NCBI GenBank assembly: GCA_051294905.1
Contig: CM119371.1
Coordinates: 2,234,001 to 2,298,000 of the forward strand
Length of the DNA: 64,000 nt
Origin: Botryllus schlosseri
Taxonomy: Eukaryota
Direction of reading: 5' to 3'
Under the pieces are notes generated by a model. It searched no databases and was not told the origin of the DNA. It was given only the letters and a program-made list of their open reading frames with translations. Below, in pieces: positions 1-64,000 of this stretch (within the stretch, counting starts at the first letter, position 1; every line of letters starts with the position of its first letter). The position numbers were made by a program, and so were the translations under genes.

Positions 1-1227
1 GCCCTGGAGCATTTGCCATGTCTTCAGAAACCGAAATTAAAATGTGAAAATGAATGCCGCGACGCGGGCAGAGATCCGGCGCGACTACTAATTAAACACG
101 GTGTAGTGCGTGAGCCTGATATCATAGAAATGTTGAAACAAGCAAATTGGAGGGACCTTGATACAATTGGCGATGCAGGACCGTAACTGCACTTCGTCAG
201 CCCCCCCCCCCCACCTCCCCCGAAACATCGTTGGTATTAGGCCCTCCTTATAGTGATATCCCCGAATTTTGGGGACGCAGTCCATCCGGCTGTACATTTG
301 AGGCGCTATTTATCAGCAAGTTCTGTGGACTGTTTGGTAAGTCGCAGCTTCAGTCGTCTAGACTCATGAAAGGCGAAAAAAATTTATAATTCATTATTGA
401 ATCGGTCAATATGATTGGGAATTGCATACATATATTGTTATCAATTTTTTATTTCCTCCCTGCTCAAGTAATCAGATTTACTGGTAGAGCTGAGTAAGGT
501 GACTAGAAAAATGTAGGGGTCGTTAATAATGCTAAAACAACTTCGGACAGACCCGTTACTATAATAACTTCATTGCATGATGTTATTCCGTGACCTCCTG
601 TCTGCTGTCATAAGATGCTGGCAAATAATTGTTCCCTGCGGGATGTCATTTGTCATGTAGGATTCAAATTGCTTGGACAGGAACATTCGGCGCTATTCAT
701 TTGGCGGCTATATGGACAATCAGACGAAGTTTTTTCAAAGTTTTTGGTCAGCATAGAGGCAGTCATTTTCGGCCAAGGATTTCTCGCTGGCGATCGTTCT
801 GGCGCACTTCTCGGAGTCGCATGTGACATGGCCTAAAAACACATATGTCTTGATGTATTAATTTGTTGTTTTCCTGAAAATCTCTCTTTTCCGCGGCATT
901 TCGCAGCGAGTTACCAATAATATCCGCCTCACACAGGGAAATCCGGCGCCAAGCAGTCAATGCATTATTCCCATACACCGTATAGTCATAGTAGTTATTG
1001 TGACGAATAATAGCCATGCAGGCACAGTAGCGAGTAGTCTGCAAACAACATTCTAGTTTCGATCACAAGCGGAACAGCAGCAAAGGAAAAGAGATAGTTA
1101 ACACTATGGCTTGTTCATATTCATGCCCTTGCTTACATCAAAAAAAAGAGGATGATTGCTTTAGATCAAACAAATGAAAATATATTAGAGGATGAAGTGG
1201 AAAGAGATCGAAGCAGAGCGTGAGAGC

Positions 1228-1311
1228 ATGGACTGTGATGTTTGGAAATACTGGAAAAGAGAAAACCGTTTTCCTCATATTAAGGCATCTGCTCAAGAAC
1301 TCGCAGGCATT
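1228..1311 (+). pseudogene. hAT transposase remnant (start of the C-terminal dimerisation domain)
   Basis: Translates as MDCDVWKYWKRENRFPHIKASAQELAGI, matching the hAT pattern d-x-x-x-[YW]-W-x4-F-P-x-[LI]-x3-A-x2-L; short and isolated. Confidence 0.5.
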
Positions 1312-1569
1312 CTAATTCTAATCTAATTTGGAAAAACTGTGTTGCTCTAATTCTAATCCTAATCTAATTTTGAAAAAACTGTGTAGCTATAACATATGTG
1401 TTGTATCAGCATACTGATACTACAGAAGCCAGAACACTAATGAAATCTTCATGACTTCTAGGCCTGGCCAAACTTCTCCACATATTTTGAACTTCATTGA
1501 AAAGGTTCCTTCAGCAGACCATTCTCCCAAATTTACAAACCGTATTGAATGAAAGAGCATTATACTCAC

Positions 1570-1716
1570 TTTGAAACCCAGAAGATGTTTTTCCTTCAGC
1601 GCTGTTAATGTTGTAGACGAGCTTGTTTACATTGATTTGATCTCTGGCCACGACGTTAACAGGGCTCTTTATGAATTTCAGATTGACATTTTCTCCCTCT
1701 GCCAAAGTTGCGGATC
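1570..1716 (-). CDS. Internal coding exon (phase 1-1, 147 nt) of a gene continuing leftwards; N/V-rich peptide
   Basis: Acceptor tatttcttag, donor A|gtgagt, 49 codons: (G)SATLAEGENVNLKFIKSPVNVVARDQINVNKLVYNINSAEGKTSSGFQ; frame-compatible with both upstream ATG exons. Confidence 0.65.
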
Positions 1717-1878
1717 CTAAGAAATACATTATTATTGTACTGCCTGCCAGGTTCCATATAATTTATTCCCTTATAACAAAATAATATGGATTCTATTTAA
1801 ATAACTTCACAACTGTTTCAGATGGATAATATTATCATGTATTATAAAAAGTGTGAGCTCAAATACTAGGCTACTTAC

Positions 1879-1954
1879 CGCTTATTCCGGGGGCCATTGA
1901 TATAGGCTTGACATAAGCAACACCATAATCGTTATCTTTACCCCCTTCTGCCAT
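1879..1954 (-). CDS. Candidate first coding exon A of the left-edge gene
   Basis: Strong Kozak context CTACCATGG; MAEGGKDNDYGVAYVKPISMAPGIS followed by G|gtaagt (phase 1), which joins the 1716 acceptor in frame. Confidence 0.6.
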
Positions 1955-2279
1955 GGTAGGCTACTGATAACGTGGTACTAATTAGCTACTTATATGACAA
2001 TACAGAAAATATATAATAGCATTCTATGTTGAATCCGTCGAATTTCATATTCGATAACTCTCTTTTCAACATTCATAACCTCCCATGCCATCAAACTGTC
2101 CGTTGGGATAGCCAGCATTCTTGCTGCCATTTGTTGTGATATGACTATAAGGGGGCACGATATTTTTCACTGTCATAAAGGAGGGCGATGGGCATGTCTA
2201 AAGGATGAAAACCACTGCATCACAGCATTGTCCTTAAGCCAGGGGTTATTGACCTTTATTTAGACACGCCCCCTTTATG

Positions 2280-3598
2280 CTCAATTCCAAGCCGTAGAAG
2301 CGGAGTTATTTCAGTTTTCCTTTGATAATTCTTGGATTATCCACCGATCCAGGATAATCCTAGAATTATCAAAGAAAAACTGAAATAACTCCGCTTCTAC
2401 GGCTTTGAATTGAGTCGAATTTGTTTTGCATAGTTTTTGAAGACAGCCCAACAATTTCATGGGGTTGGCAGAAAAATTTGAAATATTTTCTTTTGCATTT
2501 TTAGCCCTAGACTGCTCAGGTGAGATATCGTTACACGATCGGTGCGGTGGGGTCAAATTGACCCCCTCAGATAATATGCTTTTTGTCTTACCAATTTCGC
2601 TATACAGCTGTCTAATAACGTCTAGCATGACGTTTTAACGATGCATCTTCCCTTTCTGGACCCTACTGTCTACCCATTTAAAAGTTACCGCTGAGGCGTA
2701 ACACCATTACACGAATGGCGATATGGGGTCAAACACCCCCCACCAGTTAATTATAATACCAAAGTATAACAACAAGACAATCCAACAATACAACAGAGTA
2801 ACAACTACAAGAAAGGAGTTGATTCAATAGGCTATGAATCCTCCGGCTTCATGCACTTTTGACATGTCACTATTTTCAGAGAATGTGCTTGACATAAAAA
2901 TTTTCCACATTTTTCACATTTCTCGCTTGTTTTCTTGTCTTGTGTTCTCGCAAAGACAGCATCTGCTACGTGCAGGTTTGGAGAGCTTCGCTGGTGCCAT
3001 TTTACTGTCTTCTCCCGGAAAAATTTCACTACCGGACGATATAGTTTCGGTAATTTGAGCTAACACCTCTTCTGCCGTATGCCTAAGCATTATTTCCACA
3101 CTCCATCCAGATACAACTGACTTCCTCTGACCAACAAAGAGATCTGAAAGCTTGCATTCATGCCTCAATGCCAAAGAGCCACAAGCAGTCGAAATCCATC
3201 CGATCAAAATGAGGAGATGATTACCTAGTTTGCCCACTATACCTGCAAAATTTACCCTATGCGCAATCAATAGCTCATTGCGGCGAGGTATTAGCGATAA
3301 TCAGCTAATGCTTTATTCGAAATGATAGTGTATAACACCATTTAGGATTACATGTCTGGCAAGAACAATCCGACCGCATATAAAAATATGGCTCACATTT
3401 CTGTTCGCCTGGGGTCAATTTGACCCCAACCTGAGCAGTCTAGGTTTGGGCAAATTCAAAATTTTCAAACTGTACGAAAGCCGCGAAAATTGGTTGGAAT
3501 GAATTCAAATTTGGTGTGTGTCGTTTTTTAAGGCAACCTAACGATTTAATCAAGTAGCCAGCAAGATTCAGGAAAAAAAGTTATTTTTGAACAGCCCT
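2280..3598 (-). mobile_element. MITE of the TAGGGCTGTTCAAAA family, split by a piggyBac derivative
   Basis: Terminus tttttgaacagcccta at about 3583-3598; both halves match family copies at about 4292-4600, 8921-9240, 15995-16628, 43317-43610, 47051-47330 and 56951-57370. Left boundary approximate. Confidence 0.7.
2505..3445 (-). mobile_element. Non-autonomous, internally deleted piggyBac derivative
   Basis: TIRs CCCTAGACTGCTCAGGT (2505) and ACCTGAGCAGTCTAGGt (3429-3445), the same as the 17652-19857 element; subterminal GGGGTCAAWTTGACCCC palindromes; retains the Cys-rich C-terminus (RCCLC...CEKCGKFLCQAH...CQKC); TSD degenerate (TTAG/TTGG). Confidence 0.9.
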
Positions 3599-3600
3599 AA

Positions 3601-4907
3601 TACGCACCCGTAAAATTGCATGCAAATTCTGGGAAAAAGCCTGTGCCCATTTATAGTACGCACCCTGCATTTGCAGTACACGAATAGCTGTGTTTTAGTA
3701 CACTATGTCGACATGTCATTCTGTTTTGCGATGTCACTGGTCAACAATCATGACATAGAGACGCTTAGGAGTACAGAACATCATACCACATTTGAATAAA
3801 ATATTCATATTTATTCCCGAAGCTTTTCGGCTGACCCTCGTCAGGGGATATCGTCAGCAATATTACGAGAATTTGAATAACTACGTTCAACAAGACTATA
3901 TATTGCTAATTATGACGTCACACAAAATATATACACAGTTAGGAAAATGAGAGAACCGAAACGTTGGCATGGAGATAGCGAATTGTACAATTATATTTAC
4001 GACATTATACAATTTACGGCATTGTCTCTAAACAAAAGTAGATAGCAGCAAAGCCTGCGAGGCCGGCGATGCGATAGTTTAGGCCAGCGACACGACATCT
4101 TGCGCACGAGGCCTATCACGGATGTGATTGCCCAGGCCAACGGCTATGTCGTGCGCACCAGGTCTTTTAGAGATGCGACTGATTACGCAAGCGATTATAT
4201 CTTGCACGCAAAGCCGGTTCGGTTATATATGCGATTGTTCATGCCTGTCTTGGACGCAATAAATAACGACGATTGCCGCGCGCGCGTGCAGTAGGGCTGT
4301 TCAAAAATGCCTTTTTTTTCCGGATTCCAGCCAGTCACTGATTAAATTGTCAGGTTACCGTAAATAACGCTGCACACCAAATTTGGTTCAATTCCAACAA
4401 GTGTAGGAGTCCGCAGATCCAATTAAAATTTCTAATTTATAAGGGAAAATTAAAAAATAGAATTTTTCAAATTTTTCTGCCAACCCCATGAAATTGTTGA
4501 GCTGTCTTCAGAGACGATGCAAAACAAACTTGAGTCAATTCCAACCAGTAGAAGCGAAGTTATGTGAGTTTTTCGTTGATAATTCTCCGATTATCCTTGA
4601 TCTGTAATAGGCCTCGTGTCGCAGGCCCGAACTATCGCGTCGCCAGCTTCGCAGGCTTTGGCTGCTCGGTAATATCGTTTAGAGACAATGCCGTTAATTA
4701 CATAATGATTAGCGATGGTTATGTCATCATTGTTCGACAGTGACATCGCAAAACAGAACAACATCGCGTACTAAAACACAGCTATTCATGTACTGTGAAT
4801 GCAGGGTGCGTACTATACACGGGTACAGGCTTTTTCCAGAAATTACCATGCCATTTTAAGGGTGCATATTATACATGGGGGCGTACTATACTAGGAAAAT
4901 TACGGTA
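3601..4907. mobile_element. Foldback/MITE with long inverted arms
   Basis: About 3601-3756 is the imperfect reverse complement of about 4720-4868, and about 4010-4095 of about 4613-4700; right end ...GGAAAATTACGGTA; a related end lies at about 59130-59223. Confidence 0.75.
3815..3848 (-). ncRNA. Minimal type I hammerhead ribozyme (Penelope/retrozyme type)
   Basis: Minus strand reads UCCC-CUGACGA-GGGUCAGCC-GAAA-AGCU-UC-GGGA: intact core, stem I UCCC/GGGA, short stem II, palindromic AAGCUU in place of stem III, followed by AATAAA. Confidence 0.8.
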
Positions 4908-5107
4908 TATCTGCATACACAAGCATAGCCAACGCATACATGTGAATTGACTTTTAAGCAACCGGAAATGTGTCACAATAAGCGTAAAAACTTTGGTAAA
5001 GGTATTAAGGTAACCACTGTATAATATATATATTAATATATTATATATATCCAATTCATTTTAATAATATCGATCACACGAATAGCAGTAATTAAGGATA
5101 ACCTTAC

Positions 5108-5180
5108 CGGTAGCCACGGCTGGCGACAATGAAGGCACATCATTGATACCAGAATCATCACATCGAAGCCTTTCCTCCAT
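5108..5180 (-). CDS. Candidate alternative first coding exon B of the left-edge gene
   Basis: Acceptor cattttag (exon start 5225), GTTATCATGG start, MEERLRCDDSGINDVPSLSPAVAT followed by G|gtaagg (phase 1); similar length and pattern to exon A. Confidence 0.45.
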
Positions 5181-6455
5181 GATAACTATCACTAAATATT
5201 AAATTGCTCCTGTATGAGACAATACCTAAAATGCAAGAACAGTAGTTAAGCTTTTCCAAGAACTTCATATGAATAACATTTGGTGACCCAAGTCAGCAAC
5301 TGCAAACGAGCACAAGAATTTACCAATCCCATTACCCATGTGAAATTCGACTACCGTTTAGTAACGAATCACATCAACTATGCAAGAAGCAAACAATTTT
5401 TTATATGTTCATGTCGTTTACCAGGAGTCCAACTCCAACCTAGTGATCCGAAACCGTCAACAACTAAGCTTCTAGTTCAGGAATAATATTCCAGTAAAAT
5501 CTAATAATCCCACTCTAAAACCCACGCAAGAACTAAGAAAATACTGGAACTGAACTTGAAAACCTATTATTCCCAGTGAACAGTTCTAGATCTGAAACTG
5601 TTTCAATTTGAACGGGTATGATCCATGACTGGCAAACTGTCATTCCTCTTATGACTCTAAATACCACTCTTGAATGTCAAGTCATACAGTCGAAATAAAC
5701 GCTGGAATAATTCAACCAATCCAAAGTGTAACTGCCTTGCCAGTTTGTCTCAACGTTGGTCAATTTATTGGAATTCGGAACGTTCTCGCTCAAACGAATC
5801 AGACTAAATCAGATTATTTATACCACTAAGAGTCTGGTGTTCAATGAACATTTCACAACGTAGTTCAACACCTTGCACTGCACAATGTGACGCTTGATTA
5901 GCAAATTAGGCTAGACCAGTGGTTCCCAACGTGGGCGATTTAGCGGTCTAGGGGGCGATAAGGCGGCGAAAACTGACAAAGGGGGTAATGGGGGGCGAAA
6001 ACAACGAAGGGGGTGATAGGGCGGCGATGGCGCGATAAACGGCTATATTGGTGTCAGGACCATAACTGCCGCACCCCAAACCCCCAATTGCGGGGCCGAC
6101 ACGCAAGGGGCATAAAATTATTTCGTGAATTAACATAAATTATAGAGGTTTTGCATTGATCCAATATGAAAAGTGAAACGTTAATAACACTGTGATACAA
6201 GGAAGAGACGAATTTGCTTATCAATCTTCTTGGTTAGCGTGGAGTGCAGTCGCGTGCGCATTTATAATAAGAACCTGTCCCGTGCTTTTCCGAGCTGTGA
6301 AGGAGGCTATATTAGGATTACACTTGTAAATTTCGATACCTTTCAGTGAGAACACTGGCTGGCTGGCAGACTTCTGATAACCCACCTTGCAATTCAATTA
6401 CAACAATGTAATTACATGTTTGTGGAATGCAGAGTCCCGTTGAAACTACCAGGAA

Positions 6456-8070
6456 TTGACATCTAATGAAATGACAAAGATCTGTAAGTGGTTGAGAAGC
6501 AACCAACTTTTAATCAACCCCAGTAAAACCGGCACTTCTTCGTTATTCCCCACACATCGGAAAAATGATCCCCATGACACCAATAAATGTTTCCCCATGA
6601 ACATAAACAGAAAAATTTCTAAACATCAAAATGAATTGTTTTTCGCGTTGGGGTGGGGTTGACGGATATTAGGGATGGGAAGGGGGATATTAGGGTTGGG
6701 ATATCTTAAGATTAGGGTCGGGAGATATTAGGGACGGGGAGGGGATAGTAGGGTAGGGTTAGGATATCCTAAGATTAGGGATGGGGAGGGGGATCTTAGC
6801 ATGGTTCAGGTTAAAGGTTGGGGTTGGGATACACGAAGATCAGGGGTGGGGGGATATTAGGGCCGGGTTAGGTTAGGATATCCTAGGATTAAGGATGAGG
6901 GAGGGGATATTAGGGTTAGGTTAGGATATCCTAGGATTAGGGAAGAGGGAGGGGATATTAGGGTAAGGTTAGGATATCTTAAGATTCGGGATGGGGATAT
7001 TAGGGTTAGGTTAGGATATCTTAGGCATGGGGGTGGGTTAGGATAACCTAAGATAAGGGTGGGTTAGCGTCAAGGATGGGGTTAGGATATCCTAAGGTTA
7101 GGGTTGGGGGTGATGATGACAATATTCCCAACCCTAATCTTGCGATACCCTGACCCCAAATTTATCCCTAAGCTTGGGATATCCTACCTCTACCTCAACC
7201 TTGACCCTAACCTACCCTAGCACCCGCGTCCCGCAACCCTACCCTAATATTCCCTTCCCCGACCCTAATATCTCCCAGCCGACCCTAACATTCCCCTAAC
7301 CCTAATCCCAACGCGAAAAACAATTTATTTTGACGTTTATAAATTTTCACATGTTCATGGAAATCATTTATTTGTTTCATGGTGATAACTTCTGGATGTG
7401 TGGGGAATAACGAAGAAGTGCCGTAAAACCCAACTTCTCTTACTTAATAATTCCAATTCACAGAAAATCAATCTGTTTTCTGTAAGAATCAATCAAACTA
7501 TCATTAACCAAGCCGATCACGTTTGCTATCTTGGAATTCTAGTCGATTGTAAATTGTCATGGAAACCTGACATCGACTCGGTCACCTCGAAATTGTCAAG
7601 AGCTACGTGCATGCTACACGATTGGAATATTTAATGCCGCAAAACGTACTGCGTGCAGTGTATTTTGCTATCTTTCAATTTCCACTTCAATATTCAATAA
7701 ATATATAGGTACATACAAATGTAACAAACCTTACGAAAATCAAAACTCTCCAGAACCATGGTCTTCGTATCATTAGTAAATTACCCCCAGGCGACGAATT
7801 CTCCATGAATAGCGAAGTCATGGTATACTCGGAATTGCCGTACTAATTCAGTATGAGAAGGCAAAGATGATGCACACTATCTTCCACACAAACAGGTCAT
7901 ACTTTAATTATCATTTTATAACTTTAGACAGGTATCAAGAAATTCTAATTCGCTACCGATCTTCATCACGCAATAGTTAGCATTTTGTCGGTGCGAAAAT
8001 TTGGAACCAACTCCCTATGGAGCTGATATCAATACCGCCACGGCAATTTAGAACTGAAATGCTTGTTCAA
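6456..8070 (+). pseudogene. Decayed non-LTR (CR1/L2-like) reverse transcriptase C-terminal fragment, interrupted by a foldback element
   Basis: Removing 6531-7430 restores KWLRSNQLLINPSKT|QLLLLN...HVCYLGILVDCKLSWKPDIDSVTSKLS, typical of LINE RT domains 6-7 and thumb; frameshifted downstream; ends approximate. Confidence 0.75.
6531..7422. mobile_element. Foldback DNA element with telomere-like (TTAGGG/GGTTA) internal repeats
   Basis: Perfect 28-bp TIR GGCACTTCTTCGTTATTCCCCACACATC extending into long imperfect arms; 8-bp TSD GTAAAACC (6523-6530, 7423-7430); G-rich repeat block at about 6650-7110 and C-rich mirror at about 7125-7310. Confidence 0.9.
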
Positions 8071-9274
8071 GATTTATTCTTTATCACACATTTGGTTGCC
8101 GTATACGGTCGGTAAGATGAGAAGCCATTGATGCATGACGCCCTTGGAAACTGCTTGCCTAGTAACCGCTGCGTACATCGTTTTGCACTTGCCCTTTGCA
8201 GTACAGAGTATCCCACATGCGTCAAAGGTTACACGAGAAAGCTCATTCATGTCCAAAAAGCTCCTAAGGAAAATATTCCAGTTTCTGATTCTACCGGTAT
8301 ATCGCCCACATCCCAGAAAGTGGCTCTAACATCTCGTTGATTCAATTCTCATTTAGTTCCTTGCTGCTGGTTTAAACTCCAGTAATAATTAAATACCATG
8401 TTTCCATACTTCCAAGTTGTTTGCGTTGTTAAACTTTATTACAGACATACATAATAAGAAGTACTCCAACAACAAATCGACTATTTGAAAAAAAAGTATA
8501 TGATGCTATGCACTACGTGAGGACAGCTGCGGTTCGGTCATCCGGTTACGATGACCGTGATCGCACTGCTATGTCGATCTGCCGAGTCGTATCAATATCA
8601 ATCAGATTATATTATATCTGAACAAAACACATAATGTAAAATGCGATATGAACTATATGAACAGATAGGAGGATGCCGAACGACCAGTTGCGGTTGGATT
8701 TAATTGCGCTCTCTTGAGGTGACATCCACTCTAACCATGTCGCCCGATGTCACAGTTCTTTCTTCGATGTTCGTACACAAATAATCATTAAATAAGACAT
8801 TGATGTAAAAGTCCTTCAACTTTAGGAATGTTTCATCTTGCCCAGCTGGCGTCTTTCTCCACTGGAATCAGTCGAAAACTCTTGCATGTCTAGAACACAA
8901 AATAAGCAACGCGTGCACAGAAGGGCTCTTCAGAAATGACTTTTTTCTCAAATCGTACTGGCTACTTGATAAAATTGTTAGGTTACCTAATTTAGGCCTA
9001 CACACAAAATTTGGTTCAATTCCAGCCAGTAACCGCTTTGCTACAGGAGAAGAAAGTTTCTATTTATTATGTAAAAATGAATAATAAAAAAAAATTGAAA
9101 ATTTTCTGTTCACCCCATGAAAGTGTTAGGCTGTCTATAGAAACGATGCTCACCAAATTTGGTTCAATTCCAACCAGTGGAAGCGGAGTTATTGCCGTCG
9201 AAAAATTTGGATTTGAATAAAATAGTATTTACGGTGACCGATTCTTTGTTTATTTATTATAGTGGTGCTGTTGT

Positions 9275-9380
9275 GAGTCTTGGTGAGTCTTTTCTCTTCG
9301 AGTCTTGACTCTCTCTCTTGAGTCAGGACTCGTCGAGTCTTTTCTTTGGGGACTTGACTCTCTCTTGAGTCAAGCCGCCT
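9275..9380 (+). repeat. Fragment homologous to the 5' region of the Tx1/L1 element
   Basis: GAGTCTTTTCTCTTC...GAGTCAGGACT...GAGTCTTT...GACTTG...CTTGAGTCAAGCC aligns colinearly with the reverse complement of about 36870-36975. Confidence 0.7.
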
Positions 9381-12300
9381 CCACTTTCTCCTTACTCTCG
9401 CGCCTCTCCAGTTCTGGGTAGTGGGGGGTTGGGTAGTGCTGGGGGTAACTTATCTATTTTGAGCCGTTATGCACATCCTATCTACGTTCATTTCTTGTCC
9501 TGAAAGAAACAAGTGTGCACCGAGGCTGCTGTGATTTCGATTGAAGCTGTTCTACTGACAATGATCTTACCTGCTACTGACTAAAATACACCACGTCAAC
9601 TTGTAAACTGTGTTTATTCACCCAGACGGGGACAGGAGGCAGTGTGAGTATATAAGTATAATACGACTAAACTACGGAAACATCGTAATCATGTGATTAC
9701 ACAGTAAGTTATTAAGCAACCAGACGCGACTAGCAATATATGGTAGCTTCGTAAATGGCTATGACAGGTTTGCAGTTTTTGTGACTAGACTTGAATCGCG
9801 TCAATTTATAAAATATGGCAATTTGTCTATTGACTCGACTTGTACTTGCGTCAATGAGCCTGACTCAGACTCAATTATCAACACTGTGACTCGACTTAAG
9901 CTTTTGAACCCTGACTATGGCTCGGTGCTGAATTGAATATGACTCGACTCGTATCGAGTCAAAATTATGAAAGAAGAATTAACTTGTGACTCAGGACCTC
10001 GCGACTTGGTAAGCACCATGGGACACAGCTTACGACCTAAGTGCAACAATTATTGAAGCGGCCTTGAACGAAAGGTAATGCTGATTTTAATCTGGTCTGG
10101 GCACTGTAACGCGCCCCAAAATTACCATGACATTGATAAAAATCGTCATAGTTTAGCACCGACAAAATGATCACAAAAATCAATCAATGTGGCGTTTCAA
10201 TTGTTCGCTACAAAGCTCGAATACAGGGGTTGTTACCAAGTCACAAGGTTCCGAGTCCCAAGTTAATCTTACTTTATACTTTTGACTCGAATGAGTCGAG
10301 TCATTTTCAATTCATCCCCGCATGAAATCCGAGTCGTTTTACGGAGGGTCGAGTCAGTGTCCAAGTCATTGCGCTCACAGTTCAGTTTCGAGCTCATGTA
10401 ATGTTCAAACCAAATTTTTACAACTATGCTTGAGTGATATCAAATGCCTCACATTCATTATATGCTGATTTCCATCATTTCTAACAGACTTTGGCCCTAA
10501 ATTGATGTACGAGTACTGATAGACGAAATACAGATAATAATGCAACTTTACTATATTGGAAAGTTGCAATGAAATGTAGTATCGGCTGCTAGAGTTTTGA
10601 GTCGTGTGACTTGAGCAGGACTCGAGTTTACTGGAAAAGGCGTGAGCGTATTTCGAAACGAGATCGCCAAACAATCTGTGTCTGCCAGTCGCGTCTTCCT
10701 TTGATTTCCTGGCCTCTCCCCCGAACGCTGTCTATTCTCGCTTGCCTTTGGCACTCAATCGTTTTTCGTGACTTTCTGCTGCTTGGACACGCTGTTGAGT
10801 TCTCTGCTACGTCGAACTTGTACCACAATCTTGCTCTTTTTGGTTTCGTATCATTCATCAACGCTGGCTGTCGTACTGACTTTAATTGAAACGAAAGTAT
10901 AGTCGCATCTGTGGAATATGTAGATCGAATGTTTTCCCATTCTGGAACCCAGAGTTTTGTAACGTTCTCTGTCTTTTCCTGTGAGCGGCTGAATATTCCG
11001 ATGACTTTCTGTCAAAACTTGGCGGTTTGCGTTTGATTTAGTATCGCTTCATTCGACGAGTCAATTTCCTGTACTTAGGCTTCCGTTTCGTGAGAAATTT
11101 GGCTTTACGCTGTCCTTTGTATTCCAAAACTTCCCTAAAAGGTAGGAATCGGTTGATTTGAGCGGGAAAAATAGCTCTCAAATCACAGTAAATTGATATA
11201 TTTTCTAAAATATTGGGCTTATCACAATGATCAAAGGACCGCGCATCTGAAATCGGTATTACCTCTACCAATTTGAGTCAACTAGAAAAATTATTCGTCT
11301 CCTTACTAATAGGGCTGTGCGAAATCGACTACGTGATGGATTCCATACTGAATAACACATTAGGCTTCGAGCCCGGTGGAGTATTCGAGTATCACTGATT
11401 ATGACAAAATAACAGTATTTGAGATGTCAAAGTTCATATATATACCTTTTATGCTACTACAAAGAATATCATGTCCGCACTTTGATATTTCATCAACAAT
11501 GCCTATCTCATTGCACTGTGACAATGCTGTTGGTCGATCATGACTTCGGAAATATGTTAATCCCAATAACATTCATAGCTTTGCACTACATGTTCCGTAG
11601 GCTCCGATATGGCCAGTCGAGATTGCAATGTTCCAACAGTAGAAAATACCGTCGAAACTATATTTCTCATTATTTAATTACATTTCATCGGAAAGGAGCG
11701 TAAAATATCAGCACTCCCAAAATTTCACTAGTCGACTAGAATCATTACATATATTAATTGAAGCAGATTCGAGTATTGATATCATCGTGACCAGCCCTAC
11801 TAACCACTACCACTGCTATTTTTAATATGACGTAGAGCCGGCATTATATTCTTTGTGGTTGCATGAAAGGTACATATTTGCACTTTCCACATTACCCATA
11901 CCCCTATGAGTAGTGGTACTTGACTTGATGCCTAATATTCGATTCATGGTCAAATCACTCGGACACTCGATTTTCACAAACCCTATCAATGAATACTGCA
12001 AGGAGCTTGTCAGTGGTCATCAACTTTTACAAAACATCATGTTTCAATAATGAGTGGCAGTATCTCAAAATCCATTCGGGTGGCCAACAAGTTCTACATC
12101 CCATTAAGAGCGTATTCTTTCACATACTATTTCAGGCTTCACTGAGTATAATATGATTGGCTGGTATGCAGACTTGTACAAGCTACCGATCTAGTTAGTT
12201 CGCAGTCAACTAACAACTGGTTTTTTGATTAGTTATTGTTTTGGATTTTGAAAAACGAGTAGATTTAGTTTCAGTAGCGCATTAAACTAACTAGCTGCCA

Positions 12301-15300
12301 ACATTTCGGAAACTCGCGTCATCGTGATCCCGGCGTTTTATCTAGCTCAGAGTCATCACTGCAGAGACTGGCGTGGCCAGGGTGTTGGGAGTTTACAGCA
12401 TCCCCATTTTAACAAGAAACCCTGTCATTTAGAAGTACTGATTCTCTATCCAATATTTCTTATCTCGTTAGCAATTCAGTAATTTGCATTATAATGCAAT
12501 TTAATGATAATTATCAGTGCTGCCAATTATCGACAATCGACAATGCACAGCGACATGCGATCTAGTTAGCTAGTTGCAGATCTTTAAAGGTAGCTGTTTT
12601 GCGACTTTTGTAGTTAAGTAGGCGGATCGAGCTCTAGTTGCGCCTCCCGCATATCCAGTAATTTGTAGACGTCAGCTGGTATATTTTATTTCAAGAAATT
12701 ATGAAAGATTCTTCCTTGTTGACTGAATTATTACCAAGTGTTGTCAAGGAGGAATAAAAGCAGAAAATAGACCAGAAAATTAGAAAAGCCTATGTGTAAC
12801 CTAACGTCACCTGTTTCCCAATCAAAATTCGGCTATGGGCCGCTTGATCAGCCCGAGATTGTCTGGATTGTTACTGAAACTTTTCAAAGCGTGCTCAGCA
12901 TTGCTTATGCTTGTTTAAGGTAATGAACACGTTTCCAACGATATTCCAACTCCATCTTCATTGAAAGTCTTCGGATCTCTCATCACTCCAGATTTTGTGA
13001 TGACTAAGCCACGTCAAACTTTTCATTCAGACAAGAGAAGTTCCTGAAAACATAATGGCATCAGTTTATCGAAGTGCTCATAGAGTAAATGTGTAAGTTG
13101 GTCGCAATGAAAATATATATAGTCGAATCTGTTCAATTCAGACACTTTGGTTCCTCTCACTTTTACCCAAATTAAGCGGAAAATCAATTGTTCGCTTCAT
13201 GGTTGAGAATAAAGGAGCATGTCACATTCAATATACAGTACTGTGGTGGAATAAATTATTTACAGCTGAGCTATACTGCAGTATTTGGCACGTATCGCAT
13301 AAAGCACACATCAGTTATACCTTGAGGTTAGTTGTCTTGTAGCACAATGTATTTGGACACCAAACCATTCCTTAAATACCGTATTACTGTGTAACACAGG
13401 CATATAGGTGTCAAATTGTACTTTTTGACATCCAACCAACTGTCGCACTGTCGAGCATACAGTACTCTGTATAATTTCAATTTTTATGGTGGACTTCTTT
13501 GTACCAATCTTTTCTACGAAATTAACTGTGGGTATGCAACTGACACAGCCTTGCATGAGTTCATTGTTGAATGTTACTGCAGTAATACATGGATCGTCAT
13601 TGTTTTATTATAATCCCTCGATTTGTTATAAAACGAGTGAAGTACAGCTTTTGTGCCACACAGGAGTTGCAACCCTGTGTTATTGCTTACATGTCATTTA
13701 AAGGCCAAATAAAGCGATTACTTGGATTACCCCCATTAGAGAGATGTTTACACGTGCACTGGGCCTGTAGGCGATACTGCTGCAAGCAAAAATACACAAC
13801 AGCATTTCTCAACTTGATCAGCCGTGCCGGTAAAATTTCCAAAAACGTCACCGCGGAATGTGATAACAAAAGTATGAGATTCACAACAAAGAATCTGAAC
13901 ATTAATTTAGTGAGAAATTCGTTGCTATCCTTTTGATATCACACACATGGTCAAGATAATTCTAGTTGTCAAATTATACTAGTTAGGAGAAAATGCCGGT
14001 AATCTAATTTTAAAATAATTTGTGAAGTGTTTCAAAGCCGCAATTTCAATTCTAATCTAACTTCTGGTTTTCCCGAACACGTTACAGGTGAACCGCACCA
14101 TGCGGAACGAGTCAAGGTTGGTGTGCAGACATTTGTCATTCTCACACTTATCAGAATGAGGTTTGATCTGATATGAACCGAACACCATTCCATGTCCAAG
14201 TTTTCGTGAATTGAGTATTTCTAAGTTCAATCTTATTTGACTCTAATTCTAATCTAATTAGGAAAAGAATGTCTAGGTATAATTCTAGTCTGATTTGTAT
14301 CCATCATTTTAATTCCAATCAAATTTGGAGAGCTAAAAACGATCTATTTGTGCAAATCAGGCTCAGCGCAAATCCCTGGGGTTATCGTATGAAACCCGGT
14401 AAGGGACCAGTGCTCTAAGGTAATTACTATCTATGATGGTAGTTGTGATTCTGACATACCTTCAATTTTTACCGTTTATACTTCTAGGATTGTGAACTCA
14501 GAGTCGACTTGTGGAGAAAAAGACTTGAATATCCCAGTTTGACCCGTTTTGCATTTTCGATCTTTTCACGTTTCTTCCATTCTGTTGCGTTGAGACTTTC
14601 AGTGGCTCACGTTCCTACACAGAAAACCACAAGTGGTGAATGTAGTCAATATTGCAATTTTTTACAAGTGGTAATTGGTTAACGGGAGGGGGCTACTTTC
14701 GAAGTAGCTTCACGATGAAAGCATAATGATTCATGACACTAACACACAATACATAGGTAGAATCTTCGTAATATTCTAAATTACCTCGACACAGGGGGCT
14801 GTAATTCACTGCGATAAGTAATGCTACTTACCACAAAACTACTTTCTACTTTTTAATATTTAAATTGCAAAAGTAAGTAGTCTGGTCTGAAAGTTGAAGT
14901 GGAAATAATTTAAAAACATAACCACTTGAACTGCTAGTTCAAGTAGACAATATCAACTGAAAGTTTTCAGGAAACAAAATAGAGTCAGATGCCAAGCGAT
15001 TAGCAATTTTCAGAGCAGACCAAAACTTCGAGTTGAAACAGCGAACGTGAGCTTTCAAAGTTAGTAGATAATAGCTGCTAAAATGAGTCAAAAAGGTTGA
15101 GAATAATCAGACGATGTCCAGTCATACGGGAACTATAACATTTGGATGTTATGATGATTCATTATGATACAAATGTATTGGAACATTACGTTGATAAAAT
15201 CAGTAATGCGAACGTTTATTATACCGTACCATGCCATAGACCACATTGCAGGTCTGCCAAATATAGTACGATTTTAAATCTCAATTTCAGAAATGTACGC

Positions 15301-15994
15301 GAGTTCATTAGTTACTGAATTGATTCAGAAATTTGGAACGAATTTCCTGCATCGTGTCATGACAGAGCTGATAACCTACTTTGGACTTGGCATGCATCAA
15401 GATTCAGAATACTGCAATTCTTGTGTCATACTGTGTAAAAGTTGCCCACCCCACAACTGGTACAAGAATATTTACATGTGAAACCCAAACCTGCGACCAA
15501 GTCGCAAGGTTCCAAGTCACAAGTCCAATAAACTGTTAGGCTAAAACTTCGGCTCAAGTCAAGTCAAATCATTTTCAATTCACCACCGAATCAAGACCAA
15601 CTGCACGTGAGGGAGCAATGCGCCGAGCCTGAGTCATTGTGTTAAGACTTGAGTCGAAGTGAGTCATTTTGCGTTAAGAAAATAACTTGACTCAAGTTGT
15701 GCTGAACGAAAAATTGTGGCTCGAGTCATTACAACCCTGCTAAAACCTAACTTGTTAACCTGACTTGTTAAAAAATTGTTGTTTTTACTGTACTATTTGG
15801 AGACCACCGAGAGTATGATTAAGTCCAGCCCACAACAAGGTTGCAATACCAAAGTCAGAGACAAGGCGCTAATTTTCGTTTGTATATTCCTATAATGTTG
15901 AATTGCATAAAATCTGGAGGCAGTTTCATGCTATCGTGAAGAATGGGGGTATTAATTGTGAGGGATATATAGAGCAGACAACAAGATGGATAAA

Positions 15995-16628
15995 AAGGGC
16001 TGTTCAAAACAATTTTTTTCTTTGGAATTACACTGACTACTTGATAAAATTATTATGTTGGCTAAAACAACGCTGCACATCAAATTTGACTCAATTCCAA
16101 CCCAAGTAGAAGAAAAATTCTTGTAGTAGAAAGTTTTGAATTTATCATTAAAAAAAATAAAACACTTTCTTCTGACCCCATAAAATTGTTAGGCTGTCAG
16201 TATCGATGATGCACACCAATTTTGGCTCAATTCCCACCAGTAGAAGCCTAGTTATTGTGGTAGAGAAATTTGGGTTTGAGTAAAATAGTATTTACCGTGA
16301 CTAATTCTTAAATTGTTATTTATTATAAAATCATGGAATTAGAAGTTTTGCTACTGCAATAACTTCGCTTCTAGTGGTTTGAATTGAGCCGAATTTGGTA
16401 TGCATCATCTCTACTGGCAACCTAACAATTTTATGGAGTAGACAGATCAATTTTCAAATATATTATATATTTTTCATATGATAAATTAAAAAAAAATACG
16501 GCAAGAATCTCGCTTCTACTCGTTGGAATTGAGTCAAATTTGGTGTGCAGCGTTGTTTTAGCCAACATAATAATTTCATTCCGTAGCAAGTGAAATTGGA
16601 AAGAAAAAATTGTTTTTGAACAGCCCTA
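15995..16628. mobile_element. Complete palindromic MITE (TAGGGCTGTTCAAAA family)
   Basis: Both termini present (agggctgttcaaaa ... tttttgaacagcccta); arms are inverted copies around an AT-rich centre near 16320. Confidence 0.85.
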
Positions 16629-17651
16629 ATGGAGATAGAGGCAGGCATTGATTAATACTATTCTGGTCGAATAATGTGATAGCTCCAGTTAGAGTCGATA
16701 TAATACGCCCTAGTAGAGTTGAGATACTGGTTAGTGGATACCATTGATGCTATTCAAGTAGATTGGTGAAATAGTTACTGGCAGCGCAGAGTCGAGATTG
16801 TTACCGAAATTGATGCTATTCCAGTATAGTTGTGACATTGTCCATCGGTGGCATGGTCGACATTGACTATATAGGTACACCCACATTTTTACGGATATCC
16901 AAATATACAGTGTCACTTTGAAACTATATTTTGCGGTATCGAGAGATATATGCCGGGAAATGTGCCGTTTGAAAATACAAGTGTCATAAATATGAATAGC
17001 GCTCGTAAATGTGTTCGGAGGTAGAGAATCACCGACTGTTTTCACACGGCTATGGACTGCATCATTATTACTGATTCAAAGTGGAGGGAGGAAATCATTC
17101 CCATAATTCGAATTTTTCGTTGGCTTGAGCCAAGGCATTTACTTGGAAAACGGAAGTGGCACATGACTCAACTCGACTGGAGACGCTTTGTATATTGACT
17201 CGACTAGTACTCGAGTCGTGGGGTATGATTCAACCAACACATATGACTCAAGACAGTCTATATGACTTGATTCAAGTTCGCGTAACAGGTTGAGGAACTG
17301 TTTGGGACTCGAGTCTAGTCATGAATCGAGCTATTGCAAGTCTGAATTTGCTACTGTTCATTATCGGCTAATGGAGAAGATGATTGTCGCAATTTGAAAT
17401 TTACTAACAAATTAGTACCTCAAGCCGGCGGTGCATTGTCTCAATCTACTTATTAATGCTAATGACACAAGTACTGTTCAGAACTACCGCATTGAAATAT
17501 TACTTCAAGTAGTTGCAACAAAGCTGGTAAATCACTTGTGATTGCTTGAAAATGAACAGAATTACTGCTACATAAATCGCCAGATAGCGTGTAAAGCTAG
17601 AGCCAGGGTAGTAATGACTCCACCCGAGTCGGACTCGAGTCATTATCTTAA

Positions 17652-19857
17652 CCCTAGACTGCTCAGGTGGATTATCGTTACACGATCGCTCTGGTGGGGT
17701 CGATTAGACCCCAGCAGTTAATATGCTTTTTGTCTTACCAATTTCGCTATACAGCTGTCTAATAACCTCTTGCATGACGTTATAACGATGCATCTTCCCT
17801 TTTTGAACCCTATTGTCTACCCATTGCAAAGTTCCGGCTGAGGCGTAACGCCAATACGCAAATAGCGATATGGGGTCAAACACCCCCCAACAATTAATTA
17901 TAATAACAAAGAAATAGCAACAAGTCAAGACAATACAATACAACAATGCAACAGAGTAACAACGACAACAACAAAGTAGATTCAATCCGAATCATCCGGC
18001 TCCATGCACTCTTGACATGTCACTATTTTCACAGAGTATGTTTGGCAGACAATTTCCCACATTTTCCACTTTTCTCTGTTATTTTCCGGTCTTATGCTCT
18101 ACCGCAAAGACAGCATCTGCCTCGTGCAGCTTTGGAGAGCTTTGCTGGTGCAATTGTACTGTCTTCTCCCGGAAAAATTCTTTTAGACGCGATTTTGTGC
18201 GGACGCGCAAGTGAGTATTTTTTTCTTTGCCTGGACACTGCATTTCTCTTTGTTAGGGTCAGTGCAATTTCCATTGCAAATCCTTTGTGTGTTTGTTTCT
18301 TCGCGCGGTTACATTTAGCCAGCAAAGATAATATATAGCCGTTGCATGCAGACAAGTTCATCAATCCAAAGAAGATCGTCAGAGGCCAGCGCTTACTATT
18401 GCGAGAACAGGAATAGTTTGCCACCATTCTGTCTGCCACGTCGACGCCACCTTTTGTTTGATTATAAAATGTTATTATATCTGATTTCCGAGCGTCACCA
18501 GAGCTTTCATCAATTTTATCATCGTGATGCTGGCTGCTCACCATGGTAAGAATTTTCTTTGAGCCTTTGCCCTTTGGAAGATATGACAGCAGTGTCATAT
18601 ATTTTTGAAATCCAAAAATGCTGCTGTACACCTCCCTCCCCCGCAGAGAAATGAACGCAGGAGGTATCTCTCTCTTGTTCTTTCAAAGGGTGCCAACTGC
18701 TGTCAGTTTATGGTCGTGAAGCAATGATGTCATCAAGGGTATACTGGTGTACCAGTTATCGGATGTGATGTTTCTGCCAGATCCTGATATATCAGACACC
18801 AGCCGTGTCACTTCTTCTTTGGCCGAGTTGTCGACTTTGTACGGCCAGTCCAGTTACGTCCCGCAATAAATTTCAAAATTGTAGGTGTAGCAAGTCTTTG
18901 CATCACACAGGGCATGTAGTTTGATGTCATATTTTGCCGGTTCGTTTCGAATAACTGTCGGAAAGAACACCGTCCTCGAAACCCCCAAAGCATTTCGTCA
19001 ATTGTCACAAATTCAGACAACACGTAATTTCTCTTGAAGGTGTTCAATATCATATCCGATATTGTTCGAATTATCGCAAATTTGTCATTTTTTCTATCTT
19101 CGCGTGTGGTAATGTCATCGAGCCGAAGACATCGCCAAGTGAATCGGAATCTTTCGCATGACATTGTTACCTTGAAGATATCAAAACTCATCAAGTGACA
19201 ATCATGAGCTTTATGAACCCCAGCCAGAAGAAGAAGACCAATGACAGCTTCCATCTCCACTGAATTACTTGGCCCTACCCTGCACTTCTCTTTGTGGTTT
19301 TGGGCTTCTTCAGGTGTCTTCTTGTTTGTAAATTCAACAAGTAAATCTATCACTTGTGGTGTAAAGAAGAGCTTCCAATAATCAATGCAGTTATTAGCTT
19401 CTAGTGCGGGCCCAGTGAGACCCGGTGAAAACTTTATCATATTCGCTGCACTTCGACTGGCAGTCGGAGCAATCTTTCTCCAAAACGTGGTACCGTCTTT
19501 TCCTAACCACCCATCACTGCCAGCTTCACCTTCTTCAGGATTTTCTTGATCATCTAGTAGACTGCAAGTGACAGAACCAATGCCAAGCAGCAACTAAAAG
19601 TCGAAATCCATCCGATCACAATGAGGAGATAATTACTTAGTCTGCCCACTATACTTGCAAAATCAGACCCATGCGCAATCAATAGCTCATTGCGGCGAGG
19701 TATTAGCGATAATCAGCTAATGCTTTATTCGGAATGATAGTGTATAACACCATTGAGGATTACATGTCTGGAAAGAACAATCCGACCGCACAAAAAAATA
19801 TGTCTCACATTTTTGTTCGCCTGGGGTCTATTTGACCCCAACCTGAGCAGTCTAGGG
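17652..19857 (-). mobile_element. piggyBac transposon, both ends intact, transposase disrupted
   Basis: TTAA TSDs at 17648-17651 and 19858-19861; perfect 17-bp TIR CCCTAGACTGCTCAGGT; inserted into a GACTCGAGTC-repeat MITE. Confidence 0.95.
17985..19593 (-). pseudogene. piggyBac transposase pseudogene
   Basis: Frameshifted fragments with FVTIDEML (first catalytic D), ITSDNW near 18760 (second D), YNQTKGGVDVADR (third D), KRWPL and a degenerate Cys-rich tail. Confidence 0.9.
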
Positions 19858-20822
19858 TTAAAATTGGAAAATGATTTGATTTCAATCACTTCGTCTTTTG
19901 ACTCGAATCGAGTCATTTTCAAATTTCAAGACATTGACTGCGTGTGAGTCATTTAAAAAATTGCAAATGACCGTTTTGTGAATTTTATTGAAGTTTGACA
20001 ACCACTGGGTTACAAGAACATAATTGTATTGCGCCTACAATGTCGATCTCAATTCCAATTGTGTCTTGAAAAGTATGTCGCGGTATTAAACTCACCTCGT
20101 ATTACAATTGAAAATGCCGTTGCTTGAAAGTTGCAAATTGCTTGAATCTGATCGATAAAAAGACCTTGTCTGTAATGACAAAGGAAAGATACTTCGATTC
20201 AAAATCGACTCAAATTCAAACTTTACAGTCAACCAATGTGTTGAGACTTTTTGTTACAGACAGAAGTAATCATATCGGTGGTGATGTCACAGAATAAAAA
20301 ACTCTCCTATCCGAGATCATTGATTTGGCGATCAAAGAAAATCTGAACTTACCCATATGGTGCCTTTCAGTCCGTTAGACATTGATGTTCGTCAGATTAC
20401 ATCTGATCGGTTGAGATTGCCGTACGAATGTCTTTATGATCCAACTGATGAGCATCGTATGAATGGGACTTAAAATGATATGTCACGTGATGATCTTCCA
20501 TAGGCAAGGTCTCTGTTAGAAGAGGGACGACGTCGAAATTTGACAAGGTCATTTCAATTCCCATACACATGATGTAGGTTGACATGCAAAAGGTATGACA
20601 TAATTGCATATTGGAGGGTGTGCGATCTAACTTCCTACTGACCATGGTAGCGTACAGTAGCGCAGTGTATTTTAAGATTCAACACACCATGAACAGCATA
20701 CATACAACACACAATTTAATAATTCGTTGAACCGATAGCAGACGATATAGATAATAATAAGATCTTGGTTGCTTTCACACCTTATTTAACGTCCACTTGC
20801 AAAGTAATAATTATATTTATTG

Positions 20823-20857
20823 CACGAGCTTTCGGAGCGCCGCTCCTTCATCAGGTG
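20823..20857 (-). ncRNA. Minimal type I hammerhead ribozyme in the PLE terminal region
   Basis: CAC-CUGAUGA-AGGAGCGGCGCUCC-GAAA-GC-UC-GUG: intact core, stem I CAC/GUG, stem II GGAGC/GCUCC, palindromic AGCU; AATAAA follows; same strand as the PLE ORF. Confidence 0.9.
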
Positions 20858-21074
20858 TTAAAGTGAAAGTAACGCAAAAGATTTTGAATTCAAACATATG
20901 CATATTGTGACATCATAGACAAAAATACTTTCCGATCAGAAAAATGTGTGCATTTATGACGTCATAAACAGGAAAGTCGAAGTTCGTATTTTAAACGGCT
21001 ACAGCAAGTTGTGGCACTGAAAATGAGATTTGATAGAGTGTTTACAGTACTTGAATGTACACCCGCCGAATATA

Positions 21075-22757
21075 TCAACTGCAGCTCCGCATGGTGTAAT
21101 GTGACATGCAGCCTCGATCAATATTTAGCCCTTGGTGGAACGTGTTAAATAGGTCGATGTATTTTTGTTCTGTGGCCTTGCGCATGATTGAGTTCTCGAT
21201 GTTCCCGGCCAACACGTTGATTATCATATCATTTGCTGAGTGTCCTGCTGAAGAAAAGTGCTCACCGACAGGCTTCGATCTGTTGCATTTAGAAATATCG
21301 TGTCGATGACCATTTATTCTCTTATGGAGTGGTTGACCAGTTTCTCCAACGTACCAGGCATTGCCACATCCATTTCGGCAACGAATTAAATATATCAAGT
21401 TATTGGACTTGCATGTGTAGTGGCCATTGGTCTTGTGCTTGGTTTGCCCTCTGCAAATCACGGTGCTGATATCGAGAATCGCACATGTCTTACACGATGC
21501 TTGTCCGCAATTTTCTACGCCGTTTTTCTGTCTTGAGCGAGGTAGCCTGCTGTTCACCAAGATGCTCAGCAAGTTTCGTGGCTGTCGGATGGCAAGGAGA
21601 GGCCTTTTTGGAAATACCTTTTTACATTTTGGATCATTTTCCAATATCCGTTGGTGTTTCCGTAAAATACTGCGGATCTTTTCAGCTCCAGGAAAATATG
21701 TAGTAACCAGAGGCACTCTGCGGTCGTTTTTGTCGTCGTCATTATTATTATTGGTACTGCAATTGAGAAGTTCTTCGCGTGGAACGTTGATGGCCTTGTT
21801 GATTTGACTTTTTATCAGATGTTGATCATAGCCTGATTTTATTAGTTCATCCATTAAAACTTGCAGATGATTATCCCTGTCGTCTTTTTTTGAACAAATT
21901 CTATGTATTCGGAGAGCTTTGCTGTATATTATGCCTTTTTTACAATGCATCGGATGAAAACGGTGAAAGTTCAAAATTTTACCGGAGTCCGTTATTTTGC
22001 GGTAAAGTGATGTGGTAACATACCCTTCTTCAATTTGGACGAGTGTATCGAGGAATGGGACTGCGCTCGTCGAGTTTTCCATAGTCAGCCTGATATTTCG
22101 ATGAAAGTCGTTCATCGACTCGTGAACACTTTTTAGTGACGCTTCGCCGTGGGTCCATATCATAAATATATCATCGATATATCTTGTGTAGAATATTGGC
22201 TGTAATTTTTGCGTCTCCATAAAATCTTGTTCGAAATGGTGCATGAAGATATTTGCATACTGTGGAGCGAATTTCGTGCCCATTGCCGTACCTTGAAGTT
22301 GGAGAAATATATCGTTATTAAATTCGAAGGTGTTATGCGTCAGCGTGAATCTGATAAGTTCCATGATGCTTTCTTTCATCGGGTGTCTGCTTTCGTCTAA
22401 GGATCTTTCAACAGCTTCCATACCATCTGTATGTGGAATACTGGTGTATAGTGATGAGACATCCATGGTAGCTAATATCGTGCCCTTTTTCAATTCCTTG
22501 AAATTGTTGAGTTTGTTCAAGAAATCTCTAGTGTCCCGACAAAAACTTGGTGTTCTTTTTACCAATGGTTTTAGATGTGCTTCCACGTATCCAGATATTT
22601 TTCTGTTAGCGTGTTGTTGCACGAGACGATGGGACGTCCAGGAATTTTCGCCTTGTGTATTTTTGGAAGCAGATAAAAGCGGCCGAGACAAGGATCAGGA
22701 GGCATGTTGATTTTCGATTTCTCATTTTCGCACATATCTAAAGATTTAATAATGTCT
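21075..22757 (-). pseudogene. PLE reverse transcriptase + GIY-YIG endonuclease with one frameshift
   Basis: MDVSSLYTSIP, QGTAMGTKFAP, YTRYIDDIF, CGQASCKTC linker, IYLIRC...WYVGETG...R...H...HF...GLN; the N-terminal RT motif RFYLLPKIHK...PGRPIVSC is in another frame upstream of the A-run at 22598-22602. Confidence 0.9.
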
Positions 22758-25014
22758 CATAAGTGGGCGAAAATGGACAAAGGGCGCGACAGGGGGCAAA
22801 ATAGCGAAGGGGAAGATAGGAGGCGATGGCGCTTTAAAACGGCTATATAAAAGCCAAGTCGCAGAAATGACTTTTTTATAGTCAACCCACGAAAATTAAG
22901 CTGCAAAAGTGTAAAACTTCGATATTGAGCCGAAAAGTTAACCTTTTTTTTATTCAGCCCGCCGGTCATTACAGTTTGTATGCCCATTTTTCGGTTCACA
23001 AAATTTGGGGGTGATGATCGCTCTGGTGCTTGGAAATGGGGCGTTGAGTCGAAAAAGGTTGGGAACCACTGATCTAAAATCAGGCAAAAGAGATGACGCG
23101 TGGCCTCTATACCAGAGAGATGCATAGAGTAGATTCGTAAAATCGTGAAATTATTTGTTATTGTTTCCGTTCAAAAGCGGTGGCTTTCAAAGGGAATATT
23201 GCTGCTGCCAAAATGTTTTTCACATTCTCCACTTTCATTTCAGACAACATTATATTTAGAGCGCAGTGTCGTTTTAATGTGTTATAGTTATGACAGTGGG
23301 CAGTGAAATGAGAAATCACACACAATATGATGCCCCGACAGTAGAATGTATATGACGTATATCTAATACAATTAGATATGAGAATGTGTGAAAGTAACTC
23401 TAATCCATTTGTAAAACATTCCCTGCAAAATGCAGCCAATTATTTACGCAATGTCAATCGATCCAAACCACTAAATTTATACTCGATTTATATTCGCACC
23501 AGTTCCACGTTCTGTGAGATACTTTCACAGAACGAATATGTACTCGCATATTCGTTTTCGTATCAAAGGTAAATCGAACAAAGTAATCCCGAATACTATT
23601 TTAAGATTTATAGCACTTGATTAGGTTGGATATAACGATTTCGGATTTAATGCAATGTTATTGATTATAATTCAGTTCAACCTAAAAGAATGCACAATGT
23701 ACATCAACGTAAATTCCCGGTGATGAAATGATTTGTATCTTGAAACGCCAATATTAAAAGTGGGATGCTGCACAACATAAAACCACGAGTCCTCCGGAGA
23801 GGTGGTTAGTAATGGAGTAACTCTACTTTATCAGACTACTCAAGTAGTGCTGTCTACTTGCATCGCTTATTCAAGGGGTTGTCATTTTAGACTACTTCCT
23901 GTCACAGTTGTTCGTAAAAACTACTTACGTTATACAATATTGATTTTGAAAGCATCAAGTTGTTCCTAGCTGCGTATTCGTCATCGTTTTCAGTGCAATT
24001 CCTATAGGAGCCGCCTTAAATAGCGCATGTATCACGGTGACTGCATGAATATATTTTCAAATATTCCACTCACTTGCAGTGTCATTAGTCCTTTTGCATT
24101 AGCCGCGAACGCATATCTTGCAATTTCGAAAGTAGATATCTCCTATAAACTGCTAAAAGTATGCGGTCCTTCGACCAAACCTACTTTTTGAAACTACTTA
24201 TTTGACTACATTTCAGACTAATACACTTTCTACTTCCATCTCAAGTCAGTTTGTTATTTCTTGAAAATTGCTACTTCTACTTGTATATCAGCAGCAGCTT
24301 ACGATGCTACTTATAGTTCTCCATGAGTATTAACTCTGACTACTTTGACTACCTCTAATCATTCATGAACTCGTGTTAGCAACTCTCGGAACCAATCGAA
24401 GTCCGCTTGGTCACCAGATGTCGCAAATAAACTACATGAAGTATTAAATTTGTTACATAGTTATATTAGTATGTGAAAGTGGTTTACAAGTTTCTTTGAC
24501 TTATCGTCCCCTTATCAAGCTCAATATATCTTTATCACGCCCCTTAAAGGTAGAAGTACTATCAGCAGCGAAGTAGTTGTGCTTTTCTGTAGTACTTATT
24601 ATTATATACTTGTTTTGCTTACTCAAGTAGTTTTGTTCGTATACTACCTCTACGTCAACAATTTTTTATGGTGAATACTAATTTTGGCATACTCGACATT
24701 GTCAAGTAAAAGTGTATTTTGACGCACTTTAACGATGCCTTGATTCGAAATTGATATGCAAGCTCACAATCAGCAACGTGTGAGAGATGATGCCTGAATT
24801 CCCACAACAATTAATCGTATTAAGTATGGAATATCGAATTAAACTAAAATTCATGAATACCGTGTGTTATCACATAACCCTGGTAACGACACAATGTCAT
24901 GCATTAAACTAGAGCCCATGATTTCCAGCGTTGGTAACGAATTGGACCTGTTAAGTGAATTGACCATTTCATTCAAAGTGATCGCGTTCATGTAATATAC
25001 CTAATAAAACGTAT

Positions 25015-25242
25015 CTAAGATACAATGCAACCAAATAATGACTCACATTCTATAACTTCCAACTCAGTATCGAGATCATTTGCAATCTTCCGGATTTTCT
25101 TCAATTCGTTTCCTTTCAACATAGCTTTTTCCCACCGGTATATCAATGTAACTTTCTTCAAATTTGAGTTGTTGACGAGAGACGAAATCTCATCGAGTGA
25201 AGGACGATATACTTCTTCGAATATGCATCTGATATATTCGAT
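25015..25242 (-). CDS. Terminal exon of the NLR-like gene, ending in a CaaX box
   Basis: Acceptor ttgtcaccgcag, phase 0; IEYIRCIFEEVYRPSLDEISSLVNNSNLKKVTLIY...ELEVIECESLFGCIVS*. Confidence 0.65.
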   Translation of the reverse strand: MEYIRCIFEEVYRPSLDEISSLVNNSNLKKVTLIYRWEKAMLKGNELKKIRKIANDLDTELEVIECESLFGCIVS

Positions 25243-28200
25243 CTGCGGTGACAAATTATTACTATTAGTAATATGTCTTACAATGAAGCTTACCACTATT
25301 GCTGACCATTTCACCAGGGGCCATGATATTTTACAATATACTTTAGATCATGGGTGTCAAACATATGGCCAACGGGCCGCATCCGGCCCGCTAGGCAATT
25401 CTAAAAAATGGCCATATTATCCGGCACATTTCTAACAAATGTCGAGATTTTTAGTACGAAACACTTCCATTCTCTCAAGACCAGACCTGGGCAAAGTGCG
25501 GCCCGCGGGCCAAATGCGGCCCGCGAAGCTATTCTGTGCGGCCCGCGAAAGGTTGCTTGGAATTCAAAACATAAAACTTGCTTTTTGAAGGACTAAAACC
25601 ATAGGCTGTATCAAATGAACTGGAAATTCGTTAACTTTGAAGCCTGTTCATTAATATGCTACGATTACGCTGATTAAGTACAGTACCTGGCATGTCTAAT
25701 TCATATTCAAAATAAAGACAATATGGCAAAGTATGAGTTACAATTAAAGTCACAAGAAATCACTCATTCAATATAGTTTAGCTCCAACTTCCAACCTTCT
25801 TTGTTGCCATTGTCGCATTACTTATACGGTATGTGTTTTAAATTGTTACGTGATACGTTTCCAAATCCCCTATTCGTAAAACAAGTCAATCAGTGCTCGC
25901 GATTACTATATGACTCATCATATCTATCACCCATAAAAGATGAACGGGCATGTCATAAAAAGCCGAAAACTGAAATTTAAAGGTTCAAAGCACTAAACGT
26001 TTGTATACTGGAGTCAGGGGTAAACCCATCCTTTTAGTTTTTGCCGAGCATGTCGCCGAGATTAATGATTTTGATTAAAGTCGGTCTTATGACAAAAACA
26101 CGAAACACCTAGTCAAGGGAAGGGAAATTTCAGAAAAACTGCAAGCTTCACTCAACATGAAGGCTATGCTGCACACTGCTCGGAATGCAGCGGTCAAGAC
26201 AATAAGCTTTGTACTATCGCATATAGCAGGGCCGGGCAACATACAGCCCGCGGGCAGCTTCCCGTCTTACATGATAACGAGGGCCGCGGCCGCGCACTGC
26301 GCACTGCCCAGCGTGCCAGAGTGGGGTTTACTGGTAAGTTCGTCGAAGCGAGAAGACTTGCATTGTCAGCATTTACTATGTACTTAATCCTAATGTTGTT
26401 TGTGGTAATCATGGTGTTTGTCGACTGCAATGGTCATTTACGCCAAGCCGATATTTCTTATTTTTGATTCCGTAACTGCCAACAGGTAGCACGGCACACG
26501 TCCAGGCTTTTGTGAGACACCGCCTAATAGTTATGCCGCATGCATCTAAAGGGGCGCGAAGTCACAGTTACCTGAAAAAATTTTCGCGCTTCACGCAATT
26601 TACCTCAAGCTCGCTTTATCTATTGTCCAAATTTCATATTTGAGAATTCTCTCATCAATAGCCATGCATAACCTTTAAACGCCATCACACTATCCGTAGG
26701 GATGGCTAGCATTCTGATTCACCTCTTTAATATTTGTGATATCGCGATAAGGGGGCGCGGAATCTTCCACTATCGAAAAGGAGGGCGAGTTTAAAAAGGC
26801 TTGAGAACCACTGCTGTATGACAATGCTGATCTCAAATCAACATTCGCTTCGTCATTATCAGCGAGAAATTGCTTTGAAATAATATTGCTTTGTTAAAAT
26901 ACATTCTTTAAATACGATTTATTCCATGTATATGTGAATAAATGGGCAAATAATGTATCGATTCAGCAATCCGGCCCGCCAAGTACTTAATTTTCCTATA
27001 TCCGGCCCGCCGACTGGAGAAGTTGCCCGCCCCTGGCATATAGGCCTACATTTCTGTGAAGTGGTTCTCGAACTGGGGGGCGTGAAAGCATCTGAAGAGG
27101 GCGCAAAGCCGAAATTTGAGGATTTTTTTTCACGCTCCGCGCGATTTCCTCTAACCCATGGTCTACTAGGCCTAGCAGGCCATGTCTAACCTTATAGTTG
27201 CACTCTTTTAGAGTCTTAATAGAAGGACGTGGATGTAAGCGGGTTTAAAAATCTATCATGTTTAACATTGTTTCGAATCATGGCGGCAAACAGATATTTT
27301 TTTAATTGACCGTCACTTTCTCATTGCCTAACGTCAACACATTCACTGAGCAGCATTTATTGACAATGTAATTTAGAGATAAAATTAAAATACGCTGAGA
27401 ATGTAGCTAGAATTTTTCACTCGGCCCGCCAACGCATTTTCAACTTCTCATTTGGCCCGCGGAGGAAAATAATTGCCCACCCCTGCTCAAGACAGTAAAT
27501 GCCGAGCATGTTCAATGTTCATAGTAGAGGTCGACCGATATTGATTTTTACAGGCCGATACCGATACATCGGCACACTCACAAGGCTGATAGAACGAGCA
27601 GAGAACAATTTCACCAAAAATATTATATATTAGGCAAGAGGGCACTTGTTCATGCCACAGAAAGCAGAAAAACAAACGAGAAAACTGAAATTGAAAATAA
27701 TTATTGCTTAATTATAATTTGGAATAACCCAAAAAGCAAAACATGATACAGAATTGCGGATCATTCCAGAAAAGGTAGATTGTAATGCAGAAAGCATATA
27801 TTTTCTCTGCATGCTCACCCAGTTAAACTCGTCCTGCATGGGTAAATCTGTCATATATCGCCCTTTGCGTCGTAGATTTCTTGAGATTGAGAACACGGAG
27901 CATGGAATTTCCGAAATTTTTGAATTTTTTTTAAAATATTAAATATCGGCCGCGATATCGGGAAAGCTCTAAATATCAGCCTCGATAATCGGCGATGTCG
28001 ATAATCGGTCGACCTCTAGTTCATAGGCCCAATTATAACCATCCGACAGTGGTGTTGAGGTTACACTGTAGACACCATCAGCAACAAGTCAATGCAATTG
28101 ACAATAGTGTTACCATATGCCTTCCTTTTTGAAAGTGTTCTCGGAGCAGGCAGTCCGGCGGGTCTTTCGAGAGCTGAGCCAAAAAGTTTACCTTTTTTTA

Positions 28201-31200
28201 TTCAACCAACTATACAAACTTGGAATATATTTACCAATTTTTCCGGATTTTACTCCTGTATTGTAAGTCTGAAATTTTTTTAAAAGGTGTCCTCTTTTCA
28301 GACTCCCAAAATATGGTAGCCCTAATTGACACTCACTTCAGAGAAGGCAAAAAAGTGCTCAGTGAGTTCACAGTTTTATGGAAAAACGGACCACAAAGTA
28401 TAGTTATCTGCGGAAGTGGATAATATAATTGTGACACCAAAATATAATTGAAATATCTGTGGTCGCACTCCTTTTGCGCTTATGACTCAACATCTCCTTG
28501 GCTGCCGGAGAAACCCGAATCATGCAATGGTGAACCAAATTTCAACGTCTACGTTTACGGTTAAATGGCTTGTATTCCTCACAACGCATAGACAGGACTA
28601 TATTGTCAGATTCTGACTAAAACAAAGCTATCATAGCAATATGCCAACATGTATCGTCGGTAAAGCCGCTGTTTTAGCAATTTAAGAAACTATTTAACCG
28701 GCCAATCATCGTAATTTCGCCAAGTCGGTGGTTTGCGAATAAAGGTATTGATGGAATAGAACCAGATGGCCAGTGATATAACGTAATTATTATAATGCGT
28801 ATAAGTTTTATAATTGAGTATTCAAATGAAAAGAAAGGGTATGGATTTAGAGGAAATATTTTGGAATCATTTGACTGGTCCGGCGCGCGAGTGCTCTGAA
28901 AGTTTGACTCTGACCCGTGATGCCAGTTGAGTTTGACACCCCTGCTTTATATGAACAAATTGCCAGGGATCACGAAGTCCGCAACTGCGGTGGATATCTT
29001 GGTCATGGAATATAAGTTAATTCATGTGGAGGAGACTCGTACTGTGCAGCAGAATGCAATGATAAACGTGCGATGGTGGGAGAAGAACGTTCAATATATC
29101 CAATGCAACTAATACTGGATAAGTACTACCTTCTTTTGCTGACAAGCTTCTAACGTCTTCCTGAATTCATCTGCTTTCTCAACGTAAAACATGGCATGGA
29201 TATGAAGGGGAACCGAAATTGCTCTCCCGCGCTCCAAAATTAGTTTGTAATCGTCGACGGGTATCTGGCCATTCACGGCAATATCCACGAAATCCAACTA
29301 AAATGCGGAATTTTTTTTTCAGACTTGAAGATAGCCACGGAAGAGATCATTGGGTCCGAAGTCACATAAAATGATAGGTAAATATAAATGCGTTTGGAAA
29401 TACTTTATGAATCGAATCAGGAATCGTACTTGATACTTTTTCCAGCAAGTCTCAATCATCGACCAGTCGATGTTTTCTTCTGTGCAATCGAGCACGATCT
29501 TGCTTATCTGAACACAATATTGGTTTCATTAGGTAAGATTACTTGATTGCTACGATATATTCCCATTTGAATATTTATTTATATAGTTTCAGTGCAATAG
29601 CGATTAGTATGAATTCTACGATTCTCCATAATTCATATACTACATCGGTTTTAGTCTCATCCAAGAACATGCTCTTTTAAAAATCTACTTATGAATATGA
29701 TATGCATTGTACAAACGGATGATATAGAATCTGGTGGTCAAAGTAGTCATCGTTTGTGGTCAAGCAGAAGTAACGCCTTTAATTTCTACTCAAGTAGAGG
29801 TAGAAGAATCAAAATGCATGTAGTAAAAAAGTGAGCACTCAAGGCCTAGTTTTGACTGAAAAATGAAAACCGCAAATAGAGTTGAAAGTATTCTAAAATC
29901 ATAACCACTTGAGTAAGTAGTTAAGTAGGAAAAATATACTTGAATTACTACGACAAGTAGAATTACTTTGTTACTGATCACTAGGGCAATTTTTTTTTGA
30001 CATGTCAAAAAAAAAGTCAAAATTAGGTCAAAATTTGTCAAAATTGTTTACAAAGTCAAACATTTTTTGACCTCTGTATTTCGTTTGTATCGTAGATTTT
30101 GCGCTGTCCGTGAACTTATCATTTGATATTTTACAGCTTGTAGCCTACTTTATAGGCCTACCGTTGTAAACGGACCATCGTCTGCTCATTGTGAATCATA
30201 AATGGTCAAATGAAACAAATAGTGACATGGTTTTATGGTCAACGTACCGCAATATCCTTGCTGAAGCAAGACTGCTTGGACATTGCATGGTTCTTATATC
30301 AAGAAGCGCAAGCTGAAAAATTGTGATATACACAACATTGTCAGAATGAAGCAACACGGTTTGTCATCAGCAGTGTGCACACAACTTGAGTGTTGTCAGC
30401 CAACAAATGCTGCTGTTGAACGTTCTTTCTCCGTTCTTGGCAAGCTACGTAGTAAGGACAGACACTTTCTACCCGAGAATGTAGGAAAGGATCTTTCGTT
30501 GTACTACAACAAATTTTAATTATTTCCACCAGAATACGTAATGTAACTACTGGAACTCTTCATAGGGCCAGATTTCGTTAAAATACTAGTTTTTCATGTA
30601 AAAATCTGTCAGTTTTTGAGTCAAAAACATTTTTTTCAGGCCAATCTACTTTGTAAGGACAGACTGTTCCAACCAGAAATGAAGATAAGTAGTACAATTT
30701 TAACATTATATGCGAAAACACCTAATTTGCATACGTGAGGTAAAAATTTGGTCAAATTTCAGTGTTTTTAGGTCAAAAAAGGTCAAAATTTAGATTTTTT
30801 AGGTCAAAATCTTCCGTTTTTTAGGTCAAAAAAAAATTGCCCTACTGATCACTTCTGGATATAGGTTGTAAGGAACTCTTGCTATGTAACGTGGTCACTC
30901 ATGTTTACCCGAAGTTACTTATATGCTTGGCACGGAGAAGCATACCTTATTTGAATTGTTAACTGTCAGCTTTCTAAAACCATTATTTGTAGCATGCATT
31001 GTTGATTTACACCTCTGACAACGCCACTGCTTGAGCGTACAATTTCACTTATAAAATAGATGAAAACTTATCCGTGAAGTACGATTTACTTTTCAGAATC
31101 AAAATTTATGAAAACTTAACACAAACTACTGTCTCCGTATCAGAATACAAAATACAACAAGCAATTAGTATTGTAAAATAGGGTTAACATATTATGGAAT

Positions 31201-34200
31201 CGGGTAAAAACGGTAAACTTTTTCCACTTCTTAGTCGGTTGACTATAAAAAAGGTCAACTTTCGCTCAGCTCACGGAATACCCGCCTGACAGTTAGTTCA
31301 GTGTTATTTTAGGGTATCTCGGTCGAATTTTGCCCTGTGTTTCAGCAAAATTCTGAAAAAAGAGGACAAAATCTCAAAAAGGAGGACATTTAGGCGTCCT
31401 CAGAGGACATTTACAAGACCCAGAAAAAGGAGGATAAGTCCTCATAAAAGAGGACGTATGGTAGCCCTATATATGTAAAAGAACTGCTCAAGTAGAATTG
31501 GAAGTAGTCAAAACATTGCCGCTTGAGTAAGTAGCAGAAGTAGGCCAAATTTTGAAGAAGTACTGGTACTGTTTTGCTAACCACATCTATTAACGAGTCA
31601 CTTACATATTTCCAGAGTACATGGTAATTATGACAATTTCACTCATAATTTTAATAGAAACTGACGAACTGCTTAATGCTTTTCAGAATGCAAATTGTAA
31701 CCAGTAAGTAGACTTGCCAAAAAAATGCTCAAGTCGAAACGGAAAGACGACCACTTGCGTAAGTACTTAAAGTATGAAAACTTTATTAACCCCATCCACC
31801 AAAAGACTGCTTTTCAGAGTACAAAACAGGTTATGCCTACTTACATTACTAGCCCAATTGGTTTAGATTTTAAGCTACTTCCATTTCTACTCGAACAGAA
31901 CAGCTCTTTCACAAATGCACGCTTTTCACGCATTAGATTTCTAAAAGCAGAAATTTAAAAGTAGCCACCACTGATAAAAACATCAACTAAAAATACTTTT
32001 GAAAACTTTTTACCTGAGTAATTTCAAGGACTTACAATTTCTATTTTGAACATGTGTTTTAAGAGCTAACTTTACTTGGAATTGTGTATAAATTCTGTGT
32101 ATATTTCTTGAGTTTTATCATCGATTTTTTGAATATGGAAATTATCATCCAGTCGAGTTTGCTCGTTTCGAGATTGTAGAAAATCGAATCTTTTGTTAAT
32201 TTTTTTTCTGTTACGTGTTCTAGGTTCCAGATTATGGCTTTTGCATAATCGCACTCTAGTAATATGTGTACTAGGTTATCTGTACATTTTTGGCAAAATT
32301 TACATTTCAGGTTAAGGAGTTTCCCGGTTTTATCCCGAAGCATGTTCTTTTGCCTTCTTCCGTCTCCAAAAATATAAGCGTTATGCGCTACTTTGTAGTT
32401 GATGGTCCTTTCTTCATTTTTGATGATATTTTTCCCGCCGAATTTTGAGGCCATTATTTTGCTCCATTTTATCTCGCCCCCTTTCTCCGATCTTATCTGG
32501 GTCGGCCTTTCTTTCAGATTTTTGATGGATTTGTACAGGGTGGTGTGAGTCGCCGTGTCCCAGTCTTCTTCGGTCATTTTTAGTTTTTCCACCACTTCGA
32601 GTTGCTCGACCCATTTCTGGGGGGTGTGGAACTTATGCGGTTCCGTGTTTTTATATAATTTCGGGTTGATCTTTTTAACCTTTGTGCCTAGCTCGTAGAT
32701 CGCTTGTTGGTGCCACGGTTCTATTGGCTTGTCCAGGAGTTTTAGTGCGAGGAGTTGTTCTGTCTGGCATGCCTTGACTCTGCTTTCCACGTCTGGGACG
32801 GCTATGCCGCCACTCTCCTTTCTGGCGATCAATGTCTTCCTGGCAATTGTTTCGATTTTCTCTGGGTGCCAGAGGAAGTTGAAGTAGAGTTTTGTGGCCT
32901 CATGCTGCGCTTCTTTTGGCATCGGTATGATTCTCGCATTATAGATGATTTGCGTGGAAGCTAGTGAGTTTAGGATATTTTTTTTCCCGAGCCAAGTGAG
33001 GTTTCGGTCTCTGTATCCGTAGAGGGTTCGTCTTATTTTTGCTAATTTTTCTTCCCATGTTCGCTGAGTTTGGTTTTCACCGTAGTATTGCCCCAGTATT
33101 TTTATTTCTGATTGTTTGAGATTCTCCAGATCAGATTTTTGATATTTGTGTTCTTTTCCTGGGTTAATGTGTAAGATTTCTGTTTTTGCCTCATTCAATT
33201 TTTGACCGGTCGCACGTTCGTATTTGCTAAACTCTCGCAGTATTCGTTTCACATCCCCCTCACTTCTCACAAGGCACGTCATATCGTCTGCATATTGTTG
33301 CAGTTTGATCTCGATTTTTCCGATATGATGGCCTTTTATCGCTTCATCTAGTTGAATTTTCCTCGCGATTGGGTCACAGCTTATGGCGTACAAGATCATA
33401 CTTAGTGGGCATCCCTGTCGGATCCCTCTCTCTATTTGGATTTCGTCTGTTAATGCCCCGTTTACTATGATTTTGCTTTTCGCGGTGTTGTATATATTTT
33501 GTATTAGGCGGACAAGGTGTGTTGGGAGTTCATATGTTCTGAGGATCTCGTACAGGAACCTGTGATGGATCATGTCGAATGCCTTCTGTTGGTCAAGGTT
33601 AACAATATATAGCTCTTTCTTTTTCTCATTTGCTGAGTCTATTGCAGCTTGGATGTTTCTCAATGCATCTGTTATTTGCCGGCCTTTGACAGCGCACTTC
33701 TGCGTTTCCAGTATCAGGTCCGGAAGTATCGGCCTAATTCTGTTGGCTAGTACCCCTGTTAGAATTTTATAGTCGCAGTTAAGCAACGTGATGGGTCGCC
33801 AGTTTTTTAGAAGTTCAGGTCTCCCTTTCTTGTATATTAATGTGGTAGCGCCAGCTTTCCATGTCTCACAGAGTCCGCCGAATAGGTAAGCGTTGTTAAG
33901 CAGCGCATGCATATCGCTCTTGATGGTGTTCCAGAAGGTTAGATAGAATTCTTTCGATAGTCCATCGGGTCCTGGTGTTTTATCGCTATGCATGCCTTTC
34001 AGAGTATTTAGTATCTCTATTTCCTCTATCTGGCAGTTCAAGTCCTCTTTCTGTTCTTCTGTTATTTTTTGGTCTTGAATAACTCTTATGTATTCATCTT
34101 GTAGCTCTGTGTTTTCGGTTTTTGATTTCCCCCACAGGCCTTGATAGTAGTCACCAACCTCTCGGAGTATTTCTGGTTCGGTTGTGAGATTTTGTCCTTG

Positions 34201-37200
34201 ATCGTTTTGGACGGCCGATATATTTTTGCTCTCTTTCCTTTGTTGTATCTTTTGGAAGAAATATTTTGTCGGCCTTTCATTTTCCTCCATGTCTTGGAGT
34301 TTGAAGATTTTGCAGAGGTGTCTGGTGTTGTCGTCCTCTAGGTTTTTTAGATCTTGGATGAGGTGATAGGCTCGCTCATCATTGTTGTCTTTGTTTTGTA
34401 TGTCTAGTATTCTTCGTTGTAGCCTTTTGATGTTATTTTCTTCGGCTATTCTTTTTTGGGCTCTGTGTTTGATCAGATGTGCCCTCACTTGGTTTTTAAA
34501 GTGGTCCCACCACTGATATATGTCGTCGAATTTCGACTTGTTTTGATCACACCTTTTGTGTATTCGTTTTATCTCTTCTTGGAGCTTGTTGTCCGCGTAG
34601 TCCCTGACATCGTTCTTCCAGTGTCCTTTACCCCATTTAATTTGGCCAGGTTTTCGTAAGTTTATAGTCTGCAGGAATGTGTGATCAGCGATCGTATTCA
34701 GTTTGTACACACACTTTTGGACTCTGGCGAGAAGGTCTTCCGATACGTATATACGGTCTACTCGTCTCGATTGCTTTGCCTTGATTGTTGTGTACAGACG
34801 TTTATGTGGATTGCGCCATCTCCAGACGTCTCGTAGTTTGTATGTCTCGCAATATCGCTTCCAAATTTTCGCGGCTGGCATCATCTTAAAGTTGGCGTTG
34901 TATTTGGCATCAATCGGGTCTTGGATTATGTTGAAATCCCCGCAAACTACGTTATTACTTGGATTTGTAGATAGCTCTTCTGTTAATTGCCTAAATATAT
35001 CGGTTTGAACTTTCCCGACATCGGGCGGTCCGTATACGTTAAGCACATGGGTGCTTTGCCCGGTTTGTTTATCAGTTAGGATTATCGTTTGTATCCTGTG
35101 TTCTCTGATAATCCTGCCTTTTATATCGTATTGGTTTTCTAGTTTCTTTTTAACGAAGATGCCTGTTCCCTTAAAGTACAATTTTTTCTTTTCTTCCTTA
35201 TCGATCCAGTTTGCGTCTATATCGATGTGGTTTGGGTAGTATATCATTTGGTTTTGTTTTGCCCATTTGCTTATTTTGTTTATGTATGCTCTGTGCGTTT
35301 CTTGCACACATAAGACGTCCCAGTTCTTTTCTAGCGTGAGATATCTCTTAAGCTTGTACCAATGGGCATTTAGCCCATTGGCATTCAAGGAAATAATATT
35401 CAAGGCCATTTTTACGGGGATAAAAGGAACATCTGTTGCGCTGGTTAGCCTATTTTATTTTTTTGGTTTTTCGGGGTTTGCGGATCTTTTTTTAATCCTA
35501 TTCCCCGGTTTTGCTTCTTGTGGGCTACGTTCGTGCAGCTTCCTCTTGATGGGGGAGCAGGTAAGGTGGACCAGCTCTCGACCGGTCATCACCATGGTTG
35601 GCTTCTCAAAGATTTTGCACTGCTCTCCGGTGTATGCTGAGCCTTTGGGTTTGTCTTGTTTGGTTGCAGTTTGTTCATTCACTATTTGAAAGAGGTCCTC
35701 TGGTTCCGATTCAGTTTCTTCTGCTACGCTAGAGTCCGACTCTAGCATGCCTTCATTTATTTTTTCACGTATATCTTCCTGTTTATCTGATTGGTCGCGT
35801 TGTGTTTCGTTTGTTTGCTCGTGTTGTAGGCCTACCTCTGGTGAGCGAGCTGGACTGCTGTGTGCTCCTTCTAATTGTTGTGACAGTGTTTCTGTTTTGT
35901 CAATTACTTCTTGTTCTTGTTTATCTTCGTTATTTCTTTCTGTGTCTTCTTGCATTTGAACTATTGTAGTTTCTCCTGAAGTTTCTGCGCTATTTTCCCC
36001 TGTCTCAAGTTCTTTAACGGCATTGTGTTGCGGGCAGTGTTCTTTTACATGCCCATACTGTTTGCATGCAAAGCATGCAGTTTGATTTGGACAGTTCTTT
36101 GCTGTGTGGCCTATTTGAAGGCATCTGAAGCATTTCGTATGATCCTCCCCTGGTGGGTGGAAGACCTTACAGGGTGCTTCTCCAAGAGTTACAAAGGCTG
36201 GTATTTGTCCTGGGATATAGTCTTCGATATCCACCTGTCTAAATCCGTTATGGATTCTGGTGCCGCTGTGGTAGATCATTCTGATAGCGACGATGTTACC
36301 GCACTTGTATAGCCTGAGTTTGTCGACTACCTCTTGTTGCTCTACTTCTGAAGGGACGGCTCGTATGCTTATACGAGCTGTCGGAGGTCTCGGCTTCTCT
36401 ATTAGTAAGTTCCCATGTACTGAAGGAATGCCTTTTGCGCCTATCTCTAGGAGGGTTGGTATGAGAATGTCTATCGGCGAATCTTTGTACAGTGTGAGGT
36501 TGTAAGTGTTCCACCCGATCTGGTAAATTGAGAAGATATATTCTCTGTATAACTTCAGTTCTGGATGCTTTATTATTGCGTCCAATACCTCGCTTGTTTT
36601 GGTGCCGTGCGGCGTTATTATATCTAGAGATCTAGGTCTATGACCGTAGATTATTCTCTCAGTGTTGGTAGCCGCTTGGCTGTGGTTTACGGCATTGGCG
36701 TAGGCCATTTGCGAGCGGTTGCAACTCGTTCGTACTGCTTAAGGCACTCTTTGTAAAGCCGATACTGCGGTTGCAGCTGGTTTGCTAGACGCAGACACTA
36801 GGTAATTAGGGGCGTCTAGACTGAAGAGAAGGTCTTACGATACACAAGAGAGATTTGTGTCGTAGACAAGAAAGAGTGGCTTGACTCAAGATAGAGCCAA
36901 GTCTCTAAAGGAAAGACTCAACAAGTCCTGACTCACACGGTCGAGTCAGGACCTGAAGAGAAAAGACTCCAACGAGAGTTGACTCAAGAAGACGAGTCAA
37001 GCTCTCGCAGAGGTAGGTACAGACTCCTACGAGACCTGACTCGGGAAGGGGAGTCAAGTCTCGAGGAGGGAGAAGGTTTGAGTCTGAAGAAGGCTCGAAG
37101 TTGAAAAGGAAATCCAACGACGACGAAATGAGAGAGTGAGGAGTAGGTTAACCTAAGAAAAAATTATACCAACTAACTATTACGGTTACTCTAAGCGGCT

Positions 37201-40200
37201 CCGGTTCGTTCTTTAAAGCTTAATACAACCAAATACGATGCTTACCAAATTGGTTCAATTTGTACAGAAACGTTGGTCAGGAAATTTGGCTCATTTACAA
37301 CCAGTGGAAGCGGAGTTATTGCAGTTGAAATATTTGGATTTGAATAAAATAGTATTTGCGGTGGCTAGGTTATCATTTTATTCATATGCAGCCATCCATC
37401 ATGGGATTTTGAAAAGTAGAAAGTAGTTTTATGACACGTTTGTATCACTTTGATGTGTGAAATTGTCATAGGGAATCGAAATCGCCATGAACGTAGCTGT
37501 TGAATCTTCTTTTCAAGATTGTTGCTACTAATGATGCTACTAATAATTTCGCGTTAGTCGCAGACACTCTTCTTGCAATTTCGAAAAGTGGCCACATCCG
37601 ATGAACTGCCAAATATTCGCTAATTCTACCTGTAATAGGGTACAAATTTACACCAACCCTTCAACTTTGACTCGATTAGCCTAGGCTGACTACTTGGACC
37701 ACTTGTGCGTGCATTCGAGTCTCGGCTAAAAATATTGGAGACGCAAATTCAGTAGACATTGGGAATAAAAGTTTTAAGTTGAAACATGCGTCTTACTGCA
37801 CTGCGCATTCTCTCGTCACTAAAATATCAAATTCAATATCTTATCCGCCTTTCGTATTAATTGGTCCTATTAACACGAAGGAATTAGTAAAACACCATAT
37901 TCCGCACTACTTGCATTGCAACAGATGAATTATTATAAATTCAAGCGCGCACAAAAATGCGTTCCGTTACTTATTTTTGTTGGATATTCAGATATTGATT
38001 GCTTGATTACCAACTGGCAGGTAGGGTACAGATGAAAGTAGAAGATAATCAAATAGTGGAATCGGTCGAGAATGAATTAACATTGACGTTTACAGCAAAC
38101 TTAAAACTATGTAAATTGTATAGAAAAAAATAACTGTAACCAACCTTTTCTATTCTATACTCTGATATCTTCCGCAAACCAACCTCTTGGGCGACCAGTT
38201 TTTCAATCAATTTGACAAATGTTGCATCGAAAAGGTCGCCGACATATTTCAATGCTACCGCGGAAACCGTTTTGAAAGATAGACTGGAATCCTGTGAAAA
38301 TAAAGTGTTGTCAACTACGTCACAATCATCCAACAACAACCCTGAGATATACGTCCAAGCATGAGACATGAATCATGACTACTGCGGACAAGGCGATGGG
38401 ATCGCGTTATCAAAACATATCTTGCGAAAAGAGCAGACTGAATTTGCCTGCATGAACCACGAATCCGTTACATGAATTATATTGACCTAGACATTCGTGG
38501 AAATATATTACTCCCTTCACATCTATTTTGCTCGAAGCATAACAAGGACCCTCCCAAAAACAGCTCTTCATCTTGGTCCCTCTCTCTCTCTCTCTCTCTC
38601 TCCCTCGCTCGCTCGCTCTCTCTGTCTCTTATTGGAAGTACGTGATACTTTTCCATTGTATTGCAATCGTGTAGTTATATGAATTAAATAAATTTTAAGA
38701 TAATTTATTTTGATATATTTGAATTGAGAAAAATTAACTATTCGATTCCAACTCGCACTGGTAGGCACGATAATGATGGTGTCAAGTATAAATATTGCTT
38801 GTCTGTTGAAAATTGCGATAAAATAACCGCAATCCATCGATTTTTAATGGATGTAATCGAAAATCCTGAATGTACTTGAAAATCGACGTACAGTGTCGAC
38901 AATTTTTTTTTGAATAAATTTCAGTAGGCAAAAAACTCATTACTTATAATAATAATAATAATAATAAGTTGTTATCTTACTATTCTCAACAATAGCATCT
39001 CGTCTTCATGACGCTCATGCTTACGCCATAAGCTACAGACTGGCTATACTAGACCGAAAAGCCATCGCTTCACGTGTCTAGTGTTGTTTATAGCTTGATG
39101 CATAGTAAAGTCAGTAAAATGATCATAATTTTAGTACAATCATTAGTATGAACTCGTTATTGAAGTTAAATTATCTTGATATCCAACCTTGATGTCGAAA
39201 TGCCCTTCCATCCCGCCACTTATCTTGATGACATCTTCTTCATTCTTCAGTTCAACATTTCGTCCATCTACACTCAGCTTGACAACCTGAATATTGTTCA
39301 CATGTGAAACTTGATATCGTGCATTGTATCGCTATTCCAACAAATATCTTGACGTCATATCACACATATAGTGACGACCGCAGCATCATCATCATCCGCT
39401 ATACGTCATCGACACGAGCTACTGATTTTACTGGCGTGTATGCTGGTCGTAGCATTTTGCGACATTTGCGATCCGGAATCCCCAAAAACACTCGTCTATA
39501 TGACGTAAGAAGTATATTGGCAGAATCAGGAGAAATATTATACCGATTTATACACCCGAAAGCGCCCGAAACCGTATTCCTGCATTTAAACGAATTCACG
39601 AGCGATTTTAGTATTTTCAATCGGAACGCGAAATTGGACAGTTTGCCATTGTGAGCATGTATTTCAAAATAATATGGAAACCATGGTGACTCCTATAATA
39701 CAGAGCAAATAAAGAAATGAAGCCCAGAACGTTGTTATAATCAGCAAACAATTTTGCGATGCGATGTCAGACCTCATTGTGGTGGCCTATTACTAATCAG
39801 ATGTGCGTTTTCGTGATCAAGAGATCGTCAGTTGCGTACTACTTGATGTCGACATGCGCACTTCGGCATTGCCGCGATGCTAGCAATGCCACTTGCTACT
39901 TACGCACAGCGTTTTGCAGTGGCACGTGGCGTTTGCTTACCTAAAAGGGCCTTGGTTATTCAAAATATCGATGCAAGTATTCTGAATCAATTCTGTTTCT
40001 TGACCGGAGACGTGATGCGCTCCAATAAACTTGATTGCCAGAAAACTGTGTGGTATCGAACACATCAGTATCGAATTTCAAATAATTGGATAAATGAGGT
40101 CGTGACATGCGCTCAGGTGTCGTTTCGCTGCCTTTACGCTACGTAATCCACTATTTCACTAAAGTCGATTGCATGCATTGGTACTAATTAGACAGAGCGG

Positions 40201-43200
40201 ATATTAAAATGTCGAATAAGCGGTTAAATACTGTACGACTTGTGAATGGGATGTATACAAATGTGTTCTCGCTCGACTATGACGTAAGCGATCATGAGCG
40301 ATTGTAACGTCACAAGTCTCCGCAACCCACATAAAATTATAGCTGCAGTTAGTACACAACTAAATCCTAGAATCGATCTCACTTCCCAATCCAATTTTCC
40401 AGATAGCGATCCAATCCGACGATGCCCGAGAAGTGAACGTAGCGCTGTTGCTGAGACGTTGCCACGCAAATCCACTTCCTTCAGCTGGAACGATTGAAAT
40501 ATTTTATGAAACGTTGAAGAGAACTTAGTTTGAAAATAAGTATGAAATAAAGTGACAAAAATAAAATCACCAAGCCGTAATCTATTTAGGTTACTGTCGG
40601 TGGATCTTCGATATAGCCTACATTACAAAGCGATATTCGTAGATCATGATATCGGTAATATCACATTCACTATGGGCTTGTACTCAGGGAATATGAGTGA
40701 TTTTGAGATTTACATAATTGTAGCGCGTCCAATAGTCGATAGGTAGGCCATTATCGCAGATACAATCGTAGACCTATTCGTGATTCAAATATGTATTCAA
40801 AAACGTATCTTTTTCGTGCTCGGCGACAAGTCACACTTCTCGGGGTGATTATCGTTTTCGCGCATTAGATATCGCTTCTGCATTCGATAAATTCACACCG
40901 ATAAAAATCAAAATCATTCCATATTCCGACAGACGAACGATCAACTTTTATACAAACGGCTCATCGTGGCACTAGCGAGATTGCTGTCCGATTGAACTAA
41001 TTGCTTTCGGAGTGGTCTCGAAATTAATGATGACTAGGGAGATTTTTTTACCTTATTAGCGCGAGATTTTGACCTGAAATTTCAAAATTTCGACGTTTTT
41101 TTAACTTAAAAAACTTGCGTACACTGCTGGTGACACAGCGTGTTGTTTCATTCTGACAATGTTGTCTACATCGCAATTTTATTCATGCGCTTCTTGATAT
41201 AAGAACCAATACCCACGCAGTCTTGCTTCAGTTAGGATATTGCGGTACGTTGAGCATAACACCATTTCAATCTATTTGTTTCATTTGACCGCTTATGATT
41301 CACAATGAACAGTCAATGAGACGTCTACAATGTCAGGCCTAAAAAATGGGCTACAAGATGTAAAATGATAAGCTCACCGACAGCGCAAACATCTATGATA
41401 CAAACGAAATGCAAAAACTTTTTGACATTGCAAACAATTTTGACAATTTTTATACCTAACGCTACAATTTTAACAAAATATTGACCTTTTTTGCAATATC
41501 AAAAAATCGCCCTAGTCATAAAATATGTTGAATGGTCTTGAATAGTTGGTACCACCTCTGATGTAGATACCGAATACCAGTACCAGCACCACAAGAGAAA
41601 ACGAATTAGCACAGTCCGTTATTGCACACCCGAGAACTCACATCTGATACATCCGACACCATTGTCTTACAAAACTGATTGCTTGGATGAAATTTGATCG
41701 CGCGAGAAAACATAAGCAGCATGGATCAACTGAAACCCCGACGTTCGACGAAGCCGTGTATTGTTACTTTTAATGTTATCGCTGTCGATATTACTGCATT
41801 TGACTGGGCAGAAGTGACGAATAACACTGGTCAATAAAATGAAAAAAAAATTTTTGCAGGACATCTAAGAGTCATTTCTGGGGTTTTCAAGGTTACTGAT
41901 TACGAATATCAAATTCGTTTTTTCAGATTGACTTTAGTTTAGAAAATACTTATACCCCTGAAAAAAAAGCCCAAATTACTGTATTTACCTCCTAAATATT
42001 TCACTTGGTAATAAGTAAATCGCAGCGTTTTTACTTTTGTACTGCCCATAAATAGAGAAAAGACTATGAAGAACGCTCATGTCGTCCTCAGTTATTCATT
42101 CAATATGAGCATGACCTGCTGTGAGATCTTTGTTTGTCAAAAAAAAACAGTTTGTCAAGCCTAAAAATTGTACTTTTGCACAACAGAACCACTTGAGTAA
42201 GTAGTGCAAGTAAGCAGAATATGTTTGAGTACTTCGGAAAAGTAGGTGGTTAATATGACAATTCCACTTATAAAATGATGAAAACTTATCCTAACATAGG
42301 GTTGCCATACGTCTTCCTTTTCGAGGTTTTTGAAAATATCCTCCGAGGACGCCAAAATGTCCTCTTTTATTGGCAAATCGTCCTCCTTTATAACTTTTAC
42401 AGCTAAGATAATGTATAGATTTGAGTGAAAATGGGCATAAATGACGCTAAATAGGAAATTCGTGATTCGATCGAAAGTAACGATATTTTTTTTTAGTCAA
42501 CCCACCAAATTAATTTTTAAATAGGCTGGTGCATTGCATCATACCGATTCGTTTCAATGTTTTTAGGTTTCGTATTCTATCCTCTCATTTGGCTGATAAA
42601 TAGACTGAGGCTATACAGTTACTTATAGGTAGTTTAGCAGTTCTAAGCATGCGTGTGCACTGTGCAGTATGACGCCTTTTTGCATGTGTATTTAACTGTA
42701 TAGCTTATTCGTCCCTCCAATCAAAATAAATGGCAACTTTCAAGCAGCTATCAGAACGCAATGACATAATATATGCCTCGTACTGCGTAAAATCAACTTG
42801 ACTTGGATTATGACTTGACTCGTGACTTGACTTGACTTGACTCGAGTCACCTCCAACGATCGAGTGACTTGACTTGACTCGAGTCACCTTCAAAAATCGA
42901 TTCACTTGACTTGAGTCGAGTCAAAATATGCAATGACTCGAGATGACTCGTGACTCGAAGGTAGTGACTTGATCCCAACACTGATATGATTTTGAAAAGG
43001 TAAAATTAGTTTTATGATACGCTTGTATGACTTTGATGCGTGGAATTTTCATAGGAAATCGCCATCAACGTAACTGTTGAATCCATTTTTCACGATTGTT
43101 CCTACTTGCGACGCTACTAATCATTATGCGTTAGACGCCTCTTGCAATTTAAAACGTAGCCACAGCCGATAATCCGCCGAATATTTGCGGTCCCTCCACC

Positions 43201-46200
43201 GAAACTATTTTCAGAATTACTTACTTGAGTACTTTTCCGATCTTTGGTTTGCTACTTCCACTTGAAGTAGTTATACAAGACTTGTAAGCAGTTGATTGTA
43301 CTTGTGATTGCACATTAGGGGCGTTCAATCTTACAGGTTACTTGATAAAATTGTTACGTTACCTAATTAAAGGCTGAACACCAAATGTGGTTCAATTTTA
43401 ACCAGTAGCCGCATTGCTACAAGAGAAGAAAGTTTTGTATTTATTATGTAAAAATATATAAAACAACGAAAATTTTCTGTTCACCCCATCATATTGCTAG
43501 GTTTTGTGCAAAAACGTTGGTCAGCAAATTTGGCTCATTTCCAACCAGTGGAAACGGAGTTATTGCAGTTGAAATATTTGGATTTGAATAAAATAGTATT
43601 TACGGTGGCTAGGTTATCATTTAATTCATATGCAGCCATCCTTCATGGGATTTTGAAAAGTAGAAAGTAGTTTTATGACACGTTTGAATCACTTTGATTT
43701 ATGAAATCGTCATAGGAAATCGAAATCGCCATCAACGTAACTGTTGAATCTACTTTTCAAGATTGTTGCAACTAATGACGCTACTAATAATTTCGCGTTA
43801 GTCGCAGAGACTCTTCTTGCAATTTCGAAAAGTGACCACATCCGATGGACTGCCAAATATTCGCTAATTCTACCTGTAATAGGGTACAAATTTACACCAA
43901 CCCTTCGACTTTGACTCGATTAGCCTAGGCTGACTACTTGGACCACTTGTGCGTGCATTCGAGTCTCGGCTAAAAATATTTGAGACGCAAATTCAGCAGA
44001 CATTGGGAATAAAAGTTTTAAGTTGAAACATGCGTCTTACTGCACTGCGCATTCTCTCTCGTCACTAAAATATCAAATTCAATATCTTATCCGCCTTTCG
44101 TATTAATTGGTCCTATTAACACGAAGGAATTAGTAAAACACCATATTCCGCACTACTTGCATTGCGACAGATGAATTATGATAAATTCAAGCGCGCACAA
44201 AAATGCGTTCCGTTACTTATTTTTGTTGGATATTCAGATATTGATTGCTTGATTACCAACTGGCAGGTAGGGTACAGATGAAAGTAGAAGAAAATCAAAC
44301 AGTGGAATCGGTCAAGAATGAATCAACATTGACCTTTACAGCAAACTTAAAACTATATAAATTGTATAAGAAAAATAACTGTAACCAACCTTTTCTATTC
44401 TATACTCTGATATCTTCCGCAAACCAACCTCTTGGGCGACCAGTTTTTCAATCAATTTGACAAATGTTGCATCGAAAAGGTCGCCGACATATTTCAATGC
44501 TACCGCGGAAACCGTTTTGAAAGATAGACTGGAATCCTGTGAAAATAAAGTGTTGTCAACTACGTCACAATCATCCAACAACAACCCTAAGATATACGTC
44601 CAAGCATGAGACATGAATCATGACTACTGCGGACAAGGCGATGGGATCGCGTTATCAAAACATATCTTGCGAAAAGAGCAGACTGAATTTGCCTGCATGA
44701 ACCACGAATCCGCTACATGAATTATATTGACCTAGACATTCGTGGAAATATATTACTCCCTTCACATCTATTTTGCTCGAAGCATAGCAAGGACCCTCCC
44801 CAAAAACAGCTCTTCATCTTGGTCCCTCTCTCTCTCTCTCCCTCGCTCGCTCGCTCTCTCTCTCTCTTATTGGAAGCACGTAATACTTTGTTTCATTGTA
44901 TTGCAATCGTGTAGTTATATGAATTAAATAAATTTGAATATAATATAATTTTATATATTTGAATTGAGAAAAATTAATTATTTAATTCCAACCCGCACTC
45001 ATCTCACTGGTAGGCACGATAATGATGGTGCCAAGTACCGCTTACTGCCACAATAGCGTTTTACATAAATCAAAGCAAAAATGCTTCCAGAATATACCTT
45101 GAACGCCCCCGCCACCACCACATAATATTTCGGTGAACAGTTCAGAATATTTAAAAAATATTGCTTGTCTGTTGAAAATTGTGATAAAATAACCGTAATC
45201 CTTCGATTTTTAATGGATGTAATCGAAAATCCTGAATGTACTTGAAAATCAAAGTACAGTGCCGAATTTTTTTTCTAAATTCAGTGGGCAAAAATCTCGT
45301 TACTTAGAAAATCATCACAAGCTGCAAGCTTACTATTCTTAACAAAAGCATATCGTCCTCATGACGCTCATAATGACGTCATAAGCTACAGACTGGCTAT
45401 ACTAGACCTCAAAGTCATCGCTTCGTGTGCCAAGTGTTGTTTACAGCTTGATGCATAGTAAAGTCGCTAAAATGACTGCAATTTCAGTCCAATCATTAGT
45501 ATGGACTCGTTATCGAAGGTGAATCAACTTGATATCCAACCTTGAAGTCAAGGTGACCTTCAATCCCGTCACCACTTATCTTGATGACATCTTTTTCGTT
45601 CTTCAATTCAACATCCCCTCCATCTACAGTCAGATTGACCACCTGAATATTGTTCACATATGAAACTTGAGATCGTGCATTGTATCGCTATTCCACCAAA
45701 TATCTTGACGTCATATCACACATATAGTGACGACCGCAGCATCATCGATCATCATCTGCTATACGTTATCGACACGGGTCACTGATTTTACTGTCGTTTA
45801 TGCTGGTGGTGGCCTTTTGCGACAATTGCGACCCGATATCCCCGAAAACACTCATTTATATGAGATAAGAAGTATATTGGCGGAATCAGTTATTTTGGTC
45901 AATATAGTTGATCGTAAGCACCCGGAACCGTTTTCCTGCATTGACACGAATTCACGAACGATTTTTATCTTTTTAATCGGAGCGCAAAATTGGACAGTTT
46001 GCTATTGTGAGCATGTACTTCAAAATACCATGAACATCATAGTGACTGCCATAATACAAGGGAAACAAAACATTGCAGTCCAAAACGCTGTTATAATTAG
46101 ATCTGGGCACAATAATTCGAGTGTTCGAATCTGAATCGAGTATTAATTTTAATGATTCAAGTCAAGAAGTAAAATATGATTTTTAGGAGTAGGCCTACCG

Positions 46201-49200
46201 AAATCATGCGTTCGTCGACACTGAAAGTTACTTATTAACGAGAATTTCAGTTTTGACAGTATTTCCCAGTTTGTAAGCCCTGAAATCATGATTGGTCGCA
46301 TAGCAGCATATGAAACATATTGTACAAAGCTATGAACGTTACTGGAATAACATATTTCCAAAGTCAGGATCATCCCAACAACAATGTCACAAACCGCAAT
46401 GAAATCGGTATGTTCTGAAAATCCCGAAGTATCTTTTATGTGATGCATAACAACAGGCATTATATAATTTGTGGTGGCATAAAAGCTTAGTACGTGATTC
46501 AGAATCGAATCACTCAAATACTCGATCCTGCCTAGCCCTATAGTTATGAACAGTAGGCAATTTCGCTATGCGATGTCAAACTGATTGTGTTGGCCTGAAA
46601 ATCAGATACGCACTTTGTTGATTAGGAGTAGTAATATTCAGCTGCGCACTAATTTATGTCGACATGCACACTCCTGAATTTTGACGATGCTAGCAATTTT
46701 ACTTGTTAATCACGCAGTGCATTCTGCAGCGGAACACGGCGTTTGATTACGTGAATGTGACGTAATTTGTCAAAATATCGATGCACAATTTGATCACCGC
46801 CAGACTGATCGATCACACCAATATGGAATTTTACTACACTGCATTCATTTGATTCATTGTCAATTTACTAGAGAGCGGATTTTTGTTGACGAGGTCGTGA
46901 CATTAGATCAGTGGTCTTATTGCTGCCCTACGCTCCATAGTTAACTATTTCAGTAAATTGGATTACATAGCTCGATATTAATGAGACAGTGCGGATATTA
47001 AAACATCATATCAGTGGGTAAATACTGTACATCTTTGGAATGAATGCAGAGTAGGGCCGCTCAAAAAATGTTTTCTTCAGATTCCACTGGCTATGTGATA
47101 AAATTGATAGGTTGGTTAAAACGACGCTATAAACCAAATTTGGCTTCAAGTCCAACCAGTAGAAGCGAGATACTTGCTATAGAAAGTTTTGAAATTATCA
47201 TTAAAAGACACACAAATAAACCAAAATTTCCTGTCAACCGCATAAAATTGTTAGGCTATCAGTAGAGATGATGCATACCAAATTTGGCTAAATTCCAACC
47301 ACTAGAAGCGAAGTTATTGCAGTAGAAAATTATAGTGGCTTGTTAGTACGCAACTGAATCATAGAATCGATCTCACTTCCCAATCTAATTTTCGAGATAG
47401 CGATTCAATCCGAAGATGTCCGAGAAGTGAACGCAATGCTTTAGCTGAGAAATTATTGCGACGCAAATCCACTTTCTTCACCTGAATGATGAATGAAATA
47501 TGAATACAATGTCTGCCAATATCATGTCAAACGAACAGAGCTTTGCACAGACGTATTCAGGGCATATTTTGGAAGCTCAGTATGTTCAACATTATTGTGA
47601 TCCGCATAATAAAGGCAAACGACCGTATAGGTTTAGAGCAATGATGGGCAAACTACGGCCCGCGGGCCGCATACGGCCTGCCACACCGTTCTGTGCGGCC
47701 CGCGAGAGTCTAAAGCAGGGCTGGCCAACCTTTTCAGCTAACGGGCCACATTCGATTGACGGATTATCGCGCGGGCGACTAGCCGCGCGCAGCGCAAAAC
47801 TTTTTTGAAGTTCATAGGCCAATAATATTGTCATTTGACTATATTGCGGGCCTGTTGTACATCGCTGGGCTAGTTTTGCGAGGACAGGGCTATTCAGCGC
47901 ATGGACATATCGATATCGAAAGATGCGACCAACATGCAGCAATCATTTCGTGCCTAGGTTTCATAGGCGACGGTCTTACTGCGAGCGCAACCGCAATGTC
48001 GCATATGTTGAACGACACTTTGTCTCGTAATCGCAAATATAGTTGGACTCAATCTGATACATTAGGTGTTCTTCCATTTCCACATAGGGCAACAATATTA
48101 AAAACAAGAAATCGAGTGACAACATGTTGCGCCAAGCTTGTAGAAAATTTTTACCTTTGATAAATCTACCGCAAATTATTCTGCTTTATTGTAGTGAACG
48201 AAGATATACCAATATGTGAATGGCTGATGGATCTGTCAATGCGTCGGAACTGATATTTTAGTCATCTCATCTCAAGTGTTGCGGCCAGATTAATCAAATA
48301 ATTGGTTGGTCTTGCAAGTTCACAATCTGTGCAATCCAATTTTGATGATATTAGAAATTTCGGAAATGACCTCGCGGGCCACTCAAAACCTTCTCTGGCC
48401 GGCCCTGGTCTAAAGAAACTTTTTAAAAATATTGATGAAATGCATACTAAAAATCGAATTAATGCAGAGACTTGATTATATTTCACCATGATATTTTTAA
48501 GGAAGTGGTTCTCAAACTGGTGGGCGCCCACCCTGAGGGGGTGAAAGCATCTTAAGAAGGGCACGAAGCTGAGATCAACTGAAAAAAAAATTCGCGATCC
48601 GCGCGATTTACATCCAATTCACGGTTGATGTGCTGTATTTCATAGCGTTCGTCGTAGCGTTCCATGCCATGAAACTACCCGTTAGGTTTGCTAGCATTCT
48701 GGTTGCGTTTTGTGATATGACGATAAAGGGGATACGTAATCATTCACCATCGTAAGGGGGCAAAGTATGGTCTCTTGCATCGTTTGAAAACCTCTATTCT
48801 AAGGTATATACTTCCTACATTATTTTTTATGTTTAATGTCTGGCGCGTCAGACCGATAATAAAGCTCACGCGGTTTGAAGGGTTCAAACTAAAAATCACA
48901 GAAATCCTTAACGAGATCGACGTAATTCGGGTCACGAGTGTGATTTCAGATTGGCCACTCCAGTTTCAATTTTTTCAGTGATGTTTTTATAAAAAAACGA
49001 TTCGCGCTTGTCTTAGGTAGATTCGTTCTCTGTATGCGTAGAATTAGGGTATTATATTTTATCGACACACAGTAGAAGCGTGTTTGAAGCTAACATGGTT
49101 ATGATGCTGTCAGCATTGTGCATCCAGGAACTGAACCAAAAGTGGAATTAACAAATCTATGAACCGATCGCTGCTGACAGATTTAAATTTTATTCCTATT

Positions 49201-52200
49201 TTAGGAATCGGTACCACCGACTCTCATCCCTATAGTTTTGACAAATTGGTTGTTGAGGTCGACCAGCCTATGAAATCTCGCCACTGTTTCTGGCACATGT
49301 ACGATATCATCAACGAAATGCTTGGTTTGTTTTAAATAAGCATCTACATGTCCTCACTATATAATCGAATACCAATATTGCGTTTTGGTTTATAACCCCA
49401 ATTTTATATAGTGCGGCCCGCGAATGGATTCAGATGTTGAATGCGGCCCGCGAGCTCAAAGGTTTTCCCACCCCTGGTTTAGAGCCACGGTCTTTTACTA
49501 ATCCATTCAAACGGCTTCAATCAATTCTAGGAATACGCCGTACTCTATAATTGAGATTACGATTTGATTTCAGTAAATGATTGCGGATTTTATTCACTTT
49601 CAATTTCATTTTTGCGACCGAGGCGGCCACAGTAGGATCAACTCAAATTTGTAATTGAGCTGCATGTAATTATTAATATTTTTCCATATTACAATAATTG
49701 TCATTGTAGCATTTTTATTCTGTGTAATTGTAATTGTAATTTGATGAAAAATTTACTGATTACAATTTCAATTGCATTGTTATTGAAACCCTACAATCAC
49801 AATATAAAATAATTATCCCATTAACATGGGTGTTCTATGCGTACCTCGTTAACTAATTCAGCCATACTAAACTGTTTCTCATAGGCCAACTTCAGCTCCA
49901 ACAGAAAACTTGGTGAATTACAATATAAGTTGTTGAACAAAATCTTACAATTTCATAAATGGACGAAAAGCAAATAAACTCTTCTGTAACCTGTGCTGAA
50001 CCATTTCCTACACCACGATCAGTGTTTTTTTTTTAAATCTCTTTCCAGTACTGAGGCATACTGCAGCAATTGCAAAAAGAAATTCAAGTTTTCAACTAAG
50101 ACTTCATCACGCTAGATCACACATTTGTAGAGATGTTATCCCAATCTTACCTCCTACCTTAGCTTAATTTACTGGGGCCAGAACCTTTCCGCATCCTAAT
50201 GTTCATCAAATGCAGTCGAACAGTTTTGAGCAAGTGAAAATGTAACTGTGAACCAAAATTTTGTAATTGGTAGTTATCAGGAGCTTTTTTATTTTTGCAT
50301 TTATTTTAATTTTACACACCTTATCGGCATCATCCTTATTGCCTTACCGTCAATTACATTTCATTCACCTTACTCAGCTCTGAGTATTCGCTTGAGTACA
50401 TTTCATTGACTTGTCTTGTATCCTATTCGCTATTAGTCGTTGCCAGTCGCTCGAACTTATTAGTCGCTTATAAAAAAAAATTATTTTTTGTATTTTTCAG
50501 AGCTCATGATTAGGAATAGTTTAAATACGTTTTTTTTTCTAATTAAAGGGTATTCTACGTAGTACGAATCATGAATGAAACATGAATAGCTTGAGATTGT
50601 TGCTAAATACGTCCCTACAGTTGTCAAACAGCACTTCTCTACCGAATCAGTCAAACTTTTACCAGTAATTGTAATTATAATTGTACTTACATGTTTAGCA
50701 GTAATTGTAATTGTAGTCAGGGTTCTAAAGACTCGAGTCCCGATTTTCTGATGACTCGACTTGACTCGAGTCATTTTTGCAAAATTCCGAAATGACTCGA
50801 CTCAATCTGTGTATTGATTCGACTTGGACTCGAGTCATTACGCATGACTCGAGCCAAGTCATATGACTCGAGACTCGCCAAGCAAAGACCGACATTTCAT
50901 TGTAATTTCAAAGCACAGTAAAGTGACCACACTATTTGGATTTCGCCTATTGGTACTGGTACTTGAAAATGCGATCAAAAACTGCTACAAGTGAGGAAAT
51001 TTAATATATTATGAATGCGAACCATTTGATATCAACTAACTGGGATACCGACAAGATAGCGTAATGTTTAAGCGTCCGGCTTCTTGATCGGTTGGTCGTG
51101 GGTTCGAATCCGTGCCGGGTCAGACTAAAGACCTGATTAGTAACATAGGTATCCATGGCTTCCCTGCTTGGCGCTCATGCATTACTGGGATAGCATGGAG
51201 GGGTGGTGCATGACTTAGAAAGCCGTAAAGGCTATATCTGCACTTCCTTGTCCAGCGGCATATGCACATCATGCACTCATGGTATGCATATGCGCAGATT
51301 GTGTGTATGTGTATCATGAGTTGGTGTATATGCCGCAAAAAACATCAAGGACAAAAATAAACTACGTCTTTTTTTCCTTATAATAAGTGGGTTACCAAGA
51401 ATTTAACCGGAAGCTGAGAAGTCAACACAATGACTTGGACTTGAGCCATAATGCCATGACTCGGACCCCACCCTTTGATCACTCACTTGGACTCGGTCGT
51501 GAGTTGAAAATTACTCGACTTGACTCGAGGCAAAACTATGAAAATGAAATGACCCTTTTACTCGGAGATCCTTTGTGACTAGGTTACAACTCTAATTGTA
51601 GTTGTTATTTGATATTTGTAGCATAGAGTAATTGTAATCATAATGAAATTAAAACATGAAATAGAGTAATTGCAATTGAAATTGAAGTGAATTAATGCAA
51701 TTGATCCAACTCTGGGGGTGGCCCTATATTTAAATTAATACAAAGTGTACAAAATTGCGCGTAGCGCCAAGAAAAAATTTCAGTAGCATAAATCTGCTAT
51801 TATTGTTTATGTTTATTTGGAAAAAGATTTTCAGCGTACTTCAAGCCTTCAAAATTATGGACTTTGAGGCATATAATAAAATTTCCTTCCAGACACAACG
51901 TGCACAGTAAAATTCCGAACATGCCCCGGAAAATCCAGACGTATGGCAATCCTAATAACTTGAGAATTTCGGACAATCATCCGTGCGCGCAAGAGGAATG
52001 CTATTGTGATGCAACGATGCGTTCGGAAAATACACACACCGCACTGCGATGATCTAAATCAGCGGTGTCGAAGAAAACGAATGTTGAGTAATATTGATGT
52101 GCCAAATTACACCCACTCTAGTGGCAAAATGTGCGCACTGAGTTTACAGGTTTATGTAAAAATGCATCGCAAAGTAGTTCTACATAGAAGGGAAAAATAT

Positions 52201-55200
52201 AGTTCCGATATCTGTTTCGCAGTGCTATGTCAGTTTGGGGTCAAACGGTCCCTGGTCCCCAAACCAAATTCCAACGTCTTCGTTTAGCCTAGCAGTGGTT
52301 CCCAACCTTTTTCGACCCATCGATCTCTTTTCAAGCTCAACACCGATCATCGCCCCCCAAATTTTGTGTACCAAAAAATTGCCATACAAACTGTAATCAC
52401 CGGCGGGTTGACTGCAGTAATAAAAAAAAGAGGTCAACTTTTTAGCTCGATGTCGAATTTGACAATTTTGCTGCTTCATAACAAAGTAGTACATTGGAAA
52501 AATAGGGCATTGGATTTGAGGTAACATTTTGGAAGAATTTGACTGGTCCAGCCAACGAGCTACCTGTAGGTTTGAATCCAGCCTGCGACGCCAGTTGAGT
52601 TTGACCACTCTGATTTCAATCCTACTCTCATATCAAGACTCCAGCATTAAATAGGAAATATGTCTGAAGATGGGAAAACTAGTATCCGATGCACGATGCG
52701 ATTTTAGTTGACGAATAGGCTAACCTGCTTTTTTCTCCTGTGACCTATATAGTCCACCGCTGGCATACACTCTAATTATAGTGGACGGCCTTGAATTCGC
52801 ATGTTGATTATACGGTCCTTAGACATGGCACCCGCTCGAGCCGGACATGCGACTTTAATAGCCTATACCTACCGAGCGACATATCAATTCTAGTGTGTTA
52901 TGCTTGAACTCACTTGTATCCCTTTTTCCAGACTCCCGGCAATGATCGCCAAAAGATCATCATTAATGTTGCAGTTGTGTAAATTCAAGCAATCCAGACT
53001 TTCACTCTTTACTGCAAGCGATCCGACGATATGAGCCTCATCGCGACTCAGTGAGATCTTGGATGCATCGATATCGGAAATTCGTCTCATAAGAGCGTCG
53101 TCTCCTGATTCATAGATTGCTGTATACAGTTCCATGCGAGCTTGCTTGTCCTCCTTGCTCTTGAGTTGCGAACGTATCGATCCACCAAGAATTTGTTTTT
53201 TCAGCGACTGATTTGAGACTGTCAATCAAATAATGCACCTCACTATATCATATTACAATCGAGTAAAGAGATATAACAGTTTTCACAGAGGCACATCCAA
53301 GTGGTATAAGGGAAGGCATATTTGCTCACAAATGTACGCCTGTTTTCACAACGACATAATGAATCCATGAAGTATGTCATTGTTGTAAGATATAGAACCT
53401 AATGTTGTACCGTTCAAATTTCCAATTGCCTGTCACAGATCTTTCGGCTGCCTATGCGACTTTATGTACGCAGTCCGACAGAAAATGAAACAGTTCTGAT
53501 TGGATTGATCTCTTACTGCATTGTGACAATAGTGCGACAGAGCATAAATGCAATAAGCTCGTTTCATACGTGCCCACCATACTGTCAAGCGTTAGAAATT
53601 GATTTTCTACATTTAAATCCATCGAAATTGCAACTTCGCAAAATTTATAATTATAACCACTATCGAATGTAAACATAGAATGGCCACGAACAAATGGCTA
53701 ATTATGTCGAGCGATTGTTCGGAACAATGAACGGTCACGCTTAGTAACCCGGACTCAAAGCCTAAGACTTGGCTAACATTTAAATTACTCCGATACTTGA
53801 AATATGACAAGACCAAACTCGCTCTTAGAGACGGATAATTCACAGCCTTGTGTTTAATGGGAGTTTTCTTATGTATTCATATCTTATCATAAGATTTTGC
53901 AAGTAGCTTGTAATCGTCTTTCGTCGTTATGTAGCTGGCAAATGGATGACGGCAATCCAGGATGCGATGTGGCGGGGGAGATAATGTAGTGGTTTATCTG
54001 GGGTCCTCTTCCCCTGCCGTTGCCGTTCTTACGGTGACAAAAAAGCGCAGAAAAAGACCCGACGAAGAAAGCACTCACAAGGAATGGAAAGAACTAATAG
54101 AAAGGGCCGCGGCATCCAAAAAAAACATCGAAAAGAACTGACATCGGGCACTCTAGGCCGAGGAGGATGTTAGAGTAAAGGCTCGTTACTGATGCGTGTC
54201 GCTCGACATCCTCCTATCTGTTCATGATATCGCATTATGTCTTATCACATTGTGTGTGACTAGATCAGATGAAGAATATAACCCAACGATGCTATGTTAT
54301 CTAACCATTAGGCCTATCAGTGCTGTCGGGGGGAAATGTCAGGCATCAATGTCAGTTTGTTAAAAGAGATATGTAGTATACTGCTAATCGTTACTGATGC
54401 GTGTCGCTCGACATCCTCCTATCTGTTCATGATACCGCAATATGTCTTATCACATTGTGTGTGACTAGATCAGATGAAGAATATAACCCAACGATACTTT
54501 GTTATCCAACCATTAGGCCTATCAGTGCTGTCGGGGGGAAATGTCAGGCATCAATGTCAGTTTGATAAAAGAGATATGTAGTATACTGCTAAAAAAATAG
54601 GAAGATCTGGCATAGTGTCAGTGAAAATATCACTGTAATATAATTCTGTTTTGTGGGTTTCGCAATTTAGAAATGACCAATACGCTTTACTGCATCCTAT
54701 CCGCCCTGAAATTGAAGCGATAATGTTCTCAGTAAACGTATTCATGAATTAAATATCATACTACTGCAGTGAATCAAGCGAATGCATCGGGATAAATATA
54801 GCCTACTACGGTAACATACGTTTCATACCTCTTTGTTTTACAGCTTCCAGGGTCTTGAAAGTAGCGGGAATACGATCATGAAAAACTATATTCTCCGACG
54901 AGACTCACCTTCATAAAGATTATCCGGTGTTTCATCATAAATGAGGCCGCACACGAATCTGCGGACGACCGACCATCGCTCTTTGTGCAAGTGTATAGAG
55001 TTGAAGCTAATGAACTTTGTAAGCGTCATTTTGACAATAAATCCCGCTGCGAGGAATTCCTGGAGACTTTGATGGCAGAAGAAGAAAATGAAACTGCCAT
55101 CCAACACTTTACAACTAAGGAGCTTATTTCCTGGAACCTTCATCATGAGATCTCGAACTTCTTCTTTTGAAAGTCCAAACTTATTCAAATGATTTTCTGA

Positions 55201-56379
55201 GAATGTCACTCTCCCTTCTTTCATGCCACGATATGCCATCCCTTTCAATTTATTGATGACTCCGGCGATAGCATCAGCTTGAGTAATATTGTTCACGCTG
55301 CTTAGATTGGATATAATTTTTTTGTACAGTCCTGTGACCGTCTTAGGGGGAGGTTTGTCCGGATTCTTGGCCATGATCACTGCGGTTAAGACCAGAAAAA
55401 CGGGAATGGAAACTAAATTGATCAGCCTTGGTGACATCGTTTCTATCTTCTTCCATGCTTCATCCCCATGTCGACGTAACAAAAGCACAAAAAGTGTCTT
55501 TGCGTCATCCAGAGTCAAACCAGAAAGTGTGATGATGTCGGCGGGTCGGGCTTTCACCGGTAAATCCGAGACTTGGAATTCTCGGGAAGAGAAGACAATC
55601 TTTGTATCAGCGAGTATATTACGTGAGAGGATGTTGTACATGATCGTTTTTGCTTTGGCTTTACTATAAGGATTTATGTCCTCGTCACCATCTCTGTTGA
55701 TTTTCCAAGTAGCCTGATCCAAGCCGTCGAAAAATAAAACTGCTTCTGATTGATGTTCGAGCAACCACCAATACGCATTATCCTCGTCGATCTCGTTCTG
55801 AAAGAGGCCATCGAAAAGAAATTTAGATGGTTTGATGAGTCCTTTATGTTGCATGCCTTTTATTTCTATATAACGTATCAATTTGTACTTGAGCTGAGAA
55901 GGGCTTGCAATGGTTTCTGTATTCGTAAGTGAATCGCCTACAGCTTTTCTAGCGATTCTACGCATGAGAGTGGTTTTCCCAGATCCCGCAGACGCCACAA
56001 TGGCGGTGATAGAACTTTTCTCGTTGATGAATTGTTCCAAAACTTTATCTAGCTCGATGAATTTGTTGTCGTCAACGTTTTGTCGTAGGAATCCAAACTC
56101 TTTTCTGAACTCATTTTTCACCACCTCTTCCTTTTTCCAGAAGAATAATTTTCTTTTCACTGCGACTTCCATTCCGTGCACCTCTTCATAATTGCCTTTG
56201 AAATATTCCGACTTAGTAACCCATCTCATCTGGGGATGTACTTGGAAATCAGGCTTGCTGAGGTCGTCGGCGCCGATGTCTTCGAGAATTTTGTCCGCCG
56301 TTTTTTGGTATGCATTGTCGTTTATGCATTTTATCAGGGCTGAAGCTTTTTCTGGAAGGTAACAATATTCTTTCTTCAT
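25015..56379 (-). CDS. NLR-like gene (NACHT NTPase, divergent LRR region, C-terminal CaaX); predicted exons 56351(or ATG 56379)-54909, 53218-52914, 47481-47377, 45642-45541, 44536-44390, 40484-40383, 39286-39188, 38291-38145, 29507-29430, 29297-29130, 25242-25015
   Basis: Every junction is GT-AG and phase-compatible (phase 1 after the NACHT exon, then all phase 0), giving one stop-free frame; several exons begin with an LRR-like beta-strand. 5' exons not identified; additional internal exons cannot be excluded. Confidence 0.7.
27525..28018 (-). mobile_element. Non-autonomous hAT element
   Basis: TIR TAGAGGTCGACCGAT, exact 8-bp TSD GTTCATAG on both sides; minus-strand remnant EHAEKICFLHYNL resembles a hAT transposase C-terminus. 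Confidence 0.9.
29130..29297 (-). CDS. NLR-like gene exon (phase 0-0, 168 nt)
   Basis: cattttag|LDFVDIAVNGQIPVDDYKLILERG...EACQQKK|gtagta. Confidence 0.65.
29430..29507 (-). CDS. NLR-like gene exon (phase 0-0, 78 nt)
   Basis: tgtgttcag|ISKIVLDCTEENIDWSMIETCWKKYQ|gtacga. Confidence 0.6.
29982..30844 (+). mobile_element. Deleted hAT element retaining a dimerisation-domain remnant
   Basis: TIR TAGGGCAATTTTTTTTTGAC, exact 8-bp TSD CTGATCAC; internal QPTNAAVERSFSVLGKLRSKDR; GGTCAAAA subterminal repeats. Confidence 0.9.
32059..35409 (-). CDS. LINE ORF2: APE endonuclease, reverse transcriptase, Cys/His finger
   Basis: ISLNANGL, VQETH, NVYGP, GDFN, RVDRIY, ADH; KTPGPDG, NWRPITLLN, DQQKAFD, GIRQGCPLS, QYADD; CKFC...HILLEC; 1116 aa uninterrupted. 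Confidence 0.95.
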   Translation of the reverse strand: MALNIISLNANGLNAHWYKLKRYLTLEKNWDVLCVQETHRAYINKISKWAKQNQMIYYPNHIDIDANWIDKEEKKKLYFKGTGIFVKKKLENQYDIKGRIIREHRIQTIILTDKQTGQSTHVLNVYGPPDVGKVQTDIFRQLTEELSTNPSNNVVCGDFNIIQDPIDAKYNANFKMMPAAKIWKRYCETYKLRDVWRWRNPHKRLYTTIKAKQSRRVDRIYVSEDLLARVQKCVYKLNTIADHTFLQTINLRKPGQIKWGKGHWKNDVRDYADNKLQEEIKRIHKRCDQNKSKFDDIYQWWDHFKNQVRAHLIKHRAQKRIAEENNIKRLQRRILDIQNKDNNDERAYHLIQDLKNLEDDNTRHLCKIFKLQDMEENERPTKYFFQKIQQRKESKNISAVQNDQGQNLTTEPEILREVGDYYQGLWGKSKTENTELQDEYIRVIQDQKITEEQKEDLNCQIEEIEILNTLKGMHSDKTPGPDGLSKEFYLTFWNTIKSDMHALLNNAYLFGGLCETWKAGATTLIYKKGRPELLKNWRPITLLNCDYKILTGVLANRIRPILPDLILETQKCAVKGRQITDALRNIQAAIDSANEKKKELYIVNLDQQKAFDMIHHRFLYEILRTYELPTHLVRLIQNIYNTAKSKIIVNGALTDEIQIERGIRQGCPLSMILYAISCDPIARKIQLDEAIKGHHIGKIEIKLQQYADDMTCLVRSEGDVKRILREFSKYERATGQKLNEAKTEILHINPGKEHKYQKSDLENLKQSEIKILGQYYGENQTQRTWEEKLAKIRRTLYGYRDRNLTWLGKKNILNSLASTQIIYNARIIPMPKEAQHEATKLYFNFLWHPEKIETIARKTLIARKESGGIAVPDVESRVKACQTEQLLALKLLDKPIEPWHQQAIYELGTKVKKINPKLYKNTEPHKFHTPQKWVEQLEVVEKLKMTEEDWDTATHTTLYKSIKNLKERPTQIRSEKGGEIKWSKIMASKFGGKNIIKNEERTINYKVAHNAYIFGDGRRQKNMLRDKTGKLLNLKCKFCQKCTDNLVHILLECDYAKAIIWNLEHVTEKKLTKDSIFYNLETSKLDWMIISIFKKSMIKLKKYTQNLYTIPSKVSS
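35455..36708 (-). CDS. LINE ORF1, gag-like with two CCHC zinc knuckles
   Basis: CFRCLQIGHTAKNC and CFACKQYGHVKEHC preceded by NGFRQV, followed by an acidic low-complexity tail; typical of Tx1-type ORF1. Confidence 0.92.
   Translation of the reverse strand: MAYANAVNHSQAATNTERIIYGHRPRSLDIITPHGTKTSEVLDAIIKHPELKLYREYIFSIYQIGWNTYNLTLYKDSPIDILIPTLLEIGAKGIPSVHGNLLIEKPRPPTARISIRAVPSEVEQQEVVDKLRLYKCGNIVAIRMIYHSGTRIHNGFRQVDIEDYIPGQIPAFVTLGEAPCKVFHPPGEDHTKCFRCLQIGHTAKNCPNQTACFACKQYGHVKEHCPQHNAVKELETGENSAETSGETTIVQMQEDTERNNEDKQEQEVIDKTETLSQQLEGAHSSPARSPEVGLQHEQTNETQRDQSDKQEDIREKINEGMLESDSSVAEETESEPEDLFQIVNEQTATKQDKPKGSAYTGEQCKIFEKPTMVMTGRELVHLTCSPIKRKLHERSPQEAKPGNRIKKRSANPEKPKK
38145..38291 (-). CDS. 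NLR-like gene exon, module A exon 3 (147 nt)
   Basis: tttattttcacag|DSSLSFKTVSAVALKYVGDLFDATFVKLIEKLVAQEVGLRKISEYRIEK|gttggt. Confidence 0.6.
39188..39286 (-). CDS. NLR-like gene exon, module A exon 2 (99 nt)
   Basis: atattcag|VVKLSVDGRNVELKNEEDVIKISGGMEGHFDIK|gttgga; differs from its paralogue by several synonymous changes and a 3-nt indel. Confidence 0.7.
40383..40484 (-). CDS. NLR-like gene exon, module A exon 1, LRR (102 nt)
   Basis: cgttccag|LKEVDLRGNVSATALRSLLGHRRIGSLSGKLDWE|gtgaga; LxxLxLxxN LRR motif. Confidence 0.75.
41035..41514 (-). mobile_element. Shorter inverted relative of the 29982-30844 hAT element
   Basis: TAGGGAGATTTTTT...AAAAAATCGCCCTA termini; about 41180-41430 matches the reverse complement of about 30060-30345. 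Confidence 0.8.
44390..44536 (-). CDS. NLR-like gene exon, module B exon 3 (147 nt)
   Basis: Identical in sequence and splice sites to 38145-38291. Confidence 0.6.
45541..45642 (-). CDS. NLR-like gene exon, module B exon 2 (102 nt)
   Basis: atattcag|VVNLTVDGGDVELKNEKDVIKISGDGIEGHLDFK|gttgga. Confidence 0.7.
47377..47481 (-). CDS. NLR-like gene exon, module B exon 1, LRR (105 nt)
   Basis: catcattcag|VKKVDLRRNNFSAKALRSLLGHLRIESLSRKLDWE|gtgaga. Confidence 0.75.
50718..51594. mobile_element. hAT-type MITE with GACTCGAGTC subterminal arrays
   Basis: CAGGGTTCTA...TACAACTCTA termini with exact 8-bp TSD ATTGTAGT (50710-50717, 51595-51602); related arrays at about 9780-10400, 15490-15740, 17160-17345, 17605-19960 and 42790-42983. 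Confidence 0.85.
51047..51360 (+). mobile_element. tRNA-derived SINE with a Meta-like central domain
   Basis: A-box-like TAGCGTAATGT, B box GGTTCGAATCC (51101-51111), then AAAGAC...GGTATCCATGGCTTCCCTGCTTGGCGCTCATGCATTA, resembling the MetaSINE core as I recall it; 3' end approximate. Confidence 0.8.
52914..53218 (-). CDS. NLR-like gene exon (end of HD2 and first LRR; phase 1-0, 305 nt)
   Basis: ttgattgacag|(V)SNQSLKKQ...MELYTAIYESGD...SLDCLNLHNCNINDDLLAIIAGSLEKGIQ|gtgagt; RI-like LRR. Confidence 0.85.
54183..54591. repeat. Two-copy tandem repeat, unit about 205 bp
   Basis: 54183-54387 and 54388-54591 differ by only a few bases; part of the unit also occurs inverted at about 8600-8685. Confidence 0.9.
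54909..56379 (-). CDS. NACHT-domain exon of the NLR-like gene
   Basis: Walker A IVASAGSGKTT, Walker B VLFFDGLDQ, sensor-1 VFSSRE, ITLSGL, SIPVF, winged-helix FCHQSLQEFLAA, HD2 RWSVVRRFVCGL; donor G|gtgagt at 54909; probable acceptor ttaccttccag at 56351. Confidence 0.93.
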
Positions 56380-56950
56380 AATATTTTATGAATAGAAATG
56401 ATCGGACAAAAGCTATTACCTTTGTTTGGTAATATTTTATATAACCTAGAGCCCAGGTATTAAAGAAAGATGTGGAGATATAGGCTATATTGTGAATATT
56501 GCAGAATTCAGTTCGGTAAGCCCGGTACCCTAAATTTACCAAGATATCAATTCATTAGGGTTGAGTACAGCATCGTAAATGCCGATAATGCAAGTCTATT
56601 CGTTTGTACGAACTTACGCGTAAGCTCCTCTCTCGCACCCATTCTCGGTATTGGTATAAAACCCCGCGGCCCTAGTCTGCCGAGATTCCCCACTACTTGC
56701 TCACTACGTCAAATTTTAGTGGCTGTTTGTTATTATCTGCGTGTGCGCAGCGTGCGAGAGTGGAGCTTACGCGTAAATAGAAGCGAGAAGACTTCCATTA
56801 TCGGCATTTACGGTTCTATACCATTACCGGTACCGAGAACGGCCAATGCCAGGAATCTAACATACTGAGAAGGCGTTGTCGAGAATTTATATCTGAGAAT
56901 GGACACCGAATTTGGCAAAGCCGTCATGCACATGCACATGACCTGTATAT

Positions 56951-57370
56951 TAGGATCTTCAAAAATGACTATTTTTTTCTCAAATTGTACTGGCTACTTG
57001 ATAAAATTGTTAGGTTGCCTAATTTAAGCCTACACACCAAATTCGGTTCAATTCCAGCCAGTAGTCGCTTTGCTATAGGAGAAAAAAGTTTATATTTAAT
57101 ATAAAAAAATGAATATTTAAAAAATTGAAAATTTTCTGTTCACCCCATGAAAGTGTTAGGCCGTCTATAGAAACGATGTTCACCAAATTTGGTTCAATTT
57201 CAACCAGTGGAAGCGAAGTAATTGTCGACGAAAAATTTGGATTTGAATAAAATACCGTAGTATTTACGGTGGGCGCCACTATAATAAATAATTAAATTGG
57301 GTACCCTAACAATTTTATCAAGTAGCCAGTAGTACGATTTGAGAAAAAAAGTCACTTTTGAAGACCCCTA
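56951..57370. mobile_element. MITE of the TAGGG-terminus family with an 8-bp TSD (hAT-like)
   Basis: TAGGATCTTCAAAAATGAC...GTCACTTTTGAAGACCCCTA; flanks CTGTATAT and CTGTTTAT (7 of 8 match). Confidence 0.8.
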
Positions 57371-59223
57371 CTGTTTATATGCATAACATGCCTGCATTGC
57401 ATACTTTGCATTCTCGGTAACGGTTTCATCGGTATTGACAGGACACCGGCCAGCGGGCCACATTATCAACCAAGACTGGAAACCCGCGGGCCGTATGCTG
57501 CCCGCCTCTGAGCTAGGCCGTCATATAGCTCTTTATGCAAATCGAAGAGAGTAGAACCATACTAGAAATAGTTTACAGCATGTTGTTGAATCACTCCTTG
57601 ACATTATTATGCAATATTTGATGAAAATTGCAGCAAAAATTGGCTACGAAAAAAAGAGGAAAGTTGCAAAAAGTTGCACTATAAAATACCGCCAAACAGT
57701 TTAAAACACCATAGTACTTAGATTATGAGTATTTACAAAGCTTTCGGAAGAGGTAAAAAAGTCGGCATAGTATACTAAACCACAGCTACTCTACTATATT
57801 CGAAAAATTACGGTACTCATTTACTATACATGCACTGTGCCACAGTGGTTCTCAACCTTCTTGATCTCGTGGACCGCTTGAACTTCAAAACAAATGGTTT
57901 GGTTTATTTCCACAAAGCGTTTTGAACTAGGTATTTTATCCCACAGTGAATAGCGTGTCGAAATCGAAGAAAGACGCACTGTACCACTCTAAAAAGTGAG
58001 AGTGAGAGCCACAGCCATTTGTGTATTAAACATGATTAAATAAATATATTTGTATTTGATAGCTGAAAATCAAATCTTCATATTATTTCTCCATCATATT
58101 TAATAAAGGATGTTACTGTTTAGTTTTGTGACCTGCAACCTTGCATGAAGTTTTTATAATATGGGCTGCTTTGATTGGAATTTGGAATACGTTTATGTTA
58201 AATTTATTGGACCAGATAGTATGAGCATAGTGTCCTATATGGTGTGGACACAGCGGAAGTAAAGGGCTCGTTGCATTTTGGTTAGGTCATACTTTCCATT
58301 TGACCAAAGGCAACTTTACGGCCATTTTTTATCGGGTTGATTAGCGCCAAATTCAATAAAACGGGGATCAATTGAAAGCTATTGCTATACTATTTAATTG
58401 TATATTGAAGTTCTGTACCTCCAAGAAGCTCTTCAAATATTGCTATACTGATTCCGAAAATACAAATATCATTCTGTTCATGGCCCTAGAACCCCCATAA
58501 TTAGTCTAGAAATTTGCATTGTTCTCGAGTTTTGTCATTGCGATGCAACAAAACTGGCAGTCTCTTTCTTCTGAGCTTTACTCTCGTTTTGCCAGACGTA
58601 GCGTTAATTAGTCGAGTGCTATTCGGGCACGATTCAAAACTATTTCCAATAGTAAAGTCACATAACCCAAAAATACCAACCGGCCTTTGAACTCTTACCA
58701 CTTGTTTTTACTACTGTCCTAAAATTATGGGGATACCAGACCCAGGCAATTTTCGAAAGGGAGCGCTGCATTGTGAAAAAGGTTATAAGAACAACTGTAC
58801 TATAGCCTCCACCATACTACCATGTGTCACTTTTGTTTAAAAGTATATGAAGCATTCACATGAAATCTGTCCAAAACGAGTTGCGGGCTACTTATGAGTC
58901 GCCTCATATAACACTTAAACGAAAACCTGATAAAAACAACAAATTTGCTATCACAACCGAGTGCAAAAATACGTCCTAAACCCTGAACTATTTTCATCTC
59001 TAAATTAGGATAAATACTTTTAATACATTTGGTGGACCGGCACTGGTCGGCAGTTGAGAACCACTACTGCACAGTACATGTACAATTGTACATTACATGA
59101 TGTACGCTACTGCTCGTGCAGGATGTGTGCTATACATGGGTACTGGATTTTTCTCAGTAACTACATGCCAATTTAAGGGTATGTAATATACATGGGGCGT
59201 AATATACATAGAAAATTACAGTA

Positions 59224-61640
59224 CCGTAAACCGGGGTTACTTTTGACTCAAGGGTAACTTTGGACACTAAGCAGTAAAAGATTTAAATGGTTATTAAATG
59301 GTTGCCGCTGAATGTCAAATTCTTTTTCATGAGGCAACAGTACCACAAGTAGTCTCAATAAAAGATGGATTCATTTCACTACAACATAAACTTGACCCAA
59401 CATTGATAAATTAATGGCGGGGGTCAATTTCATCAAAATTTATGGCTATTAAACTTCTCACCAATAAACATTAATAGCATGTGATTCATAGACACAAAAC
59501 TTGGCAACAGATACCTCTAAGTAGTCCTAATCCATGGCAATAATCTCAGTGGGCTCACCCTTACATAATTACAAGAAAATGTGATGTCCAAAGTTACTTT
59601 GGACAGTGGAAAATGTGATATTTAGAGCTCTGGAAAGTGGATGCTTCATCTGTGTCAAAGTGTATCGTCAGTTATTTTTCTTATGACCGACCTGATGGCT
59701 TTTTAAAATGGAATGAGAAGATTAATAAATTAGAGTTTGCCAAAATATGAAAAAATGGGTAGGCTAGGCAATGAGGTGAGATAGTGAGATATTGCAATCG
59801 GGTGTAAGCTACTTGAAAAACATATCACCTATGGTACTCCTAAAGATGCACCTGCAGAGTAAGGGATATCGTAAATTACGATAAATATATCCATCGGAGG
59901 ACATAGGAAAGGGAAAGTGTATCTTTTAAAGAACAGTAATATATCTGAAATCGGCAATAAATCACAGTAACATGCTTAATGTATGCTGTTGATTGCTGAC
60001 ACTGCCAGTGGGATACCCCTTATCTCTATATGTCATTTATAAGTCCTAATGGGTGAAGCCATTGGGCAAAATTGAGAGAAGAGATGAATAAGGGGGTATT
60101 AGCCTACCTAATTTGTTTTTTTGGGGGGGGGGGATTAGGTAAAAATCATGCGATAGACCAGACATATACTATTTTGTTTCAGTTTTAGCCACTGCTCTCA
60201 TCAACTCTTACCAAATAAACCTCATTTACGTGGTTTCATAACCAGTAGAGTGTAAAGGCATACAAAAAACTACATTTTCCACAGTTACCCCATCAAGCAA
60301 TCTGAACTATCTTGCTTAATTCTGCATGGAGTTTTATTTTCCGTCATGGTTAGAAATAAAAAGGCACAATTCCATTGTTGATGGTGCTAAAAACTTCTGC
60401 AACATAGTTTTCCATATTACAAAGCTTTCTGATACACGAATTCGCAACCTTGCACTACCTTTGCTACAAGGAAAAGCATATTTTGCACATCCGGATAATG
60501 TATTTTGGGAATGCTCGGTGATGATGATGAAGGCCTCGGAAGACTTGCAAGATTTCAACTGTGAGCAGATCAAACAGAATACCAGATTCCAATTAATGAC
60601 TTTGAAGGAGGATATGTTAATGAAACGAAACCTAAAAACAACGTTGACACTAGAATCAGATTGTTTAAAATCCCAATTATAAACATCAAGGCCAAATCAT
60701 ACCACTAAATTGTCAACTTGAATCTAAAAGATATGGAACAGCCACCAGCAATCAAAAACTCACCATATCTCGAGATGGAAAATCTAAGGTCATCTCCTCA
60801 AACATCCTTGGCACAACCAGGCAGTGGAAAGAGACGTTAAAGTGGTGACCAAAGCATCTGCCCATGTGTCGGGATTTAAACGTAGAGATGACTTAATCAG
60901 AGAAAAACTGAAGTCTCAAAAACAGATGAAATCTTTTAATACAAAACAAGATTTCAAAGTTTGTGCAGACTAATACTCTGGTAGTGAAATCATCTTCGAA
61001 ATATATCTTTTTCAATATGGAATTGATGGTTTTGTGTGTTTCAATATGAATTAACAATTTATGTGTTTCCAATATGGAGTTGTCAGTCATAAGATCGATC
61101 ACCACACGCTTTTGGCCTCGTACCCTTCTTCAGTGCCTAATTTTACCGAAAAATGATCTAAAAATCGATATTTTGCTCAAAACTTTTTTTCTGTTCATTT
61201 TTATGACAAAGTTCCGTGGAAGTGAGATAGAAACTTGTTGCTTCCGCATCTTTTGTGCCCAAAATCAGCTTTCTAGAGGAAGCGGTCATCAATATATAGC
61301 GAAATTAGCTATTTTTGGCTCGTTCGATGCAATTGCACGACCACTGGAGGGTGCACGAGCCCAAAATTATTATAGAAATTATTTGTTTTTAATTTGGCAC
61401 TACATATCAAGTGTCCGTTTTAAAATTCAAAATTTTCCATTTTTCACTCCACCCTATTGGACACGGATAATTTACAAAAATGAAGTACTTATTTATAACA
61501 ATGAAAATTTTTGATTAGGTCATTCTAATCTTTGTTCCATGACCCCTGAAAAACACAAAACTTGCCTCCCCTACACCCTAGCATTTCCAAGATACAAAGC
61601 GGAATTGTTGAAAATTGTCCAAAGTTACCCCGGTTTACGG
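59224..61640. mobile_element. Non-autonomous TIR element with TA TSD (Tc1/mariner-pogo-like)
   Basis: TA|CCGTAAACCGGGGTTACTTT ... AAAGTTACCCCGGTTTACGG|TA. Confidence 0.85.
60091..61455 (+). mobile_element. Decayed DNA transposon with transposase remnant, probably Sola2
   Basis: Fragments FYFPSWLEIK...GAKNF...AYFAHPDN and HPWHNQAVERDVKVVTKAS...G...RD; AGGGGGT...CCACCCT ends. Superfamily assigned from recalled motifs, not from a search. Confidence 0.55.
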
Positions 61641-63713
61641 TACCACCCAATAACCTATTACATTTTATAAAGGGAATATAACTTAGAGCAGTGTTTAAAA
61701 GTAGGAGATTTTGAGAGACGTGAGTGAAAAAAGTGTTGAAGTTCCGCTGCTATACAAGCAAAGCCAGTAGGCTAAATGTGCACGTACATGGATACCATCT
61801 TCGTGAATACCACTGAAAAGTACAGGCATAACGTTACTGATTACCTCTGGTCTAGTCTTTAAAAGAGCCGATAAAGATATTTTTACCTTTTTAATAGAGA
61901 GTTGAATCGAAAAAGCTTGGGAAACACTGACCTAGAAGATATGAAGAGCATACTGTAGCAAAAATGTATACATCATTCATGATCAATATGTTGCCAGTAG
62001 CCTACTAAAACCAGTAAAGATATGTTGATTAGGGGTAGGAAGTAATATTCATAGCCTGATTTAATTGAAGCTTTTTGTCATATTGATTGTTACTGAGTGA
62101 TTCCATATCACTCATCACAAATCAACCATTTAGTGATCACCCAATCGTGAAACTTAACTAATTTTATATTGAATCCTTGCAATGGTGCCAGTCAGTCATA
62201 AAACATATTAGCCAGATCACCTTGTCTAAACATAGTATAGAAGAATCTCTTGAACATAGCAATGAAATGAGCCCAGGAGTAGAACCTGCTTAGAACACAA
62301 CAAGCCTCAAAACAAGTCAACGATATAAAATTGAAATATTTTTAGTGTAATTCTGTCTACACAAGTATTACAAACGCTAGTTTCAAGAGAAAAAAATCGC
62401 CTACATCTGACTGCGATACACATTACTGTCACAACTTCAAAAGTAGGCCTAATTTATATTAACATCTCATTTGCTTAACATTCAGCATTACAATATATAT
62501 AGCTTTCATATGGCAAAAATGAAAGGGATACTCCCGTGATTTCAATGAGCAATGACCTCAAACTTGAGTTATATGCTGGTTCCGTACACCAATAACACCA
62601 ATAGCTTGAAAGATATGGCTATGATATTATATGTTCATTCACGAGCCTCAATTGAGTTCTGCCACTCAATTGGGCAATTGTGGGTTTAAGATGCGGCAGT
62701 TACGTATTGTGTTCCACTACTCGAAGTGCTATATAGTGTCGCGAGCTTTTTTCTCTCTCCTGAGAGAGAGTGCCGCAAGGTCCAAAGGTTGAGAACTACT
62801 GATATAAAAGTCACGTTGTTAAAATATTCGAACCATCAGTCATGGTCCTCTCCTAAATTAGGCTACTAGTCAGTGAATTCTTAGAAATTGGTGCTATTGG
62901 TATATTCTCGATTTAAGGCAGGGGCACCAAACTCAAACTCGGCCACATCGGCATGACGAGCCAGATATCGGCCTAACTCAATTTATAACCTGCGATATTC
63001 TCTCCCAGTTCCCAATCTAATCTATCCCATTCCCAATCTACCGTACGCGTCTAAACTTTGTGAGACATATTTGTCTATCGCCCTCTTCGGTCTCATATCA
63101 CTATTCCGCCCAAACTTTTGTTATATTCTGGCTGTTACTGAAAAGGCATCTGACCCCAGCGGCAGTTCAATCTCCTACACTGCGAAACCATTGCTGCTGT
63201 ATATTTTTCGAAGGAAACTGCTGTACGCAGGTTGTTGCTGTTATTGTTGCGGTACTCTCTTGTTATCGCATTATGACGTTCCCCACTTAACAGGAGGTTT
63301 AACCTTAGGTCACGGGAAAGTGATGCAGCGACCGTTCATTGCGTATGAATCACTAGCATAAACTGTATTAGTTTGTACTTTGAGCGGACATGAATTTCTA
63401 TGTCCTAATCCAATCCAAATCCGACAAAATTTCACAAATCCTGTTTTTTCAAATCCTAATCCTAATCCATGCTCATGGCGTCCTTCTGGCGTTCCTTCTT
63501 CGTCAACGCCTCTACACCCTTGGAATATTTCATTAATGTTGTGTGCTGTGTTCTCGGTTTTTTATAACCGAATATGTGCTCGTTAACGTTTGTTTTGTAT
63601 CGTTACTACTACCGTATCTTGCCTGTCTACTAGTTGTTTTCTTTATGTTATTATTACGTCATAGACACAAAATAGTTATTACATTTCGAATTTGATCCAC
63701 CCTATCACTGACG

Positions 63714-63753
63714 TTCGCTACTGATAAGGGTCAGTCGAAAAGCTTTTAGCGAA
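63714..63753 (+). ncRNA. Minimal hammerhead ribozyme motif with a core mutation (G8A)
   Basis: UUCGCUA-CUGAUAA-GGGUCAGUC-GAAA-AGCU-UU-UAGCGAA: perfect 7-bp stem I; near-identical stem II and the same AAGCUU palindrome as the 3815 copy. Confidence 0.7.
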
Positions 63754-64000
63754 TAAATTAACAATATGAAGTTATTGTTTCGCGAATGCGTAATTTAATG
63801 CGGCTACGCGGCACATACATCGGATGCGACTGCCAATTAAACCGCGTAATAGTTCGTCTGTCATAGATCATAAAAGAAAAGAATAAAATAAAGTGAAATT
63901 GATCGCCTTTGGGCGATTGAGCATCCGAGACTGTAAAAACCTTTTCAGCGTGCAAATAAGCAGGCTATGCGATGCCTGCCATGTTATCTCATTGTGTTTT

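Follow-up and report, generated by a model that had tools for sequence, protein, structure and literature searches.

The minus strand of the window, the whole stretch of 64,000 nucleotides analyzed here, carries a Botryllus schlosseri gene whose reading frame runs from a NACHT domain to the residues CIVS at its end, which raises the question of whether this ascidian possesses an NLR-like receptor anchored to membranes by a C-terminal lipid. The locus is a real, spliced ascidian-type NLR gene. Its NACHT-bearing ORF spans 56385..54889; from the start ATG at 56379, which is preceded by an in-frame TAA, the NACHT exon (56379-54909) and eight further exons, with every intron GT-AG, form one open frame of 2751 nt encoding 916 aa (Table 1). 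The sole stop of this frame is the TAG at 25017-25015, and the protein up to it ends ...VIECESLFGCIVS (...ELEVIECESLFGCIVS). A preliminary description of this DNA had proposed 11 exons, a continuous frame from NACHT to CIVS, and an NLR-type gene whose introns, rich in transposons, stretch it over 31 kb. The frame, the NACHT type and the extent are borne out; nine exons suffice, and no convincing extra phase-0 exon was found between them. All exons after exon 2 are of phase 0-0.

Table 1. Exons, tail and neighboring elements of the NACHT gene, in window positions.
Feature	Position	Strand	Description
Exon 1	54909..56379	minus	110 N-terminal aa, followed by NACHT NTPase and putative winged-helix and helical regions
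Exon 2	52914..53218	minus	Linker after the NACHT region, then first repeat; phase 1 to 0
Exon 3	47377..47481	minus	Type A1, 35 aa, VKKVDLRRNNFSAKALRSLL...; GT-AG, phase 0-0; paralogous to exon 5
Exon 4	44390..44536	minus	Type B1, 49 aa; GT-AG, phase 0-0; protein identical to that of exon 6
Exon 5	40383..40484	minus	Type A2, 34 aa; GT-AG, phase 0-0
Exon 6	38145..38291	minus	Type B2, 49 aa; X11 contig over exon, depth 23.3
Exon 7	29430..29507	minus	26 aa; covered by X1 contig 29430..29509; X11 and X1 both show joint 29430/29297
Exon 8	29130..29297	minus	56 aa; spliced X11 and X1 contigs contain both flanking joints
Exon 9 (to first stop)	25015..25242	minus	75 aa and TAG, ending ...DTELEVIECESLFGCIVS before the stop; acceptor joint 25242
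Tail CESLFGCIVS	25018..25047	minus	Candidate CaaX box CIVS; second Cys at -10; direct reading
Donor-like site AAT/GTGAGT	25039..25050	minus	Last exon base 25047, phase 1; score 8/9
Tandem segmental duplication	37259..47501		37259-40502 versus 43503-47501; self-blastn
LINE in intron 6	32059..36738	minus	Open ORF1 of 427 aa (zinc knuckle) and ORF2 of 1131 aa

Judged from its sequence, the gene earns the label NLR-like through its NACHT module and not through proven LRRs. PF05729 (NACHT) matches residues 130-299 of the exon-1 ORF at 50.2 bits, above the curated Pfam cut-off of 26.7 (E 3.4e-13), which confirms the domain named in the preliminary description. Walker A (GxxxxGK[ST]) is readable in the exon-1 translation as ASAGSGKTT, and Walker B, an acidic motif, has a counterpart in LFFDGLDQ. 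Further along exon 1, the Pfam model NOD2_WH scores 22.6 bits, just short of its cut-off of 23.1, and NLRC4_HD2 scores 16.8 against 33.1; this putative winged-helix/helical region is colinear with Styela NLR-like proteins in the alignment. Residues 1-110 of exon 1 gave no Pfam match and hold no recognized CARD, PYD, TIR or Death domain, and Pfam found no effector domain in the 29 minus-strand ORFs of at least 45 aa in the 7.6 kb upstream.

The relatives of the protein are ascidian NLR-like proteins, with 33-35% identity over ~450 aa in Styela and 26-29% in Clavelina, and an exhaustive search collected 404 relatives at E<=1e-3. Against Styela proteins, exon 1 matched at 4e-79 (tblastn) and exon 2 at 8e-12 to 2e-9 (tblastn) and 8e-15 (phmmer), while the whole model aligned at 31-34% identity over ~575-595 aa (E 1e-89 to 1e-102). 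The two share a colinear NACHT module, with its putative winged-helix and helical parts, together with the first post-NACHT segment, and their lengths are comparable (919-1341 aa in Styela, 916 aa here). Unlike the window's protein, however, the Styela proteins carry N-terminal extensions of 130-350 aa and RI-type repeats of ~57 aa, in one case matching Pfam LRR_6, whereas the window repeats match no LRR model. By analogy with its family, the receptor would be a STAND ATPase in which the diverged C-terminal repeats keep the NACHT module closed and in which a ligand or altered-self signal would lead to nucleotide exchange and oligomerization.

The LRR-like repeats proposed earlier amount to a pattern. 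Pfam LRR families gave no match to exons 2-9 at E<=10, and hhalign of the window repeats (exon 3) against the Styela repeat region returned a weak match (E 0.061, probability 0.9%). An LxxLDLxxNxxS-like pattern was discerned by eye in exons 3 and 5 only, exon 3 being the most LRR-like unit. The tandem duplication doubled the A+B exon pair, with identities of 95.3% over 1544 nt, 83.8% over 961 nt and 83.1% over 177 nt; exon 4 lies in the segment duplicated at 95% DNA identity, and the exon-pair duplication is recent. ORF2 of the LINE encodes an endonuclease and a reverse transcriptase, and the element is not part of the NLR gene.

The exon that carries the candidate CaaX box is spliced into the NLR transcript. 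Among contigs placed on the window at >=95% identity, the joint 25242/29130 (CT..AC on the plus strand, GT..AG on the minus strand) occurs in one contig each of the public runs X11 (depth 30.6) and X1 (depth 23.4), and the joint 29297/29430 occurs in two contigs of X11 (depth 213) and in X1 (depth 27.7). Because both joints are spliced in both runs, the last exon belongs to the NLR transcript and not to another gene, an alternative that the preliminary description had left standing. Its upstream junction 38145/29507 fared less evenly: the donor AAG/GTTGGT is present at 38145 and the X1 contig over exon 7 agrees with an acceptor at 29507, yet the junction itself does not figure among the 15 joints listed. 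No record gives the type of the two runs; we take them to be RNA because of the spliced joints and the nearly empty unique intron bins (0.13-3.3). X11 coverage over the intron stretch 39843-40509 is 22.

A paralogue, or else a processed retrocopy, might instead be the source of these contigs, the window copy being silent or decaying. In line with such an origin, one X11 contig runs from the end of a B-type exon into exon 5 (40461 and below), its join differing from the window in 24 letters, X11 depth at 29430/29297 is seven times that at 29130/25242, two raw RNA runs sampled at 6% and 13% gave zero depth on the exons, and the run type of X11 and X1 is the unrecorded one noted above. The frame, however, is open across all nine exons, no differences are listed between the contigs and the window within exons 7-9, and the near-empty intron bins are what RNA predicts, so that a paralogous or retrocopied source is highly improbable.

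The question therefore comes down to the tail. Farnesyltransferase recognizes a Cys at -4, two aliphatic residues and a final S, M, Q, A or C. CIVS before the TAG fits this rule, as the preliminary description had it, and another Cys stands six residues ahead of the CIVS Cys. Taken at face value, the tail would be translated, the -4 Cys (Cys-107 in the frame of the last exon) would be farnesylated, with the customary CaaX protease and methyltransferase completing the processing, the Cys at -10 might be palmitoylated, and the repeat (sensor) end would be anchored to the plasma membrane or endomembranes as a selected function. The rarity of the strict motif speaks for this reading. In all six frames of the window, Cys stands at -4 before 185 of 5457 stops (3.4%), and a strict C-[AVILM]-[AVILM]-[SMQACLF] before 11 of them (0.2%, with the CIVS of this gene included), so coincidence is no cheap explanation for one gene alone. 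A second, non-coding 'CIVS' followed by a stop, on the plus strand of the window, is also counted in the 11. Against the reading, the motif was singled out post hoc in a very large scan, and the tail and the residues leading up to it lack a polybasic patch and are acidic (D, E, E, E, E). To judge by anchors of the Ras type, farnesyl by itself would attach such a tail to membranes only weakly.

Conservation does not favor the anchor either. The -4 Cys that the preliminary description expected orthologues or paralogues to keep is present in none of the 13 Styela-type relatives, which end in ...ADTGVEF plus 2-5 residues with no CaaX, and in four of 165 relatives overall (2.4%; P0012, P0040, P0137 and P0140), the chance level when set against 3.4% in the window's random frames; all relatives compared are distant, matching the NACHT exon at no more than 50% identity, and the last exon has no counterpart among them. 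The tail CESLFGCIVS is absent in every relative compared, and the terminal exon found no relative among proteins of 41-2000 aa. A profile of the C-termini of the 13 Styela-type proteins gave a weak colinear match to exon 9 (profile positions 34-73 of 75, ORF residues 54-97 of 110), in keeping with the Styela C-terminal cap, at a score reached by six of 485 scored shuffles (p ~0.01). The end of the profile falls at ...ELEVI, ~11 residues before the stop of the window's gene, and weakly suggests that the tail may lie past the family's usual C-terminus.

The tail also starts exactly at AAT/GTGAGT, a sequence that has the form of the donors closing exon 1 (AAG/GTGAGT, 9/9; exon 1 ends in phase 1) and exon 2 (CAA/GTGAGT, 8/9), so the tail may be intron sequence translated in frame. 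Among the 3478 minus-strand GT sites of the window, 19 score >=8, and the one at 25047 is the sole such site within the 2751-nt coding sequence. Since the background is 0.3 per kb, the chance of finding one in the last 35 nt is ~1%. Introns 1 and 2, when read in frame, likewise stop after 7-8 codons, and neither AATAAA nor ATTAAA occurs within 1.36 kb 3' of the stop. Possibly, splicing does use GTGAGT at 25047 as a donor, in which case the tail is part of an intron and the true C-terminus lies elsewhere.

Other observations favor a transcript that reads through this site. X11 mean depth over 24502-25168 is 28.2, close to the 30.6 of the 29130/25242 junction contig and as expected if the transcript extends >500 nt past 25047. 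This depth argument is soft, given the 213 against 30.6 at the two neighboring joints and the covered intron stretch. Moreover, none of the 15 listed joints, some at a depth of 8, starts from 25047, and a donor at 25047 would leave phase 1, whereas the exons after exon 2 are phase 0-0. It is quite possible, then, that the mRNA reads through 25047 and that the tail is a young, fortuitous extension, which might well be farnesylated with no selection implied.

By analogy with human OAS1, whose p42 and p46 forms differ in a CaaX specific to p46 (excerpts of PMC10854198), both outcomes could alternate, with use of the donor giving a soluble protein with another end and read-through the CaaX form. 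The strong donor-like site at the start of the tail, together with an X11 depth suggesting read-through, would suit such a switch. It is nevertheless very unlikely, as 25047 is not among the joints or loose ends listed, a list that leaves aside 8 joints and 264 loose ends, and tblastn of the C-terminal half of the model found nothing below 25018, leaving no candidate downstream exon.

Taken together, the locus is probably an intact, transcribed, lineage-specific member of a NACHT-repeat (NLR-like) family, and its CIVS ending is not an established receptor feature; among the products of the ascidian NLR expansion, the gene is an ordinary one. Four things weaken the CaaX reading: the donor-like tail start, the unconserved -4 Cys, a family end placed ~11 residues earlier by a weak profile match, and the lack of a usual poly(A) signal nearby. 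A lipid-anchored receptor does not follow from a tail signal that relatives do not share and that begins on splice-site-like sequence. The ending would rather be an unconserved add-on, and a selected farnesyl anchor is unlikely. Standing against this preferred reading are the textbook quality of the farnesylation motif with its nearby second Cys and a comparison that covers distant relatives only.

A Clavelina sequence also bears on the choice. The Clavelina lepadiformis 'NLRP3-like isoform X2' (XP_076802100.1; P0137), a computational protein model, is a NACHT-LRR protein ending ...NICRCCLLQ, which is cysteine-rich and CaaX-like, so lipid tails on ascidian NLRs are conceivable. Its tail, unrelated in sequence to that of the window's gene, comes after a long acidic Ser/Asp/Glu linker, and the two proteins share only 27% identity in the NACHT region. 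From the same Clavelina gene, isoform X1 (P0166) lacks a CaaX-like tail, its last residues being ...SSLLELD.

Lipid-modified immune proteins offer further comparisons. H-Ras ends in CVLS and yeast Ras2 in CIIS, and Ras-type anchors resemble the window tail in combining Cys-aliphatic-aliphatic-Ser with one or more upstream cysteines as second signal. Ras tails, however, follow a flexible, hypervariable linker and keep their sequence among orthologues, whereas the tail here has 11 residues and is acidic and unconserved. The vertebrate NLRs NOD1 and NOD2 reach the membrane through S-acylation, and GBP1, GBP2 and GBP5 are CaaX-bearing innate immune proteins. NLRP3 associates with membranes through S-acylation as well (excerpts of PMC11392533). 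Like these NLRs, the window's protein may be a candidate for membrane association via a covalent lipid, but they carry a reversible thioester acyl on internal cysteines, and the candidate here would be an irreversible C-terminal isoprenoid at the repeat end. Closer in kind are OAS1 p46 and the GBPs, cytosolic immune proteins that a C-terminal CaaX directs to membranes; of the OAS1 isoforms, p46 alone has the CaaX (PMC10854198), a situation resembling the possible splice choice at 25047. These are a nucleotidyltransferase and dynamin-like GTPases, in contrast to the putative STAND ATPase of the window, and their prenylation has been shown by experiment, whereas CIVS is a candidate site.

The preliminary description suggested that the architecture may be undescribed. 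Full-text literature searches and the available review passages yielded no natural CaaX-bearing NLR, and the excerpts of an inflammasome review have prenylation act only indirectly, via small GTPases; the annotated Clavelina isoform, on the other hand, already ends in a CaaX-like tail. At present, the locus offers a well-supported model of an ascidian NLR that has diverged and holds an exon pair duplicated recently, and a caution about in-frame 'C-terminal motifs' that start exactly on a donor-like GTGAGT. It is unlikely that at least one isoform is farnesylated at CIVS, and perhaps palmitoylated, with its repeat end tethered and the 25047 site switching between soluble and anchored forms. Were the tail real and used, this would be, as far as the literature searched shows, the first natural NLR with a CaaX anchor, with the sensor end, not the signaling end, of the receptor on the membrane. 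It would add to the growing evidence that NLR location controls activation and, together with the Clavelina isoform ending CRCCLLQ, would suggest that prenylated NLRs are a recurrent ascidian invention.

The NACHT gene on the minus strand is almost certainly real, and its exons join into one open frame of 2751 nt, which encodes 916 aa and has its only stop at the end; all eight introns are GT-AG. The preliminary description had given it 11 exons; the frame is open with nine and no convincing further exon was found. Candidates for the two extra exons were poor, mainly transposon ORFs or low-scoring sites, and none was taken. The window is eukaryotic DNA with a G+C content of about 40% and is filled with transposons, including an apparently intact LINE whose stop-free ORF2 (1131 aa) contains endonuclease (PF03372) and reverse transcriptase (PF00078) domains. 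The separate 539-aa reverse-transcriptase ORF is possibly Penelope-like, its C-terminal part being GIY-YIG-like by eye.

Exons of the NACHT gene and other features of the window
Feature	Position	Strand	Details
NACHT-bearing ORF	56385..54889	-	PF05729, 50.2 bits (cut-off 26.7)
Exon 1	ATG 56379 to 54909	-	in-frame TAA directly before ATG; perfect donor AAG/GTGAGT, ends phase 1
Exon 2	53218-52914	-	donor CAA/GTGAGT; tblastn 8e-12 to 2e-9, phmmer 8e-15 vs Styela proteins
Exon 3 (A1)	47481-47377	-	phase 0-0, GT-AG
Exon 4 (B1)	44536-44390	-	phase 0-0, GT-AG
Exon 5 (A2)	40484-40383	-	phase 0-0, GT-AG
Exon 6 (B2)	38291-38145	-	phase 0-0, GT-AG
Exon 7	29507-29430	-	phase 0-0, GT-AG
Exon 8	29297-29130	-	phase 0-0, GT-AG
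Exon 9	25242-25015	-	phase 0-0, GT-AG acceptor side; holds terminal stop
Tandem duplicate within intron 1	54183-54387 / 54388-54592		205 bp, 97% identity
LINE, apparently intact, in intron 6	32059-36738	- (gene's strand)	ORF1 427 aa, CCHC zinc knuckle
Reverse-transcriptase ORF	21075-22694	-	539 aa; RVT_1, 2.9e-13
piggyBac-type transposase (DDE_Tnp_1_7)	18092-19593	-	split in two ORFs

The translated NACHT ORF carries the motifs ASAGSGKTT and LFFDGLDQ, a near-threshold winged-helix match (NOD2_WH, 22.6 bits against a cut-off of 23.1) and a weak Pfam match to HD2. The NACHT exon shares 33-35% identity with NLR-like proteins of Styela clava across 93-95% of the exon and 26-29% with NACHT and TIR-NACHT proteins of Clavelina lepadiformis. 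An exhaustive HMMER search for relatives returned 404 proteins at E<=1e-3, of which 71 reach E<=1e-30; the highest identity is 50%. The closest NACHT relatives, with 50-64% identity (P0018, P0036, P0084 and others), are ORFs on Logan/ENA contigs of 626-5707 nt, whose ends beyond the NACHT-matching stretch look like intron and are therefore uninformative on C-termini. Besides exon 1, exon 2 is the sole exon with significant homology to Styela proteins, and it alone was significant in a phmmer comparison of the Styela C-terminal halves with all 385 minus-strand ORFs. The NACHT module and the homology place the gene in the ascidian NLR-like expansion. The LRR-like repeats of the preliminary description can be seen by eye (e.g., VKKVDLRRNNFSAKALRSLL), but no exon gave a Pfam LRR match, and the repeat exons aligned to the Styela repeat region with an hhalign probability of 0.9%. 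Neither exon 1 nor any of 29 minus-strand ORFs upstream of it gave a Pfam match to an N-terminal effector domain. Since LRRs and an effector domain were both sought and neither was found, the gene is correctly labelled "NLR-like".

Exons 3+4 and 5+6 are two copies from a tandem segmental duplication (37259-40502 vs 43503-47501, 83-95% DNA identity), with 95% identity across 1.5 kb and 83% elsewhere. The B-type exons 4 and 6 encode identical 49-aa peptides, which indicates that the repeat region expanded recently. No repeat exon was detected downstream of 25018 by tblastn of the C-terminal half of the model against the whole window.

Logan contigs of two runs (X11 and X1, kind unrecorded or guessed) and raw RNA reads of two others (X22 and X23) were placed on 22501-42500. 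The unique intron bins in X11 are almost empty (0.13-3.3), and we infer from this that X11 and X1 are RNA-derived. With about 6% and 13% of their reads sampled, the raw RNA runs had depth 0 across exons 6-9, which is uninformative on expression. In both contig runs 25242 is joined to 29130 (depth 30.6 in X11 and 23.4 in X1, one contig per run) and 29297 to 29430 (213.4 in X11, from two contigs, and 27.7 in X1); both joints read CT..AC on the plus strand, that is, GT..AG on the strand of the gene. The first coincides exactly with a junction predicted in the preliminary description, and its presence in both runs speaks against the last exon belonging to another gene: exon 9 is part of the same transcript. 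A further predicted junction, 38145/29507, was not among the 15 joints listed, and contig breaks are expected there because the two B exons are near-identical. Exon 7 is covered by an X1 contig over 29430..29509. An X11 contig joining the end of a B-type exon to the A2 exon, with 24 letters differing, probably derives from a paralogue or a different haplotype. That the tail at the end of exon 9 is an artefact of a paralogue, retrocopy or pseudogene is very improbable.

Depth in X11 is uneven. The joint of exons 7 and 8 (213, two contigs) is seven times as deep as that of exons 8 and 9 (30.6), while the two are about equal in X1 (27.7 vs 23.4); paralogues with common exons 7-8, two alleles or another acceptor after exon 8 could account for the X11 gap. 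Exon-like depth (22.1) also extends over 39843-40509, in the intron after exon 5. A contig at 40346-40369, just beyond the exon 5 donor (40383), has an insertion and a substitution, one of each, and past this donor the ORF continues in frame for 51 codons (…VRSILGFSCVLTAAIILCGLRRL…) before a stop. This coverage could stem from a retained intron, from an alternative isoform that is truncated, or from a paralogue.

The frame ends in ...DLDTELEVIECESLFGCIVS and a stop, with a second Cys at -10; the terminal CIVS is consistent with the farnesyltransferase rule. The tail starts exactly at a donor-like site, AAT/GTGAGT (last exon base 25047, score 8/9), the only site scoring at least 8 within the 2751-nt coding sequence. 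Across the window's minus strand 19 of 3478 GT sites score this high, two of them being the genuine exon 1 and exon 2 donors; given this background of 0.3 per kb, such a site would fall within the last 35 nt with a chance of about 1%. When continued in frame, introns 1 and 2 also yield short tails (GESRRRI and VSSSITH, each before a stop), so an unrecognised donor would give just such a picture. That the tail is intron read in frame, with this donor in use, is thus a serious though somewhat unlikely reading. Read-through is favoured by three observations. Mean X11 depth over 24502-25168 is 28.2, near the 30.6 of the junction contig, as expected if the transcript runs more than 500 nt beyond 25047; this argument is soft, since neighbouring junctions differ 7-fold and intronic 39843-40509 reaches a coverage of 22. 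The 15 joints listed, some of them with a depth of 8, include none from 25047; as a further 8 joints, 264 loose ends and 2249 contig pieces lie beyond that listing, this is weak evidence. A donor at 25047 would also leave phase 1 amid a run of phase-0 exons. An isoform switch at the tail is improbable. Downstream of the stop, 23800-24700 (minus strand) is rich in short AAGTAG/ACTACTT-like motifs, and a similar string occurs among the letters between an X1 contig joint at 23071; the stretch may represent transposon subterminal repeats, which would make it harder to interpret as 3' UTR.

The Cys at -4 is kept in none of 13 Styela-type relatives and in 4 of 165 overall (2.4%; 2 of 65 among those of at least 800 aa), and random frames of the window have it in 185 of 5457 cases (3.4%), or a strict CaaX in 11 (0.2%). 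A second CIVS before a stop lies in a non-coding frame (plus strand, frame 2, near nt 15350), so the exact motif demonstrably arises by chance in this DNA. The Styela-type proteins end in ...ADTGVEF plus 2-5 variable residues. A profile of their 13 C-termini is colinear with exon 9: its positions 34-73 (of 75) pair with residues 54-97 of the 110-residue ORF, at a domain score of 3.1 bits. This would set the end of the family at ...ELEVI and make the last 11 residues extra. The whole-sequence score of the exon 9 peptide, 4.8 bits, was equalled or exceeded by 6 of 485 scored shuffles (p ~0.01), and with the 75-column profile run against all 385 minus-strand ORFs exon 2 alone was significant and exon 9 was at noise level (E 1.1); the family thus appears, weakly, to end before the tail. 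No relative of exon 9 was found among 5.8 billion proteins. Three matching metagenome loci proved to be bacterial sugar-kinase-like ORFs (466-502 aa) with one word, EYIRCIFE, in common, a chance match. A tail that is translated but fortuitous and unselected is the reading we tentatively prefer, at less than even odds.

The preliminary description was largely correct in its observation; its interpretation of the tail as a lipid anchor is possible but unsupported. Farnesylation would be biochemically likely for a tail that is both produced and exposed. By analogy with Ras-type anchors, however, the acidic context and the missing polybasic patch predict weak membrane binding only, unless the Cys at -10 is acylated. 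The case for an anchor is further weakened by the donor-like start, the unshared motif, the apparent family end before the tail and the absence of AATAAA or ATTAAA in 1.36 kb past the stop. A working lipid anchor is rather unlikely.

Lipid-dependent targeting of immune receptors has precedents. NOD1/2 reach membranes in an S-acylation-dependent manner. NLRP3 is reported to be likewise targeted by S-acylation (PMC11392533), and CaaX tails are reported on other innate sensors, namely the p46 isoform of OAS1 (PMC10854198), where the tail is isoform-specific, and GBPs (PMC9005921); passages of a review of inflammasome modifications have prenylation work through small GTPases only (PMC9253692). A full-text literature search, within the portions of text it returned, found no natural CaaX-bearing NLR. 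Several Clavelina TIR-NACHT proteins (P0006, P0007, P0008, P0011) have a C-terminal Cys (...RNHC, ...RKHC, ...THLC). Another protein of C. lepadiformis, the distantly related NACHT-LRR XP_076802100.1 (P0137, isoform X2, 27% identity), has the predicted end ...SSSIDDEEPISNICRCCLLQ, in which an acidic linker precedes three Cys and a CaaX-like CLLQ (...NICRCCLLQ), and isoform X1 of the same gene (P0166, XP_076802099.1) ends in ...SSLLELD without such a tail. The predicted P0137 end may represent a lipid tail on an ascidian NLR that is independent and confined to one isoform.
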